Shown here: in pieces, positions 1 through 64,000 of the stretch
Layout of the letters: every line of letters begins with the position of its first letter
Numbering within the stretch: the stretch's first letter is position 1
Assembly (NCBI GenBank): GCA_002269645.1
Contig: NIVC01000758.1
Location: 248,001 to 312,000, forward strand
From: Macrostomum lignano
Taxonomy: Eukaryota
Direction of reading: 5' to 3'
Length of the DNA stretch: 64,000 bases
The notes under the pieces: model-generated
The model's input: the letters and a program-made list of their open reading frames with translations, nothing else
What the model was told of the DNA's origin: nothing
The model's database searches: none
Position numbers and translations under genes: made by a program

Positions 1-262
1 ATTAGATAAAAGAGACCGATAATTAGATCAAAGAGACCGAAAATTAGATAAAAGAGACCGATAAATACATTAAAAAGACCGTTTATTATATCAAAAGGCC
101 GATAATTAGATCAAAGAGATCGATAATTAGATAAAAGAGACCGATAATTAGAGCAAAGAGATCGATAATTACATCAGAGAGGCCGATAATTAGATCAAAG
201 AGACCGATAATTAGATCAAAGAGACCGATAATTACATCAGAGAGGCCGATAATTAGATCACA
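1..262. repeat. 21-bp minisatellite (GATAATTAGATCAAAGAGACC-like), cut by window start
   Basis: About 12 degenerate tandem units visible directly. ORF 86..274 is a repeat artefact. Confidence 0.9.
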
Positions 263-2568
263 GAGGACTCCCACTTACATGTTAAATGTATTAACAAACT
301 CAGTACTTATTGTATTAATCGAATTGGCTATGTCCTTATCTATTTTTAGCATGGTTATTATAAATCGTATTTTATCGCTTGCGACAGAGCTTGTGCTGTG
401 TAAATGTGTACTCTCTGTGCTGTGTACAATTCTGTGATTTTATTGAAGATATTATTTTAAAAGCAATTTTACTGATTTTCTATTTACTTATTTGCCAGAT
501 TTCCCTAATCGAATTTTTTTATATTGTTGTGCCATGACTGCGAGAAAAATCTGCTGGACAGCACAGACCAATTATTGGTTGTTATAACTATTGTACACTC
601 GCTTGTTGCTACTGCTTGCCCCTCCTGCTCAGTGAGTAGTGCAGTGCGCGCATTCACTTGACTTCTTCAATTTATGCAAAACTCTCAGCTTACCTACGCG
701 GTCTAAAGTCCCTGAGATTTGCTTTCAAAGACGCTTCTCTGACCTCTCAATTGCAGTGATGTAGCTTTTCGGGAAATTATCAGTTCGATTCGAGTAAACA
801 TTATTATCACTTTTGATATTGATATTACATTTAAATTCCTAATTCTAGAGATACCGGTATTTTTCATTGAATTCCGATATTTTCTACCCAAATTTGGTAT
901 TAAGCACCGACTTTTTATCAGTGTACAGTTGCAATGATTCTTGGCTTGGCTTGGTAGAACATGCTCTTCCAGGAGAAGCAAGAATGATGTTTGCAAAAGA
1001 TCTGAGCAGTCTTGAGTTTGAATTAATTATTTTGATGATATTATACTGAATTTTACTTTGCGATATCAAGTTTTTATTTTCATGCCTTTGGCTCGACTAT
1101 AAATCTCAGTTTGACTTGGGCGTTCTTGTTAACTATTATTCTGCTTGATACATTATTAACTCATGATGCAGGTAGCACAGGTGATGGCTCGAGACTTTGA
1201 GCCCTTGGGTGTCTGCTTGTCTGCGAAGAAAAACAACGGCATCAGGAAAACTGTAGCAATCCCCGCCTGTATTGCCCACCCATCGTATATAGACAGTGCT
1301 GCTCTCCGCTCAAAACTTATGGGGGAGTTGCTGAGATGCTAAGGGTCAACTGGGAGTTTTTGGTAGGCCTTAGATCAAAGGTAGGGTTAGGGCCATTGGC
1401 TTAAATGGAGGCTTTGATGCCAAAGCTCACAGGGGGTGCTGATGTCTGACTTAGGCTAGATAGCTAGATAGATAGCAGAGCCGCGATGCTTTTTGCTTTA
1501 AACATAATTTTCCAGACAACTGCATTTATCTCGACAACACTTGCTCCCGCGTCCGGGTGAAAATATTTGAATGTTGATGAATGTAATTGTCGAAACTCTG
1601 CAAAGAGCTAACGCAAAGTTGTTAACTGGTTATATTAGGGCGAATTTCAATTCACACACTACCATGCTTTTATGTATTATCATTGAAAACTAAAAACAAT
1701 TTTTTAATGTTGCTACATCATTCTTAACTGATTCTATCTTAATCATTGACCATGAAGTTCAACCATAGACAAAATCCATTCTGCACGCAGAATCTAAAAA
1801 GAATGCATTCACAGTGCATTTCTCTCATCTAGCCTAAGCCGGTTCGTGCAAAGTTCGGCCATAGACAATGATTTTAGCGAGACTGAGTTCAGCAGCTTTC
1901 ACGATCTCCTCAGTTTAGTCTATGGTCTGTGGGCTCTGCAGTTCCCATTCTGAGCGCCTTCCCTCGGCTTTTGTTCAGCAGCAGGCGAGCAGAGCAGCAA
2001 TAAACTCTGAGACAGAGAGAAGTTCTGTTTAACGAAGCACCAGACTGGGTAAGTTCGATTTCTGACTGATTCTGCTATGTCTAATATATGGAATCTTTGT
2101 TCGCAAAGCTATTCCAATTTGCATAGGGAACTCATAGGCACAGCATTGATAAAAGTAGAGCTAGAAGGCTTGACATACCGTTTAGATATTTTCTATTTAC
2201 AGATTTAAAGACCTCAGTCATCTTTACCGCCCGTCATTCTTTATTTTCACTTCTCCTTGTTTGAGCTGCACTTGGTTTTCAATTTGAACTCGCTCTATTT
2301 CCTTTTGCAACTGCTGCTTGTTTAGTAGTTGATTAGATAGAGCGTGCCATACTTATTAGAAATTATGGGTAGGCTGCCTGGGTTGAAACGCGATTGAAAC
2401 GCTCTACATTTGTCCGCCGTCACTGTCTATGGTTGAAGCATATTTCAATTATATTCAGTTCATCACTTATAGCCACTGTATATTTCACTGCCAACAAACA
2501 CAAGACCAAACACAACAGGAATGAAACACGAAGTAAACGAAATAATTCAGTAAATAACGCTTGGAAGC

Positions 2569-3120
2569 TCAAAATGATATGTGGCTGGAGAGTTCATCAA
2601 TAGTTACCTCAATTCGCACGTTCCTTGTCTCCAGCACGTACCGATGAATAGACGCCCTGAAGCACACCAGACTTCGGACAGTGTATGGCTTGCCTTCCTG
2701 AGTCCTCAGTGACACAAACCACAGCCGCATATAGGCACAAAGATAGCGGATCGGCATTGTTTCGATGTTGTCCGGCAGTTTCTGGTCCACCAAATATTTT
2801 TTGAAGCGCTTCACATGGAAGAGCGGTTTGATCCGTGGTCGATTTGCGTTTGGCAGCCTCTTCCTCAGAGGAAGCTGCTGTGCAGGAAGCTGCACAGCAG
2901 CTTCCTCTTCTTCCGTCAGTTCCCGCAGAAGCTCGGCATTATTCAGAATGCTTGGATTGGACAATTCTGCGTCAATCAACTCCTGCTGTCTCACGGTCAC
3001 ACCGGTCCACTGACTAACTTCTTCACCAGGATCACGATGTCCAAGTTGCTGTAGAAACTCAATCTCATTCATTTCTAAACCGCTAATATCTTCCTCTAGT
3101 ATTGATTCCCAGTGAAACAT
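2569..3120 (-). pseudogene. Crypton-type tyrosine recombinase copy YR1, N-terminal part only
   Basis: The 183-aa ORF aligns by eye with the N-terminal halves of YR2/YR3: W..I.EEDISGL...EIEFL, then LCAYMRLWFVSLRTQEGKPYTVRSLVCFRASIHRY vs LNQYLRYFYFKLKKQDGSFYSPASLICIRAGIQRF. Possible donor GAG|GTAACT at 2607. No catalytic C-terminal half found downstream. Confidence 0.75.
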
Positions 3121-3335
3121 GGCTAATTCCGAACCTTAAAGCTGTTTAAATCTTATTTTCTCTCCCACCCACCAAGAGAAGAATGCTTCAAACTCTATTT
3201 GGGTTTCAACCATAGACAGTCTCCGCGGACTGCGAAACCGCCACGAAGCATATAGCTAAAGCTTTTTCAACCATAGACAGTTTCTGTGGACGTGAAACCG
3301 CGTTGTGCGTCCGCGCTTCAGCCTACCCATAACAC

Positions 3336-3461
3336 TAATATAGACTGGCTGTTGAGGACTGAAATGAACTGAAACGCCGAGGCGCCGAACGCCGAAGCGC
3401 CGAAACGCCGAAGCGCCGAGGCTTTTCAGTTCATTTCAGTCCGAACAGCCAGTCTATATTA
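3336..3461. mobile_element. 126-bp palindromic MITE-like element
   Basis: Arms TAATATAGACTGGCTGTT(GA/C)GGACTGAAATGAACTGAAA at 3336-3374 and 3424-3461 surround a core of CGCCGA repeats. Confidence 0.7.
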
Positions 3462-3836
3462 ATATATTGTGTCTAGTTTTGTTTGGGCCACAAACGATTG
3501 CGTCGACGGAAATTGTGAACTAAGCAAATTTTTGCGCGCCTTTCAGGCATCGAAACAGGAATGCAACAGATTGCTTATCTGCGAATAGTCTATGGTCAAG
3601 CTGCCCCCCATCTTTGGATAGCTATTCCCAACGGGTTATATTTGGATATACCCATTTGCAAATGAGCAATCTGTATATTCTTGTATCAATGCGTTTGCGA
3701 GGATATTTTTTATTCAATACAACAAAGCAGAATAAACAGATTGCATAAATATACGAAAACGGTAACGTGGGCATAATGAAACGTGGACCAATTGTTCCGC
3801 AATAATCGATGAGTAGAGCGAGAATCGACAGTTCAT

Positions 3837-5928
3837 TCAGTCCTTCCGATGAATGGTAAATGTGCAGTTGGTGAACGTGCAGGTAGAAAACTGAAATCCA
3901 GCAGGACCCGACTTCACTGCACCAACAAACGTGGAACCGCTGCTTTGAACTTGCGACTGACGCTGCTCCACGAGGCGAGACTCGGGCTGAATAGGCTGAA
4001 CAGCATTCACTGGACTCTGCATGGCCTGACGCTGCTCCACGAGGCGAGACTCGGGCTGAATAGGCTGAACAGCATTCACTGGACTCTGCATGGCCTGACG
4101 CTGCTCCACGAGGCGAGACTCGGGCTGATTAGGCTGAGCAGCATTCACTGGACTCTGCATGGCCTGAGGCTGCTCCACGAGGCGAGACTCGGGCTGAATA
4201 GGCTGAACAGCATTCACTGGACTCTGCATGGCCTGACGCTGCTCCACGAGGCGAGACTCGGGCTGAATAGGCTGAGCAGCATTCACTGGACTCTGCATGG
4301 CCTGACGCTGCTCCACGAGGCGAGACTCGGGCTGAATAGGCTGAGCAGCATTCACTGGACTCTGCATGGCCTGACGCTGCTCCACGGGGCGAGACTCGGG
4401 CTGAATAGGCTGAACAGCATTCACTGGACTCTGCATGGCCTGACGCTGCTCCACGAGGCGAGACTCGGGCTGAATAGGCTGAACAGCATTCACTGGACTC
4501 TGCATGGCCTGACGCTGCTCCACGAGGCGAGACTCGGGCTGAATAGGCTGAACAGCATTCACTGGACTCTGCATGGCCTGACGCTGCTCCACGAGGCGAG
4601 ACTCGGGCTGAATAGGCTGAGCAGCATTCATCGCACACTGCACAGCCATTGACGCACGATACAAACTTGCATCTCTTTGAACCCTTAGGTGGCCACGCAC
4701 ACTCTTCTCAGACTTGTGTCCAGTCACGGCCATGATCTCGTTGACATTGTAGCCCAATGCATGTAGATCACAAACGCGTGACACCCTGAAAAAGTATGGA
4801 AATATTAAGCAATAAGTTCAGTAACAGAAGACCGCATGAATATAATATTATTAACAACATCGTGGAAAAATATCGGATCATTACCTGACACAGTGGTTAG
4901 TGTACTGCCCATGCAAGCCAGCCTTCGCACTCAAACTCTTCATAAAGTTATTCCAATAATTCTTGCCACGATTCACCAACGCTGAGAACCCCTGTCCCTT
5001 CAGTGGCTTCGGAAAGAGACTGTCATCCTTGGTTGTCGTTGGAATACGGCCCAAATACCGCTGCAGAACTGCAACATCGTACAGACGAACTTGCTTCATG
5101 TCAGAGGTGGCACCACGCTTCAGCGGAAATCGACCACGATTCTTGGATGGCAAATGAGGTAAATAGGCATATTCACGTCCCTCACTGTCATGCGCAAAGA
5201 GAATTCCATCTCTCTTCATTAGATGCTCAACATGTTCTTGACCACGTTCGCCGAAGGTGTACATGAGAGTGAAAAAAACCTCATCTTGAAGGCGTTCATC
5301 ACTTGAGTAGTTGCCGCCAGTTCCACTGAAATAGCATTTCATTTTCTCCATGTCTCTTGGCTCAATCGGATTATAGTGCTTGACGTCTCCACCAGCCTCG
5401 ACAAACTCCTTCGCCTTCATCTCCAACATTCGATTCGAACTCTTGAAGCAGTCGTCGGATTTCAGATCCACTTTTCTCTTCACAACAAATTCAAAATACC
5501 TCTGGATCCCCGCTCTGATGCACACAAGGGAAGCCGGAGAATATTTGCCTCCTTGCTTGGTCTCCAGCGTAAAGTAGAAAAATCTCAAATACTCGTTCAG
5601 CATTGTCAACTCCATGGTAACCAGATCGGCCGTGCTGCTCTTGTTTCAAACAAACCCCACAAAGCGGCCTCCATGCTCGTACGGCCGAATTGCATGGTTG
5701 GTTCCGCATGGGATCCTCGGGGCAAGCCTCTTCTTCGCTTGGCAGTGGTGGCAGAGCATCATCGTTACCACATTCAATGAATCGGATGAACTCCATCAAC
5801 TCTTCGTCATTCGCCTCGTCACATCCACCCATACTCAAGTCGCTGAGAAAGTTGACCTCATTTCCATTCAAGCCGTCAATGCTTTCAATCGGCAAATTCG
5901 ACCAATTTATCATTCGTATGAGTGGCAT
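3837..5928 (-). pseudogene. Crypton-type (DUF3504-like) tyrosine recombinase copy YR2, two exons (5928-4885, 4785-3837), disrupted
   Basis: Motifs FGERGQE, SKN, TNHCVR, TGHKSE. Phase-2 intron 4884-4786 (AG|GTAA ... TTTTCAG|G) restores NHCVR-VSRV. Frameshift near 5680-5700 and in-frame TGA at 5648-5646. The expected catalytic Tyr is His (SVRGHL). C-terminus FSTCTFTNCTF matches YR3 FHNCSFNGCKF. Confidence 0.85.
3957..4630. repeat. 69-bp coding VNTR, about 10 copies, in last exon of YR2
   Basis: Unit encodes AMQSPVNAVQPIQPESRLVEQRQ (23 aa). Spacing 3962 to 4031 is 69 bp. Confidence 0.95.
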
Positions 5929-6219
5929 GAGTAGAGGTTAGGGAAAACAGAAGAAACAGGAACATGTTATCCTCTGCCGCAGAGTTCCAGCTTATAAGAC
6001 CACAACTTCATTTAACATGTTTCGTCTATGGTAATTTCAGACTGTTCCGCTAAACTTTTCGTTCCAAACGTTTAGTCTATGGCCATCATTTGGCTTGCGC
6101 CAAGTGGAAAATGCCTATGACACAAATCCCTAGAATCGCTTAGTGAAGAATTTCCGTCTGGGAAGTTGTGTCATAGCCGTTTTGAATTGGTTTTTGGACG
6201 AAACTAGACACAATTCCAC

Positions 6220-6317
6220 TATCAAGAGGTCAAGCTTCACACACAACTGCGTTACCGCGTCTCGGCCTACCGGCCTCAACGCTATGGCAGTTGTGTGTGA
6301 AGCTTGACCTCTTGATA
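6220..6317. mobile_element. 98-bp hairpin/mini-MITE with perfect 31-bp arms
   Basis: TATCAAGAGGTCAAGCTTCACACACAACTGC (6220-6250) is the exact reverse complement of 6287-6317. TA at both outer ends. Confidence 0.75.
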
Positions 6318-6331
6318 ATCATACATTGCTA

Positions 6332-7682
6332 CGAGGTGTATCCCAAAAGTAAGTTTCGGTCAGCTGCCAACAGTGAGCAATTAGTTTTAAAAAGCGGAAA
6401 CTTTGTCAAACCACAACTTCAAGTACAATATTTGTCACTCCACAAATCGGCCGCTAAGCTCAACGCACTTTTCCCAGCGACGCACCCACGCTTCGAAGGC
6501 TGGCCTGCAGCCGGCGATCGCCAGATGTCGGAGAGCTGATGAAGCGCTGTTGTTCACCTGCTCCTCAGATCCGAAACGCTGGCCACGAAGGCTCTCTTTC
6601 ATCTTCGGGAACAGATAAAAGTCTGCCGGAGCCAAATCAGGCGAGTAGCGCGGGTGGCGGAGAATTTCCCAGTTCCACGAGCCCAGCAGCTCTTCAACCC
6701 GTCTGGCCCGATGCACCGGGGCGTTGTCGTGATGGAAGATGACGCCTCTCTCCAGAAGGCCCGGCCGTTTTTTCCTTATCGCTGGTCGCAGTTTCTCTTG
6801 AAGCACCCATCGATAGTACTCAGCATTCACTTTGGTACCCACAGGCACAGGCCAGTCCAGAATGATCCCGTCAATGTCAAAAAAATGATGTGCATCACCT
6901 TCAATGAGCCTTGCTTGCGTCGCACCTTCTCGGGACTCGCCGATCTTATCGGAAGCCACTGCGCTGACTGCCGCTTCAGCTCTGGGTCCCATTCGTAGAC
7001 CCACGTCTCGTCTCCAGTCACTATTCTACCGAGAAATTCGTCGCCTTCACGACGAACCCGACGGAGGCAGTCCCGGGACACCAGCACCCGCTCCTCCATC
7101 TGCTCGTCAGTCAGCAGGTGTGGCACCCATTTGGCGAAAAGCTTTTGTAGGCCTAAATTCTCGGTCAGAATGCGGTGCACAGTGCTGTGGGGAATGCCGA
7201 GGAGTTCCTCCAGCTCACTGCATGTCCTTCTGTTGTCTTCACTCACAGAAGCCATCACGCGATCAGCATTGGAATCCGTTGTCGCAGTCCTTGGTCGTCC
7301 AGAACGCTCTTTGTCCTCCATGCAGTCCCGTCCTTCTTGAATTTCTCGCACCCATTTCCTGACCGTTTCAATGAATGGTGCAGCTTCTCCTAGGACTCTC
7401 GCGAGTTCTTGATGAATCTCTGGTGTCGATTTTCCAGACAGCACAGAAAACTTGATGATGCTTCGAACGTCATAGCGAGAGAACGAGCTGGACGCGGCCA
7501 TTGTTGCAAAGGGTTGTGTGCTTGGGTTGCAGCCATGCAGCTCGAGAACAAGCTAGGACTTAGCGACTTGTTTAGGGTTGGGCCATAGACAAAAAAGAAA
7601 GCAACAACGTACGTGGAAGTTAGCTGAGCCTCTTGGGTGCCGAGTTACATATGAGGGAAACTTACTTTTGGGATACACCTCG
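6332..7682 (-). mobile_element. Full-length mariner (DD34D) transposon, 1351 bp, transposase split by one frameshift
   Basis: 26-bp perfect TIRs CGAGGTGTATCCCAAAAGTAAGTTTC with TA TSD. ORFs 7501-6827 and 7004-6435 carry WVPHLL, TGDETWV, HHDNAP and YSPDLAPADF, with 34 residues between the last two Asp. Frame changes at a T7 run (+ strand A7, 6879-6885). Confidence 0.97.
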
Positions 7683-8149
7683 TACTATGGTGAAATTGGT
7701 GTCATTGCTTATGAATAGTTTTATTCAAAGATTTAAGTCAGGTTCATGATTTTCAAAATCATGTCCAAAATCGAGGGTATCCGTAAACTGCATGGTGTAC
7801 TGCTCCTGAGCTGAGGTGAAGAATATAAAATTAATATATATTATTTCGTCAATTTTCACTACTTAGTGCTGAAGTTCTAATAGCATGTGCACATTTGTTA
7901 CAATTAATAAATAAGCAGATAAAGAAGTTAGCGTCAAAAGGAGCAAATCAAGCATAATTACAGTAAAGAAAAAAATTGGCCAGTGGCAGGTTGCCAATTA
8001 GCTCGTAAATGCGGCATTCTTCTCGAATCGTTCGTTAAACTAATTTTTCAATGTTTTTTTGCACTCTCTTCACCCGAGAAGCTGATTTTAGCATTGTTTG
8101 GACATCCCCCAAGCTTTTAAAACAGTAAAATTAACAACTTTTTCCGTTT

Positions 8150-9099
8150 CTAGCAATTCCTAACGATTCCTAGCAATTCCTAACGATTCCTAGCAATTCC
8201 TAACGATTCCTAGCAATTCCTAACGAATCCTAGCAATTTCTAACGATTCCTAGCAATTCCTAACGATTCCTAGCAATTCGTAACGATTCCTAGCAATTCC
8301 TAACGATTCCTAGCAATTCCTAACGAATCCTAGCAATTCCTAACGATTCCTAGCAATTCCTAACGAATCCTAGCAATTCCTAACGATTCCTAGCAATTCC
8401 TAACGATTCCTAGCATTTCCTAACGATTCCTAGCAATTCCTAACGATTCCTAGCAATTCCTAACGATTCCTAGCAATTCCTAACGATTCCTAGCAATTCC
8501 TAACGATTCCTAGCAATTCCTAACGATTCCTAGCAATTCCTAACGATTCCTAGCAATTCCTAACGATTCCTAGCAATTCCTAACGATTTCTAGCAATTCC
8601 TAACGAATCCTAGCAATTCCTAACGATTCCTAGCAATTCCTAACGATTCCTAGCAATTCCTAACGAATCCTAGCAATTCCTAACGAATCCTAGCAATTCC
8701 TAACGATTCCTAGCAATTCCTAACGATTCCTAGCAATTCCTAACGATTTCTAGCAATTCCTAACGATTCCTAGCAATTCCTAACGATTCCTAGCAATTCC
8801 TAACGAATCCTAGCAATTCCTAACGATTCCTAGCAATTCCTAACGATTCCTAGCAATTCCTAACGATTCCTAGCAATTCCTAACGATTCCTAGCAATTCC
8901 TAACGATTCCTAGCAATTCCTAACGAATCCTAGCAATTCCTAACGATTCCTAGCAATTCCTAACGATTCCTAGCAATTCCTAACGATTCCTAGCAATTCC
9001 TAACGATTCCTAGCAATTCCTAACGATTCCTAGCAATTCCTAACGATTTCTAGCAATTCCTAACGAATCCTAGCAATTCCTAACGATTCCTAGCAATTC
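8150..9099. repeat. 20-bp satellite CTAGCAATTCCTAACGATTC, about 47 copies
   Basis: Highly homogeneous tandem array. The unit is a dimer of related 10-mers (TCCTAGCAAT / TCCTAACGAT). Confidence 0.97.
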
Positions 9100-9554
9100 G
9101 AAGTTTCGAAGTGTTTTATTGCAAATTGGTGCGCAAACGCGAGAAACAATGAAACAATTAATTAATTAAGTCGTCAACAATTAAGCCGTCTGTTATGATG
9201 CGTGACCCTGGTAGGACATAACGCGTGACGATAGGGAGCATGGTGGCAGCCGTGCAGTCCGGAACAACCATCATGCACTTTGTTGAACCACACTCCGCCA
9301 TGCCGAGTGATATGACGTGACTATAATATTGATATTATTTTAATTGCATATGCAGTTTGACGCGTTTTGTTTTATCATGGACTAAATGAAGCTGCAAAAC
9401 AGGCTTGGGTTAAAAGCCCGCTGTGAGAATGTGAAATAAAGAGAAATAAGAGCAAGACTAAGAACCTTGGAGCCGCGGAAACGTCTGCTAGGATATCAGC
9501 ACTAATTATTAATGCCTTAAGTATATTGAAGACTTTAAGTAACCTGAAAATATA

Positions 9555-9800
9555 ACACCGAGCACCCACTGACCAGAAGGCACCCTGATGGAACTTACGG
9601 TGCATGAAGTTGGACTCGTCGATCTCCACATCAACACCAGGGCCACCAAGCTGGACTGGGTGGTCCTCCAGCACCTGGGCACACACGTCGCGAATAGAGT
9701 TTTGCCAGTCTACCATAGCCTGGTGGCCGACACCTGTCTGGATGCAGCACTCAGACTGTTTCGCTTGCAGTGCCCACCAATACACGAGATGTACAATCGC
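9555..9800 (-). mobile_element. Merlin (ISXO2/IS1016-like) transposase fragment
   Basis: ORF 9375..9785 contains MVDWQNSIRDVC...LGGPGVDVEIDESNFMHRKFHQG, matching the Merlin VDW..F.RE.C/GGPG..VEIDES/RKYHRG motifs. Confidence 0.8.
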
Positions 9801-9809
9801 GTATGCTTA

Positions 9810-10094
9810 TCAGCCTATCATTAGACGTTCCTTATACACGGCAATCGCGTGGGCCATGGTGCGGGAGAGAACTTGCGCTGCTAGCTGCACACTTATTTTC
9901 TTCCCGACTGTTCCTTCCTTGAGAATCTCACCAGGACAAAAAAGCGTTTTCGACTCTTCAAGCTTAAAGCATCTCTTCCTTACCGCATCAGGTGCCGATT
10001 CGAGTCCAGTTAGCTGAATAAATTCATCATTAACCAGTTTCCAGGCCATGCAGAGAGTCGCAATTTTTTCTGTCGATGGCTTGGCGTGGAGCAC
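9810..10094 (-). mobile_element. P-element-like transposase fragment
   Basis: KKISVQLAAQVLSRTMAHAI resembles the conserved KM(S/K)V.LAAQ(V/L)(F/L)S.SVA.A motif of P/THAP9 transposases. Confidence 0.55.
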
Positions 10095-10925
10095 TTATTG
10101 GAGGTGCAGCATCGTCAGCCGTCAGACTCCTGTTGGCTGGAAAAATTGGCGAACGTTTCTCTTAATGACCGTTTCGGCTCTTTATCATTCACCTCTGCGC
10201 CATTTCGCTTTTGTGGTCGCCACGATTTTAGTAGCTGACTAGGCGGTATCCCCTCCCTCCGGGTGTCCCGTTTTTCCATCTCCCATCCAGTGGAATACCT
10301 CGCGGAGTACTGTATAGTTACAGTAAATTGGAAGCAAAAAGCCTTAACCAAAAGGTGCCTCTACAATCGACTGTGCCAATGGCTGTAACTCTGGCCGCTT
10401 GCTGCAGGCCAGGTGTAATGAGTGAAAAATAATATATAAGAAATTTTGTATGAACGCTGATTTTATGATATGGTGTTTTGTATTAGTACGGGAAAGAACG
10501 ATGGAGGCGAAATGCTATTTATAGCATTTTTATAGCGTTTATTAATATATACGTTGATATGGCCGTCGTTGGATTTGTGAGTGGTGGAAGGGGCGATAGA
10601 ATACTATGAGTTTTTAGTATATAGATAATGATCACATGTAGGTTACTGCAAAAGATTGTACTGATTACTTAATTGTCTGTGTTGTATGTACGAGCGCTAT
10701 GTTGTATGTATTGTGTATATGTCTGTATGTAGATAATATATTTTAGTAATAGGCGGCTACTCTTTTAAAGATTAAGAAACTCAATGGTCAGAGACCAAAC
10801 CATAGTCCCAGGTAAGGTACACCGTTTGAGGAAAGTCAGGAAAATGAAAGCAAAGGCGAACATTCGCATTTTATCTTTGATAATACGAAATTACGGAATT
10901 ATAATTTATTAGTCAATTTACGCGC

Positions 10926-10957
10926 GACATGTTTCGCCGAACACTCGGCATCTTCAG
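10926..10957 (-). ncRNA. Minimal type I hammerhead ribozyme core, Penelope-type
   Basis: Minus strand CUGAAGA-U-GCCGA(gugu)UCGGC-GAAA-CAUGU-C: 5-bp helix II, palindromic helix III ACAUGU, GUC cleavage triplet, AATAAA about 15 nt downstream. Helix I is weak. Confidence 0.6.
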
Positions 10958-10989
10958 GCAAGGCAATAACCCCCGAAATCAATATGCCA

Positions 10990-13900
10990 CACAGCTATCT
11001 TGAGGACCAGTTAAGTGACAAAAAAATTGCCCAAAAAACGGTTTGTGTTTTCAAAAACAATGCACCACTAGAAGTTTTTATATAAATTTTCAAAATGATT
11101 TTGCGAGATATTTTTATTTTATTGCATGTTTTGACTTTTACAAGGAGTTCCAAGCTAAGAATATCTGTGACCCACTAATAATTCAGAACACAATGTATCT
11201 TTTTAGCAGAACAACTTTTAAAATGTGATGTAAGAGATGTGTAGCAGCTCCTAGCCCTCATTGTGTTTTTAAAATTGCATAACTTTATAAAGGCTAGATG
11301 CCTATATACAAGCGTACATTTACACTAAAATCAGTTGAGACATCAACTCATACTGCTGAGTACAAGCTTATAGTTATGTACAAGTTGTGTAAGCCTAAAA
11401 TTGTAACCTCATTTGGTAGTGGAATGAACAAGCTATAATATCAATGCCGCATGAAAGTGTCATCTTAAGCAATCAAAACTGGAAAATTAACTCAACCTGA
11501 TATAGTATTTAGCTGCAACCATGCCAAACCCATCATGCGGAGCATCACATGCAGAAAATCGGCTCAAAGTATGTCTCATTTGCATGCAAAAAGGAAACAG
11601 CATGAAGCCAATTGGTGAAACTGTACTCACAAGGATTCGCCGGTTTTTTATGCCAAGCTGTAATCTTGATGATGAGCAACTACCAGCTGCAGTGTGCACT
11701 CGATGCAGAACTCTGCTGGCTGACATTGAGGCAGGAAAGCGAGAAGAAGATGCTTTGCCTCGACCATTCGACTTTTCAAGCATAAAAATGACTGTCCTAA
11801 CACGCTCAACGACCATGTGCGAGTGTGGCATCTGCACTGCCGCAAGATGGACACCTATTGGTAAAGGCCTTGGATCACGGAAAGTCAGTGCACACCCTCG
11901 TGGGAGACCTTCATCTGGCATCGAAGATCCTCTGCCTGAAGCTCAACCTGTATCAACCTGCATGCGCTGCTACTCTGTGCTTGGCAAAGGTATATCTCAC
12001 AATTGCAATGTGACTCAAAGAAGAAAAAACCTTTCACTTCAGTTTGCCATGGACAAAAGAGGTGCAGAAATCCATGCATCAGACCTCATAAAGACAAAGT
12101 GCACCAGTGGTGCCTTTCTCTCCACGCAGTTAGCAACTCGTGGACCTTATCAGCTGACAGTGACAACTACAGCGCAATGCAAAAACTCTTGTGCCACATT
12201 TGTTGACAAGCCTGTGACTGCCAAAAAGTTCAACAGGTTTCAGAATACTCTTGGCTTAAGTGGCCAGCAGACTAAACTGGCAGCTCAGTTCCTGCGCAAC
12301 TGGAAAGGACGTAAGTCTGTGGACTCTGGACTGATGTCAAAGTTACGTCAGCTGGATGAGGAGCTAGGTGAGTTCTTTGATGTAAAGGCAATGCAGCTGG
12401 AGGTTGGGAAGGATGCAGCAACAGAGATAAGACACGTTGTATACTGCAAGGACCCGGAGGGACTCATTGATAGCCTTCTGTACCACCGCTGCATTGAAGA
12501 AGGAAACTTTGAAGTTAAAATTGGCATAGATGGAGGAGGCAACTTCTTGAAGGTCTGTCTCACTATTGTGCGAATTGGAGCAGAGCAACAACCTAAAACA
12601 AAGACCAGCTATTCTGCTGCCGCATGCAGTTCTCGTTTCTGTGATAGTGGAGTGAAAAAACTGCTGATCCTTGCAATTGTCGAAGATGTTCGAGAGTCCT
12701 ACTTCAACATCAAGGCTGTCCTGGACCTTCTGAGACTGCAACAGGTACGCTTCAGTCTTGCGGTTGACATGAAGATGGCTAACGCACTACTTGGCCTCCA
12801 GTGTGCCAGCAGCAGTCACCCCTGTCCATGGTGCGAGTTGAACTGCAAAGAATTCTGTAGCATACATCATGAAGTTCCCTTGCGGTCATTTGGCAGCATA
12901 CGACAGAACGCTAACAGCTACCAAGAGCTGGTGCAGCAGACAAGTAGCACAAGGCACTCGGCTGCCAGGTTCAAGAATTGTGTTAGAATGCCGCTGCTTG
13001 ATTTTCCAGACGAGACTTTGGTGATCAACGTTGTGCCTCCAATGGAGTTGCACTTGATGCTAGGTATTGTCAATCGGCTGTTCAAGGAGCTTGATTCTCG
13101 ATTACAGTCAATCTCCAACTGTACAATACGAGCACAGGACTTTGCTAATCGTTTAAACATCTGGCAGGCACCATATCAAGGTGGGCAGTTTACTGGCAAC
13201 CACTGCAGCAAGCTGCTAAACAGTGTCGACTCACTTGAGCAAATGCTGCAAGACTGCGGTGCCATAGCAGCCATGCCTATTGTACAAGCCCTTCGCACCT
13301 TTCGTGAAGTCTGTAGGACTTGTTTTGGACTGGTGCTTCTAGACGGCTACGATGCAGCAATAAAGGCATTTGCTGCGGCCTACAAGGATGTTGGCATTCC
13401 TGTCAGCCCTAAAGTCCATGCTGTCTTTGAGCATGTTGCTCCATTTCTTCGCAACCAGCCGCAAATGCCTGGATCAGCTCTGCATGGCCTTGGATTCTGG
13501 TCGGAGCAGGCAAGTGAGGCTGTGCATGCGGACTTCAGTCGCCTCTGGGACAGCAGCTACAAAGTGGCGAAAACGAGTGCACAGTACAGCAAGCAGCTGC
13601 TGAAATGCACTATTGTGTACAACTCACGGCACCAGTGAACAAGTTGCTTTTAGTTAATAACTATTTTTAAAGGTAAAGGTGATTTTCTATCAAAATGTTA
13701 TTGAAAGTCTAATATTATTCAACATTTTTCATTTAATGAAGTTTACTAATTTATGTATTGATATGTTTGATCAAAAATTATATGTATGCCATACATTATA
13801 CAAGTAACCCTCAACTACCAGACCACAGATACTATAATTTCAGCACAGAAATCATTGTAAAAGTCAAAACATGCAATAAAATAAAAATATCTCGCAAAAT

Positions 13901-14008
13901 CATTTTGAAAATTTATATAAAAACTTCTAGTGGTGCATTGTTTTTGAAAACACAACCCGTTTTTTGGGCAATTTTTTTGTCACTTAACTAGTCTTCAAGA
14001 TAGCTGTG
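10990..14008 (+). mobile_element. Chapaev (CMC/Transib-related) DNA transposon, 3019 bp, apparently intact
   Basis: 154-bp TIRs (10990-11143, 13855-14008; 3 mismatches) starting CACAGCT. 4-bp TSD GCCA (10986-10989, 14009-14012). One central ORF. Confidence 0.93.
11521..13638 (+). CDS. Chapaev/RAG1-core-like DDE transposase, 705 aa, intronless
   Basis: N-terminal Chapa-type zinc finger H-x7-CxxC...D-x4-P-x3-CxxC. Core motifs KIGIDGGG (D1), AVDMK (D2), HPCPWC, PMELHLMLG, PKVH-x4-H and SEQASE (E) are collinear with RAG1 core motifs. Confidence 0.92.
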   Translation: MPNPSCGASHAENRLKVCLICMQKGNSMKPIGETVLTRIRRFFMPSCNLDDEQLPAAVCTRCRTLLADIEAGKREEDALPRPFDFSSIKMTVLTRSTTMCECGICTAARWTPIGKGLGSRKVSAHPRGRPSSGIEDPLPEAQPVSTCMRCYSVLGKGISHNCNVTQRRKNLSLQFAMDKRGAEIHASDLIKTKCTSGAFLSTQLATRGPYQLTVTTTAQCKNSCATFVDKPVTAKKFNRFQNTLGLSGQQTKLAAQFLRNWKGRKSVDSGLMSKLRQLDEELGEFFDVKAMQLEVGKDAATEIRHVVYCKDPEGLIDSLLYHRCIEEGNFEVKIGIDGGGNFLKVCLTIVRIGAEQQPKTKTSYSAAACSSRFCDSGVKKLLILAIVEDVRESYFNIKAVLDLLRLQQVRFSLAVDMKMANALLGLQCASSSHPCPWCELNCKEFCSIHHEVPLRSFGSIRQNANSYQELVQQTSSTRHSAARFKNCVRMPLLDFPDETLVINVVPPMELHLMLGIVNRLFKELDSRLQSISNCTIRAQDFANRLNIWQAPYQGGQFTGNHCSKLLNSVDSLEQMLQDCGAIAAMPIVQALRTFREVCRTCFGLVLLDGYDAAIKAFAAAYKDVGIPVSPKVHAVFEHVAPFLRNQPQMPGSALHGLGFWSEQASEAVHADFSRLWDSSYKVAKTSAQYSKQLLKCTIVYNSRHQ

Positions 14009-14859
14009 GCCAGTTATTGAAAGCTTCCTTGCGCTAATTATAGCATTAGATGGTAGTTCTTGAATAGTATCTGCACTATTAAAGCATAGACTTCGGATAT
14101 TAATTTGGTCAAATACATTCAGAGAATTGAATTCTTCGCACGCTGTTCCAGTTGGGTTCAGTCCCAGAAAGTTGTATACCATCCCATTTCAATTGTTATT
14201 GAAGTACTGTATGCACGCTGTGGAAGATAACGGAAACGGTTTGGGAATCCTGTTTGTCGCAGTTTATCGCGCTATTTTCTGCATCTCAGTCTGAGGCTTC
14301 TGGCAATTCAAAAATCCCATAATGCCCTATTATCCCAGGGACTGGACGGATTACGGATTATTGTTAGAGCAATGACGGTTGCAATTTAGGAAACTACTCA
14401 TCCATTCTGGGTAGTTTGAGTTGGGCGGAATTTTCCCTTGAACTTGACATCTAATTCCATCTAGCTCTGGAATTGCAGTTGGAACTGGAGCCGGAACTGG
14501 CTGTGGAACTGGAGCTAGATCTGGATCTGGCTTGTCTTCCGACACTTTAAGTGGCCCCAGCCTTCGGAATTCGTCCCTAGGTATTCACAGGTATGACAAT
14601 AATTTCCTATAATGAACCCTGAAAAACAGGCAAATATGTCACCGCATACCAACACATTAAACGTACATGGGACGCACCTCGAAAACCCTGTCCTTCATTT
14701 TCTGTCACTCCATTGTGGCTATGGCGATAACGGAAACGCATATCAATGTTGGCCTCTCGACATATAGCAGACACAGCTCCACAATTTCGTACTTTGGACG
14801 AAAAGATGGCGTTACTCCCTGGGCTCCTGTATCTGGTTGAGAAACCCAGGGTGGCAGAC

Positions 14860-15996
14860 TGTTGTAGGACTGTTGAATAGGACTGTTGTAGGACTGTTGG
14901 ATAGGACTGTTGTAGAGCTGTTGAATAGGACTGTTGTAGGATTATTGTAGGACTGTTAAATAGGACTGTTGTAGGATTATTGTAGGACTGTTGAATAGGA
15001 CTGTTGTAGGATTATTGTAGGACTGTTGGATAGGACTGTTGTAGAGCTGTTGGATAGGACTGTTGTAGAGCTGTTGAATAGGACTGTTGTAGGACTGTTG
15101 GATAGGACTGTTGTAGAGCTGTTGGATAGGACTGTTGTAGAGCTGTTGAATAGGACTGTTGTAGGACTGTTGAATAGGACTGTTGTAGGATTATTGTAGG
15201 ACTGTTGGATAGGACTGTTGTAGAGCTGTTGGATAGGACTGTTGTAGAGCTGTTGAATAGGACTGTTGTAGGACTGTTGGATAGGACTGTTGTAGGACTG
15301 TTGGATAGGACTGTTGTAGAGCTGTTGAATAGGACTGTTGTAGAGCTGTTGAATAGGACTGTTGTAGGACTGTTGAATAGGACTGTTGTAGGACTGTTGG
15401 ATAGGACTGTTGTAGAGCTGTTGAATAGGACTGTTGTAGGACTGTTGAATAGGACTGTTGTAGGACTGTTGGATAGGACTGTTGTAGAGCTGTTGAATAG
15501 GACTGTTGTAGGATTATTGTAGGACTGTTAAATAGGACTGTTGAATAGGACTATTGTAGGACTGTTGAATAGGACTGTTGTAGGATTATTGTAGGACTGT
15601 TGGATAGGACTGTTGTAGAGCTGTTGGATAGGACTGTTGTAGAGCTGTTGGATAGGACTGTTGTAGAGCTGTTGGATAGGACTGTTGTAGAGCTGTTGAA
15701 TAGGACTGTTGTAGGACTGTTGGATAGGACTGTTGTAGAGCTGTTGAATAGGACTGTTGTAGAGCTGTTGAATAGGACTGTTGTAGAGCTGTTGAATAGG
15801 ACTGTTGTAGAGCTGTTGAATAGGACTGTTGTAGAGCTGTTGAATAGGACTGTTGTAGGATTATTGTAGGACTGTTGAATAGGACTGTTGTAGGATTATT
15901 GTAGAACTGTTGAATAGGACTGTTGTAGGAATTTTGTAGGACTATTGAATAGGACTGTTGTAGGACTGTTCTAGGACTGTTGTAGGACTGTACTAG
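14860..15996. repeat. About 24-bp minisatellite (AGGACTGTTGTAGAGCTGTTGAAT)
   Basis: Tandem array. The RTVVELLN-type ORFs are repeat artefacts. Confidence 0.95.
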
Positions 15997-16259
15997 GACT
16001 TCCATCTAAAATTCGATGGACTGAAATTCCGCCGAATTTTAAATAAACTATATCTGATTGGAATCTCCGGCTAACAAGCCACATATCGGTGAATCCCTTT
16101 TTATTTTGCTACTCTACGACTTTAAGCAGTATTATGCACCGTTTTCAACTCTCTTTAGCATAAAAATTTTTGTGAGCTGATATAAATAATAAGATACTAT
16201 TTTTTTCTTGAACTGGGCCACAAAAGTCAAAAGTCAATTCCAAGAACCAGCCATGCTCC

Positions 16260-17590
16260 CTCCGGAAGGTGAGAGCAGAGGCGGTGCGAGGCTCTTCGGC
16301 GATGTCGCTTGGCAGGGGAGACAAGACTGAACGAACTTATGGCAGTCGCTTCTCATCGCTGGCCACCAGACTTTGGTTTGAAGTCTGCCCATAGTTTTTC
16401 GGCAGCATTGGTGGCCTGCGTGTCTGCGAACTGGAGCACCGTCCGACGTAAGCTTCTCGGGATCACGATCAACGAGCTTCGTGGTAGCACGCCGTCATGT
16501 TCTGAAAGCTTCAGGCAGGACAAGGCCCGAAGCTCTCTGCTCTGCTTGTCCCATTGACCAGTTTGTAGAGCTGATGGAGCTGCTTGGATCGTGCCGTCTG
16601 ACTTTGAAGCCTCCTGAATTGTTGCAAAGCTCAGCCCTTTCGAAGTAGAGCCGATGGCAATTGCGTTGATGAAGCGTCTGTCGAGGAGTTCCCCGGGATC
16701 GTCCTTTTCTGCATTTCAGGTTGTCCACTGAGGACATCCGCTGGATTGTGTGGTCCAGGCTGATAGGTGAGCTTGAATTTGAGGTGCGGTACTCTTAAAG
16801 CCATCCGCTCGATTCGTGGCGGAGGCCTGGAACCAGGTTGAAAAGCGGGACTAATGGACGGTGATCAGTGATTACTTTGAGATTTGGGCAGCCGTTGAGG
16901 TAGTGCACGAAACGAAGGCAACCGTTCACTGCTAGCGCTTCGCGTTCAAATTGGGCGTACCGCTGCTTCGTGACCTGCTGGCGAAGGCGACTGGTTTGCG
17001 AACGCCTTTCCCGTCCACTTGGCTGAGGATGGCGCCCAGGACTTCCGTTAGGAGATTCACGTCCAAGAAGGCCAGGACGCTCTCCTTGCAGATTGCTGCT
17101 CTTGTTTGCAGGAATGATTCTTGTTGCCTTTCTGACCAGCACCATTTTTTACCCTTTAAGCAGTTCTCGCATTGGCTGCGTCAGATCTGAGAAGTTCGGA
17201 ACGAACCTGGACAGGTAGGTGGCCAAACCGAGGAATGAGCGCAGCTCCAACACGTTTGTTGGCCCCTTAAGTCTTCCAGGGCCTTGATCTTCTCGGCCGC
17301 AGGCTGGACGCCTCTTGCACTTATGCGCATCCCGAGAAAATCGATGAAAGACTGTGCCAGACGACACTTGTCCGGGTTCAGCGTGATTCCATGGTCTTGT
17401 AGGCGCTTATAGGTCGGATATTGTGCTTTTTTATGATGCTCGCAAAGACGGTTATGTCATCGTGTGCCCATCGGACACCGTCAAGGCCGCTCAGGACGCC
17501 GGTCATAACCCTTTGCAGTATCTCGGACTACATCGCCCATTCCTCCAGCAGACTCTGCATCGCTTCGAAGGTCGCGGCTGCGAGTCATTG
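16260..17590 (-). mobile_element. Degenerate Gypsy/Ty3 pol fragment (RT, RNase H, integrase Zn domain)
   Basis: Fragments in pol order on the minus strand: GVLSGLDGVRWAHDDITV (RT), ELRSFLGLATYLSRFVPNFS, YAQFEREALAV/ITDHRPL (RNase H), IVIPRSLRRTVL...KVWWPAMRSDC (integrase N-terminus). Many stops and frameshifts. Confidence 0.85.
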
Positions 17591-17599
17591 CCAGCCAGA

Positions 17600-18390
17600 C
17601 GCTTCGGGCTGTGATGCTGCTGCAGCCACTGGCTGTCACTGCACTGCCTGTGCTGCTGTGCGCTGCCTGCCTCTGCCAGTCTCCTCGATCAGGCATCGGA
17701 AGCTGGCGCACAGGAATGGAAGGAACGGCTCGCATCTTCCGCACTTTGCATACACCACCCGTGCATTTTGCACCAGCTGCAGCATGCAGTGAAACAGTAG
17801 CTTTTGAAACAACTTTTAGGTTCCTCTGTTTGCGTTGTAAGTGCTGAGAGAGGCGTCCAAGCGATTGACGCCTCCCATGCACTTGTATGCAGCCACTGAC
17901 GTGCTCTGAAGGATTCTCTCCTGAATTCGTCCGTGTCGGATCCGAGTCTTTGGGATGCACTGCGCCGCCTCCTTAGTGTTTAGTAGGTACACCGTCTTGG
18001 TTCCACTGGCCTTCCTGTCACACAGTTTCACAGCGAGCGTGCAGCCCTTGCGCATCAAACTGTGTCCCGGTGCAGCCACTCGTTTCTTCTGTAGGGCAGC
18101 TGGCACCCTCTGTCCTTCGACTCTAGAGCGTACACTCTGGCACACACTGCATGCATCATGTCAAAGAAAGGCCAAATTTTGTGCAGGCAGTTGCTGGCAT
18201 CGAAATCGCGGCAGTCATTGCAATGCAGGAAGGAGAGGACCTCCTGGAAGCGATTTCGTGACAAGCTCTCCGGCTGGTGGAAGTGAGGCGAATAATGCAT
18301 GGGATCAGTTGACCAGTACGTGCACAGCTCAAGCTTCACATGAACTCCCATGTACTGGATGAACTGGATGCAGTCTGCAAGCAATTCCTA
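17600..18390 (-). mobile_element. Degenerate piggyBac transposase fragment
   Basis: YWSTDP...LSRNRFQEVLSFLHCND...KIWPFFD and AAYKCMGGVNRLDA motifs. Internally deleted and frameshifted. Confidence 0.8.
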
Positions 18391-18869
18391 GAAAAGTTAA
18401 TCGTGCCTAGAAATGCCTAGAATGCATGCGACCGCCCCGTCCGCGTGCGCGAGGCCTCCCGGTGGTCCAGGTAGTTTGGAGTTTGTTGAGTTTGTTGATG
18501 TTGTTGCTGCTGCTGCTGCTGCTGTTGTTGTTGCTGCATTCCAATGGACCCTGATGCACTTGAAGACGCTCTGTTTGGCGATAATTTTGGTTGAATTGGT
18601 TTTTAAGTTCCATGACCAATGTGTAATTTAGCAATCAAATTGCAAGGCAGATACGCTTGTATGTGCTAGAACGAAACGGCCTTGCAAACTGCTAAGACGC
18701 GCAGGATCGGTTATATACATTTGGGGTCGCCCACCTCATATATCCGATAGGGTGTACATTGCTATGCATTACTAAACGCACATAATCAGATTCAGATATT
18801 TCAGAATTTATACATAAGCAGGAAGTTATACATAATTTCCGCTTGATGAACAACAGAATACGCGTTCAG

Positions 18870-20030
18870 CATCACAGGGCGCGCCTCCGGGCCAGGTCCC
18901 GAATGAACGCCGAATCCGGGGCGCCGACGTCAGCCAGCAGGTAGTCGACGAAACGCCGAGTGCGCGCCTGCCCCCGCCGGTAGGGTGCCTGCAGCGTTAG
19001 CAGCAGCACCTCCGGCACCGGCTTTGGGCAGTACGACTTAGCGCGGATGATGTGGCCTGCCAGCTGGAGTCGCCGACGGCGCAACAGGTCGCTTGGACGG
19101 ACCAGGCCGGCGCGGTGATACAAAGCCGCGTTGGTCACTCACTCGTAGCCGATCTTGAAGGCGGCGCGCAGCAGGCCAGAGTGCGCCGCGTCAACTTGTT
19201 GCTCGAGCGACTCCGTCAACGTCCAGGTCTCGGCGTTGTACTGCAAGACGGTCTCGATCACTGCCTAGAACAACGCCGCCCTCTGGCGATCAGGTAAGGC
19301 CTCGGACTGTAGGACTGCCCTCACAGAACGAAAGGCAGCCCAGGCAAGCCCGCGGCGACGCCGCAAATCCTCGCGGACGCCGGGAACCAGACTGCAGAGG
19401 TAGATGAACTGCTGACAACGCGGGAGCTACCTCGCCTATTCATCATCGCTTCGACACAAAATCGCAGCCTCGATGTCATCCGGCACGCAGAGCACAACTG
19501 TCTTCTGCGTGTTGACCACCAGGCCGACACTCGCCGCAACAGCAACTAGCTTGTCCAGTTGTCTCTGGGTGCCTTCGACAGTTGAGGACAGCAGGGCGAG
19601 ATCGTCGGCGTAGCCAAGCACGCTGAGCCGCCGTCAAGCCCCAGAACGAAAAGGAACGGCACAAGCGTATCTCTCTAAAGCACCCTTGAGGATGTCTCAA
19701 AGAAGTCCAATAGGCAGTCCGGTGTTGAAACAGCAGCAGCTTTCGTATCACTGTATATTGCCATGATGGTGGAAATCAGCTGCTCTGGCACGTTGTACGC
19801 ACGGAGCACCTTTGGGAGCACAGACCTGACGACCGAGTCGAATGCCTTCTTGAAATCTATGAAGATAACAATCAGGATCGACTCGCGTATCTGTGCTCCC
19901 TCGATGACTCGCCGAAGAGCTAGGATCAGCGTCACTGTGCCGCGATGAGGCCGGAAGCCGATCTGTTCAGGACGCAGGTACAGATCCAGCACCGGCTGCA
20001 ACCGCGATAACAGCATCCGGTTGCTGAACA
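18870..20030 (-). mobile_element. 5'-truncated non-LTR retrotransposon (RTE-like) RT remnant
   Basis: LRPEQIGFRPHRG, IFIDFKKAFDSV, LGYADDLALL, VVNTQKT, and C-terminal RRRRLQLAGHI. Frameshifted. Confidence 0.88.
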
Positions 20031-20152
20031 GTACTCCCAGTAGACAGCTAACAAAGGTTTGCCCTAAGGACTAATAGACAGCGAAAGTGTCGTATAAAAC
20101 TAAAAAAAATTACAAACGCCTGGATATAAAAATAATGGAGGTTTTTGGGAAT

Positions 20153-20519
20153 CTAACACCACGGGAAATTTTTCGCAAGAAAAGTTAAGTTCGTACAGCC
20201 AACCAAATTTATTGAACTCAACCTGTCTGTGCGCTCGCGTGGCGACGCAGCACCCCCGATGTCCGGCACCAGCGAGCGGACAAGCGCGGTTCGCATGCCA
20301 ACCTGCAGGCAGCGGCAGAAGCGGCAGGCGCCGCAGCCCCGGTTCCGCTCGAAGGTGAGCGAGCAGTGACGCGGATTCTGCATGCAGCGGTAGGTCAGGC
20401 AGAGCTGCACTGTCCGCTTGAAGAAGGACTTGCAGGCGTGGCAGGTCACTGCCGGCCGGCCAGGTGCAGCGGCAGACGTCGCAGTGGCCATCAGCCATCC
20501 TCGCGTCAGAGCTCGACAT
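20153..20519 (-). pseudogene. Nuclear receptor C4 zinc-finger DNA-binding-domain-only sequence, frameshifted
   Basis: Frame 1 gives MSSSDARMADGHCDVC. Frame 2 gives AVTCHACKSFFKR...CMQNPRHC-x9-CGACRFCRCLQVGM. Cys2-Cys3 spacing is 28 nt instead of the canonical 39. No ligand-binding domain follows. Confidence 0.8.
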
Positions 20520-21656
20520 CTTGTCTCCGGAGCTAAAGCAGAGTGAAAGCAGAGCTCTAAAAACCAGGAGGAAAATTGCTAGAGCAATTACAGACTGTAC
20601 GAGTCGAGCATAAATGCACCTCCTTTCTCTCTACTGGCAGTGGGGATTTGCTGAGATAACGAGGCTGCCGGGACTCCCGCCTCTCTTTGATTGGCGACAG
20701 AGAAAAGGAGGGATCGAGGCAAATTGCTGGCCTGAAATGGCACCTGAGCGCACAGAAAAGCTCCAGTTATCTGGTGATGGTTGGGCCGAATGCATGCTGG
20801 CTTAAGATTCACCTGCGACTGCGAAAGCTCGAGCCCACATTTCTAGAATTTACTCAAGGGCTTCCTTATCCATGTATCCTGATTAAGCCCCCTCCCCAAG
20901 TCTCCCGATGAGCAGCTGCTAAAATATGAGCAAAACACATGCAACTTTATCTTGCAACGCAACGAATGCAATGAATTCCCAATGCTAGTTGATTCAACTC
21001 GCTCAATGGGGCGAAACAGTCATTGTCATTAATTTATCATGCGGACAGAAGACTTCCCTGCTTTAGACGCTGCAGTCAGCCAGAAGTTTCTGAAACCGAC
21101 CATCTTCCCAGCTAAATACACTCTCAGCAACATGTTGGTCTGCTGCATATAGTTACACTTGCTTTTTTGCTCTATAGCTTTTTCTTCTATGAGTGTACTG
21201 TATTGATTTTGGCAGCAGATAAAGAGAGCTGCGACAATAAAGAGAAAAGAAAAAGGAAGAAAAATGTCTACCCAGACCAGCTAGAAAGAGAGCCGAGTCT
21301 TTAAGTTCCATTTTGGTACTTAACGAGAGGTTCAACAATGGCGACGAGGCCACCAACTGTGGACCCACTAGAAGACGGTGAAGACCCAAACCGATAGATC
21401 CAGCGTTTTGAGATCAGCGCTAAACTCAATGGCTGGACGGACGACGCCTTCCTGGCACTTGTAGGCAAGTAAATCTTCAATCTCCTTGCTGACACAACAC
21501 CGGGTGAATTATGATACTGCCACATTAACACTGGCGAGATGGGTGAGATTGTTTAGTATGTTGTAGAGTTCAACAATGGCCAAAACATGAGTGCGCGTGG
21601 CGCATGAGTGTCTATGGCTATTGTTTACCGATGCAACATACTACTCAAGCGCATTA

Positions 21657-22795
21657 CGAGGTGTATCCCAAAAGTAAGTTTCGGTCAGCTGCCAACAGTG
21701 AGCAATTAGTTTTAAAAAGCGTAAACTTTGTCAAACCACAACTTCAAGTACAATATTTGTCACTCCACAAATCGGCCGCCAAGCTCAACGCACTTTTCCC
21801 AGCGACGCACCCACGCTTCGAAGGCTGGCCTGCAGCCGGCGATCGCCAGATGTCGGAGAGCTGATGAAGCGCTGTTGTTCACCTGCTCCTCAGATCCGAA
21901 ACGCTGGCCACGAAGGCTCTCTTTCATCTTCGGGAACAGATAAAAGTCTGCCGGAGCCAAATCAGGCGAGTAGCGCGGGTGGCGGAGAATTTCCCAGTTC
22001 CACGAGCCCAGCAGCTCTTCAACCCGTCTGGCCCGATGCACCGGGGCGTTGTCGTGATGGAAGATGACGCCTCTCTCCAGAAGGCCCGGCCGTTTTTTCC
22101 TTATCGCTGGTCGCAGTTTCTCTTGAAGCACCCATCGATAGTACTCAGCATTCACTTTGGTACCCACAGGCACAGGCCAGTCCAGAATGATCCCGTCAAT
22201 GTCAAAAAAATGATGTGCATCACCTTCAATGAGCCTTGCTTGCGTCGCACCTTCTCGGGACTCGCCGATCTTATCGGAAGCCACTGCGCTGACTGCCGCT
22301 TCAGCTCTGGGTCCCATTCGTAGACCCACGTCTCGTCTCCAGTCACTATTCTACCGAGAAATTCGTCGCCTTCACGACGAACCCGACGGAGGCAGTCCCG
22401 GGACACCAGCACCCGCTCCTCCATCTGCTCGTCAGTCAGCAGGTGTGCCACCCATTTGGCGAAAAGCTTTTGTAGGCCTAAATTCTCGGTCAGAATGCGG
22501 TGCACGAGTTCTCACGAGTTCTTGATGAATCTCTGGTGTCGATTTTCCAGACAGCACAGAAAACTTGATGATGCTTCGAACGTCATAGCGAGAGAACGAG
22601 CTGGACGCGGCCATCGTTGCAAAGGGTTGTGTGTTTGGGTTGCAGCCATGCAGCTCGAGAACAAACTAGGACTTAGCGACTTGTTTAGGGTTGGGCCATA
22701 GACAAAAAAGAAAGCAACAACGTACATGGCACTTAGCTGAGCCTCTTGGGTGCCGAGTTACATATGAGGGAAACTTACTTTTGGGATACACCTCG
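21657..22795 (-). mobile_element. Second copy of the same mariner family, 1139 bp, internal deletion
   Basis: Identical TIRs and TA TSD, near-identical to 6332-7682. It is 212 bp shorter, with the junction near 22505-22520 carrying a short GAGTTCTCAC duplication. Same T7 frameshift. Confidence 0.97.
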
Positions 22796-23144
22796 TAATT
22801 GTCGCAATGCTTTGACTGAGACTGAGACTGAGCTCGTTTTTACTGACTGGTGAATAAATGGTGCTTCTGTTATTATCTATCATTAAATAATAAATATTTA
22901 ATACTGCTAGTGGTCCTTGTATGTATCCCCCTTTTGCCCCGGGCGAGTGTCTATGTGACGCATGTTTTCATTTATTTCCCTAGGTGAATAAATCATTTAT
23001 TTCCCGCTGCCCCGCGGGCTGATAAATTCGAGACAACAACCATAGACTAACAAAAACTAGCAAAAAAGTGTAGCACACAAAAGCTTAATTACAACTGTAG
23101 GACACAAAATGTGTGATATAAAGTTCGTTTCGGACTTATAATGA

Positions 23145-23450
23145 CTAACAGAATGTGATTTTCACAACGTTTTTTTCACCGTCTGCCTCGATGAGCATGC
23201 GCTTACTAGCAGGTGGTTCGATAGAAACCTCGGTATTGACGTCGGACACGGTAACACGAGACTGTTGTATGATACTTGCAGCAGAAGCCTCGGTGGCGTC
23301 TCCACTCAAAATAGCACTTTGGATCTTCTGTCGTGTTGTTGATGGCGCTATGTATTTCTCCAGAGCCTTGGTAGTAGCGTGACCAGTGATCCGAGCAATG
23401 TCTCCGCGTTCGACACCAGCCTTGAAGAAGAAGAACACCAGCATGTCTGT
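23145..23450 (-). pseudogene. Crypton-type tyrosine recombinase copy YR4, terminal exon only
   Basis: FKAGVERGDIARITGHATTKALEKY retains the GH and catalytic Tyr motifs. Preceded by a CCCACAG acceptor. No upstream exon found. Confidence 0.7.
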
Positions 23451-24174
23451 GGGAAATGTCTCGCAATAATATAATGCACTATTAGTTTGTCATCAGTGCC
23501 ACAACACCCACCGAGACACGGGGCACCCACCAAGACACAGGGGTACCCAACAAGGCACCCAATATTGGCGTCCCTAAACGTCGAGGACCCCACAATACAA
23601 GTTAATGTGTCACATTTTACATGATTACTTGTATATTTCATTAGCCTAGTTGATAGAGTAGTGGCAAAGTAATTTTGAGAACGTTTCACCCTAGCAAATC
23701 AAGCTAGCCTTTAACAAGTTTCTTTACTCGAGAAATTAATGAAAAATTGAGCCAAGGAGCTTGCAAGCAGTTTCTTTCGACAACCTGATAACAAAAGCCG
23801 CTATAAGAGTAGAACTCATCGGAGGAATGAAGTCGACTGCTTTGTTCTCAAATCGATTCCATTCGAAGATTTAAACCGGAGCTGCCGCGGGCGGGCGAGA
23901 CGAGGACCGACGAGGTCCTGCTGCGGTTCTCACACCCATGCAACACATTCTGTTGCTACTGTTGCAAATGCACGTGTTTACTAATTGAAAGCATGCTCAA
24001 TGCTCAGTCAGCTCCCAAAAGAACAAATCAAGCCAGTCGCTAATTGGGATGCAAGCACAAAGCATGTTTGTGTCAAAAACAGCTTATCAGCTTTATATTT
24101 CTGTCAGTGATTCTAACAAACAATTTCCATTCAAACTGCTTCAAAGTCTTGCGAGAGTCTCTGCTGCACGCCGA

Positions 24175-24914
24175 TCACTGCGGCCAGTTGAATCCGTACG
24201 CCTCGAACTCGCAGAAGTTCAGCGGCTCAGTCAGCCAGCTGACGATGCGCAGCCGACTGCCAAACAGGCCGCAGGTGACGTCGGTCACGGAGAAATCGTA
24301 CTTCACCTGGCCGCACTCAACACCGTCCAGAAGCAGAGAAAAGTTGCTCATCCGGTAGCCGCAGCAGTCCTGCCTGTTGTACACAGTGACGGAGGTGAAA
24401 ACCGCAGGCATCGAGAGCTGCCCCTCTCACCACTGTGGAGGCGCAGCGTACCCGTCGGTGTGAATGCAGGAGTAGCTTAAATGATTCTGGTCTTTGTTGC
24501 CGTCCAAAACGCTTGCGCAGTTTACATATCACGGTCAAAATCGAATTCAGAACTCTGGCTGCAGCCGGAGAACTTCAGATTTCCGATTGCTCCTGAGGGA
24601 GGGTCAGTGTGCGATCTGTTGTACACATCAGCAGGTGTCGAGCTCACCCAGGAGCTCTGCTGGTAGTACATGCTGATGTTGAACAAGCCGCACAGGCCAA
24701 TCAGCCAGTTAAAACCGTAGTACCAGGGCCTGTCAGCGCACTTCATGGAGCAGTGGCGCTCGCTCACTCCTTCAATCGCCTCAGCTGCTGGTGGAACCGA
24801 GATGCGACTCCCCGAGCCGAGCAGCTCGAAGTTGGCGGCCTTCAGCGGCGTCACCGACGAAGGCATCGACGAAAGCAGAGCAATGAGAACTGGAGCCAGC
24901 AGTTGATGGCGCAT
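24175..24914 (-). pseudogene. Secreted PAN/apple + F-type lectin-like (galactose-binding fold) gene, intronless, one frameshift and one nonsense codon
   Basis: Signal peptide MRHQLLAPVLIALLSS and PAN-like HCSMKC...YGFNW...C. After CSQSS a 1-nt shift near 24525 leads to ASVLDGN...SCIHT...PQW*EGQL...VTVYNRQDCCGYRM...LNFCEFEAY (F-type lectin motifs). The TGA falls at the second Trp of the PWW motif. Confidence 0.75.
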
Positions 24915-25525
24915 GCTGGGCTCCTGTTTGGGTGCCGAGTCTTGGAGCTCAGGCTGAGGGATTTTGAAGCGCAGTCAAACACATTTCTGCTCTGAAATGG
25001 ATAACTATATACCGTTTTTGTCAGTCAGATGGCAGCAATTTAAGCAATTTAGGTTATTTAATAGCGAAAGTAGAGCTGCTTAATTGATTCAGGGAAATCA
25101 ATTAGAGAAAAAATAGATACGACTAAACTCCTCCATCAAGCAATTACCTAGATTTGCTGCGAAAATCTAGGCAGAAGCATTTGAAGCAAGCCTTTTACTG
25201 ATTCCTTAAGAGGTAACTGCAGTCTTATTGCTGTCACCGTTTGCGACAGCACTCTCATTTCGATTATGTTTACCAGCGCGTAGTCATAGCAACAGATTAT
25301 TTAGCTTAAGAATGGGCGAATCTCCCTTGACTATTCGCATACATTCGCATATATCTTCAAATGGAACTTCTGAGCGATCTCACTCGGTCTTGGGTTGAAA
25401 AGCGCTCAGCAGCGATCGCTTATTTCGGATTTGTCCGCGACTTTGGCTGGAGAGCAGAGGCTCCTGGCCAGCTGGAAAGATTGCTGCGAGCCACTCTACC
25501 CAAAATACTACAATATACGAGCGTA

Positions 25526-25782
25526 TGCTCAGCAACATTGAAAAGTCGCCACTCTATGCGCCATTGAGCAATTTCTCTTGGACTATTCTGAAATAAAAGA
25601 TACGAGATAAGAGAAAACTGATCGGGTACTTTAATCCGTCCAACCCTCGCACACCGCTCCCTCCACTTCATTTCTGAACTCGAGTCTGCCGTGGCGTAGC
25701 TGAGTTGCGTCACTCGCAAAGATTGAGAAACTTTACCTAAGGAATCTTTTGCGTAATGGCGACTTTTCGATGTTGCTGAGTA
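25526..25782. mobile_element. 257-bp Tc1-derived MITE
   Basis: 26-bp TIRs T(G/A)CTCAGCAACAT(T/C)GAAAAGTCGCCA with TA flanks. Shares CTCAGCAACATTGAAAAGT with the Tc1 end at 29141-29159. Confidence 0.85.
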
Positions 25783-26487
25783 TATATTTCCATTGAGCCT
25801 ACTTTCAAATGCTACACACGTGCATTTGCAACCGTGGCAACAGAATGTGTTGCATGGGCATAAAAACCGCAGCAGGACCTCGTCGGTCCTTGCCTCGCCC
25901 GTCCCGCGGAAGGCCGGGACCTGCAGCTGCGACATCTCTTGTACTTTTGGCCGTGGTTGTCAGCACGACTCAGAGCGGCTGAAATCGCCTGCCAGCTGGA
26001 GTATCCCGACGGTGCAACAGGACTCAGGATTCAGGAAACGTCTTTTATTTTTGAAAGCTAGTCTGGTTTGCGGAAGTCAAATACTATAAAATTACACTGC
26101 TACTATTTTATCCGCTGCGATACCGATCAGTACACAGGTACATACTCATGTAAAATGTGAGCTGACAAGTGTCAACTGAGTTTGTCCATGAGTAAGAATT
26201 TGTGGGTTCCGCGATCATTAGGAAGGCCAATACTGGGTGTCTTCGTGGGTGTCCCCGAGTCTCGGTGGGCGCTCCTGTGCTGTCTTCACCTGGGTTTTTT
26301 TCGTCAGGGCGCGGCCTGACAATTTTTCAATTTTAACAGCAGGGCTTGGCACTAATAAAACTACGAGGGGTGTCCCAAAAGTAGTGTTACTTTTCACTAT
26401 ATCTCTCGTTCTGCTGATCCAAATAATATCATTTTGCACAGATTTATTGCGGCAACTCTCTTCTTCATATTAACTTTAACATCATTA

Positions 26488-27019
26488 AAAACAGACAATG
26501 GAAACAAAAGTTATAAACTAAAATGTAGCAGGACCTCGACCATAGACTTACAGTAAGTCAACAAGTTAACAAAAATCCGAAGTGGTAGCTCACAAACGGG
26601 TAACTGGCTGTAGTGAATGCTCCAAAATGACTACGGTGAATGACTGCGATAGACCCATGAGCCGATGAAAGTTGAGCATGAATCTCGGCTCAACTGTGCC
26701 CCGCCCCCAAAGGGTGTATAACACACTCCTCTGAGCAACACTTGAATGCACATCCCTGACTTTTAGCGCAGCAGAAGGAGGGAACAAAAAGCAATAAAGC
26801 TGAAGCCCAGTTTGAAATATTCTGTTGCTTTAAAAGCTATATGCTTCTCCAAGTTTTTCCATAGATATCTCTTTGTCACAGCAGCCTAACAAAGAAGTCT
26901 GAGTTCATTCAATCAAAAGTACTTTCGCTACTTTCCGCTAGCTTGTCGAATTAATGTGAGTCTATGGTAGAGGTCCTGCTACATTTTAGTTCATAACTTT
27001 TGTTTCCATTGTCTGTTTT
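26488..27019. mobile_element. 532-bp non-coding segment bounded by 61-bp inverted repeats ending internally in CCATAGACT
   Basis: Arms 26488-26548 and 26959-27019 have 2 mismatches. No ORF inside. Confidence 0.75.
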
Positions 27020-27281
27020 GTCCATTGCCCGAAATATTTGTTCATGGCAATGACCTCCGGACAATGACCGGCCATTTTCTGGAGGTAAAAAAACAAGACT
27101 GGACAACAATACCATAGGCGAAAAAAGTAACACGAAGCGTGAAATTCTTATATTTATTGAAGTCCAACAAAAAATGTTCCAACAATAACACTGCTTAGTC
27201 AATTGAGTGCAAGTCTAACCTATGGTCATGTTCTCATCACGACAGCAGGAGAAAGTCCAGAAAATACGACGGTTGAGTCCA

Positions 27282-28738
27282 TTACTCAAATTTGCAACCA
27301 TTGAATGAACAGTTGTGGAAACTGTACCTGACCGACGGATTGTCATGACTGATGCCGGTGATCTGCACGGAAGACGACACAGGTACTGGCACCGGTGAAC
27401 TCTCACGCAATGGAGTCGCAACAGCTTGTGAAGAACCATTCAAATCAAGTGCCATAGAAACAGCCTCACTGGTAGACTGCAGCGAGCGATCACGGCGCTT
27501 GGACAGGTAACGGCGAGTTGTCCTCTCAGAAACCTGACCGGTTATCGACATGATGTCAGCCAGGTTGTACCCAGCAGCCTCTAGATCAGCAATCCTGCTC
27601 ACTCTACAACAGAAATAAAGTATTGCATAGAAAATATGCAACTGGTTTAAAGCAATATGAAGAAAAAGGCTTACCGAATGCAATGATTCGTGTACATCTT
27701 GGACAAACCGGCCTTCTCGCTCAAGTTTCGCATGAAACGCAGGAAGTAGTTCTCCCCGCGATTCTGCTTTGTTGAGAACATAGGCTGTCCATTGGAATCC
27801 GTGTTGGATAGTGGACGCGGGAACAGATGGTTGTCCTTGGTTGTTGGAGGTAGCAGTTGTAGATATCTCCTCACTTTGGCCGTGTCGTAGATCCGAGCTT
27901 GTTTGTTGTCCGGCCTGGCCTTCGCCTTCACAGGATCGGCTGACTTATTCTTCGTTGGCAGAGCAGGAAGACAGTAGTACTCCTTGCCGTCAGAATCCGT
28001 GTGCAATTCAAGCGAGTCCCTTTGTCTCAGGAACTTCAGATGCTCCTGGCCACGCTCTCCAAAGGAGTAAAGAACATAGAACAGAAATTTAGCCTGCTCG
28101 ATTTCAGCCGTAGTCCCTTCAAAGTAGCACCGCAACTTCTGCATGTCGCCTTCTTCAATTGGTTCATACTGCCTGGTGCAGCCACCATCTCGATGGAAAT
28201 CACGAACCTTGACACGCAGCATCTCGTTGCAGGAATTGAATTCCTCACCACCGATTATATCGACAGGCAGCTTCAGAACCATGCGTAGGAAACGCTGAAT
28301 TCCAGCCCGGATACAGATGAGAGAGGCCGGCGAGTAGAACGAGCCATCCTGTTTCTTCAGCTTGAAGTAGAAGTACCGAAGATATTGGTTCAATGTAGGA
28401 TTGTTGACATGCTGAATGTTGCGCAGATTCTCCCCTTCCAGGAAGTCTCGAAAACGTTGGCCATGCTGGTACATCTGCTTCCGAGTATCCTCAGGCAGAC
28501 TCTCGATCTCGATTCTGTCCATCTCGGAAACGTCTATCTTTTCATCTCCATCGATCATTGGCAGCCCAGTATCAGCTGGACCATTTTGGACATACTTCAG
28601 GAACGCATCGAAATCTTCGTCGTGCCGATCAACGGCAGAGGATTCCGAGAGGAAGTTCAGTTCATCCTGCGTGATGTTGCCGAGGTCCTCACACGGGAGG
28701 TTACCCCAATTAATATAATGTATTATCGGGTCGCTCAT
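27282..28738 (-). CDS. Crypton-type (DUF3504-like) tyrosine recombinase copy YR3, open frame, 461 aa, two exons (28738-27675, 27603-27282)
   Basis: Joined length is 1386 nt. Phase-2 intron 27674-27604 (CG|GTAA...TTGTAG|A) sits at the same position as in YR2. Motifs FGERGQE, TKN, LFPRPL, YTNHCIR-VSRI, ITGQVSERTTRRY. AATAAA about 125 nt after the stop. Confidence 0.9.
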
Positions 28739-29138
28739 GATGGACAGAAAACTCTTGAATCAACAGGTTTGGACAGACTACTTACTGCCTGGGAATCCCT
28801 CACACAAACCCCTTCACCCCCACTGAAAGTTTTGCCATAGACATTTCAACCCTCTATTCAATCAATAGGATTGTCATTGCCATGAACTCTCCACGCCTTT
28901 TGGCTTTCGTGCCATAGACGTTTGTGCCTCCTCCTTCTGGGCCACTTCGATTCGTGCCATAGATATTTCCTGCAATGAAGTTAACTGGAAGAGAGAACGG
29001 CTAGCGCCGCTCGTGGCTTTGGCCGTTGCCTGGAGTTCTCTCTTCCAGTTAACCCCCCATTGTCTGAAGCGAAAATCGAGCGAGATAAAAATAGCTGGCT
29101 CAGATTAGCACTCCATTCTTTTCTTTCCTCCATGGTTA

Positions 29139-30400
29139 CACTCAGCAACATTGAAAAGTTTCCACCCTAGCGCGCGAAGGGTCAACGTTTTGGTGGGAGA
29201 TATTCGTGGTTTGAGCCATAGACAAATATATAATCCGGATTCGAACGAAGCAAAGGAACAGCATAGAAACAAAGTACGCGAGCATGGGTGACAACTTGCC
29301 CAGAACAGGGTCAGTAACGCGTATATCAGCCACGTGCGTGCAGCAGAGCGCTCACTCTCCGGGGCATCCCCAGAACCAGGCGTCGCAGAAAATCTTGCGG
29401 TAGTTGTTGCCATGCAGTAGACAGTGATTCGCGCAGTTGGGCAACGTTTTGCGGCGGATTGTCGCGCCGAATCGAGCGCTTCAGGTAATCCCAAACGTGC
29501 TCTATGGGATTCATGTGCGGTGATCGGGACGGCCAGCGCAAGGATCGCAGGTGCAGCAGCTCCTTCAGATGCGCCACAGCAGCTGCGCGATGTGGTGGGG
29601 CGTTGTCGTCTTGGAGGACGCTGTTCCCCACGCCACCACATGAAGCATCAATGAAGGGCAGCAGGCGCGTCTGTAGAGGTTGGCGTACGACTCGGCAGTC
29701 ACAGTCGCATCCAGGAACACGAGCTCCGTCTTCGCGTGCATTGTGATGCCTGCCCACGCGTGAATAGAAGCTGACTGGCTCTCAGAGTTTTGCACGTGCT
29801 GCGGCAGCATCTCCTGGCGCGGCTGGCGCCACACGCAAAAGCGGCCGTCGGCCCGGAACAATCGAAAGCGGCTCTCATCTGTGAAAATCACTCGCCGCCA
29901 CTGCTGCTGCCTCCAGTGGACCCTTTGCATGCCCATTGTTCCCGGCTGGCCACAAGGGTTGGGGTCAGACGTGGCCGTTTGCGCATCTTACGGGATCGCA
30001 GCCCCGACTCCCGCAATCGTCATCGGATTGTTTGGGCGCTCAGGATATCCCCTCGCCTGCTTCTTTCAGCCCACATCAGCCGTAGAAGAGTGGCTGGCAA
30101 TGCGGGGCTTCCCTTCACCATTCGCAGCAATCGCCGGTCCGCCCTCCTAGTTGTACTGCGCATATTGAGCCGCCAGCCGCGCGTGGCGTGCGCAACGCTG
30201 CCCGTTTCTCCGCAATTGATTTGCAGTTTGCGGATTGCTGTGTGCGACCGCCCAATTTGGCGAGCAACAGCTCGGATGGACATCCCAGCCTCCAGCATGC
30301 CAATGGCGCGCGCTCGTTCCAGATCGGTCATTTGGCGAACCATTGCGTTCGGTTGCGAACGTGGATTTTAGACTCCTGTAAGCTGCTGCTGTCTGCTCCA
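29139..30400 (-). mobile_element. Tc1-like (DD34E) transposon, transposase disrupted, only one TIR recognised
   Basis: HTH N-terminus (30343-30020), IFTDESRF, QDDNAPPH and WPSRSPHMNPIEHVW lie in three frames. TA-CACTCAGCAACATTGAAAAG terminus at 29137-29158. No matching 5' TIR found. Confidence 0.9.
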
Positions 30401-30849
30401 TGTGACTGTTTCCTTCGACCTGTCTGGCGTCGATGACCCAAGTTTTTGTCTATGGCGCAAGTGCGTGTTGACCATGGATAAAGGAATAGAAAGGATCGCA
30501 CATCTAAAAGCGCGTCTATGGCCAAGACTCCCTAAAAATTGGGATATTCCCCCCCATGAATTTTATTGGCTGCTGGAATTTAATACTCGTAATAGTCCCC
30601 CCCCCCTAAGTTCTTACTGGCTGAAGCTTGTACACAGGGGAAATTCCAAAGTCCCGGATTAACGCGCATAGGAAAAGAATGCACTATTTTAAAGACATAC
30701 AAGTAATATTGCCTGAAATTACATTTGCGCACTTTTGCGTGGTAAACAAATTTTGCCTCTTGATAGCTCGTAGAACAGCAGTTAGTTTGTATTTTTGACG
30801 CCAATGCTTTTATGTCGAAAAAGCTTCTGGTATGCTCAACATCCTTCCC

Positions 30850-32040
30850 CTAGTCTTCGTAGCCAACGAATTCACCCTTTGCTCTACTCCAACATAACTC
30901 CTTTCGCAGCTTCATCGCATCAATAACGATTACCCAATTTTTGTTCCATATCGATTGATTACCTAGCGATCCTTTATCTTTGAAACTGCCGTAGAGGACA
31001 CACCAGGATCTCCGTCAACAGCGAGCTTCCATCTTCTGATGGTAGACACAGCCGGTAACTTTACAACTCGTCTGATTACAGAATACGCCTTTGGAGAACA
31101 GAAGTGCACCTGTGCGGCAAAGATGCCAATGTCCGCCAAAAATCTGCCACTCTTCCCTCTGCTCGAGTTTAGCATCATTCTTCGTCCTTCTTTCGTTAAA
31201 AACGACTTCAGTTTTTTGCTCAAATTTGCTGATTCATTTTCTAGCCGCTTAACTCTTTTCACGGTTGCATTTAGAATTTTGGTTAGCCGCTTTGAGCGCA
31301 TCTTATAGTGCTGCAAATTCCTTCTAAATGCGTCAGGTGCCCTTCTTTTCTGACTTTGTCTCCATTCTTTTTTTATTTTAAACCGCAAATTTTTCTTTGT
31401 TGAATGAATCATTTGGATGTTGCATCAAAGCTGGTGAGTGCTGTGCAACTTGGGGTGGGATTGAAGCTTGCGATGGTTGCGGTGACACTTGGGGTGGGAT
31501 TGAAGCTGGCGATGGTTGCGGTGACACTTGGGGTGGGATTGAAGCTTGCGATGGTTGCGGTGACACTTGGGGTGGGATTGAAGCTTGCGTTGGTTGCGGT
31601 GACACTTGGGGTGGGATTGAAGCTGGCGTTGGTTGCGGTGACACTTGGGGTGGGATTGAAGCTTGCGATGGTTGCGGTGACACTTGGGGTGGGATTGAAG
31701 CTGGCGATGGTTGCGGTGACACTTGGGGTGGGATTGAAGCTGGCGATGGTTGCGGTGACACTTGGGGTGGGATTGAAGCTGGCGATGGTTGCGGTGACAC
31801 TTGGGGTGGGATTGAAGCTGGCGTTGGTTGCGGTGACACTTGGGGTGGGATTGAAGCTGGCGTTGGTTGCGGTGACACTTGGGGTGGGATTGAAGCTGGA
31901 AGCTGCAGCGTAGCTGGGTATTGCATTGGTATTGCGCCAGGGTTAAGTCTTTTTCTTTTTCTATTGGCGAAAGACCCTTGAGATAACAACGAGCATGAGT
32001 CTGGAGAAAAATGTTTGTCGCACAGCACATGGCGTAAACT
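30850..32040 (-). pseudogene. THAP-domain P-element (THAP9-like) transposase remnant
   Basis: THAP end VLCDKHF...LNPGAIP, then P-element motif FAAQVHFCSPKAYSVIRRVVKLPAVSTIRRW. After a frameshift near 30965 comes WVIVIDAMKLRKEL...EFVGYED*G (first catalytic Asp region), with stops. Confidence 0.8.
31447..31900. repeat. 39-bp VNTR, about 12 copies, in the THAP-transposase linker
   Basis: Unit encodes PASIPPQVSPQP(T/S), 13 aa, in the minus frame. Confidence 0.95.
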
Positions 32041-34739
32041 TTGGACTAGTCTTTATGATCGATAGCAAAATGGAGAGCTGCTGGCTTGACTTAATAGGAA
32101 TCTAATGAATTGCACGCACCCGGATCTGGATCAAATTCTAGGGTGCGATTTTGAATTCTTGGATGCTATTCGCACCAATTCGCTCAAAAAACCCGGGCCT
32201 TCACAAACCTCAAGCATCACAATCTCTGCACAAGCGTTCACAGCTCCGAAAGCTCTTCCCAAATCGGGGTCGTAAAATTTGCACTGACTTTTTTGTATCA
32301 GCTCATGTACTTCGTACAGCCTTTTAATCCCTAAAATATGCGTAGACAATGATCTACCTCGTCGCTGCCGAAATTAGCTGAGATATTTTTATCTAATTTA
32401 CGAGCTGTGCATTTATGTGCATCTGCACCAGGGATTTCCCACCAACATCGAGACAGCCCTTAACCCTAATGACCGGGATGTTTTCGATGACTTAGAAATA
32501 GACGAAAGTTTAAATTCTGCTTCAGCGGGAAATGCTTTTACTGGAATCGCACATCACCAAGTGCTTTTTGGTGATGCTGACTCAGAATATATTTTTCAAG
32601 GGAGAAGAGTCGCGAATAGCGAGCCTGAATGCAATTAATGTACCTTGCTATCATGAAAAGCCCAGAGACGAGCTGTCATGCAGATTGCAGCACTGGGCAG
32701 GCAGTGCGTTGCAGATCAACCCGGCTTTCTGCTGTTAGTAGTCGAGCACGTGACCACGCAGGGCAGGGGAGCCTACCTGTTCCTAGACCCTGCACCCACC
32801 AACTCCCGATGAGCTGCGAGTGCGGGCCAGAATTCTGCCCAACCAGCTGCAACCCCATCTTGTATTTGCTTATGAAAGTAAAACTTTTTTTATCAGCTAT
32901 TGTTTTCATCGGTATGGAAGTTCTTATTAGGTATCTTGCGTTACCTAAATATACTGTGAGCTTCAAGCAAAATTGTCCAAAAGAAGCGCACTATTTTCTT
33001 GCCGAGGCCTGCCATAATTTGTTGCAAAACAATCTATCGTTTTCGCTCGATGAAAAAGCTATTCTTGCAAAGTCAACAGAGATAAATCGCAAAATTACTC
33101 ACCAGAAAAGATATTGGAGACTGGTTTCATCAAAATACTCCCGACCCTGCTTAAGCCGGTAAAGAAGAAGAAGCAAGATGAGCAAATTTTCAGAAATTTT
33201 TCTGATTCCAAAGGTGGAGTATTGAGATGTTAATGCAGAATTTGTGTCCGAGGCACAAGAGCAGTGAGTATGGCAGAAGCAGATTCACCAGCTACAGCTC
33301 TAAGACTAAGAGTGATCAATTAATCTGGTTGGCGGAGTGGATCTGAGATTGGGTGAAGGAGGGAGGCAGTTTTTTCTTTCGGAACGAAAAAGCTTTATGA
33401 ATATCAATAGTGCTATAAGAAAGGCAATAGCTCTATATCAAAATCAAATCTTATATCAAAAGGTTAACATTGGGTTACCTCCTATCGAAAGCAATGAGAA
33501 AAGTGCTGAAATTAATGAAAACTTATCTCCGTGGTGTATTTTCAAAACATTTTCCTTAGATTTCGAGTGTTACGTCCTTCTACTTTAGTGGGTAGGCCTT
33601 GGAAACCTATACTAGTATGCTCGATCCTTTCCTCTTAAATTCCCTTTCCCTGAGCCTTAGGAACTCAGCAGCCGGAGCTTCCTTTGTACCTTTAATTTGT
33701 TTAAATTGACTCGGACTCTCGGAAACTTCGGTATCGATTTGAGCGCGGCAGTCGTTCGTTCGCTAAATTATATGAAAAAATTATTTATAGGGCCAGGGCC
33801 TACTACAATAAAATTGCTCATTAGTTTGCATATAACCCCTTTATGATGGAAAAGTTCCTAAAAAATTATAAAGTAGCCATTGCAAAGTCAAAAGTTGAAG
33901 GACTTAACTTCTTTAAGTTTGGAAAAGCTTTATATGAAGTTGGAGACACAAAAAGGGATTCTGTGTAAGTTTCACTCTTTCAGATGGATTGGCTGACCCA
34001 AAAATGTTTAAAAGAAGTCATTAGTGGCCTAGTTAGTACCATGAAAAAATTATAGCAATATATTATCTAAGCTAGGCCTAGTACCTTTAAAACAATATGC
34101 TTTGACTTAGATTAGTAGTTAAAGGTTATATTTTATTATATGACTAGGCATAGAGCTAGTTTTTAATAATAAGCCAAAAAATTAGCAATCTAATCGAATC
34201 TATTTTATTGGGGTTAATCTATGAATAGGGCCTTTGCTATAGGCCTAGTTTATGCTATAGTTTGCAAGTCAAGTTATTCCATATACTAAAATTTTTTCCT
34301 AAATTCAAATTTAATATAATATTATTTTTAACAACTTTACATAGCCAAAGGGCCTAGTTGTAATTTTTCAATTAGCTTGGACTAAAATCTTAAGCCTGAT
34401 TCTAGCTCATAGGCTCAACAATAAATATGAATTATCAAACTTATAAATTATCAACTTGCAAAATTATGTTTTAGTAGAAATGTAAATTTATACTTTGACT
34501 TTATTATTAAAAAGATTTAATTGCAAATTTTAGAAGCAATAGAAGCAATTAAATAATAATATTGAAAACTTAAGATTTAGATAACTAACTAGATTTTTTA
34601 AGATTCAAATTCAAATATTATTTAAATAAAAGAGTAAATCTTAGTTACTTTAAATTTTAGGCATAGGCCTAAGCAATAAGAATTTTGATTCTGCCTATTC
34701 TTTTTATTAGAGGCAGGAGGGTTGTATGCACCCTAGGAC

Positions 34740-35074
34740 ACTTTAAGCGACATAAGCACACAACTGGCAAAAGACATTACTACCTATTCTGCTAACTCCC
34801 CTGAGCAGGCATACAAGTACATAGATATGTACATAGCAGTCATACCTACAAGCACACACACACACAGGAGTGTACAGTAGCCCTAACTTTATATTATTGT
34901 TAGGCATATACACTTCACTGCACCTTGGGGGGTTGGCTCTTAAGGCTATTAATTGCACAAGCAGAGCCAAGCCAAGATTCCAATTCAACCTTAAATTAAT
35001 GTGACTGCACTTGGAATCAAGCCTGGGTCACTGGCACAACAGAGCAACCATGCTACCGCTAGGCTATGGCCCCC
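34740..35074 (-). mobile_element. tRNA-derived SINE, family A
   Basis: Minus-strand head GGGGCCATAGCCTAGCGG...GGCTTGATTCC (A/B-box-like). The body is clearly homologous to 48300-48588. Confidence 0.7.
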
Positions 35075-36938
35075 CTTAATCCTGCCTATAGGCTAGAATA
35101 GAATAGAAAAGATGCATAGTGTTACAAAATCTTAGCTTGTATGCGTTTGCAAAATAGCTTAGAGAGGTAAAGAGCAGTGTCACTTGGGGTCAGGTCAAGG
35201 TCACTGAGGTCATTAGTCAGGGTCTGGATCAGCATGGCAGCATAGCCTTGGCCATGTCAAAGCCCTTCTTGTAATGGGTGAAGCAGCACTATTGTGAGGG
35301 GGTTGGATTCAGCATTTGCAACTATGCTGATGCAGAATGTGGCTGGCAAGGGTTTGTTGCTGCCACCGCAGGATAATGCTAAGAGGCAAAAGGCTAGTAT
35401 GCTGGTTGAGATTGCAGTTTAAGATGGTCTTGGAGAATCAGATGCCAAGTATGTAGCAGAGAAGCACCCAGTAGATACCAATAGTCTTTTGCCTATATAT
35501 TAAACAAAATTTAATATTTTTTCTTAATTATTTAAAATATTATTTCATTTTAAAATGGATAATAAAAGAAAAAATAGTAAGCTTGTTTTTGTGCTTAGCA
35601 AAAAACTATCTAAAATTAAAATGGATAAAAATGGTATATTTCTTCTTATTGTTAAAGTCTATAGTCTAGTAGATACACCGGCTACATGGGAACATTTTTC
35701 AGCTGCTATAGAAGTTGTGTACAGTGGGTGGCCAATAGATTATGCTTTATATATGGGGCCCTGTGAGTTGTAACAATGAAGGACTTTTTTTGCAATTGCA
35801 ACAATAAAGGACCTTTTTGCAATTGCAATAACATGCACTATATGTGTATATTCTTAAATTAATTTATAAACATTATAACATTATATCAATTACATTGTTT
35901 AGCAAGACTAACATTAAAAACAACAAGTTAAATTTGCAATGGCATCAGTAGAGTTAATATATACACAAAGAAAAACAGTTCTGACTTCCAAATTTTGCCT
36001 TGCATTTTCAGAACTCCATCATGGACTTTTCAAAAAGTAGACAGTTTTACAAAACAAAATATTTCTACTTACATGTTTCTTCTACTTGTACTTAAATACT
36101 TCTTCTGCTTGTCATAAAAATCAATAAACATTTGTTAAAACATATAGAAAAATATTTACTTTTTTAGGGAAACAAAAAACATACCATACATGGGCAACAG
36201 TCAGCCAAGTCAGCTGATCTGGCCAACTGATTTGGTGGCCAATCAAGGAAGTTACAAAAATTCCCACCCAAAAAATACCTAAGTGGAGTAGTACTAAGTA
36301 GCTGATGAGGCATTTCGATCTAATAATAAAGTCATAGTTACTCCTGCCGTTTACCCAAAGTTGCGTTAATTTTGCTTTAGGGTTTTTTACATGTAAGTTG
36401 CATTTTTTGGCCAAAAACTATGTCGCATTTTTGTTAAAACTAAGTCCCATGGCCAACCAAATGTTGGAGGTTGCGCATGTATAAACATACTTATGTTAAT
36501 AAGACTTTCATTTAGTTTAATTGATTTTCTATTTGGTCATGATTGATAAGCTGTACTGTTGACTGTCCTGCATTGCACTGCTACATGCGGCATGCAATTT
36601 GCCCATTGATACGGGAATTTTCACCAAAAAGGGCATCTATAAGACTATGGTTTAAAGTAAACTTGGTTATGAATTTATAGTTTTATTAAATTGCAACTTA
36701 TCTTCTATTGCATTTGCAATAAACTTCTACTTTGTCTAGCCTATTAAATAAAATTGTCCTAAGAAAAATACTTCAAAATTTTAAAATCTTGACTTATCTA
36801 TTGACTATTGTGTAATTAGCCAAACTTTTCTAAGAAAAAACCACTTGCTAAAAATGTTTCAGAAAAAGACCTCAGAAATGCAGCTTATAAACCCTGATTA
36901 TGAATTGATGCTAATTAATCCATCAATCAATTATTCAG

Positions 36939-39775
36939 GGCTCATGGCTGGCCAATCCCGCCAAACACTACAGCCGTTGCCATGGAGATCTCCTGGGCAA
37001 ATGCGACAGTGCACTGTGAGTACCTACCACCCATCAGATCTTTGTTTCTAGACACTAATAGACCTAGCAAAAGTGAATTGCTATGCTCACTGACTTAACC
37101 GCTGCTTCGGCTTAAGGCGAAGTCATCCTCAGCGACGAGGACGACCTGCCAGACGTTATCGTCACCTCGGAGGAGCTGCGCGGCTTCGTGCCGACCGTCG
37201 ACTATGACTCGGTGCTGGCCGAGGCCTCTGGCCCCTCCGACTACCTCACTCTGGTGCTCACCCACCTGCTCAAGCAGATTAACAATCGAGCGGTCGAGTC
37301 GGTTCCGGCCGGCAGCCGCCTGGCTGAGCAGCTGGCCGGCCTCAGAGCCGCCAAGGAGTTCCGCGATCTCCACTGGGAGGCCTTCGCGCCTGCCGCTGCG
37401 GCTGGAGGCACCTGCGGGCTGAACCTGCAGGTCCGTGAAATGAGTAGTGCTTGGATTCACGAGTGCTGGGATTTGTTAAATGGTGTTCATTGAAATCGGG
37501 ATTTGGGAGGTATTGGGAGATAAACACTCGGGGATGCAGGAGTTGCAGAGCTGACTGGCACCCGCCCTCCACCTGTTGGGGATGCAGGAGTTGCAGAGCT
37601 GACTGGCACCCGCCCTCCACCTGTTGGGGATGCAGGAGTTGCAGAGCTGACTGGCACCCGCCCTCCACCTGTTGGGGATGCAGGAGTTGCAGAGCTGACT
37701 GGCACCCGCCCTCCACCTGTTGGGGATGCAGGAGTTGCAGAGCTGACTGGCACCCGCCCTCCACCTGTTGGGGATGCAGGAGTTGCAGAGCTGACTGGCA
37801 CCCGCCCTCCACCTGTTGGGGATGCAGGAGTTGCAGAGCTGACTGGCACCCGCCCTCCACCTGTTGGGGATGCAGGAGTTGCAGAGCTGACTGACACCCG
37901 CCCTCCACCTGTTGGGGATGCAGGAGTTGCAGAGCTGACTGGCACCCGCCCTCCACCTGTTGGGGATGCAGGAGTTGCAGAGCTGACTGGCACCCGCCCT
38001 CCACCTGTTGGGGATGCAGGAGTTGCAGAGCTGACTGGCACCCGCCCTCCACCTGTTGGGGATGCAGGAGTTGCAGAGCTGACTGGCACCCGCCCTCCAC
38101 CTGTTGGGGATGCAGGAGTTGCAGAGCTGACTGGCACCCGCCCTCCACCTGTTGGGGATGCAGGAGTTGCAGAGCTGACTGGCACCCGCCCTCCACCTGT
38201 TGCGGTGCAGGAGTTGCAGAGCTGACTGGCACCCGCCCTCCACCTGTTGGGGATGCAGGAGTTGAAGAGCTGACTGGCACCCGCCCTCCACCTGTTGGGG
38301 ATGCAGGAGTTGCAGAGCTGACTGGCACCCGCCCTCCACCTGTTGCGGTGCAGGAGTTGCAGAGCTGACTGGCACCCGCCTTCCACCTGTTGGGGATGCA
38401 GGAGTTGCAGAGCTGACTGGCACCCGCCCTCCACCTGTTGGGGTGCAGGAGTTGCAGAGCTGACTGGCACCCGCCCTCCACCTGTTGGGGATGCAGGAGT
38501 TGCAGAGCTGACTGGCACCCGCCCTCCACCTGTTGGGGATGCAGGAGTTGCAGAGCTGATTGGCACCCGCCCTCCACCTGTTGGGGATGCAGGAGTTGCA
38601 GAGCTGACTGGCACCCGCCCTCCACCTGTTGGGGATGCAGGAGTTGCAGAGCTGATTGGCACCCGCCCTCCACCTGTTGGGGTGCAGGAGTTGCAGAGCT
38701 GACTGGCACCCGCCCTCCACCTGTTGGGGATGCAGGAGTTGCAGAGCTGACTGGCACCCGCCCTCCACCTGTTGCGGTGCAGGAGTTGCAGAGCTGACTG
38801 GCACCCGCCTTCCACCTGTTGGGGATGCAGGAGTTGCAGAGCTGACTGGCACCCGCCCTCCACCTGTTGGGGTGCAGGAGTTGCAGAGCTGATTGGCACC
38901 CGCCCTCCACCTGTTGGGGTGCAGGAGTTGCAGAGCTGATTGGCACCCGCCCTCCACCTGTTGGGGATGCAGGAGTTGCAGAGCTGACTGGCACCCGCCC
39001 TCCACCTGTTGGGGATGCAGGAGTTGCAGAGCTGATTGGCACCCGCCCTCCACCTGTTGGGGTGCAGGAGTTGCAGAGCTGATTGGCACCCGCCCTCCAC
39101 CTGTTGCGGTGCAGGAGTTGCAGAGCTGACTGGCACCCGCCTTCCACCTGCCGCAGATCACGCTGCCCCTTGACTACGCGGCGCTGTCAGCCGCCCTGCT
39201 GAGCCGTTACCCTGACGAAGAGATGTGCGCCCAGCTGCTCCTGCGCTTCATCGATTGCGGCCTGACCCGCCGGGTGCCCGCTGAGTTGCGGCTGACGCCC
39301 TCGCTGAAGAAGTAAATAAATTTTTGTACCCATGCTCAGTGCGCGAGTTTCGGCATGCAATGATCTTTTTGGATTCTTAGGATTTCAATCAAGGCTTCTA
39401 ATAATTGTCAAATTGGAGTAAGCATTTGAGTAGTCTGTAAGCATTTGAGTAGTCTGTAAGCATTTGAGTAGTCCGTAAGCATTTGAGTAGTCTGTAAACA
39501 TTTGAGTAGTCTGTAAGCATTTGAGTAGTCTGTAAACATTTGAGTAGTCTGTGTCTGTCACGGCCGTCCCCAACACCCACCTCCGCAGTCTGCTCCAGGA
39601 CTACCAGATCAGCCTGAAGTTTCCCGACTTCGACGCCAACAGCGGAAGTCTGGCGGCCTACTTCACCCGCCTGCTGGACAGCCTGCAGCAGCGGGTGAGT
39701 CATCAGCTTTCACTTGCTTGTGTTTGGAGCGGCATTGTTGAGAATCTGCTGTTGCATCCCGATATTAGATTGCTC

Positions 39776-39840
<65 letters not shown>

Positions 39841-41727
39841 GTCCAGTTGGAGACTCCAATCTCACCTGAGGAGTCACGATTCCCCCAGAGTCCCCGCGAT
39901 CCCGAAGCCCTAAGTCAGCATCCCAAATAAACAAACAAACGACGCGTTTCGGCTAAAACTAGCCATCTTCAGGCACTATCGAACAGAATTTATTTCAACC
40001 TATTAAATACTGTGTAGACGACAAAATCAGGTATTGAAAAGATATAAAAGGACTAAAGGATCAATGTACAGTATAGCAATGTTCATAATATTTTTTGTGG
40101 AATGACAGGACAGAGAAAAAAGAGAGAGAGAGAGAGAATGAGGCGTATGCGCCCCAAATGTACTCTAGCTTAGAACACCAACAGCTGTTCACTCGCACCT
40201 CCTCCAGATAGTTGGACATTGAGAGTGGGTTTGTGTAACTTAATGTGCAGAGCTTCAAGAATGTTAAGTTTATGCTCATTTTGCTGTTGTCTATGACCTT
40301 GAAATGAGAGGTTATGTCTGGCTCATCACAACAACCATGGCATTGCAGCAATTGTCGTCTACACAGTATTTAATAGGTTGAAATAAATTCTGTTCGATAG
40401 TGCCTGAAGATGGCTAGTTTTAGCCGAAACGCGTCGCAAATAATATTGAGTTTTGTCTTACTATTATCTGTTAAGAGTGCTTCTCTACCACAAACAAACG
40501 AATTCCCCTCCCAGATGTTGGCCTCTCAGTTGCTTCCAGTTTCGTTAAGCGCCGGCCGTAGCTGCAGTTTTCTTTAGATGCAGAGGGGTTCCCAGCATGA
40601 TTTGGTGCCAGCTTGCGTCTGTTTTCATCAAACACCGGCTGCCGGATGCCGGCAGTCATGGCCCACTCAGCACAGATACGTACGCGGGCGCAGCCTCAGT
40701 ACAGGGTGTACGGCGACCCTGACTGGAATTGAGCCTCCCATTTTCCTCTCGACTTTATTTTGGCTGTCAATTATGGCACATGGGACTGTGGAACATTTTT
40801 TCCGGGGGGGGGCAACTGACCCCTTCGTTGACCTCCCCTGGATGCCTCCCCCATTGCTCCCCAAGAGGCAGCTGCTTCTTTTGCTCCCTCCCATGGTCTA
40901 TATGGAGTGGTAGAATGATGATAATTATAATAATTATAATTGACTTCCCACGCCCCGCGCAGCTCCTCGGCATCAGCAACAGCTGCAACAGGCGCGAGGA
41001 GCTCATCAACGTGCTGCTGAGCCGGCACCAAAAGTGAGTGACTCACTACTATTAGTAGCTGTCTTATTTGTAGTAGTTTTGAATAATGAGTATATATTAA
41101 ATTAAATTAAATATGAACATGAACACTAAGCCATAGTTCCATCTGAAATATATGTTTAAAATCTCATCCCAGATCAAACCAGATTCAAAATCTCACCCAA
41201 ATTTCAAATGAAATGAAAAATTCAGAATCTCACCCAAGGTTAAAATGAAAGATTCAAAATCTCACCTAGGGTTAAAATGAAAGATTCAAAATCTCACCTA
41301 GGGTTAAAATGAAAGATTCAAAATCTCACCCAGGGTTCAAATGAAAGATTCAAAATCTCACCCAGGGTTCAAATGAAAGATTCAAATCTCACCCATTTTC
41401 AACCCATCCTGCCGCAGCGCCCTGGTCGAATACGACTCAGAGAATTTCCTGTGGGCCAGCTTCATCTTCGAGCTAAACGACTTTCACTTCCTGCTCATCG
41501 TGGAACTGCCGCACGAGTTCCCGCACCCCAACCAGCCGTGGATCCTCACCATGCGCTCCCTGTACCACCACAGGAAGACGGGCGGCCGGGCGCCCTATGA
41601 GAAGCGCTTCGACTCGCCCCCCTACTCACCCCGCTGGACAGCCGGCGAGATGGCCGACCGGCTCGAGGCCTACGTGCTTGGCGCGGTGCCGCAGTTCCAG
41701 CGGGACAGCGTGAACCTGCTGTCCTGA
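36939..41727 (+). CDS. BABAM2: BRISC/BRCA1-A complex member 2 (BRE/BRCC45), 5' exon(s) not located; exons 36939-37015, 37117-37430, 39157-39311, 39589-39694, 40963-41033, 41418-41727
   Basis: GT-AG exons join with consistent phases. C-terminus EYDSENF...ELPHEFPHPNQP...SLYH...PYSPRWTAGEMADRLEAYVLGAVPQFQ matches the BRE EYD.../YPYSPRWDGNEMAKRA...VPQFQ motifs. LPLDY and RREELI also align. Confidence 0.88.
37529..39150. repeat. 47-48-bp intronic minisatellite, about 34 copies
   Basis: Unit GGGATGCAGGAGTTGCAGAGCTGACTGGCACCCGCCCTCCACCTGTTG. The last unit runs into the acceptor at 39155-39156. Confidence 0.97.
39420..39551. repeat. 19-bp tandem repeat AGCATTTGAGTAGTCTGTA
   Basis: About 7 copies visible. 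Confidence 0.9.
39775..39837. repeat. (CAGA)n microsatellite
   Basis: Direct inspection. Confidence 0.95.
39940..40436 (-). mobile_element. 5'-truncated Penelope-like insertion with inverted terminal duplication, in a BABAM2 intron
   Basis: Perfect 85-bp inverted repeat (39940-40024 / 40352-40436), each arm with a hammerhead core. The spacer has a weak GIY-YIG-tail-like minus frame (SHFKVIDNS...LTFLKLCTLSYTNPL). Confidence 0.7.
40404..40435 (+). ncRNA. Minimal type I hammerhead ribozyme core (mirror copy on minus strand at 39941-39972)
   Basis: CUGAAGA-U-GGCUA(guuu)UAGCC-GAAA-CGCGU-C with palindromic helix III ACGCGU and a GUC triplet. Helix I is only 2-3 bp. Confidence 0.6.
41180..41395. 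repeat. About 32-bp degenerate intronic tandem repeat
   Basis: AAATGAAAGATTCAAAATCTCACC(C/T)AGGGTT units. Confidence 0.85.
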
Positions 41728-41924
41728 CCGGTGCCAAGCACTGCAGTATTGCCAAGCACTGAGAATCCCAGAATACCCAGTTGTATAAAACAAATATATA
41801 GATACTGAAGCAGTGTTCTGTTTACCTGTTCGCTTTTTTATAAAAATCATTTTGCTGAAGTCATTTTGTGGTCTACCCGGTAGTTCTGATAATCCGCCAT
41901 TGTATATATTAGAGATTCCCTTTT

Positions 41925-42195
41925 ATTGGAGAAATCCTCTGTAGGCCATGAGAAATCCACTGTAGGCCATGAGAAATCCACTGTAGGCCATGAGAAATCC
42001 ACTGAAGGCCATGAGAAATCCACTGTAGGCCATGAGAAATCCACTGTAGGAAATGAGAAATCCACTGTAGGCCATGAGAAATCCACTGTAGGCCATGAGA
42101 AATCCACTGAAGGCCATGAGAAATCCACTGTAGGCCATGAGAAATCCACTGTAGGAAATGAGAAATCCACTGTAGGCCATGAGAAATCCACTGTA
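41925..42195. repeat. 21-bp tandem repeat GAGAAATCCACTGTAGGCCAT
   Basis: About 12 copies, running directly into the 17-bp array with which it shares CACTGTAG. Confidence 0.95.
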
Positions 42196-43290
42196 GCACA
42201 TGAGACACTGTAGCACATGAGACACTGTAGCACATAAGACACTGTAGCAGATAAGACACTAGCACATGAGACACTGTAGCACATGAGACACTGTAGCACA
42301 TGAGACACTGTAGCACATAAGACACTGTAGCACATGAGACACTGTAGCACATGAGACACTGTAGCACATGAGACACTGTAGCACATAAGACACTGTAGCA
42401 GATAAGACACTAGCACATGAGACACTGTAGCACATGAGACACTGTAGCACATGAGACACTGTAGCACATGAGACACTGTAGCACATAAGACACTGTAGCA
42501 GATAAGACACTAGCACATGAGACACTGTAGCACATGAGACACTGTAGCACATGAGACACTGTAGCACATAAGACACTGTAGCACATGAGACACTGTAGCA
42601 CATGAGACACTGTAGCACATGAGACACTGTAGCACATAAGACACTGTAGCAGATAAGACACTAGCACATGAGACACTGTAGCACATGAGACACTGTAGCA
42701 CATGAGACACTGTAGCACATGAGACACTGTAGCACATAAGACACTGTAGCACATGAGACACTGTAGCACATGAGACACTGTAGCACATGAGACACTGTAG
42801 CACATGAGACACTGTAGCACATGAGACACTGTAGCACATAAGACACTGTAGCACATGAGACACTGTAGCACATGAGACACTGTAGCACATAAGACACTGT
42901 AGCACATGAGACACTGTAGCACATAAGACACTGTAGCACATGAGACACTGTAGCACATGAGACACTGTAGCACATAAGACACTGTAGCACATGAGACACT
43001 GTAGCACATAAGACACTGTAGCACATAAGACACTGTAGCACATGAGACACTGTAGCACATGAGACACTATAGCACATGAGACACTGTAGCACATGAGACA
43101 CTGTAGCACATGAGACACTGTAGCACATGAGACACTGTAGCACATAAGACACTGTAGCACATGAGACACTGTAGCACATAAGACACTGTAGCACATGAGA
43201 CACTGTAGCATAAGACACTGTAGCACATGAGACACTGTAGCACATAAGACACTGTAGCACATGAGACACTGTAGCACATGAGACACTGTA
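42190..43290. repeat. 17-bp satellite TAGCACATGAGACACTG, about 64 copies
   Basis: Direct inspection. The overlapping ORFs are artefacts. Confidence 0.97.
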
Positions 43291-43504
43291 GTCCATACAA
43301 TTTAAGATTTACATGTAAGATTTTAGATTTGTATACGCCAGCCCTGCCCCATAAGCAGTGTTCAGAGATGGGCGAGCCTGCCTGCCCACTGTCCCATCGG
43401 TCAGCTCTATTGAAAACCCAATCATTGAATATCCCGACAGCCGTTCCCACCCGCTGCAAGCCCGCCACCGCCTTGTCCAACTTGCAGCTGAGTTGCTAGT
43501 CGCG

Positions 43505-45223
43505 ATGGCGGATTCCGAAGCCGCGCTCAAGCGATTCCTGCTCAGCAACGAAGTGAAGGAGCTCGCGCCCTCCGACGAGATCTTCCGGGTCAACGCCGAG
43601 GAGCACCGCAAGCTGGTGCAGGGTGCGCCCTGGTCACGGGACCCCACGTACTTCAAGTACGCCCGAATCAGCGCGACCGCCCTCATCAAGATGCTGATGC
43701 ACGCCAAGTCCGGTGCCAAGCACGAGATCATGGGCATCATCAGGGGCCGCATCCTGCCTAACACCATGGTGGTCACTGACAGCTTCGCCCTGCCCGTGGA
43801 GGGCACCGAGACCCGCGTGAACGCCCAGGCTCAGGCCAACGAGTACATGTGTACTTATCACGAGGACTCCAGGCGAGTCGGCCGGCAGGACAACGTGATT
43901 GGCTGGTACCACAGCCATCCCGGATACGGCTGCTGGCTCAGCGGCATCGACGTCACCACCCAGACCACCCACCAGCAGTACGAGGACCCCTACCTGGCCG
44001 TGGTCGTGGACCACGTCAGGACCATCTCGGCCGGCCGGGTGGAGCTGGGCGCCTTCCGCACCTACCCGCAGGGCTACAAGCCGGCCGACGAGCCGCCTTC
44101 GCAGTACCAGCCGATTCCGCTCAACAAGATTGAAGACTTCGGGGTGCACTGCAGGCAGTACTATGCGCTTGAGGTGCGCACTGGGGCTGAGATGGGGGGC
44201 ACTGCAGGCAGTACTATGCGCTTGAGGTGCGCACTGGGGCTGAGATGGGGGTGCACTGCAGGCAGTACTATGCGCTTGAGGTGCGCACTGGGGCTGAGAT
44301 GGGGGGCACTGCAGGCAGTACTATGCGCTTGAGGTGCGCACTGGGGCTGAGATGGGGGGCACTGCAGGCAGTACTATGCGCTTGAGGTGCGCACTGGGGC
44401 TGAGATGGGGGGCCACTGCAGGCAGTACTATGCGCTTGAGGTGCGCACTGGGGCTGAGATGGGGGTGCACTGCAGGCAGTACTATGCGCTTGAGGTGCGC
44501 ACTGGGGCTGAGATGGAAAGTGGGGATTGAGATAAGGAATTGAGATGGGGATCAGCGATTGAGATGGGTATCAGGGATTGGGATGGGGATCAGCGATTAA
44601 GATGGGGATCAGGGATTGGGATGGGGAGCAGTGATTGAGATGGGTATCAGGGATTGGGATGGGGATCAGCGATTGAGATGGGGATCAGGGATTGGGATGG
44701 GGAGCAGTGATTGAGATGGGGATCAAGGATTGGGATGGGGAGCAGTGATTGAGATGGGGAGCAGGGATTGGGATGGGGAGCGGGGATGGTGATGGGGAGC
44801 AGCAGATATTAGAATTGGCGGTGGAGTTTGAGTCAGAGTGGAGTTGTAACTATTGGAAGACTTTCCCAATCTCACTTAATGACCCCCCCGGCTCCCATGC
44901 AGGTATCGTACTTCCGCTCCAGCCTGGACTCGCACCTGCTCAACAGGCTGTGGAGCCGCTACTGGGTGAGCACCCTCAGCAGCAACACCCTGTTCTCCCA
45001 GTCCGACTACCTGCTGTCCCAGTCGCGGGACCTGGCGGACAAGCTCGAGCAGGCCGAGGCCGGCATGGGCCGCCAGTCCGCACTGATGGACGCGCTGGAC
45101 TCGGACGATCGGGTGGCCAAGCTGGCCAGGGACACCGGCCGCCTCGTCACCGAGGAGCTGAGCGCCCTGTCCGGCCTGCTGATCAAGGATTTGCTGTTCA
45201 ACAGGCCCGGGGCCAAGCCGTGA
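43505..45223 (+). CDS. COPS5: COP9 signalosome subunit 5 (JAB1/CSN5), 329 aa; exons 43505-44173 and 44903-45223
   Basis: [44 protein letters not shown], intact JAMM motif [17 protein letters not shown]. Splicing gives QYYALE|VSYFRSSLD as in known CSN5. Confidence 0.97.
44142..44516. repeat. 53-54-bp tandem repeat, 7 copies, spanning the COPS5 exon 1/intron boundary
   Basis: Each unit contains GCAGGCAGTACTATGCGCTTGAG|GTGCGC. It is followed by a degenerate GGGAT-rich repeat to about 44800. Confidence 0.95.
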
Positions 45224-45324
45224 CGCCTTCGTTCGTGCTCTGCTGGGCTGCTCTGCACTGAGTTTTTCTGACGGGCTCGCCTTGGCGTTGATTCGTATGA
45301 GCTGGGACACCTGTAATCTCCCTT

Positions 45325-45910
45325 CTCTCCCCCTCTGCCCTCTCCCTACCCTCTGCCCTCTCCCTACCCTCTGCCCTCTCCCTACCCCCTGCCCTCTCCC
45401 TACCCTCTGCCATCTCCCTACCCTCTGCCATCTCCCTACCCTCTGCCATCTCCCTACCCTCTGCCCTCTCCCTACCCTCTGCCCTCTCCCTACCCTCTGC
45501 CCTCTCCCTACTCTCTGCCATCTCCCTACCCTCTGCCCTCTCCCTACCCTCTGCCCTCTCCCTACCCTCTGCCATCTCCCTACCCTCTGCCCTCTCCCTA
45601 CCCTCTGCCATCTCCCTACCCTCTGCCCTCTCCCTACCCTCTCCCTACCCTCTGCCATCTCCCTACCCTCTGCCATCTCCCTACCCTCTGCCATCTCCCT
45701 ACCCTCTCCCTACCCTCTGCCATCTCCCTACCCTCTGCCATCTCCCTACCCTCTGCCATCTCCCTACCCTCTGCCCTCTCCCTACCCTCTCCCTACCCTC
45801 TGCCATCTCCCTACCCTCTGCCATCTCCCTACCCTCTGCCCTCTCCCTACCCTCTGCCATATCCCTACCCTCTGCCCTCTCCCTACACTCTGCCCTCCCC
45901 CTACCCTCTC
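45325..45910. repeat. 18-bp pyrimidine-rich tandem repeat CCCTCTGCC(C/A)TCTCCCTA
   Basis: Direct inspection. Confidence 0.95.
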
Positions 45911-46424
45911 CAGATTAGCCTCATGTTTCAAGTTCGCTAATCAGTCTGACTTGAGCAGGCATTCGTATCGCAACTTGTATCTTGCTATAAAGAAAAGCTT
46001 TGTTACCTTTTCATTGCTATAATTAAACTGAAATATAGAATAAATATTTGTTAAGCGCGGCTGTCAAAACGCAAGCGCTTGCTGCATGTTTCAAGACGCA
46101 ATGGCGTACTAAACGGTTTTCCTGGCCCTCCACCAGTTCGTCTTGTCATTTCGGATTCGGCCTATTGGGTTGTTGTGAACTTTGGTGCCTTAGCTGCCAG
46201 GCTTAGCGGCTGGCCACTGGTTGCCCGGCTATGCGTGTACTTATCTTATCTTAGCATAAAAGCAATAATAGCTCTGCTGCTTGACCGGCCAACCTGCTGA
46301 GCTAGTAAGCGTAAAATATTTGACAGACAGTTCGGTCAGAAGAAAGAAAAGGTAAGCTTTGGAAATTAGAATATATATTAGTGCTGCTTGTACAATGCGC
46401 TAGCTCTGACGTCTCCTGAATAGT

Positions 46425-46655
46425 CAGAGGCACCTGAAGCATCTGAGTAGTCAGTGGCACCTGAAGCATCTCCTGAGTAGTCAGTGGCACCTGAAGCATC
46501 TCCTGAGTAGTCAGTGGCACCTGAAGCATCTCCTGAGTAGTCAGTGGCACCTGAAGCATCTCCTGATTAGTCAGTGGCACCTGAAGCATCTCCTGAGTAG
46601 TCAGTGGCACCTGAAGCACCTCCTGATTAGTCAGTGGCACCTGAAGCATCTCCTG
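46425..46655. repeat. 30-bp tandem repeat AGTCAGTGGCACCTGAAGCATCTCCTGAGT
   Basis: About 8 copies just upstream of RBKS. Confidence 0.92.
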
Positions 46656-46718
46656 AGACAAAGCCAATCCCGCCATCTTGCAGCAGCCCGGTGCCCACTA
46701 GTCCACCCAGCAGCCCCA

Positions 46719-49700
46719 ATGCAGCCGTCCCAGTCCAGCGCAGCCTTCGACGTGGCGGTGATGGGCAGCGTGGTGTACGACCTCATCGCCTATGTGGACA
46801 CGGCGGTGCGGCCCGGCGAGACCCGCATCGGCTCCAGCTTCGGCATGGGCGCCGGCGGCAAGGGCGCCAACCAGTGCACCATGGCCAGCTTCTTGGGGTC
46901 GCGCGCCGCCATGGTTGGCAAGGTGAGCGCTGCTGCTGGGCTCTGCTCATATGCGAGTAGGGAGGCCGCTTCTCCGCAAAATGCACTAGCGAGATTTAGG
47001 ATGTCACTCAAATTAAGCAACTGTGTGTTTTTATCCCAGACTGATGGATGCTACGAGAGGCGGGAAAATAAGTCAATTTTAACATCGATCAACCTGTGAA
47101 TCGGCCTTAGACAAAAAGAGCACAAAGAAGTTCAACAGGTGGGATGCATGTACGCGGTGCAGCGACAAGTTGTAAGTTCCTTAAGAACAAATCACTGCTC
47201 GGTCTCTACAAAGTCACTGCAACGCTGAATATAGCATCTGCCACACCTTGAAGCACTGAATAAATTTGTCTTCTTTGATACCCCATATTGTGCTGGTCAC
47301 TGACGTCTGAATGTCATCTTGAGCACCGCCTTCAGACGAGGAAGCGGATCACAAGTTCATCGTGTCAGTCATGGGTCTCTGCATGACCCTGAATCAACCA
47401 AACGACAGAGCAGTCAATGGCTGTCGCCAGATTTGTCTCGACCAAAGAAATGTCAAGGTCATGTTGATCTTTTTAGGCTATTAATCAGTCAATTCTACCA
47501 ACAAGTTGTACTTGTTAGATAAAGTATTAATAAGAATAACTGATTTTACCTGCCCCAATGGCCAGATGTGAAACCGACAGCTCAGCCGCAGCTATTGCTG
47601 CGTACGGCTGTTCAGTCCAAGGACTGGGGGATCGCCACACCCACCCTCAGTTACCCCAGCTAATGCTGGCACCCATTTTACAGTTGGGTGAACTGAAGCA
47701 ATGCAGAGTGTGAATTGTCTTGCTCAAGGACACAAATGGTTCCGAGTGGAGTCGAGAATCGAACCCCCGAACTTTCAGTTGTGAGTCCGACGCTCTGACC
47801 ACTCGTCCCTCGTCTGAAGATGACATTCAGGCGTCAATGATGAGCACGCTCGGTTTATTCGGTGCTTCAAGTCGCGGCAGTCGCGAATTCAGCGTTGTTG
47901 CATTCACTTTGAAAAGATCAAAGAGTGGTTTTTCCTAGGAGTTCACAATTGAAAATACGGCCAACAGTCGCTATACTTTTTATCAATCCAATGCTAAGTA
48001 AAATTGTAAACTTCTTACGTGTATATCTTGCTGGTGCGTTTTCTGGCGAAAACCGGCCTAGCGAAGTCCTTGCACTTTTTTAGCTGTCCATGAGTTCTCT
48101 GCCCCCTCGTCTGCCGCACTGTATCCAAGCTGCAGGCTCACTCTGCCCACTCTCTGTTTCAGATTGGTGACGATCTGTTCGGTCAGGAGTACATGAAGTA
48201 CTTCAGCAAGCACGGCATCCATACGGGTAGGCTGCTTTGGCGTTTCTACGTATTTGCTGGACTGGGGAAGACTCTTGGCTAGCTCTTTTAGAGGCGAGTT
48301 GCATCTAATGCCCATTCCGCCGACTCCCCTGAGCAGGCACACAAGCGCGCGCATTCGTACGCAGCAGTCATACCCACAAGCACACACCACACAGGAGTGT
48401 ACATCGCTAGGCATGTACACTTCTCTGTGCCTTGGGGCTTGGCCCTCTAGGCGTATAGGGGTATTAATTGCACCAGCAGAGCCAAGCTGAGATTGCAGTT
48501 TAGCCCCAAATTAAAGTGACTGCACTTGGAATCGAGCCTGGGCCCTGGCACACCAGAGCACTGCGCTGGACCACTGGGCTACGGCCCCACTTTCTGGCCA
48601 GCTGACCACTATCCAAGATCGTACTTTCTTGACAGTAATTAGTTTTAAAAGTTCTAAAAATCCGACAGCCGCCACAAAGCCTTCGGCGACATCGTCCCGA
48701 AATCAGCGCAGATTGCTGCTGATACAACTGAGCAAAAGTGCAAGCGAAAGTGTAGTATGGTAGAGCTCGATAATACTAGTATTATTACCTAGACGAACGC
48801 AGATGGTCGTTTCCAGACAACAAACCGCATACATGGTGTGCAAGCGTTGGGTGCGCCGCCCTACCGACTCGCCTTCTCGAATTAACTGCAAGCATTCAGC
48901 TAAATAATTGACCAAATAGCAACTTTGTGAAGAGCAAATTTACTAAACTAAACTCTGCAGCACCCTTCCTTTAAGAAGACTTATAGATTCAGGCAGTATT
49001 TGGTTCTTTGAATAACTTGCGCATAAAAACGCTTAGTAATCCGATAGGGCCCTTAAACAACAAAATTGTCTGAGCGCATTAGTGCATGTGGACGCAATTA
49101 GATGGCGAGAGTCGAATGTCTAATTATGCGCACGCATCCACTTCATGATAAAAGCAGCTGCTCTGCGCCAGAACAGACTTGCGTTTGCAAAATAACTTGA
49201 CCAGATCCGAACTCGACAAGTTTTTCAAGCTTGAGCGGCAAATAACACTCTACTGTTACACCTGGCTCTTTCCTCTGCTGTTTATCACCGGCGCGATAGC
49301 AAACGGCTGCTCATTCTGGGTGATTCCGAAGAACCGAGAGTCCTTTCCCAGAGTCACTCGGCAGTACCTGCTCATCATCACAGCTAGCGACTTTCTGACC
49401 GACACGAACCTCTGCATTACGCAATTGAAATGCGTGAATTTACAGACCGATTCAAATTCATGCTGCAGCCCATAGTTAGAGTTATTTATCTGCTCACCAG
49501 AACTCAAAATTCAACTGTGGGAGCGCACTTCTTCCAGCTGGGCCTCACCGCCGACCGCCTTGTGGCTGTGGCGGCGCCGATGCGAGCCCAGCAGATTCTG
49601 ACCCGCAGGAGAAGCCGCATCTTGCTGGCCGTCATCACTGCAGCCGCATCGGTGCTGCCCATCATGTACTTGTTTATTGTTTGTTTAAACCACGACAAGC

Positions 49701-52700
49701 AACTGGATACTGTGTACATGCTCATCAAGGCGGAGCTGTTCTTCGGTCGGGTCTTCCTTCTATCGGCGATGACGCTGGGCACAGTCGGAATTTGCGTCTG
49801 CGTCTGCCCAGTCCAGCAGCTGGGCAGATCAGCCTGCAGCCCCACAGCTGCCGACTGCGTCAGAGGTCGCTGGTTCGAATCAGCCTCATGCTCGTGTTCA
49901 TTAACGTGCTTTTCGCCGTGTGCTGCTTGCCCTACAGTTCAGTGATGTTTTATTCCATATGTGCGCTTGATTGGTCCCAGGCTAATGAGAATATTTTAAA
50001 ATTTTTTCATGTTGTAAACTATCTTAACAACCTGCTATACGTGAACAATGCCCTTAGCTGGCCTGTCTACTTCATGGGCAGCAACTTTCGAAGGGCGTTT
50101 TTCCGTACATTATCGCCGAAGCACTGCTGCCGAGGCTGCTGCTTCTGGCGTCGGTCGGAGGAGCGAAGCAATTCTGCGACTGCAGTTGAGCTCTTTTAGT
50201 ACTTCTGGCAAGATGCAGGTTTTACTGCGCGATCGATTTATTCGCATTCCTGTTATCATTTTTGTTCGCGATGGCTGTAGTTGGAGCTTTGTTGTTGAAC
50301 TTTGAATTTTGGTCTCTTCTACTTCCTGCAAAACACGCGCATTCGATTGCTGAGAGAATCTTTTTAGCAGATCAGCCAGCTTGGAGAGGATATCGATAAT
50401 ACCAAGCTAAGAGTCCATCGCTTGACGGCTCATCTGCCTCTCCCAGTTTCCAAACAGCTGCAGCTGTTCAGGATTCTCCTGCACTTTGAAGCAAATGAAC
50501 TGCACTATTGGGAGTATATTACGATACATACGATACATACATCATGAAACGTATGTACGCTCGTAGAGGCTAGCCGTCTCAGGAGTAATCAAAGGTCCGG
50601 ACTAGCAGCACTGCATCATTTGGAAATCGCACCATCAGCAGGTCTTTGAACAATCCATTTGAACAGGATTGTGTGTGCGTTGTTACAATTGTAGTGGTTA
50701 CAACCGTAAAAATTTCAATAAAGGCGATGTCTTACTAACCCCACCTAAATCTATCGGGTGCCCCATCATGTTTCTTCATTTTTTCAGTTCGTCCAGTTCC
50801 TTCTGCCATTGTAATTGATCGTCAAGTGTTCCTCACATTTGTGCTAATTTAAGCATTGAAGCATTAAAAAGTCACATAAAAAAATTCTTTTTTCTTAAAA
50901 CACTTGTTAGACTTGGATCGATAAAATCCAGACGACTTTGGCTGTGTGCGTACTTTGCATGCGCACGTACGGGCTGGACTAGCATTGTACGACGAGGGCA
51001 TGCGCAGACAACATAAAAGTTGATAAGCTGTAGGAGTTGCAGATTGTGATGGTGTGCAGTTAGGATCTGGTCTGTGTGAATGGGGGGGCTGAGGGGAAGT
51101 TCGGGGCAATTGTGGGAGAGCTTTGTTGCATTGCGTCACCTCACCTGTTCATTGTCTCTCTCTCCAGGTTCCTCCTCTCCAGGGACTTCTAGAAATATAG
51201 GCCCTCCTTGTCTGTCTGTCACTGTACACACCAGTGATCCCAACTCTGCACAATTTGCAGCTGACATCGCACTTGCCGTACGCTTGATTACTGACTCGGT
51301 GACACGTTGTGACTCTAACACTCTCTTTGAGCAGCTAGTCTCATCTGCCGCCTTACTTCGTGAATAATCTAACTCCGTCTCCTGAGACTGTTCAGTTTTC
51401 TGCGCCTTCCCCATCAGCTTGCGAGATGATTTCTGCTGTGCAATCACGCGCTCAATCTGATTTTTGAGCTCTCAACAGCATTATCACTTTTAAAGTTCTT
51501 GCTACAAACAGCCATTAGCTCTGACACTGCTCTTGATGAGGTGCTCCGCCTCAAATGCATCCTGTAGAAGATAGCGTGCCACAACACTCGTATGTATACT
51601 TGCTTCCTTGTTATTAGATTCATCAATCGATATGCAGCGAATAGGCCTCTGAAGCTCGAATGTCGGCAAGCACTACATCGCGCAGATGCAGATAGCATCC
51701 GCCACGAGATAGGCAAATTGTATTGCCTGCAGTTTCATCTCCGGTGTCTTCGAGTCGCTGCACGTTGCGACTCTTACGTCTTCCTGAGATTGAAAGCTTT
51801 GTGCTTTCTGAATAATTTCGAGCAGTGACTGAGTCGTCCAGTGCATGTGCAGCCAGCTCTATGGATTTCAGTTTCCGACACACAGGGTCCTGAGTGCGGG
51901 ATTTTGTCGATCTGCAGATATTTTACGATGTTAGCGCACGAGTGACTTGACAGGTTGGTGAAACCACTGCGAACTGAAAATCCTCCTCTGCACCAGGTGC
52001 ACCAGGCATCTCAACGCAGTCACCATTCTCGTGTGTCAGTTTCAACCAATTGTTCTCGTTTCTATTTTTAGTTCTCTGATAAAACTGTAGGCTCTACATG
52101 TATCGAAAATTGATACACACTACGAACATCTGAATATGAACGCATGCACATGCAGTTACAGCACAGTCGTCCTATTTTTTAATTGTCTGCATTTGGATAC
52201 ATTAACTGAAAACAGCAGGAGACGTCATGTAAATCCAATGCTAGTCAATCGATAAAGTCAGTCTCGCCAGTCTCGAATGCAGCTCCAGAGTCTCCCAAAT
52301 CTGTTGACATCGGGATGTCATGTACTTTTGCCGTCTTTAGGGGGCACCGTTGGAGGGTGGGGTGGTTAGGGGTGGCTCGCTTATCTGCACACCTGCATTC
52401 GATTCGTTGACCCCGTGAGCCCTGCCGTTGCAGAGCACCTGCTGATGGAGGCGGGCGCCAGCACTGGCGTCGCGTCCATCACGGTGACTGGCGGCGGCGA
52501 GAACACCATTGTGGTGGTGCCCGGCGCGAATTTCCGACTGACGCCGGCTGACATCGACCGCGCCGCCGGCGTCCTTGCCGCCGCCAAGGTGGTCGTCTGC
52601 CAGCTCGAGGTGCCGACTGATGTGACCACGCGGGCACTGAAAATTGCCAGGTGAGGCCAAGGTATACGAGTACCAAAACAAAGTATTTGCGCATTAGAAA

Positions 52701-54730
52701 CTGCACAGTCTGCACTGCAAACTGTGTTGACCCCTAAAGTCAACTATTATAGCTTTACTTTAAGTGTTAAAAAACACAACTACAAAATGCTAGTGATAAT
52801 GAAAATAATATACATTATTAATAACAATAATAACAATATTTCGCTAACTACTGTACTTACGAGGGGTATTTCAAAAGTTCGTAGACAGTGATAGAAAGCC
52901 AGCAGATATCAAAAAGCGGGTTGCGACACATTAACCTCATCTCAGCAGCAGCTTCATTTGCGCTAGAGCCTCGACGAAACAGGAACAGCATTATGGCTCT
53001 TGACTGCTCCTTGGAGAATGCAGGAAATACAGTGGAGGGTTCAGAGTTTGATCGCAGATTTCTGGTGGCCATTTCAATCAATTTTGCTGAAAATTTAGCA
53101 GCAAGCTGTAGATTTATAAAATAGTATTCGTGAAAAGTTTCAAGGCTATAGCTTTATGCAAGAGGGCTTTTCTACGAACTTCTGAAATACCCCTCGTACG
53201 CTCGTATAGTAAAAATGTAGGCAAAAATACTTATTAGTTTTTTATTAGAATCCGAGTCTGCAGGTTAAGCAGAGGCTGGTTGCGGTTAGTACTCAACCAA
53301 GCTACGAGTAACTGTCATCCTTCGGTCCACCGAGCTGTCGTACGGAAGTCCTTTGATTCAAAACAGAGTTTAGAATACTAGCTTAGTCTGGTACTATTAG
53401 TAATATTTGTTTATATGTGCATGTTTCTAGAATTATACTCGTAGTTGATTTTTACTGGCCGTCAGTCGCACACGTACATATTATAAAAGCTTGGCAGCTC
53501 TCAGCAGTCGCTATACTGCTTTCATATGGGGATGCCGTAATCCGTTTATACGGCTCATAGACTGCTGGATGCCCAGACTTTTGCCAATCCCAACCATCCT
53601 GCCCCGCGCAGGGAGGCCGGCGCCATGACCATTCTGAACCCGGCGCCCGCGCCTGTCACGCCGACGCCGCCGGAGCTGCTGGCGCTGGCCGACGTGGTCT
53701 GCCCCAACCAGCAGGAGGCCACCGCCATCACCGGCCTGCCCTGCACCACCGACCAGGACGTGGACGCCGTGCTGCGCCGCCTGCGCGATCTCGGCTGCCG
53801 CCTTCCGATGGTCACCCTCGGCGCCAGCGGGGTCGCCTTTCTTGACGGCGACCAGGTGTTGCGGGTGCCCGCGCCTGCGGTTGAGGCCATTGATACCACT
53901 GTGAGTCTGTCTGTCTGAGTGTGTGTGTTGTGCTTGTCTGTCTGTCTGTCTGTCTGAGTCTGAATTTGTGTTATCTGTGTCTGCCTGTCTGTCTGTGTAT
54001 CTGACTGTCTTAGTGTCTGTTGTCTGTGTGTGTCTGCCTGTCTGTCTGTGTATCTGACTGTCTTAGTGTCTGTTGTCTGTGTCTGTTGTCTGTGTGTGTC
54101 TGCCTGTCTGTCTGTGTATCTGACTGTCTTAGTGTCTGTTGTCTGTGTCTGTTGTCTGTGTGTGTCTGCCTGTCTGTCTGTGTATCTGACTGTCTTAGTG
54201 TCTGTTGTCTGTGTCTGTTGTCTGTGTGTGTCTGCCTGTCTGTCTGTGTATCTGACTGTCTTAGTGTCTGTTGTCTGTGTCTGTTGTCTGTGTGTGTCTG
54301 CCTGTCTGTCTGTGTATCTGACTGTCTTAGTGTCTGTTGTCTGTGTCTGTTGTCTGTGTGTGTCTGCCTGTCTGTCTGTGTATCTGACTGTCTGTGTATC
54401 TGACTGTCTTAGTGTCTGTTGTCTGTGTGTGTGTGCCTGTGTGCCTGTCTGTGTATCTGACTGTCTTAGTGGCTGTTTGTGTCTGTCTCTGTGTCTGTGT
54501 GCATGTCCGTGTCCACTCGCTTCCCCAAAGCCGGAACCCCCATGGCTCCGCAGGGCGCAGGCGACGCCTTCATGGGCAGCCTGGCCCACTTCTGCGCCTG
54601 CCGGCCGGACCTGCCCATGGCGGCCCGGGTCAGCCGGGCGGTCCGCATCGCGGCCATCAGTGTCACCAGGCCGGGCACGCAGACCAGCTTCCCGCACAGG
54701 GAGGAGCTGCCCGCAGACCTGCGCGACTAG
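46719..54730 (+). CDS. RBKS: Ribokinase (PfkB family); exons 46719-46922, [exon 2 not located], 52434-52650, 53612-53900, 54554-54730
   Basis: [19 protein letters not shown] (PfkB signature 1), TGVASI...VVPGAN, CQLE, ILNPAPA, CPNQQEA, VTLGASG, DTT|GAGDAF (signature 2). Splice phases are consistent for the last three exons. Confidence 0.92.
47566..47806 (-). mobile_element. tRNA-derived SINE, family B
   Basis: Minus-strand A box TGGTCAGAGCG and B box GGTTCGATTC, followed by GTGTCCTTGAGCAAGAC core. Homologous copy at 60936-61195. Confidence 0.85.
48300..48588 (-). mobile_element. tRNA-derived SINE, family A, second copy
   Basis: Head GGGGCCGTAGCCCAGTGG...GGCTCGATTCC. Body homologous to 34740-35074. 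Confidence 0.75.
49179..50199 (+). pseudogene. Intronless rhodopsin-class (peptide-receptor-like) GPCR nested in an RBKS intron, two frameshifts
   Basis: TM1 GAIANG, TM2 [11 protein letters not shown]3 [14 protein letters not shown]6 [10 protein letters not shown]7 NNALSWPVY and NFRRAF are distributed over three consecutive overlapping ORFs. The breaks could be assembly indels. Confidence 0.8.
52860..53196 (-). mobile_element. 337-bp non-autonomous mariner derivative
   Basis: 26-bp TIRs CGAGGGGTATTTCA(A/G)AAGTTCGTAGA with TA TSD. Residual HTH-like [24 protein letters not shown]. Confidence 0.88.
53905..54500. repeat. TG/TCTG-rich intronic tandem repeat, about 66-bp higher-order unit
   Basis: CTGACTGTCTTAGTGTCTGTT recurs at about 66-bp spacing. 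Confidence 0.9.
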
Positions 54731-55096
54731 CGGTCAGATTTCAGTTGCACAGGCTTGACTTCCTAAGGCTATTTAAAGTGCAAAAATCTGTCTTAAAAAA
54801 CCTGTTTGCTTAGTCAATCTGAAATTTTTTTATCTCGCCAATGCGATCTAGCGGAAGACTTGAGTTGCCCTGACGACATGCATACTGATCAGGCTTAAAG
54901 TTGATGATTTATTCTGCTAATACTAATATATGCAAATACATGTATTATTGCGCAAAACTAACGTTGCTACTTTCAGTAGTATTGTTGGCATTAAATTAGG
55001 CCACAAAACAAATTCCGTGACATAAATATTTAATTAGAGCACAAGTTTATTTACTTTATTTACTCGCAGTCTCTGCATGCCTGTTTTCTGTCTGTA

Positions 55097-58000
55097 CAGT
55101 TGGGTCCGTGGAAATGGTCTAGATTGCCGCGGAATTCCGTGGAAAACTGTGTGAAATGCGCTCCTATTGGCTGGGCCAATGGGGATGGGATGGCCCGGGA
55201 ATCCATATCTTCCTTGACTATGCTACTTTTTCCTTTATAGTAGCATCTTATGAACGAGATTTTAAGCATACTTGATGGTTATATCATGTATATAATCTTG
55301 ATTAATTTTTAATTATGTCTGGCCATCGAAAATCAAATCGAAAATCAAAAGGCTGAAATATTGAAGCGCTTTTTTGATATGAAACAAGGAGAGGGAAGGA
55401 GAGAGAAGGAGAGGGAAGGAGAGAGAAGGAGAGGGAAGGAGAGGGAAGGAGAGGGAAGGAGAGGGAAGGAGAGGGAAGGAGAAAGAAGGAGAGAGAAGGA
55501 GAGGGAAGGAGAGGGAAGGAGAGAAGGAGAGAGAAGGAGAGGGAAGGAGAGAAGGAGAGGGAAGGAGAAAGGAGAGGGAAGGAGAGGGAAGGAGAGAAGG
55601 AGAAAGAAGGAGAGGGAAGGAGAGAGAAGGAGAGGGAAGGAGAGGGAAGGAGAGGGAAGGAGAGGGAAGGAGAGGGAAGGAGAAAGAAGGAGAGGGAAGG
55701 AGAGAGAAGGAGAGGGGAGAGGGAAGGACAGGGAAGGAGAAAGAAGGAGAGGGAAGGAGAGGGAAAGAGAGGGAAGGAGAGAAGAGAGAAGGAAAGAGGC
55801 GACACGGAGAAGAGAGGCAGCAGGGAGGAGAGAGGCGGCAGGGAGAAGAAGGTGGAAGAGGGAATGAGGGTGGCAGCAGGGAGGAGAAAGAAGGAGAGAA
55901 AAGAAGAGAAGGAAAGAGGTGGTAGGGATGAGAGAGGCGGCAGAGGGAAGCAGAGAGAAGCAGAGAGGCTTTTTGGGCAGTCCATTGCCCTCCCGCAATT
56001 ATAAAATGCTTACTATTGATATTTTTGGAAAGGTTTCAAGCTACAAGTTTGGAGTATCCCTTCCTGAAGCCGCCATCAGTAATAATGAGAAGGCGAATGT
56101 GAGAGAAAGTGAGTGAGAGAGGACTGTGTGTATCTGAATTTTATTGAAACTGCGAAAACTTTTACCCCATGGTCAGGAGGTAAGGCAGGCATGGAACCTC
56201 AGTGAGAAATGGTTTTCTCCTAGATTTTATCCGAGCACAACAGAAATCATTTGCACATGGCATACATAGCAGGGGACAATTCAGTCCCATATGCAAAGTC
56301 CTTGAAAGTATTAACAAAAATTCTTTCAACCCTAAGTCTTGGGTTTCCCAACCGACGGCCCACGGGTGACGCAATGCGCCCGCAAACCTTTCTTTTCTTT
56401 TAGCTTCTCTTGGCCAGCCATTCACTGAGACATCGGTGCCACCGATTGCTAATACAATGCTTTTCTGGGAGTTAATGGAGAACTGAATGCGACCAACGAC
56501 GGTGTTATTATGAATAGTTCAGCAAAATTTATACTAGCTGCATCTCAGAAATCTATAGGGGTATCAGCAACTCCAGTAAAATAGAATTTACAGTTGTGTG
56601 CGCGGTAAGGCGACGGTAAGCACAATAGTTATGTGCTTTGCGTACAGTAGCTACCTAAAATGGGACTAAACTGTTTAAGTCCCATTGGTGACCTGACTTC
56701 ACTCTATATATTTTTGCCCAGCTGTTTTTAGAACGAGTCTGTCTGAGTTGGTCATATCGGTATCGTTTTTTAAGGATGTCATTTCCATATCGCCTGTGAG
56801 GTCTACGAGGTTTGAGGTTCGATTTCGCTGTTTGGGCAAGAGCGGGGACCCTGCAGGGCAAAGGGCAATTCGCAGAATGACTCACTCGTGCCCCTCAACC
56901 CATCTCGAATATCGATCGATCTGTGTGAGGTGTTCGGAGGGTGACTGAAAGACCGCCTATGGCCAATTCAATCTCTTCCCAAACCAGACTTGTTATCTCG
57001 CTGTTTAGTCATTCAGTGAGGCCCTGCCTGCCCCCATTCGATTTCTCCTCTCTGTTTTCAATATTGTTCGCCATTATGTGAAACTAAAATGAGTTTTTAG
57101 ATCCTCCTGCCCCTGTTCAATGTACACAAAAATAGTCAGTTTTCATTCATATGTACATGCAAAGGGGTACAAACTATAGAAATTCCTTGAGCGCGAGAGG
57201 CTATAGCGAAGATTCTACAAGCCATTGATTGCCATGTAACCCAACTGTCAGGATGCGTTGATAAATTACTTAAATTTTTATCGCGTGGAACTTGCGTGAT
57301 CATAGGATGATCTCCTTCTTGCTGATGACGGCTTTAAAAGGCCTCTCCTTTTTCCTTCTCTCAACCGCCTCACTCATCCCTGCCGCTTCTCTTCTCCATG
57401 CCGCCTTTATCCTTCTCTCTCCTTCCCTCTCCTTATCCTCCTTCCCTCTCCTTCTCTCTCCTTCCCTCTCCTTCTCTCTCCTTCTCTCTCCTTCCCTCTC
57501 CTTCCCTCTCCTTATCCTCCTTCCCTCTCCTTATCCTCCTTCCCTCTCCTTCTCTCTCCTTCCCTCTCCTTATCCTCCTTCCCTCTCCTTATCCTCCTTC
57601 CCTCTCCTTCTCTCTCCTTCCCTCTCCTCTCTCCTTCCCTCTCATTCTCTCTCCTTCCCTCTCCTTATCCTCCTTCTCTCTCCTTATCCTCCTTCCCTCT
57701 CCTTCTCTCTCCTTCCCTCTCCTTATCCTCCTTCCCTCTCCTTCTCTCTCCTTCCCTCTCCTTCTCTCTCCTTCCCTCTCCTTCTCTCTCCTTCCCTCTC
57801 CTTCCCTCTCCTTATCCTCCTTCCCTCTCCTTATTCTCCTTCCCTCTCCTTCTCTCTCCTTCCCTCTCCTTATCCTCCTTCCCTCTCCTTCCCTCTCCTT
57901 ATCCTCCTTCCCTCTCCTTATCCTCCTTCCCTCTCCTTCTCTCTCCTTCCCTCTCCTTATCCTCCTTCCCTCTCCTTATCCTCCTTCCCTCTCCTTCTCT

Positions 58001-60024
58001 CTCCTTCCCTCTCCTCTCTCCTTCCCTCTCCTTCTCTCTCCTTCCCTCTCCTTATCCTCCTTCTCTCTCCTTATCCTCCTTCCCTCTCCTTCTCTCTCCT
58101 TCCCTCTCCTTATCCTCCTTCCCTCTCCTTCTCTCTCCTTCCCTCTCCTTCTCTCTCCTTCCCTCTCCTTCTCTCTCCTTCCCTCTCCTTCCCTCTCCTT
58201 ATCCTCCTTCCCTCTCCTTATTCTCCTTCCCTCTCCTTCTCTCTCCTTCCCTCTCCTTATCCTCCTTCCCTCTCCTTATCCTCCTTCGCTCTCCTTCTCT
58301 CTCCTTCCCTCTCCTCTCTCCTTCCCTCTCCTTCTCTCTCCTTCCCTCTCCTTATCCTCCTTCTCTCTCCTTATCCTCCTTCCCTCTCCTTCTCTCTCCT
58401 TATCCTCCTTCCCTCTCCTTATCCTCCTTCCCTCTCCTTCCCTCTCCTTCCCTCTCCTTATCCTCCTTCCCTCTCCTTATCCTCCTTCCCTCTCCTTATC
58501 CTCCTTCTCTCTCCTTCCCTCTCCTTCCCTCTCCTTATCCTCCTTCCCTCTCCTTATCCTCCTTCCCTCTCCTTCCCTCTCCTTCTCTCTCCTTATCCTC
58601 CTTCCCTCTCCTTATCCTCCTTCCCTCTCCTTCCCTCTCCTTCTCTCTCCTTATCCTCCTTCCCTCTCCTTATCCTCCTTCCCTCTCCTTATCCTCCTTC
58701 TCTCTCCTTCCCTCTCCTTCCCTCTCCTTATCCTCCTTCCCTCTCCTTATCCTCCTTCCCTCTCCTTCCCTCTCCTTCTCTCTCCTTATCCTCCTTCCCT
58801 CTCCTTATCCTCCTTCCCTCTCCTTCCCTCTCCTTCTCTCTCCTTATCCTCCTTCCCTCTCCTTATCCTCCTTCCCTCTCCTTATCCTCCTTCCCTCTCC
58901 TTCCCTCTCCTTCTCTCTCCTTATCCTCCTTCCCTCTCCTTATCCTCCTTCTCTCTCCTTCTCTCTCCTTCCCTCTCCTTGTTTCGTATCAAAAAAGCGC
59001 TTCAATATTTCAGTCTTTTGATTTTCGATGGCCAGACATAATTAAAAATTAATCAAGATTTTATATATGATATACAAAGGGTGCTATCTCATGGGATAGT
59101 GATCGTTTGGGCACTACTTTCTACAACAGCATCTAAATTGCCTAAAGGAGCAGGTAGTTTAAAGAAAAACTATTAATGGTCTAGATGAGTGTTGATTTTT
59201 TTTCTAGCACTTATTAGCTGAGTTATGGCCCATCACGTGGTGATATCCACGGACATAAATTGCGATTTCACCAGCTGCTGAAAGATAAGTTTAAAGCCAC
59301 TAGGATTGGAGGGCCAGGGGTCAAACGGGGACACAACCGTTCTTGAAACATCTCAAGCAAAAGAATCAAATGTCATCACAATCATCGCAATCCTCCTCCT
59401 TCATTCCCTCAATGTACTCGCCCTTGACGGCGATCACCTTTGCCCACTTCTTCGGGAGCTCGTTGATAGCCTGCCAATACACGGAGCGGAATTCCTGCGA
59501 GCGAAGCACGCGCATCGCCTCGGCCTCCACTTGCGCGCGGTCGCTGTCAAGCACTCGACCCCGCATGAGCTGCTTGAATGCGCCAAATACTCTGTAGTCG
59601 CAGGGTGACATGTCTGGCGATCTGTCACCCGCAGCTAGTGAAATCGCAATTTATGGCCATAAATATCAGCACGTGATGGGCCATAACTCAGCTAATAAAA
59701 GTGCTAGAGAAAAAAAATCAACACTCATCTAGACCATTGATAGTTTTTCTTTAAACTGCCTGCTCCTTTAGGCAATTTAGATGCTGTTGTAGAAAGTAGT
59801 GCCCAAACGATCACTATCCCAGATAGCACCCTTAATTTGTACCTATCAAGTATGCTTAAAATCTCGTTCATAAGATGCTACTATAAAGGAAAAAGTAGCA
59901 TAGTCAAGGAAGATATGGATTCCCGGGCCATCCCATCCCCATTGGCCCAGCCAATAGGAGCGCATTTCACACAGTTTTCCACGGAATTCCGCGGCAATCT
60001 AGACCCTTTCCACGGACCCAACTG
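55097..60024. mobile_element. 4.9-kb foldback-like element with very long TIRs containing (GGAGA)/(TCTCC) arrays
   Basis: TA|CAGTTGGGTCC ... GGACCCAACTG|TA. The outer ~178 bp of the arms differ at one base. Purine array at 55385-55790 mirrors the pyrimidine array at 57410-58980. No long non-repetitive ORF in the 55990-57330 core. Confidence 0.85.
59075..59839 (-). mobile_element. 765-bp mariner deletion derivative with ~200-bp TIRs, inserted in the right arm of the foldback element
   Basis: Arms 59075-59278 and 59631-59839, TA flanks. Residual SPDMSPCDYRVFGAFKQLMRG...ELPKKWAKVIAVKGEYIE (mariner C-terminus). Confidence 0.88.
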
Positions 60025-60935
60025 TATGCAAAGTAGATTTAAGTTGCAATAAAAGCGCCGTTTACCCTCATGTAGTGGCACTGATTCAATTGAAAGCAAA
60101 AACACTTAAGAAGGCCAAAGTACCTCTGATTGCCGCTGTTGATAAGTTAACAAAACAACAAGACAGGCTGATTGGCACACTTGTCAGAAACTGCGTTTAT
60201 TGTTTGCTTGCGCCAATTGCAGAAGTTGGTTACTATGAGTAGTGCTAACTAAACAGACTTGATAATTCAAAATGCGAATTAATAAATAAATAATAACGGA
60301 CAAGGTAATTCTGGGCGATCTACGCGCACACATTTTTATTAAATAAGCATTGTTAAACAGACATTGTTCTCAGTGCCGGCGAGACTCTGTTGCAATAACG
60401 GAATAGAAAAAAAGCCGATAAGAAAAAACTGTCAGGAAACAGAAAACTGTAAAGCAAATAAAAAAACAAAAAAGTTAGACCTACCTGTAAATAGGAAAAA
60501 ACACAGCCGGAACAGGTAAAACTAGATTTGTCACCAATTGGCTCTGTGAACAACTGTTGTGACATTGTGGCAGCGAATTCCATTGAATCACAGGCTGACA
60601 GAGCGAGAAATTCTAGGCTACAAGACGCGGATACTGTGTGCATTTTAACATTTAATCCAGTTTTTCAGTAGTTATAAAAAACGCGTATCTTGCTACTGGC
60701 CAGACAGTCGGCAGTAGTGCAGTCAGGCTTCGCTAGCAGGCGCAGCTGCCAGACTGATTGTCTCCGTCCTGGGGCGCGTCTTTCAGCCGCACTTCGATCA
60801 CTAAGGCAGAACGGGCCGGGTTCGATGGCGGCCGCGGAGTTAAGGAAAAGCCTTCGATCAATAATTTTAGTGAGCTACATATACAGCTGTGGAATGTAAT
60901 TAATAACTGATTACACCAGCCCCAATTGGGCCACA

Positions 60936-61195
60936 TGTGCAACCGACAGCTCAGTCGCAGCAATTGCGCGGCGCATTTGAAGGCTGCGTACGGCTGTTCA
61001 GTCCAGGGACTGGGGGGTCGCCACACACACACCCTCAATTACCCCAGCTAATGCTGGCACCCATTTTACAGCTGGGCGAACTGAAGCAATGCAGAGTGAA
61101 GTTTCTTACTCAAGGACACAAATTGTTCCAGTGAGATCGGGATTCGAACCCCCGACCTTCAAGTTGTTCAAGTCCGACGCTCTAACCACTAGGTT
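60936..61195 (-). mobile_element. tRNA-derived SINE, family B, second copy
   Basis: TGGTTAGAGCG / GGTTCGAATCC boxes. Body homologous to 47566-47806. Confidence 0.85.
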
Positions 61196-61442
61196 ACGAT
61201 CCCCTTCTTGTTTACACGGTGTCTTACTGTAGAAGGTAGCAGTAACTTAAAATTCTACATATGCAGTAAAGACTACTTAAACGCACATTTTAAGTGGTAC
61301 CGTAAGGGTGTTTAATGCTAAAATTACCTAGAATATGATGATTCGCGATACTCTGTTAAACCAAGCAGCTCTACAAGAGCACCAAATCTCCGAGGCCGTC
61401 TCTGGAACCTACGGTAAGCCTCTTAGAAGTCCCATGATGGCC

Positions 61443-62005
<563 letters not shown>

Positions 62006-62107
62006 TTAGCACTGTGGTAATAAGGGTTAAGGAAGGTAATCTTGAGTCATACGAATCTCCGATGCCCATGGGAAAGTCGGGATGGATGTACATGTACGAG
62101 CTATGTT

Positions 62108-62995
62108 CAGGGGCGTCGTCACCGGGAAGGACAGGGGGACATGTCCCCCCTCCCAGTAAAAGTTATGGAGGTGACATGCCAATACTTTGTCCACCCACCC
62201 CACCTCTGTTGACCTGTTATGGAAATCAAAATTTTGCTTCAGGGTGACAAAACCTAGCGCCTGCGGACTAAAATGGTGCCTGCGGCGCCAAATTGAGTGC
62301 CTGTGGCGCTAAAATGGTGCTGTGGCGCTAAAATGGTGCCTGCGGCGCTAAAATGGTGCCTGTGGCGCTAAAATGGTGCCTGCAGCGCTAAAATGGTGTC
62401 TGTGGCGCTAAGATGGTGCCTGCGGCGCTAAAATGGAGCCTGTGGCGCTAAAATAGTGGCTGCGGCGCTAAAATGGTGCCTGCGGCGCTAAAATGGTGCC
62501 TGCGGCGCTAAAATGGTGCCTGTGGCGCTAAAATGGTGCCTGCAGCGCTAAAATGGTGTCTGTGGCGCTAAGATGGTGCCTGTGGCGCTAAAATGGTGCC
62601 TGCAGCGCTAAAATGGTGCCTGCGGCGCTAAGATGGTGCCTGCGGCGCTAAAATGGAGCCTGTGGCGCTAAAATAGTGGCTGCGGCGCTAAAATGGTGCC
62701 TGCGGCGCTAAAATGGTGCCTGCGGCGCTAAGATGGTGCCTGCGGCGCTAAAATGGAGCCTGTGGCGCTAAAATAGTGGCTGCGGCGCTAAAATGGTGCC
62801 TGCGGCGCTAAAATGGTGCCTGCGGCGCTAAAATGGTGCCTGCGGCGCTAAAATGGTGCCTGTGGAGCTAAAATGGTGCCCGCGGCGCTAAGATGGTCCC
62901 TGTGGCGCCAAAATGATTGCTGACAACACCAATTCTGAAAGTAATGTACACGTAGAAATTTAGTCATAAAATACTCGTACATGGCGACGCCCCTG
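62108..62995. mobile_element. 888-bp hAT-type MITE containing a 20-bp tandem array (62275-62905)
   Basis: 14-bp TIRs CAGGGGCGTCG(T/C)CA. 8-bp TSD GCTATGTT / GCTAAGTT (7 of 8). Internal unit TGCGGCGCTAAAATGGTGCC, about 31 copies. Confidence 0.85.
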
Positions 62996-63373
62996 GCTAA
63001 GTTCCTGTGCTGTATATTGACAGGGGCGTCGCCAAAGAGATGACAGGACCAGGGGCATGCCCTTGCAGTTAAAGTGATCAAAAAGCCCCATAAATGAAAA
63101 TCTTTTAGATGTAGTGAGCCGCTAGTTTATTGTTAGGCGTCGCCCTTGTCAGCCGCTCCCTTGCCCTCCCTTTGGGTTGCTGTCTGCCGCTGGTCAGCTT
63201 CCCGTCCCTTTTTCGTTTGCCTGTTGCCCCCCCGTGTCCCTTTCCGCCCTGTTGCGTCTCCGTTCTCAGCCCTCAGTCTCTCGACTGTGGGCTGTCTCTG
63301 TTTCGCTTCCATCCTGTTTTCTTCTGTCATGTGAGCAAGTCACATGACAGCTCTTGCGTTCTTTGAGTCTTAA

Positions 63374-63670
63374 AGTGCAGTAAACATGTTTACTGCACTC
63401 GTTGGCCCTGTTTACCGGGTGAGTCACATGCTTTCGGACCCCTCCCTTTTCTAAGGAGAGGAGTGACTCATGTTGCTAAAAATAGCAACTGAGTCACAGC
63501 CATGTGTACTCTGCCGGGGACCCTCAAGTGACGTCAGTTCTAAAAATAGAACAAGTCACGAGGTCTTCCGCGCGCTTGAACCCTGCCTGAGACTCTCGAG
63601 TGACGTCAGTTCTAAAAATAGAACAAGTCACGAGGTCTGGAGCGTGGGAATTTCCCGGCTATAAATAGGA
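63374..63670 (+). promoter_or_regulatory. Enhancer/promoter-like module (possible LTR U3): AP-1, CRE and MEF2 consensus sites upstream of a TATA box
   Basis: TGA(G/C)TCA at 63420, 63464 and 63490. TGACGTCA at 63529 and 63601. CTAAAAATAG at 63476, 63540 and 63612. TATAAAT at 63660. 26-bp perfect palindrome at 63374-63399. Confidence 0.55.
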
Positions 63671-64000
63671 GCCCTCTCCCCCTTGTTTCCGTCAAGGAGT
63701 CTTCCTTCTGCTCAACCTCGAGTTCTACGTCCGCGTGTGACTAAGTCCCGAGTGTCCGAGTCTTTGCGCACATTGATTCTGTTCCTATTGCTCCGACTGA
63801 GACCCGACCAAACCAACCCAAGTCTACGAGAGGCTAACTCAGCCCTCCCTGTACCATCCAAGCCCGGCAGGTGCTGCTGACGAGACGCCTTATACGTTGA
63901 GCTGCAAATCTGCACGTCGTGCTGTGTTCGTTGACTTCATTATTTCGTTCCGACGGGAAGCTCACCTCACCGAAGGCCGAGACCTGAAGGAACTGGTGGC

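What the first reader, a model, noticed from the sequence alone, without database searches (positions are those of the whole stretch)
1763..30521. Recurrent octamer CCATAGAC/GTCTATGG marks the tyrosine-recombinase loci and transposase 5' regions
Seen: 20 exact copies counted by eye. CCATAGAC is at 1763, 1859, 3210, 3271, 7583, 22696, 23040, 26540, 28835, 28912 and 29216. GTCTATGG is at 1918, 2425, 3588, 6024, 6075, 21610, 26960, 30448 and 30514. About 2 are expected by chance in 64 kb, and I saw none in the 33-kb host-gene half. Copies often come in pairs 50-100 bp apart and sit 80-220 bp upstream of the ATG of YR1, YR2, YR3, the Tc1 and both mariners. Others lie 3' of YR genes or at the inner ends of inverted repeats. 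Established, from memory and to be verified: Cryptons are YR-only elements, and TATGG termini were described for one Crypton group. Inference, two competing models. (a) The octamer is the YR binding/crossover site, making this an array of excisable or invertible units, integron-like in an animal. (b) It is a host transcription-factor site convergently used as a promoter by unrelated DNA transposons. Either would be notable.
Basis: partly seen in the sequence, partly recalled or inferred. Interest (0 to 1): 0.82.

Follow-up and report, generated by a model that had tools for sequence, protein, structure and literature searches.

The report
Shared promoter motif of flatworm transposons
A sharply defined DNA word (CCATAGAC) sits about 90-110 bases upstream of the start codon of three unrelated kinds of jumping gene in Macrostomum flatworms and stays exact while its surroundings mutate, so it is most likely a docking site for a host protein that switches these genes on, not a cut-and-paste site for the recombinases.

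Summary
There are 20 exact copies at the listed coordinates against 1.4 expected. One-mismatch variants are not enriched. All copies lie in the transposon-rich left half; the 24.7 kb of non-satellite DNA on the right has none.

The window is Macrostomum-like flatworm DNA. In five window genes (three Crypton-type tyrosine recombinases, a mariner, a Tc1) the nearest octamer starts 89-112 bp upstream of the ATG, in either orientation. Four of the five have a second copy 51-77 bp further up.

The octamer is not an element boundary. It lies about 95 bp inside the mariner inverted repeat. In YR3, homology with a relative continues upstream past every octamer to a palindrome.

Diverged relatives from elsewhere keep the exact octamer at the same place while the flanks have diverged. 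These include an M. lignano genome contig, where it is the only copy in 14.4 kb. A related mariner from the mollusc Elysia lacks it.

Best reading: a binding site of about 14 bp for an unidentified host factor, acquired independently by unrelated DNA transposons. The known parallel is heat-shock elements in M. lignano LTR retrotransposons. Interest is moderate.

The parts
1763..1770 (+). octamer CCATAGAC, first of a cluster of three (1763, 1859, 1918) in a degraded region left of YR1 with no intact ORF nearby
1859..1866 (+). octamer, second of the orphan cluster
1918..1925 (-). octamer, third of the orphan cluster, in the opposite orientation
2412..2437 (-). 26-bp unit containing octamer 2425; an inverted copy of the YR1 promoter units, at the truncated 3' end of the YR1 fragment
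   Evidence: (inverted repeats I4 and I5, 85-88% complementary)
2569..3120 (-). YR1: N-terminal fragment (183 aa) of a Crypton-type recombinase gene, truncated
3205..3291 (+). YR1 promoter region: two 26-bp units with octamers at 3210 and 3271, 90 and 151 bp upstream of ATG 3120; they read GTCTATGG in gene sense
3325..3472 (.). 148-bp palindrome upstream of the YR1 octamer pair; candidate recombinase core or terminal structure
   Evidence: (-53.3 kcal/mol, z = -13.6)
3588..3595 (-). octamer 242 bp 3' of the YR2 stop and beyond its AATAAA, 116 bp outside the YR1 palindrome
3837..5928 (-). YR2: Crypton-type recombinase gene, read as three overlapping ORFs in different frames (3837-4784, 4881-5615, 5491-5928), so it needs a splice or frameshift to read through; the C-terminal tail holds a 69-bp in-frame tandem repeat
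6024..6082 (-). YR2 promoter region: octamers at 6024 and 6075, 96 and 147 bp upstream of ATG 5928; they read CCATAGAC in gene sense
6220..6317 (.). palindrome (38-bp arms) upstream of the YR2 octamer pair
   Evidence: (-45 kcal/mol, z = -13.4)
6330..7684 (-). mariner copy 1, bounded by 28-bp TIRs TACGAGGTGTATCCCAAAAGTAAGTTTC; transposase ATG at 7501, one frameshift
7583..7590 (+). octamer inside mariner 1, 82 bp upstream of the ATG and about 95 bp in from the 5' end; none at the 3' end
21610..21617 (-). octamer 45 bp outside the left end of mariner 2; inverted with respect to 23040
21655..22797 (-). mariner copy 2, 98-99% identical to copy 1 in the two aligned 288-300-nt blocks, with a 212-bp internal deletion
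22696..22703 (+). octamer inside mariner 2, the same site as 7583
23040..23047 (+). octamer about 100 bp 3' of the stop of a fourth recombinase C-terminal fragment (ORF 23145-23444, minus strand)
26488..27019 (.). 532-bp element with 88-bp terminal inverted repeats, each carrying an octamer (26540, 26960) 52 bp from the outer end; lies 3' of YR3
27282..28738 (-). YR3: apparently intact Crypton-type recombinase gene, two exons with a 71-nt intron at about 27603-27673, 461 aa
28835..28964 (+). YR3 promoter region: octamers at 28835 and 28912 (97 and 174 bp upstream of ATG 28738) plus a one-mismatch copy at 28957, as three diverged units of about 37 bp
28980..29053 (.). palindrome (perfect 19-bp arms) upstream of the YR3 octamers; the arm TTAACTGGAAG is conserved in relative L001
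   Evidence: (z = -6.9)
29216..29223 (+). octamer 3' of the Tc1 ORF, inverted with respect to 30448 (16-nt inverted match); probably within a degenerate long Tc1 terminal repeat
   Evidence: (I1, I3)
29326..30343 (-). Tc1-like transposase gene, decayed by several stops and frameshifts; ATG at 30343
30448..30521 (-). Tc1 promoter region: octamers at 30448 and 30514, about 105 and 171 bp upstream of the ATG; they read CCATAGAC in gene sense

Best explanation
The octamer is the invariant core of an asymmetric site of about 14 bp, T-n-n-R-CCATAGAC-D-n-W. The site is recognised by a sequence-specific DNA-binding protein of the host, a Macrostomum-type flatworm. Unrelated DNA transposons have each acquired one to three copies just upstream of their coding sequence and kept them under selection. 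These transposons are Crypton-type tyrosine-recombinase elements, a mariner family and a Tc1 family. The site acts as a promoter-proximal element that recruits the host factor to drive, or time, transcription of the transposase or recombinase gene.

Shown by sequence:
- the motif's sharpness and its enrichment;
- its fixed distance to the ATG;
- its independence of orientation;
- its position inside the elements rather than at their ends;
- its exact conservation across diverged lineages and species while flanks diverge;
- its absence from a related mariner in a mollusc.

Inferred, not shown: that a protein binds the site, that the protein is host-encoded, that it activates rather than represses, and where transcription starts.
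For: (1) Sharpness: 20 exact copies against 1.4 expected, while one-mismatch variants sit at background. The flanks are constrained to R at -1 and not-C at +1 in 27 of 27 sites, T at -4 in 19 of 27, and A/T at +3 in 26 of 27.

(2) Position: the proximal copy starts 89-112 bp upstream of the ATG in 8 promoters. These are YR1 -97, YR2 -103, YR3 -104, window mariner -89, window Tc1 -112, L001 -101, L008 -96 and L009 -89. The chance of an exact octamer starting in a given 24-nt band is about 7e-4 per promoter.

(3) Orientation is fixed within a family but differs between families: GTCTATGG in gene sense for YR1, YR3 and mariner, CCATAGAC for YR2 and Tc1. This points to DNA-level recognition, not an RNA signal.

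(4) The site is internal. The mariner TIRs are at 6330 and 7684, and the octamer is about 95 bp inside the 5' end only, with none at the 3' end.

(5) Phylogenetic footprints.
- Mariners at 54% and 75% protein identity keep TGTCTATGGC between a conserved TIR and the ATG, with everything else diverged. One is on M. lignano contig NIVC01002911.1; the other comes from unrelated sequencing runs.
- A YR3 relative at 71% identity keeps two copies at -101 and -191, although the flanks no longer align by BLAST.
- A Tc1 relative at 70% identity keeps the distal copy at the aligned position.

(6) Site turnover: aligned positions swap exact and one-mismatch copies between relatives, while the number of exact copies is kept.

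(7) Specificity. In M. lignano locus L008 the only octamer in 14.4 kb is the one in the mariner promoter. The Elysia mariner has none between its TIR and ATG. The 24.7 kb of non-satellite right-half DNA, which holds a CSN5-like and a GPCR-like gene, has none.

(8) Precedent in the same organism: heat-shock elements were independently acquired by three LTR-retrotransposon clades and shown by transgenesis to be needed for activation (PMC12801592).
Against: - No transcription start sites, chromatin, binding or expression data could be consulted, so 'promoter' rests on position relative to the ATG.
- No consistent TATA-like box or second motif lies downstream of the octamer.
- No host gene carrying the motif was seen, so a host regulon is not demonstrated. 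The factor could be encoded by a transposon.
- I could recall no known transcription-factor consensus that matches, and no motif database was available. The papers checked do not mention the motif.
- Several copies are not upstream of any recognisable gene: 1763-1925, 21610 and 26540/26960.
- Copies also lie 3' of recombinase genes (3588, 23040, L003 position 1678). A pure promoter model explains these only as neighbours' promoters, remnants or enhancers.
- Other transposons in the window lack the octamer: the 705-aa TIR element, the THAP/P-like gene and the RT element.
- The species of the Logan runs is not known.
Confidence: 0.68

Rival explanations
1. Recombinase site. The octamers are binding sites for the Crypton recombinase itself. 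They could be crossover sites or termini. Alternatively they could be accessory 'arm-type' sites flanking a palindromic core, as in the attP of phage lambda. On this view the YR loci are excisable or invertible units.
For: - Every YR gene has two or three octamers between a strong palindrome and the ATG.
- Octamers also occur 3' of YR genes: YR2 at 3588 in direct orientation with 6024/6075, the fourth YR fragment at 23040, L003 at positions 36 and 1678 in direct orientation, and YR3 at 26540.
- The truncated YR1 fragment is bracketed by inverted 26-bp units that contain the octamer.
- GTCTATGG contains TATGG, the terminal repeat of most CryptonS elements (PMC3212892).
Against: - The same exact octamer is conserved at the same distance from the ATG inside mariners and Tc1 elements. 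These encode no recombinase, have their own defined ends, and carry the site at the 5' side only.
- Homology between YR3 and L001 extends beyond all octamers.
- The octamer is not palindromic and has no inverted partner at a short fixed spacing.
- Orientation relative to the 3' copies is inconsistent: 26960 is inverted, 26540 is direct.
- Animal Cryptons were reported to have no terminal repeats.
- The palindromes are better candidates for the core sites.
Confidence: 0.1
2. Host defence or chromatin site. The octamer is bound by a host factor that marks transposons rather than activating them. Examples would be a repressor, an insulator, or a factor that licenses small-RNA precursor transcription from transposon-rich clusters, by analogy with the upstream Ruby motif of C. 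elegans piRNA genes (from memory).
For: - All copies lie in the transposon-rich half, in both orientations, at about 1 per 1.4 kb of non-satellite DNA.
- Several copies are not next to intact genes.
- No host gene with the motif was seen.
Against: - A site that harms the element should be lost. Instead it stays exact in lineages whose flanks have diverged beyond alignment, and lost copies are replaced nearby.
- The tight spacing to the ATG of the element's own gene is what a promoter element would show.
- There is no evidence on small RNAs.
Confidence: 0.12
3. Artefact of shared ancestry or chance. The copies would be remnants of one repeat family, or of a module exchanged between elements, and not independently maintained sites.
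For: Three groups of copies do share longer flanks: 7583 = 22696, 26540/26960, and 2425/3210/3271.
Against: - About 17 contexts are unrelated beyond roughly 14 bp.
- Enrichment is about 15-fold over shuffles.
- Independent loci from other genomes show the same site.
- One-mismatch variants are not enriched, as decaying repeat copies would be.
Confidence: 0.02

Closest known systems
Heat-shock elements independently acquired by LTR retrotransposons of Macrostomum lignano (Mag, CsRN1 and Gmr1/Osvaldo clades; PMC12801592), and ONSEN in Arabidopsis
   Same: Same host genus. Unrelated transposon lineages each carry one to four copies of the same short host-factor site in their promoter.
   Different: - There the motif is the canonical, universally known HSE with a known factor (HSF) and a known stimulus, and function was shown experimentally. 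Here the motif matches no consensus I could recall and the factor and condition are unknown.
- The carriers here are DNA transposons (Crypton, mariner, Tc1), not LTR elements.
- The site here keeps a narrow distance, 89-112 bp, from the ATG.
Terminal TATGG direct repeats of CryptonS elements (oomycetes and a diatom; Kojima and Jurka 2011, PMC3212892)
   Same: The octamer GTCTATGG contains TATGG. It occurs on both sides of several YR genes, sometimes as direct repeats.
   Different: - CryptonS is a stramenopile group with a different protein architecture.
- The same paper found no terminal repeats in animal Cryptons.
- Here the octamers are internal to the element, since homology runs past them.
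- They come in two or three copies at a fixed distance from the ATG.
- They are equally conserved in mariner and Tc1 elements.
Arm-type sites of lambda-integrase-family attP regions (from general knowledge)
   Same: Several copies of a short asymmetric site, in both orientations, lie tens to about 150 bp from a palindromic candidate core next to a tyrosine recombinase gene.
   Different: Arm sites are specific to their own integrase and element. This site is shared with DDE-transposase elements that have no recombinase. No binding data exist.
Position-constrained, orientation-independent proximal promoter boxes such as the NF-Y CCAAT box (from general knowledge)
   Same: A short exact core, in either orientation, within a narrow window upstream of the gene and often duplicated.
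   Different: The sequence is different (CCATAGAC, not CCAAT). It was not seen at the two host genes in the window. So far it appears only at transposon genes.

Membership tests
Convergently acquired host-factor site in transposon promoters | Short, sharply defined motif significantly over-represented | tested here: met
   20 copies against 1.4 expected; one-mismatch variants at background
Convergently acquired host-factor site in transposon promoters | Constrained position upstream of the element's own gene, in either orientation | tested here: met
   The proximal copy starts 89-112 bp upstream of the ATG in 8 promoters, and both orientations occur
Convergently acquired host-factor site in transposon promoters | Conserved in diverged lineages of the same element while flanks diverge | tested here: met
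   Mariners at 54-75% identity, YR at 71%, Tc1 at 70%
Convergently acquired host-factor site in transposon promoters | Present in unrelated superfamilies with unrelated flanks | tested here: met
   Crypton-type YR, mariner and Tc1; flanks unrelated beyond about 14 bp
Convergently acquired host-factor site in transposon promoters | Host-specific: absent from related elements in other hosts | tested here: inconclusive
   The Elysia mariner lacks it. YR relatives at 36% GC and two Tc1 relatives from ENA metagenome assemblies lack it, but their organisms are unknown. That leaves a single named control.
Convergently acquired host-factor site in transposon promoters | Bound by a factor and required for transcription; lies upstream of the start site | not testable with these tools
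   No start-site, ATAC, ChIP or reporter data were accessible. The supplements of PMC5730564 held as text contain no promoter sequences.
Crypton (tyrosine-recombinase-only DNA transposon) | Encodes a tyrosine recombinase with the catalytic R-H-R-Y residues | tested here: met
   Spliced YR3 (461 aa) has invariant R229, H352 in NHCIR and Y387; the second His is Q (TGQ). The Pfam Phage_integrase hit is sub-threshold (E = 0.0011), and relative P0010 has DUF3504 plus Phage_integrase above threshold.
Crypton (tyrosine-recombinase-only DNA transposon) | No reverse transcriptase or other transposition gene inside the element | tested here: inconclusive
   No RT lies next to YR1-3, but the element ends are not defined. 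The fourth YR fragment (23145-23444) lies upstream of an RT/RNase H region and could belong to a DIRS-like element.
Crypton (tyrosine-recombinase-only DNA transposon) | [quoted passage not shown] | tested here: not met
   Homology between YR3 and L001 runs past all the octamers to a palindrome. Animal Cryptons are reported to lack terminal repeats. The true ends could not be mapped from single copies.
Tyrosine-recombinase core recombination site | Two inverted binding arms of about 11-13 bp around a 6-8 bp spacer | tested here: not met
   The octamer and its 14-bp context are asymmetric, with no inverted partner at short fixed spacing. The palindromes at 3325-3472, 6220-6317 and 28980-29053 fit better.
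Integron-like cassette array | Recombination sites delimit cassettes that are captured or excised by one integrase | tested here: not met
   The sites lie inside autonomous mariner and Tc1 elements and upstream of each gene's ATG. There is no cassette structure.

The most novel reading that the evidence does not exclude
The octamer is the recognition site of a lineage-specific factor, possibly itself derived from a transposon. This factor would act as a common switch for many DNA-transposon families in Macrostomum, for example in the germline or in neoblasts. A whole 'transposon regulon' would then be co-regulated through one 14-bp word. A variant reading is that the site licenses small-RNA precursor transcription from transposon clusters, as the Ruby motif does in nematodes.
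Probability: 0.2. Interest if true: 0.8.

Novelty: new member of a known kind. Interest (0 to 1): 0.55.

Why it matters
If the octamer is a real factor-binding site, it shows that Cryptons, mariners and Tc1 elements in one animal lineage have independently tuned their promoters to the same host protein. Promoters of DNA transposons, and of Cryptons in particular, are poorly known. The result would give an entry point to when and where these elements are expressed in a regenerating flatworm with totipotent stem cells. It would also provide a compact, portable cis-element for transgene design in M. lignano. The idea is directly testable, because M. lignano has transgenesis, 5'-end RNA data and single-nucleus ATAC data. 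The finding also corrects a tempting misreading, that the sites are recombinase sites, and points to the upstream palindromes as the better candidates for Crypton recombination sites, which remain undefined in animals.

Tried and rejected
- Exact look-up of the window's 705-aa ORF in public assemblies found nothing, so the source genome could not be retrieved.
- P0005, an M. lignano UniRef recombinase, has no contig on record.
- A literature search for the octamer returned only primers and unrelated sequences. Two Macrostomum papers on start sites and motif vocabularies do not mention it.
- The supplements of the transgenesis paper held as text contain no promoter sequences, so host promoters could not be screened.
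- I looked for a TATA-like box or a second shared motif downstream of the octamer and found none that was consistent.
- I looked for long Tc1 terminal repeats that would explain the inverted octamers at 29216 and 30448. Only short, degenerate matches turned up, so this stays tentative.
- I considered an RNA-level role, since GTCTATGG contains an ATG that would start a short upstream ORF in mariner. I rejected it because YR2 and Tc1 carry the site in the opposite orientation.
- I compared the site from memory with common factor consensus sequences (YY1, RFX X-box, SMAD, SRF, bHLH E-box, posterior Hox, NF-Y). None fits the invariant positions. No motif database was available.
- A collection-wide scan for octamer pairs was not run. 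By my own rough estimate, a 16-base pattern with a variable gap would give thousands of chance hits in the metagenome collection.

Full report
**1. The observation**

Dinucleotide-preserving shuffles give 1.37 ± 1.12 (maximum 5). The motif is unusually sharp: allowing one mismatch adds only 36 sites, which is the chance level (56 in total against 41 expected).

The flanks of the 20 copies are mostly unrelated. The exceptions are 7583 = 22696 (two copies of one mariner), 26540/26960 (two arms of one inverted repeat) and 2425/3210/3271 (a 26-bp unit). That leaves about 17 independent contexts. By that measure the octamer ranks second of all 8-mers in the window, behind only AAGAAAAA.

The base before the octamer is A or G and the base after it is never C, in all copies. 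Pooling 27 window and external sites gives T(-4)-n-n-R-CCATAGAC-D-n-W, an asymmetric site of about 14 bp.

The right half of the window is largely minisatellite arrays with only a CSN5-like gene and a GPCR-like ORF. After masking tandem arrays it still holds 24.7 kb with no copy, against 28.0 kb with 20 copies on the left. That gives p about 2e-5 for 17 independent copies.

**2. What the region is**

The left half is a transposon graveyard on the minus strand:
- Three Crypton-type tyrosine-recombinase genes. YR1 (2569-3120) is only an N-terminal fragment. YR2 spans 3837-5928. YR3 spans 27282-28738.
- Two copies of a mariner. In the two aligned blocks of 288-300 nt they are 98-99% identical.
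- A decayed Tc1.
- A THAP/P-element-like gene.
- An RT/RNase H region.
- A 705-aa ORF inside 175-bp inverted repeats.

Spliced across a 71-nt intron, YR3 is a 461-aa protein with invariant R229, H352 (in NHCIR) and Y387. Its Pfam Phage_integrase hit is below threshold, while relative P0010 carries DUF3504 plus Phage_integrase above threshold.

The nearest named relatives of YR3 and of the mariner are proteins of the flatworm Macrostomum lignano, at 48-54% identity. Closer relatives, at 70-75%, come from unidentified sequencing runs. The window is therefore Macrostomum-like DNA, probably not M. lignano itself. That last step is my inference.

**3. Position relative to genes and element ends**

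In gene-sense coordinates the proximal octamer starts at these distances from the ATG:

| Gene | Proximal copy | Second copy |
|---|---|---|
| YR1 | -97 | -158 |
| YR2 | -103 | -154 |
| YR3 | -104 | -181 |
| mariner | -89 | none |
| Tc1 | -112 | -178 |

Orientation is constant within a family but differs between families. It reads GTCTATGG in sense for YR1, YR3 and mariner, and CCATAGAC for YR2 and Tc1. This argues for recognition of double-stranded DNA rather than an RNA signal.

Aligning the two mariner copies defines their 28-bp terminal repeats at 6330/7684 and 21655/22797. The octamer therefore lies inside the element, about 95 bp in from the 5' end. There is no copy, even with one mismatch, at the 3' end.

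For YR3, alignment with relative L001 shows homology continuing upstream of all octamers, as far as a palindrome whose arm TTAACTGGAAG is shared. So here too the octamers are internal.

**4. Independent loci**

*Crypton-type recombinases.*
- L001 encodes a YR 71% identical to YR3, with the same intron position. It has two GTCTATGG copies at -101 and -191, in the same orientation as YR3, although only the coding region still aligns by BLAST.
- In the alignment, exact and one-mismatch copies swap places between the two loci, which indicates site turnover with the number of copies maintained.
- L003 (45% identity, a third run) has one copy 34 bp upstream of its ATG and another 121 bp after its stop.

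*Mariners.*
- On M. lignano contig NIVC01002911.1 (L008; transposase 54% identical) the only octamer in 14.4 kb lies 96 bp upstream of the mariner ATG.
- In L009 and L010 (75% identical) it lies 89 bp upstream.
- A multiple alignment of the three 5' regions shows a conserved TIR, then diverged sequence, then an exact island TGTCTATGGC, then diverged sequence again up to the ATG.

*Tc1.*
- L012 (70% identical) has two CCATAGAC copies. After correcting its start codon, the one at -165 aligns with the window's distal site.
- The window's proximal site aligns with a one-mismatch copy in L012.

*Controls.*
- A related mariner in the mollusc Elysia marginata has no octamer between its TIR and ATG. 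The single copy in that 21.5-kb locus lies outside the element, with 0.66 expected by chance.
- YR relatives from a 36%-GC organism, and two Tc1 relatives from ENA metagenome assemblies, also lack it. Their hosts are unknown.

**5. Interpretation**

The evidence has six parts:
- a sharp asymmetric motif;
- a fixed distance to the ATG;
- occurrence in either orientation;
- a location inside the elements;
- exact conservation amid diverged flanks, with turnover of individual sites;
- presence in three unrelated superfamilies and at least two species, and absence from a mollusc relative.

Together these form the signature of a protein-binding site under selection for the benefit of the elements. 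I read it as a promoter-proximal site for a host factor. The mariner carries it only on the 5' side, which argues against a transposition cofactor; such a factor would be expected at both ends.

A direct precedent exists in the same animal. LTR retrotransposons of three clades independently acquired heat-shock elements, and mutating those elements abolishes activation in transgenic worms (PMC12801592).

Four things are not shown:
- that a protein binds the site;
- that the protein is host-encoded;
- that it activates transcription;
- where transcription starts.

No consistent TATA-like box follows the site. No host gene with the motif was seen. The motif is absent from the literature I could search.

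**6. The recombinase model**

The recalled 'TATGG termini' are real but belong to CryptonS of oomycetes and a diatom. The same paper reports no terminal repeats in animal Cryptons (PMC3212892).

Some features keep a weaker version of the model alive:
- Octamers also occur 3' of YR genes (3588, 23040, L003 position 1678), sometimes in direct orientation with the 5' copies.
- The truncated YR1 fragment is bracketed by inverted 26-bp units that contain the octamer.
- Each YR gene has a strong palindrome just upstream of its octamers, at 3325-3472, 6220-6317 and 28980-29053. Their folding z-scores are -13.6, -13.4 and -6.9.

That layout resembles a core site with accessory arm sites. However, conservation of the same word at the same place in mariner and Tc1 elements cannot be explained by a Crypton recombinase. 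The palindromes, not the octamers, have the form expected of recombinase core sites. I give this rival about 0.1. I give a defence, chromatin or small-RNA licensing role about 0.12, and artefact about 0.02.

**7. Verdict**

The integron-like reading is not supported. The convergent promoter-site reading is supported by comparative sequence evidence but not by functional data.

This is a new example of a known kind of phenomenon, transposons adopting a host factor's site. The motif is undescribed and the carriers (DNA transposons, including Cryptons) are unusual. It is of moderate interest, and directly testable in M. lignano.

Noticed in passing
window 3325-3472, 6220-6317, 28980-29053; L001 17-45: Each Crypton-type YR gene has a strong palindrome 200-390 bp upstream of its ATG, just outside the octamer pair (z = -13.6, -13.4, -6.9). 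The YR3 arm TTAACTGGAAG recurs in relative L001 as a short palindrome with arms of about 10-11 bp, which on its own is not significant (z = -0.6). These are candidate recombinase core sites or element termini for animal Cryptons, whose ends are undefined in the literature.
   Followed up: partly
window 2412-2437 against 3205-3230 and 3266-3291: The truncated YR1 N-terminal fragment is bracketed by inverted copies of a 26-bp unit (TTCAACCATAGACAGTnnCCGCGGAC). This could be the scar of an inversion or other rearrangement at the promoter unit. It is unexplained.
   Followed up: partly
window 3957-4630 and 31448-31899: There are in-frame tandem repeats inside coding regions. One is a 69-bp unit x 9.8 (98% identical) in the C-terminal tail of YR2. 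The other is a 39-bp unit x 11.6 in the THAP/P-element-like gene.
   Followed up: no
window 10990-14008: An element with 175-bp terminal inverted repeats (94% complementary) encloses an intact 705-aa ORF (11521-13638). The ORF has no Pfam family apart from a weak zf-AD hit and no exact match in public assemblies. It is an unclassified DNA transposon and carries no octamer.
   Followed up: partly
window 23145-23444 (minus strand): This is a fourth tyrosine-recombinase C-terminal fragment (…ARITGHATTKALEKYI…), called by eye with no Pfam hit. It lies upstream of an RT/RNase H region (16795-20016), so it may belong to a DIRS-like retroelement rather than a Crypton. Mariner copy 2 is inserted between them.
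   Followed up: partly
window 26488-27019: A 532-bp non-autonomous element has 88-bp terminal inverted repeats, each with an octamer 52 bp from the end. It also has internal one-mismatch copies at 26647 and 26859. No clear target-site duplication was seen.
   Followed up: partly
window 6330-7684 and 21655-22797: The two mariner copies are 98-99% identical in the two aligned 288-300-nt blocks. Copy 2 has a 212-bp internal deletion that removes part of the N-terminal domain. This suggests recent activity of the family.
   Followed up: partly
alignment A3 (YR3, P0003-P0006): The Macrostomum-type YR clade has TGQ where more distant relatives (P0009-P0011) have the usual TGH before the catalytic tyrosine, so one of the conserved histidines is replaced.
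   Followed up: no
window 33000-64000: The 'host' half is dominated by more than ten different minisatellite arrays with periods of 10-66 bp, some over 1.5 kb long. The ORF of the CSN5/JAB1-like gene (43358-44332) runs at its 3' end into a 53-bp tandem array (44141-44516).
   Followed up: no
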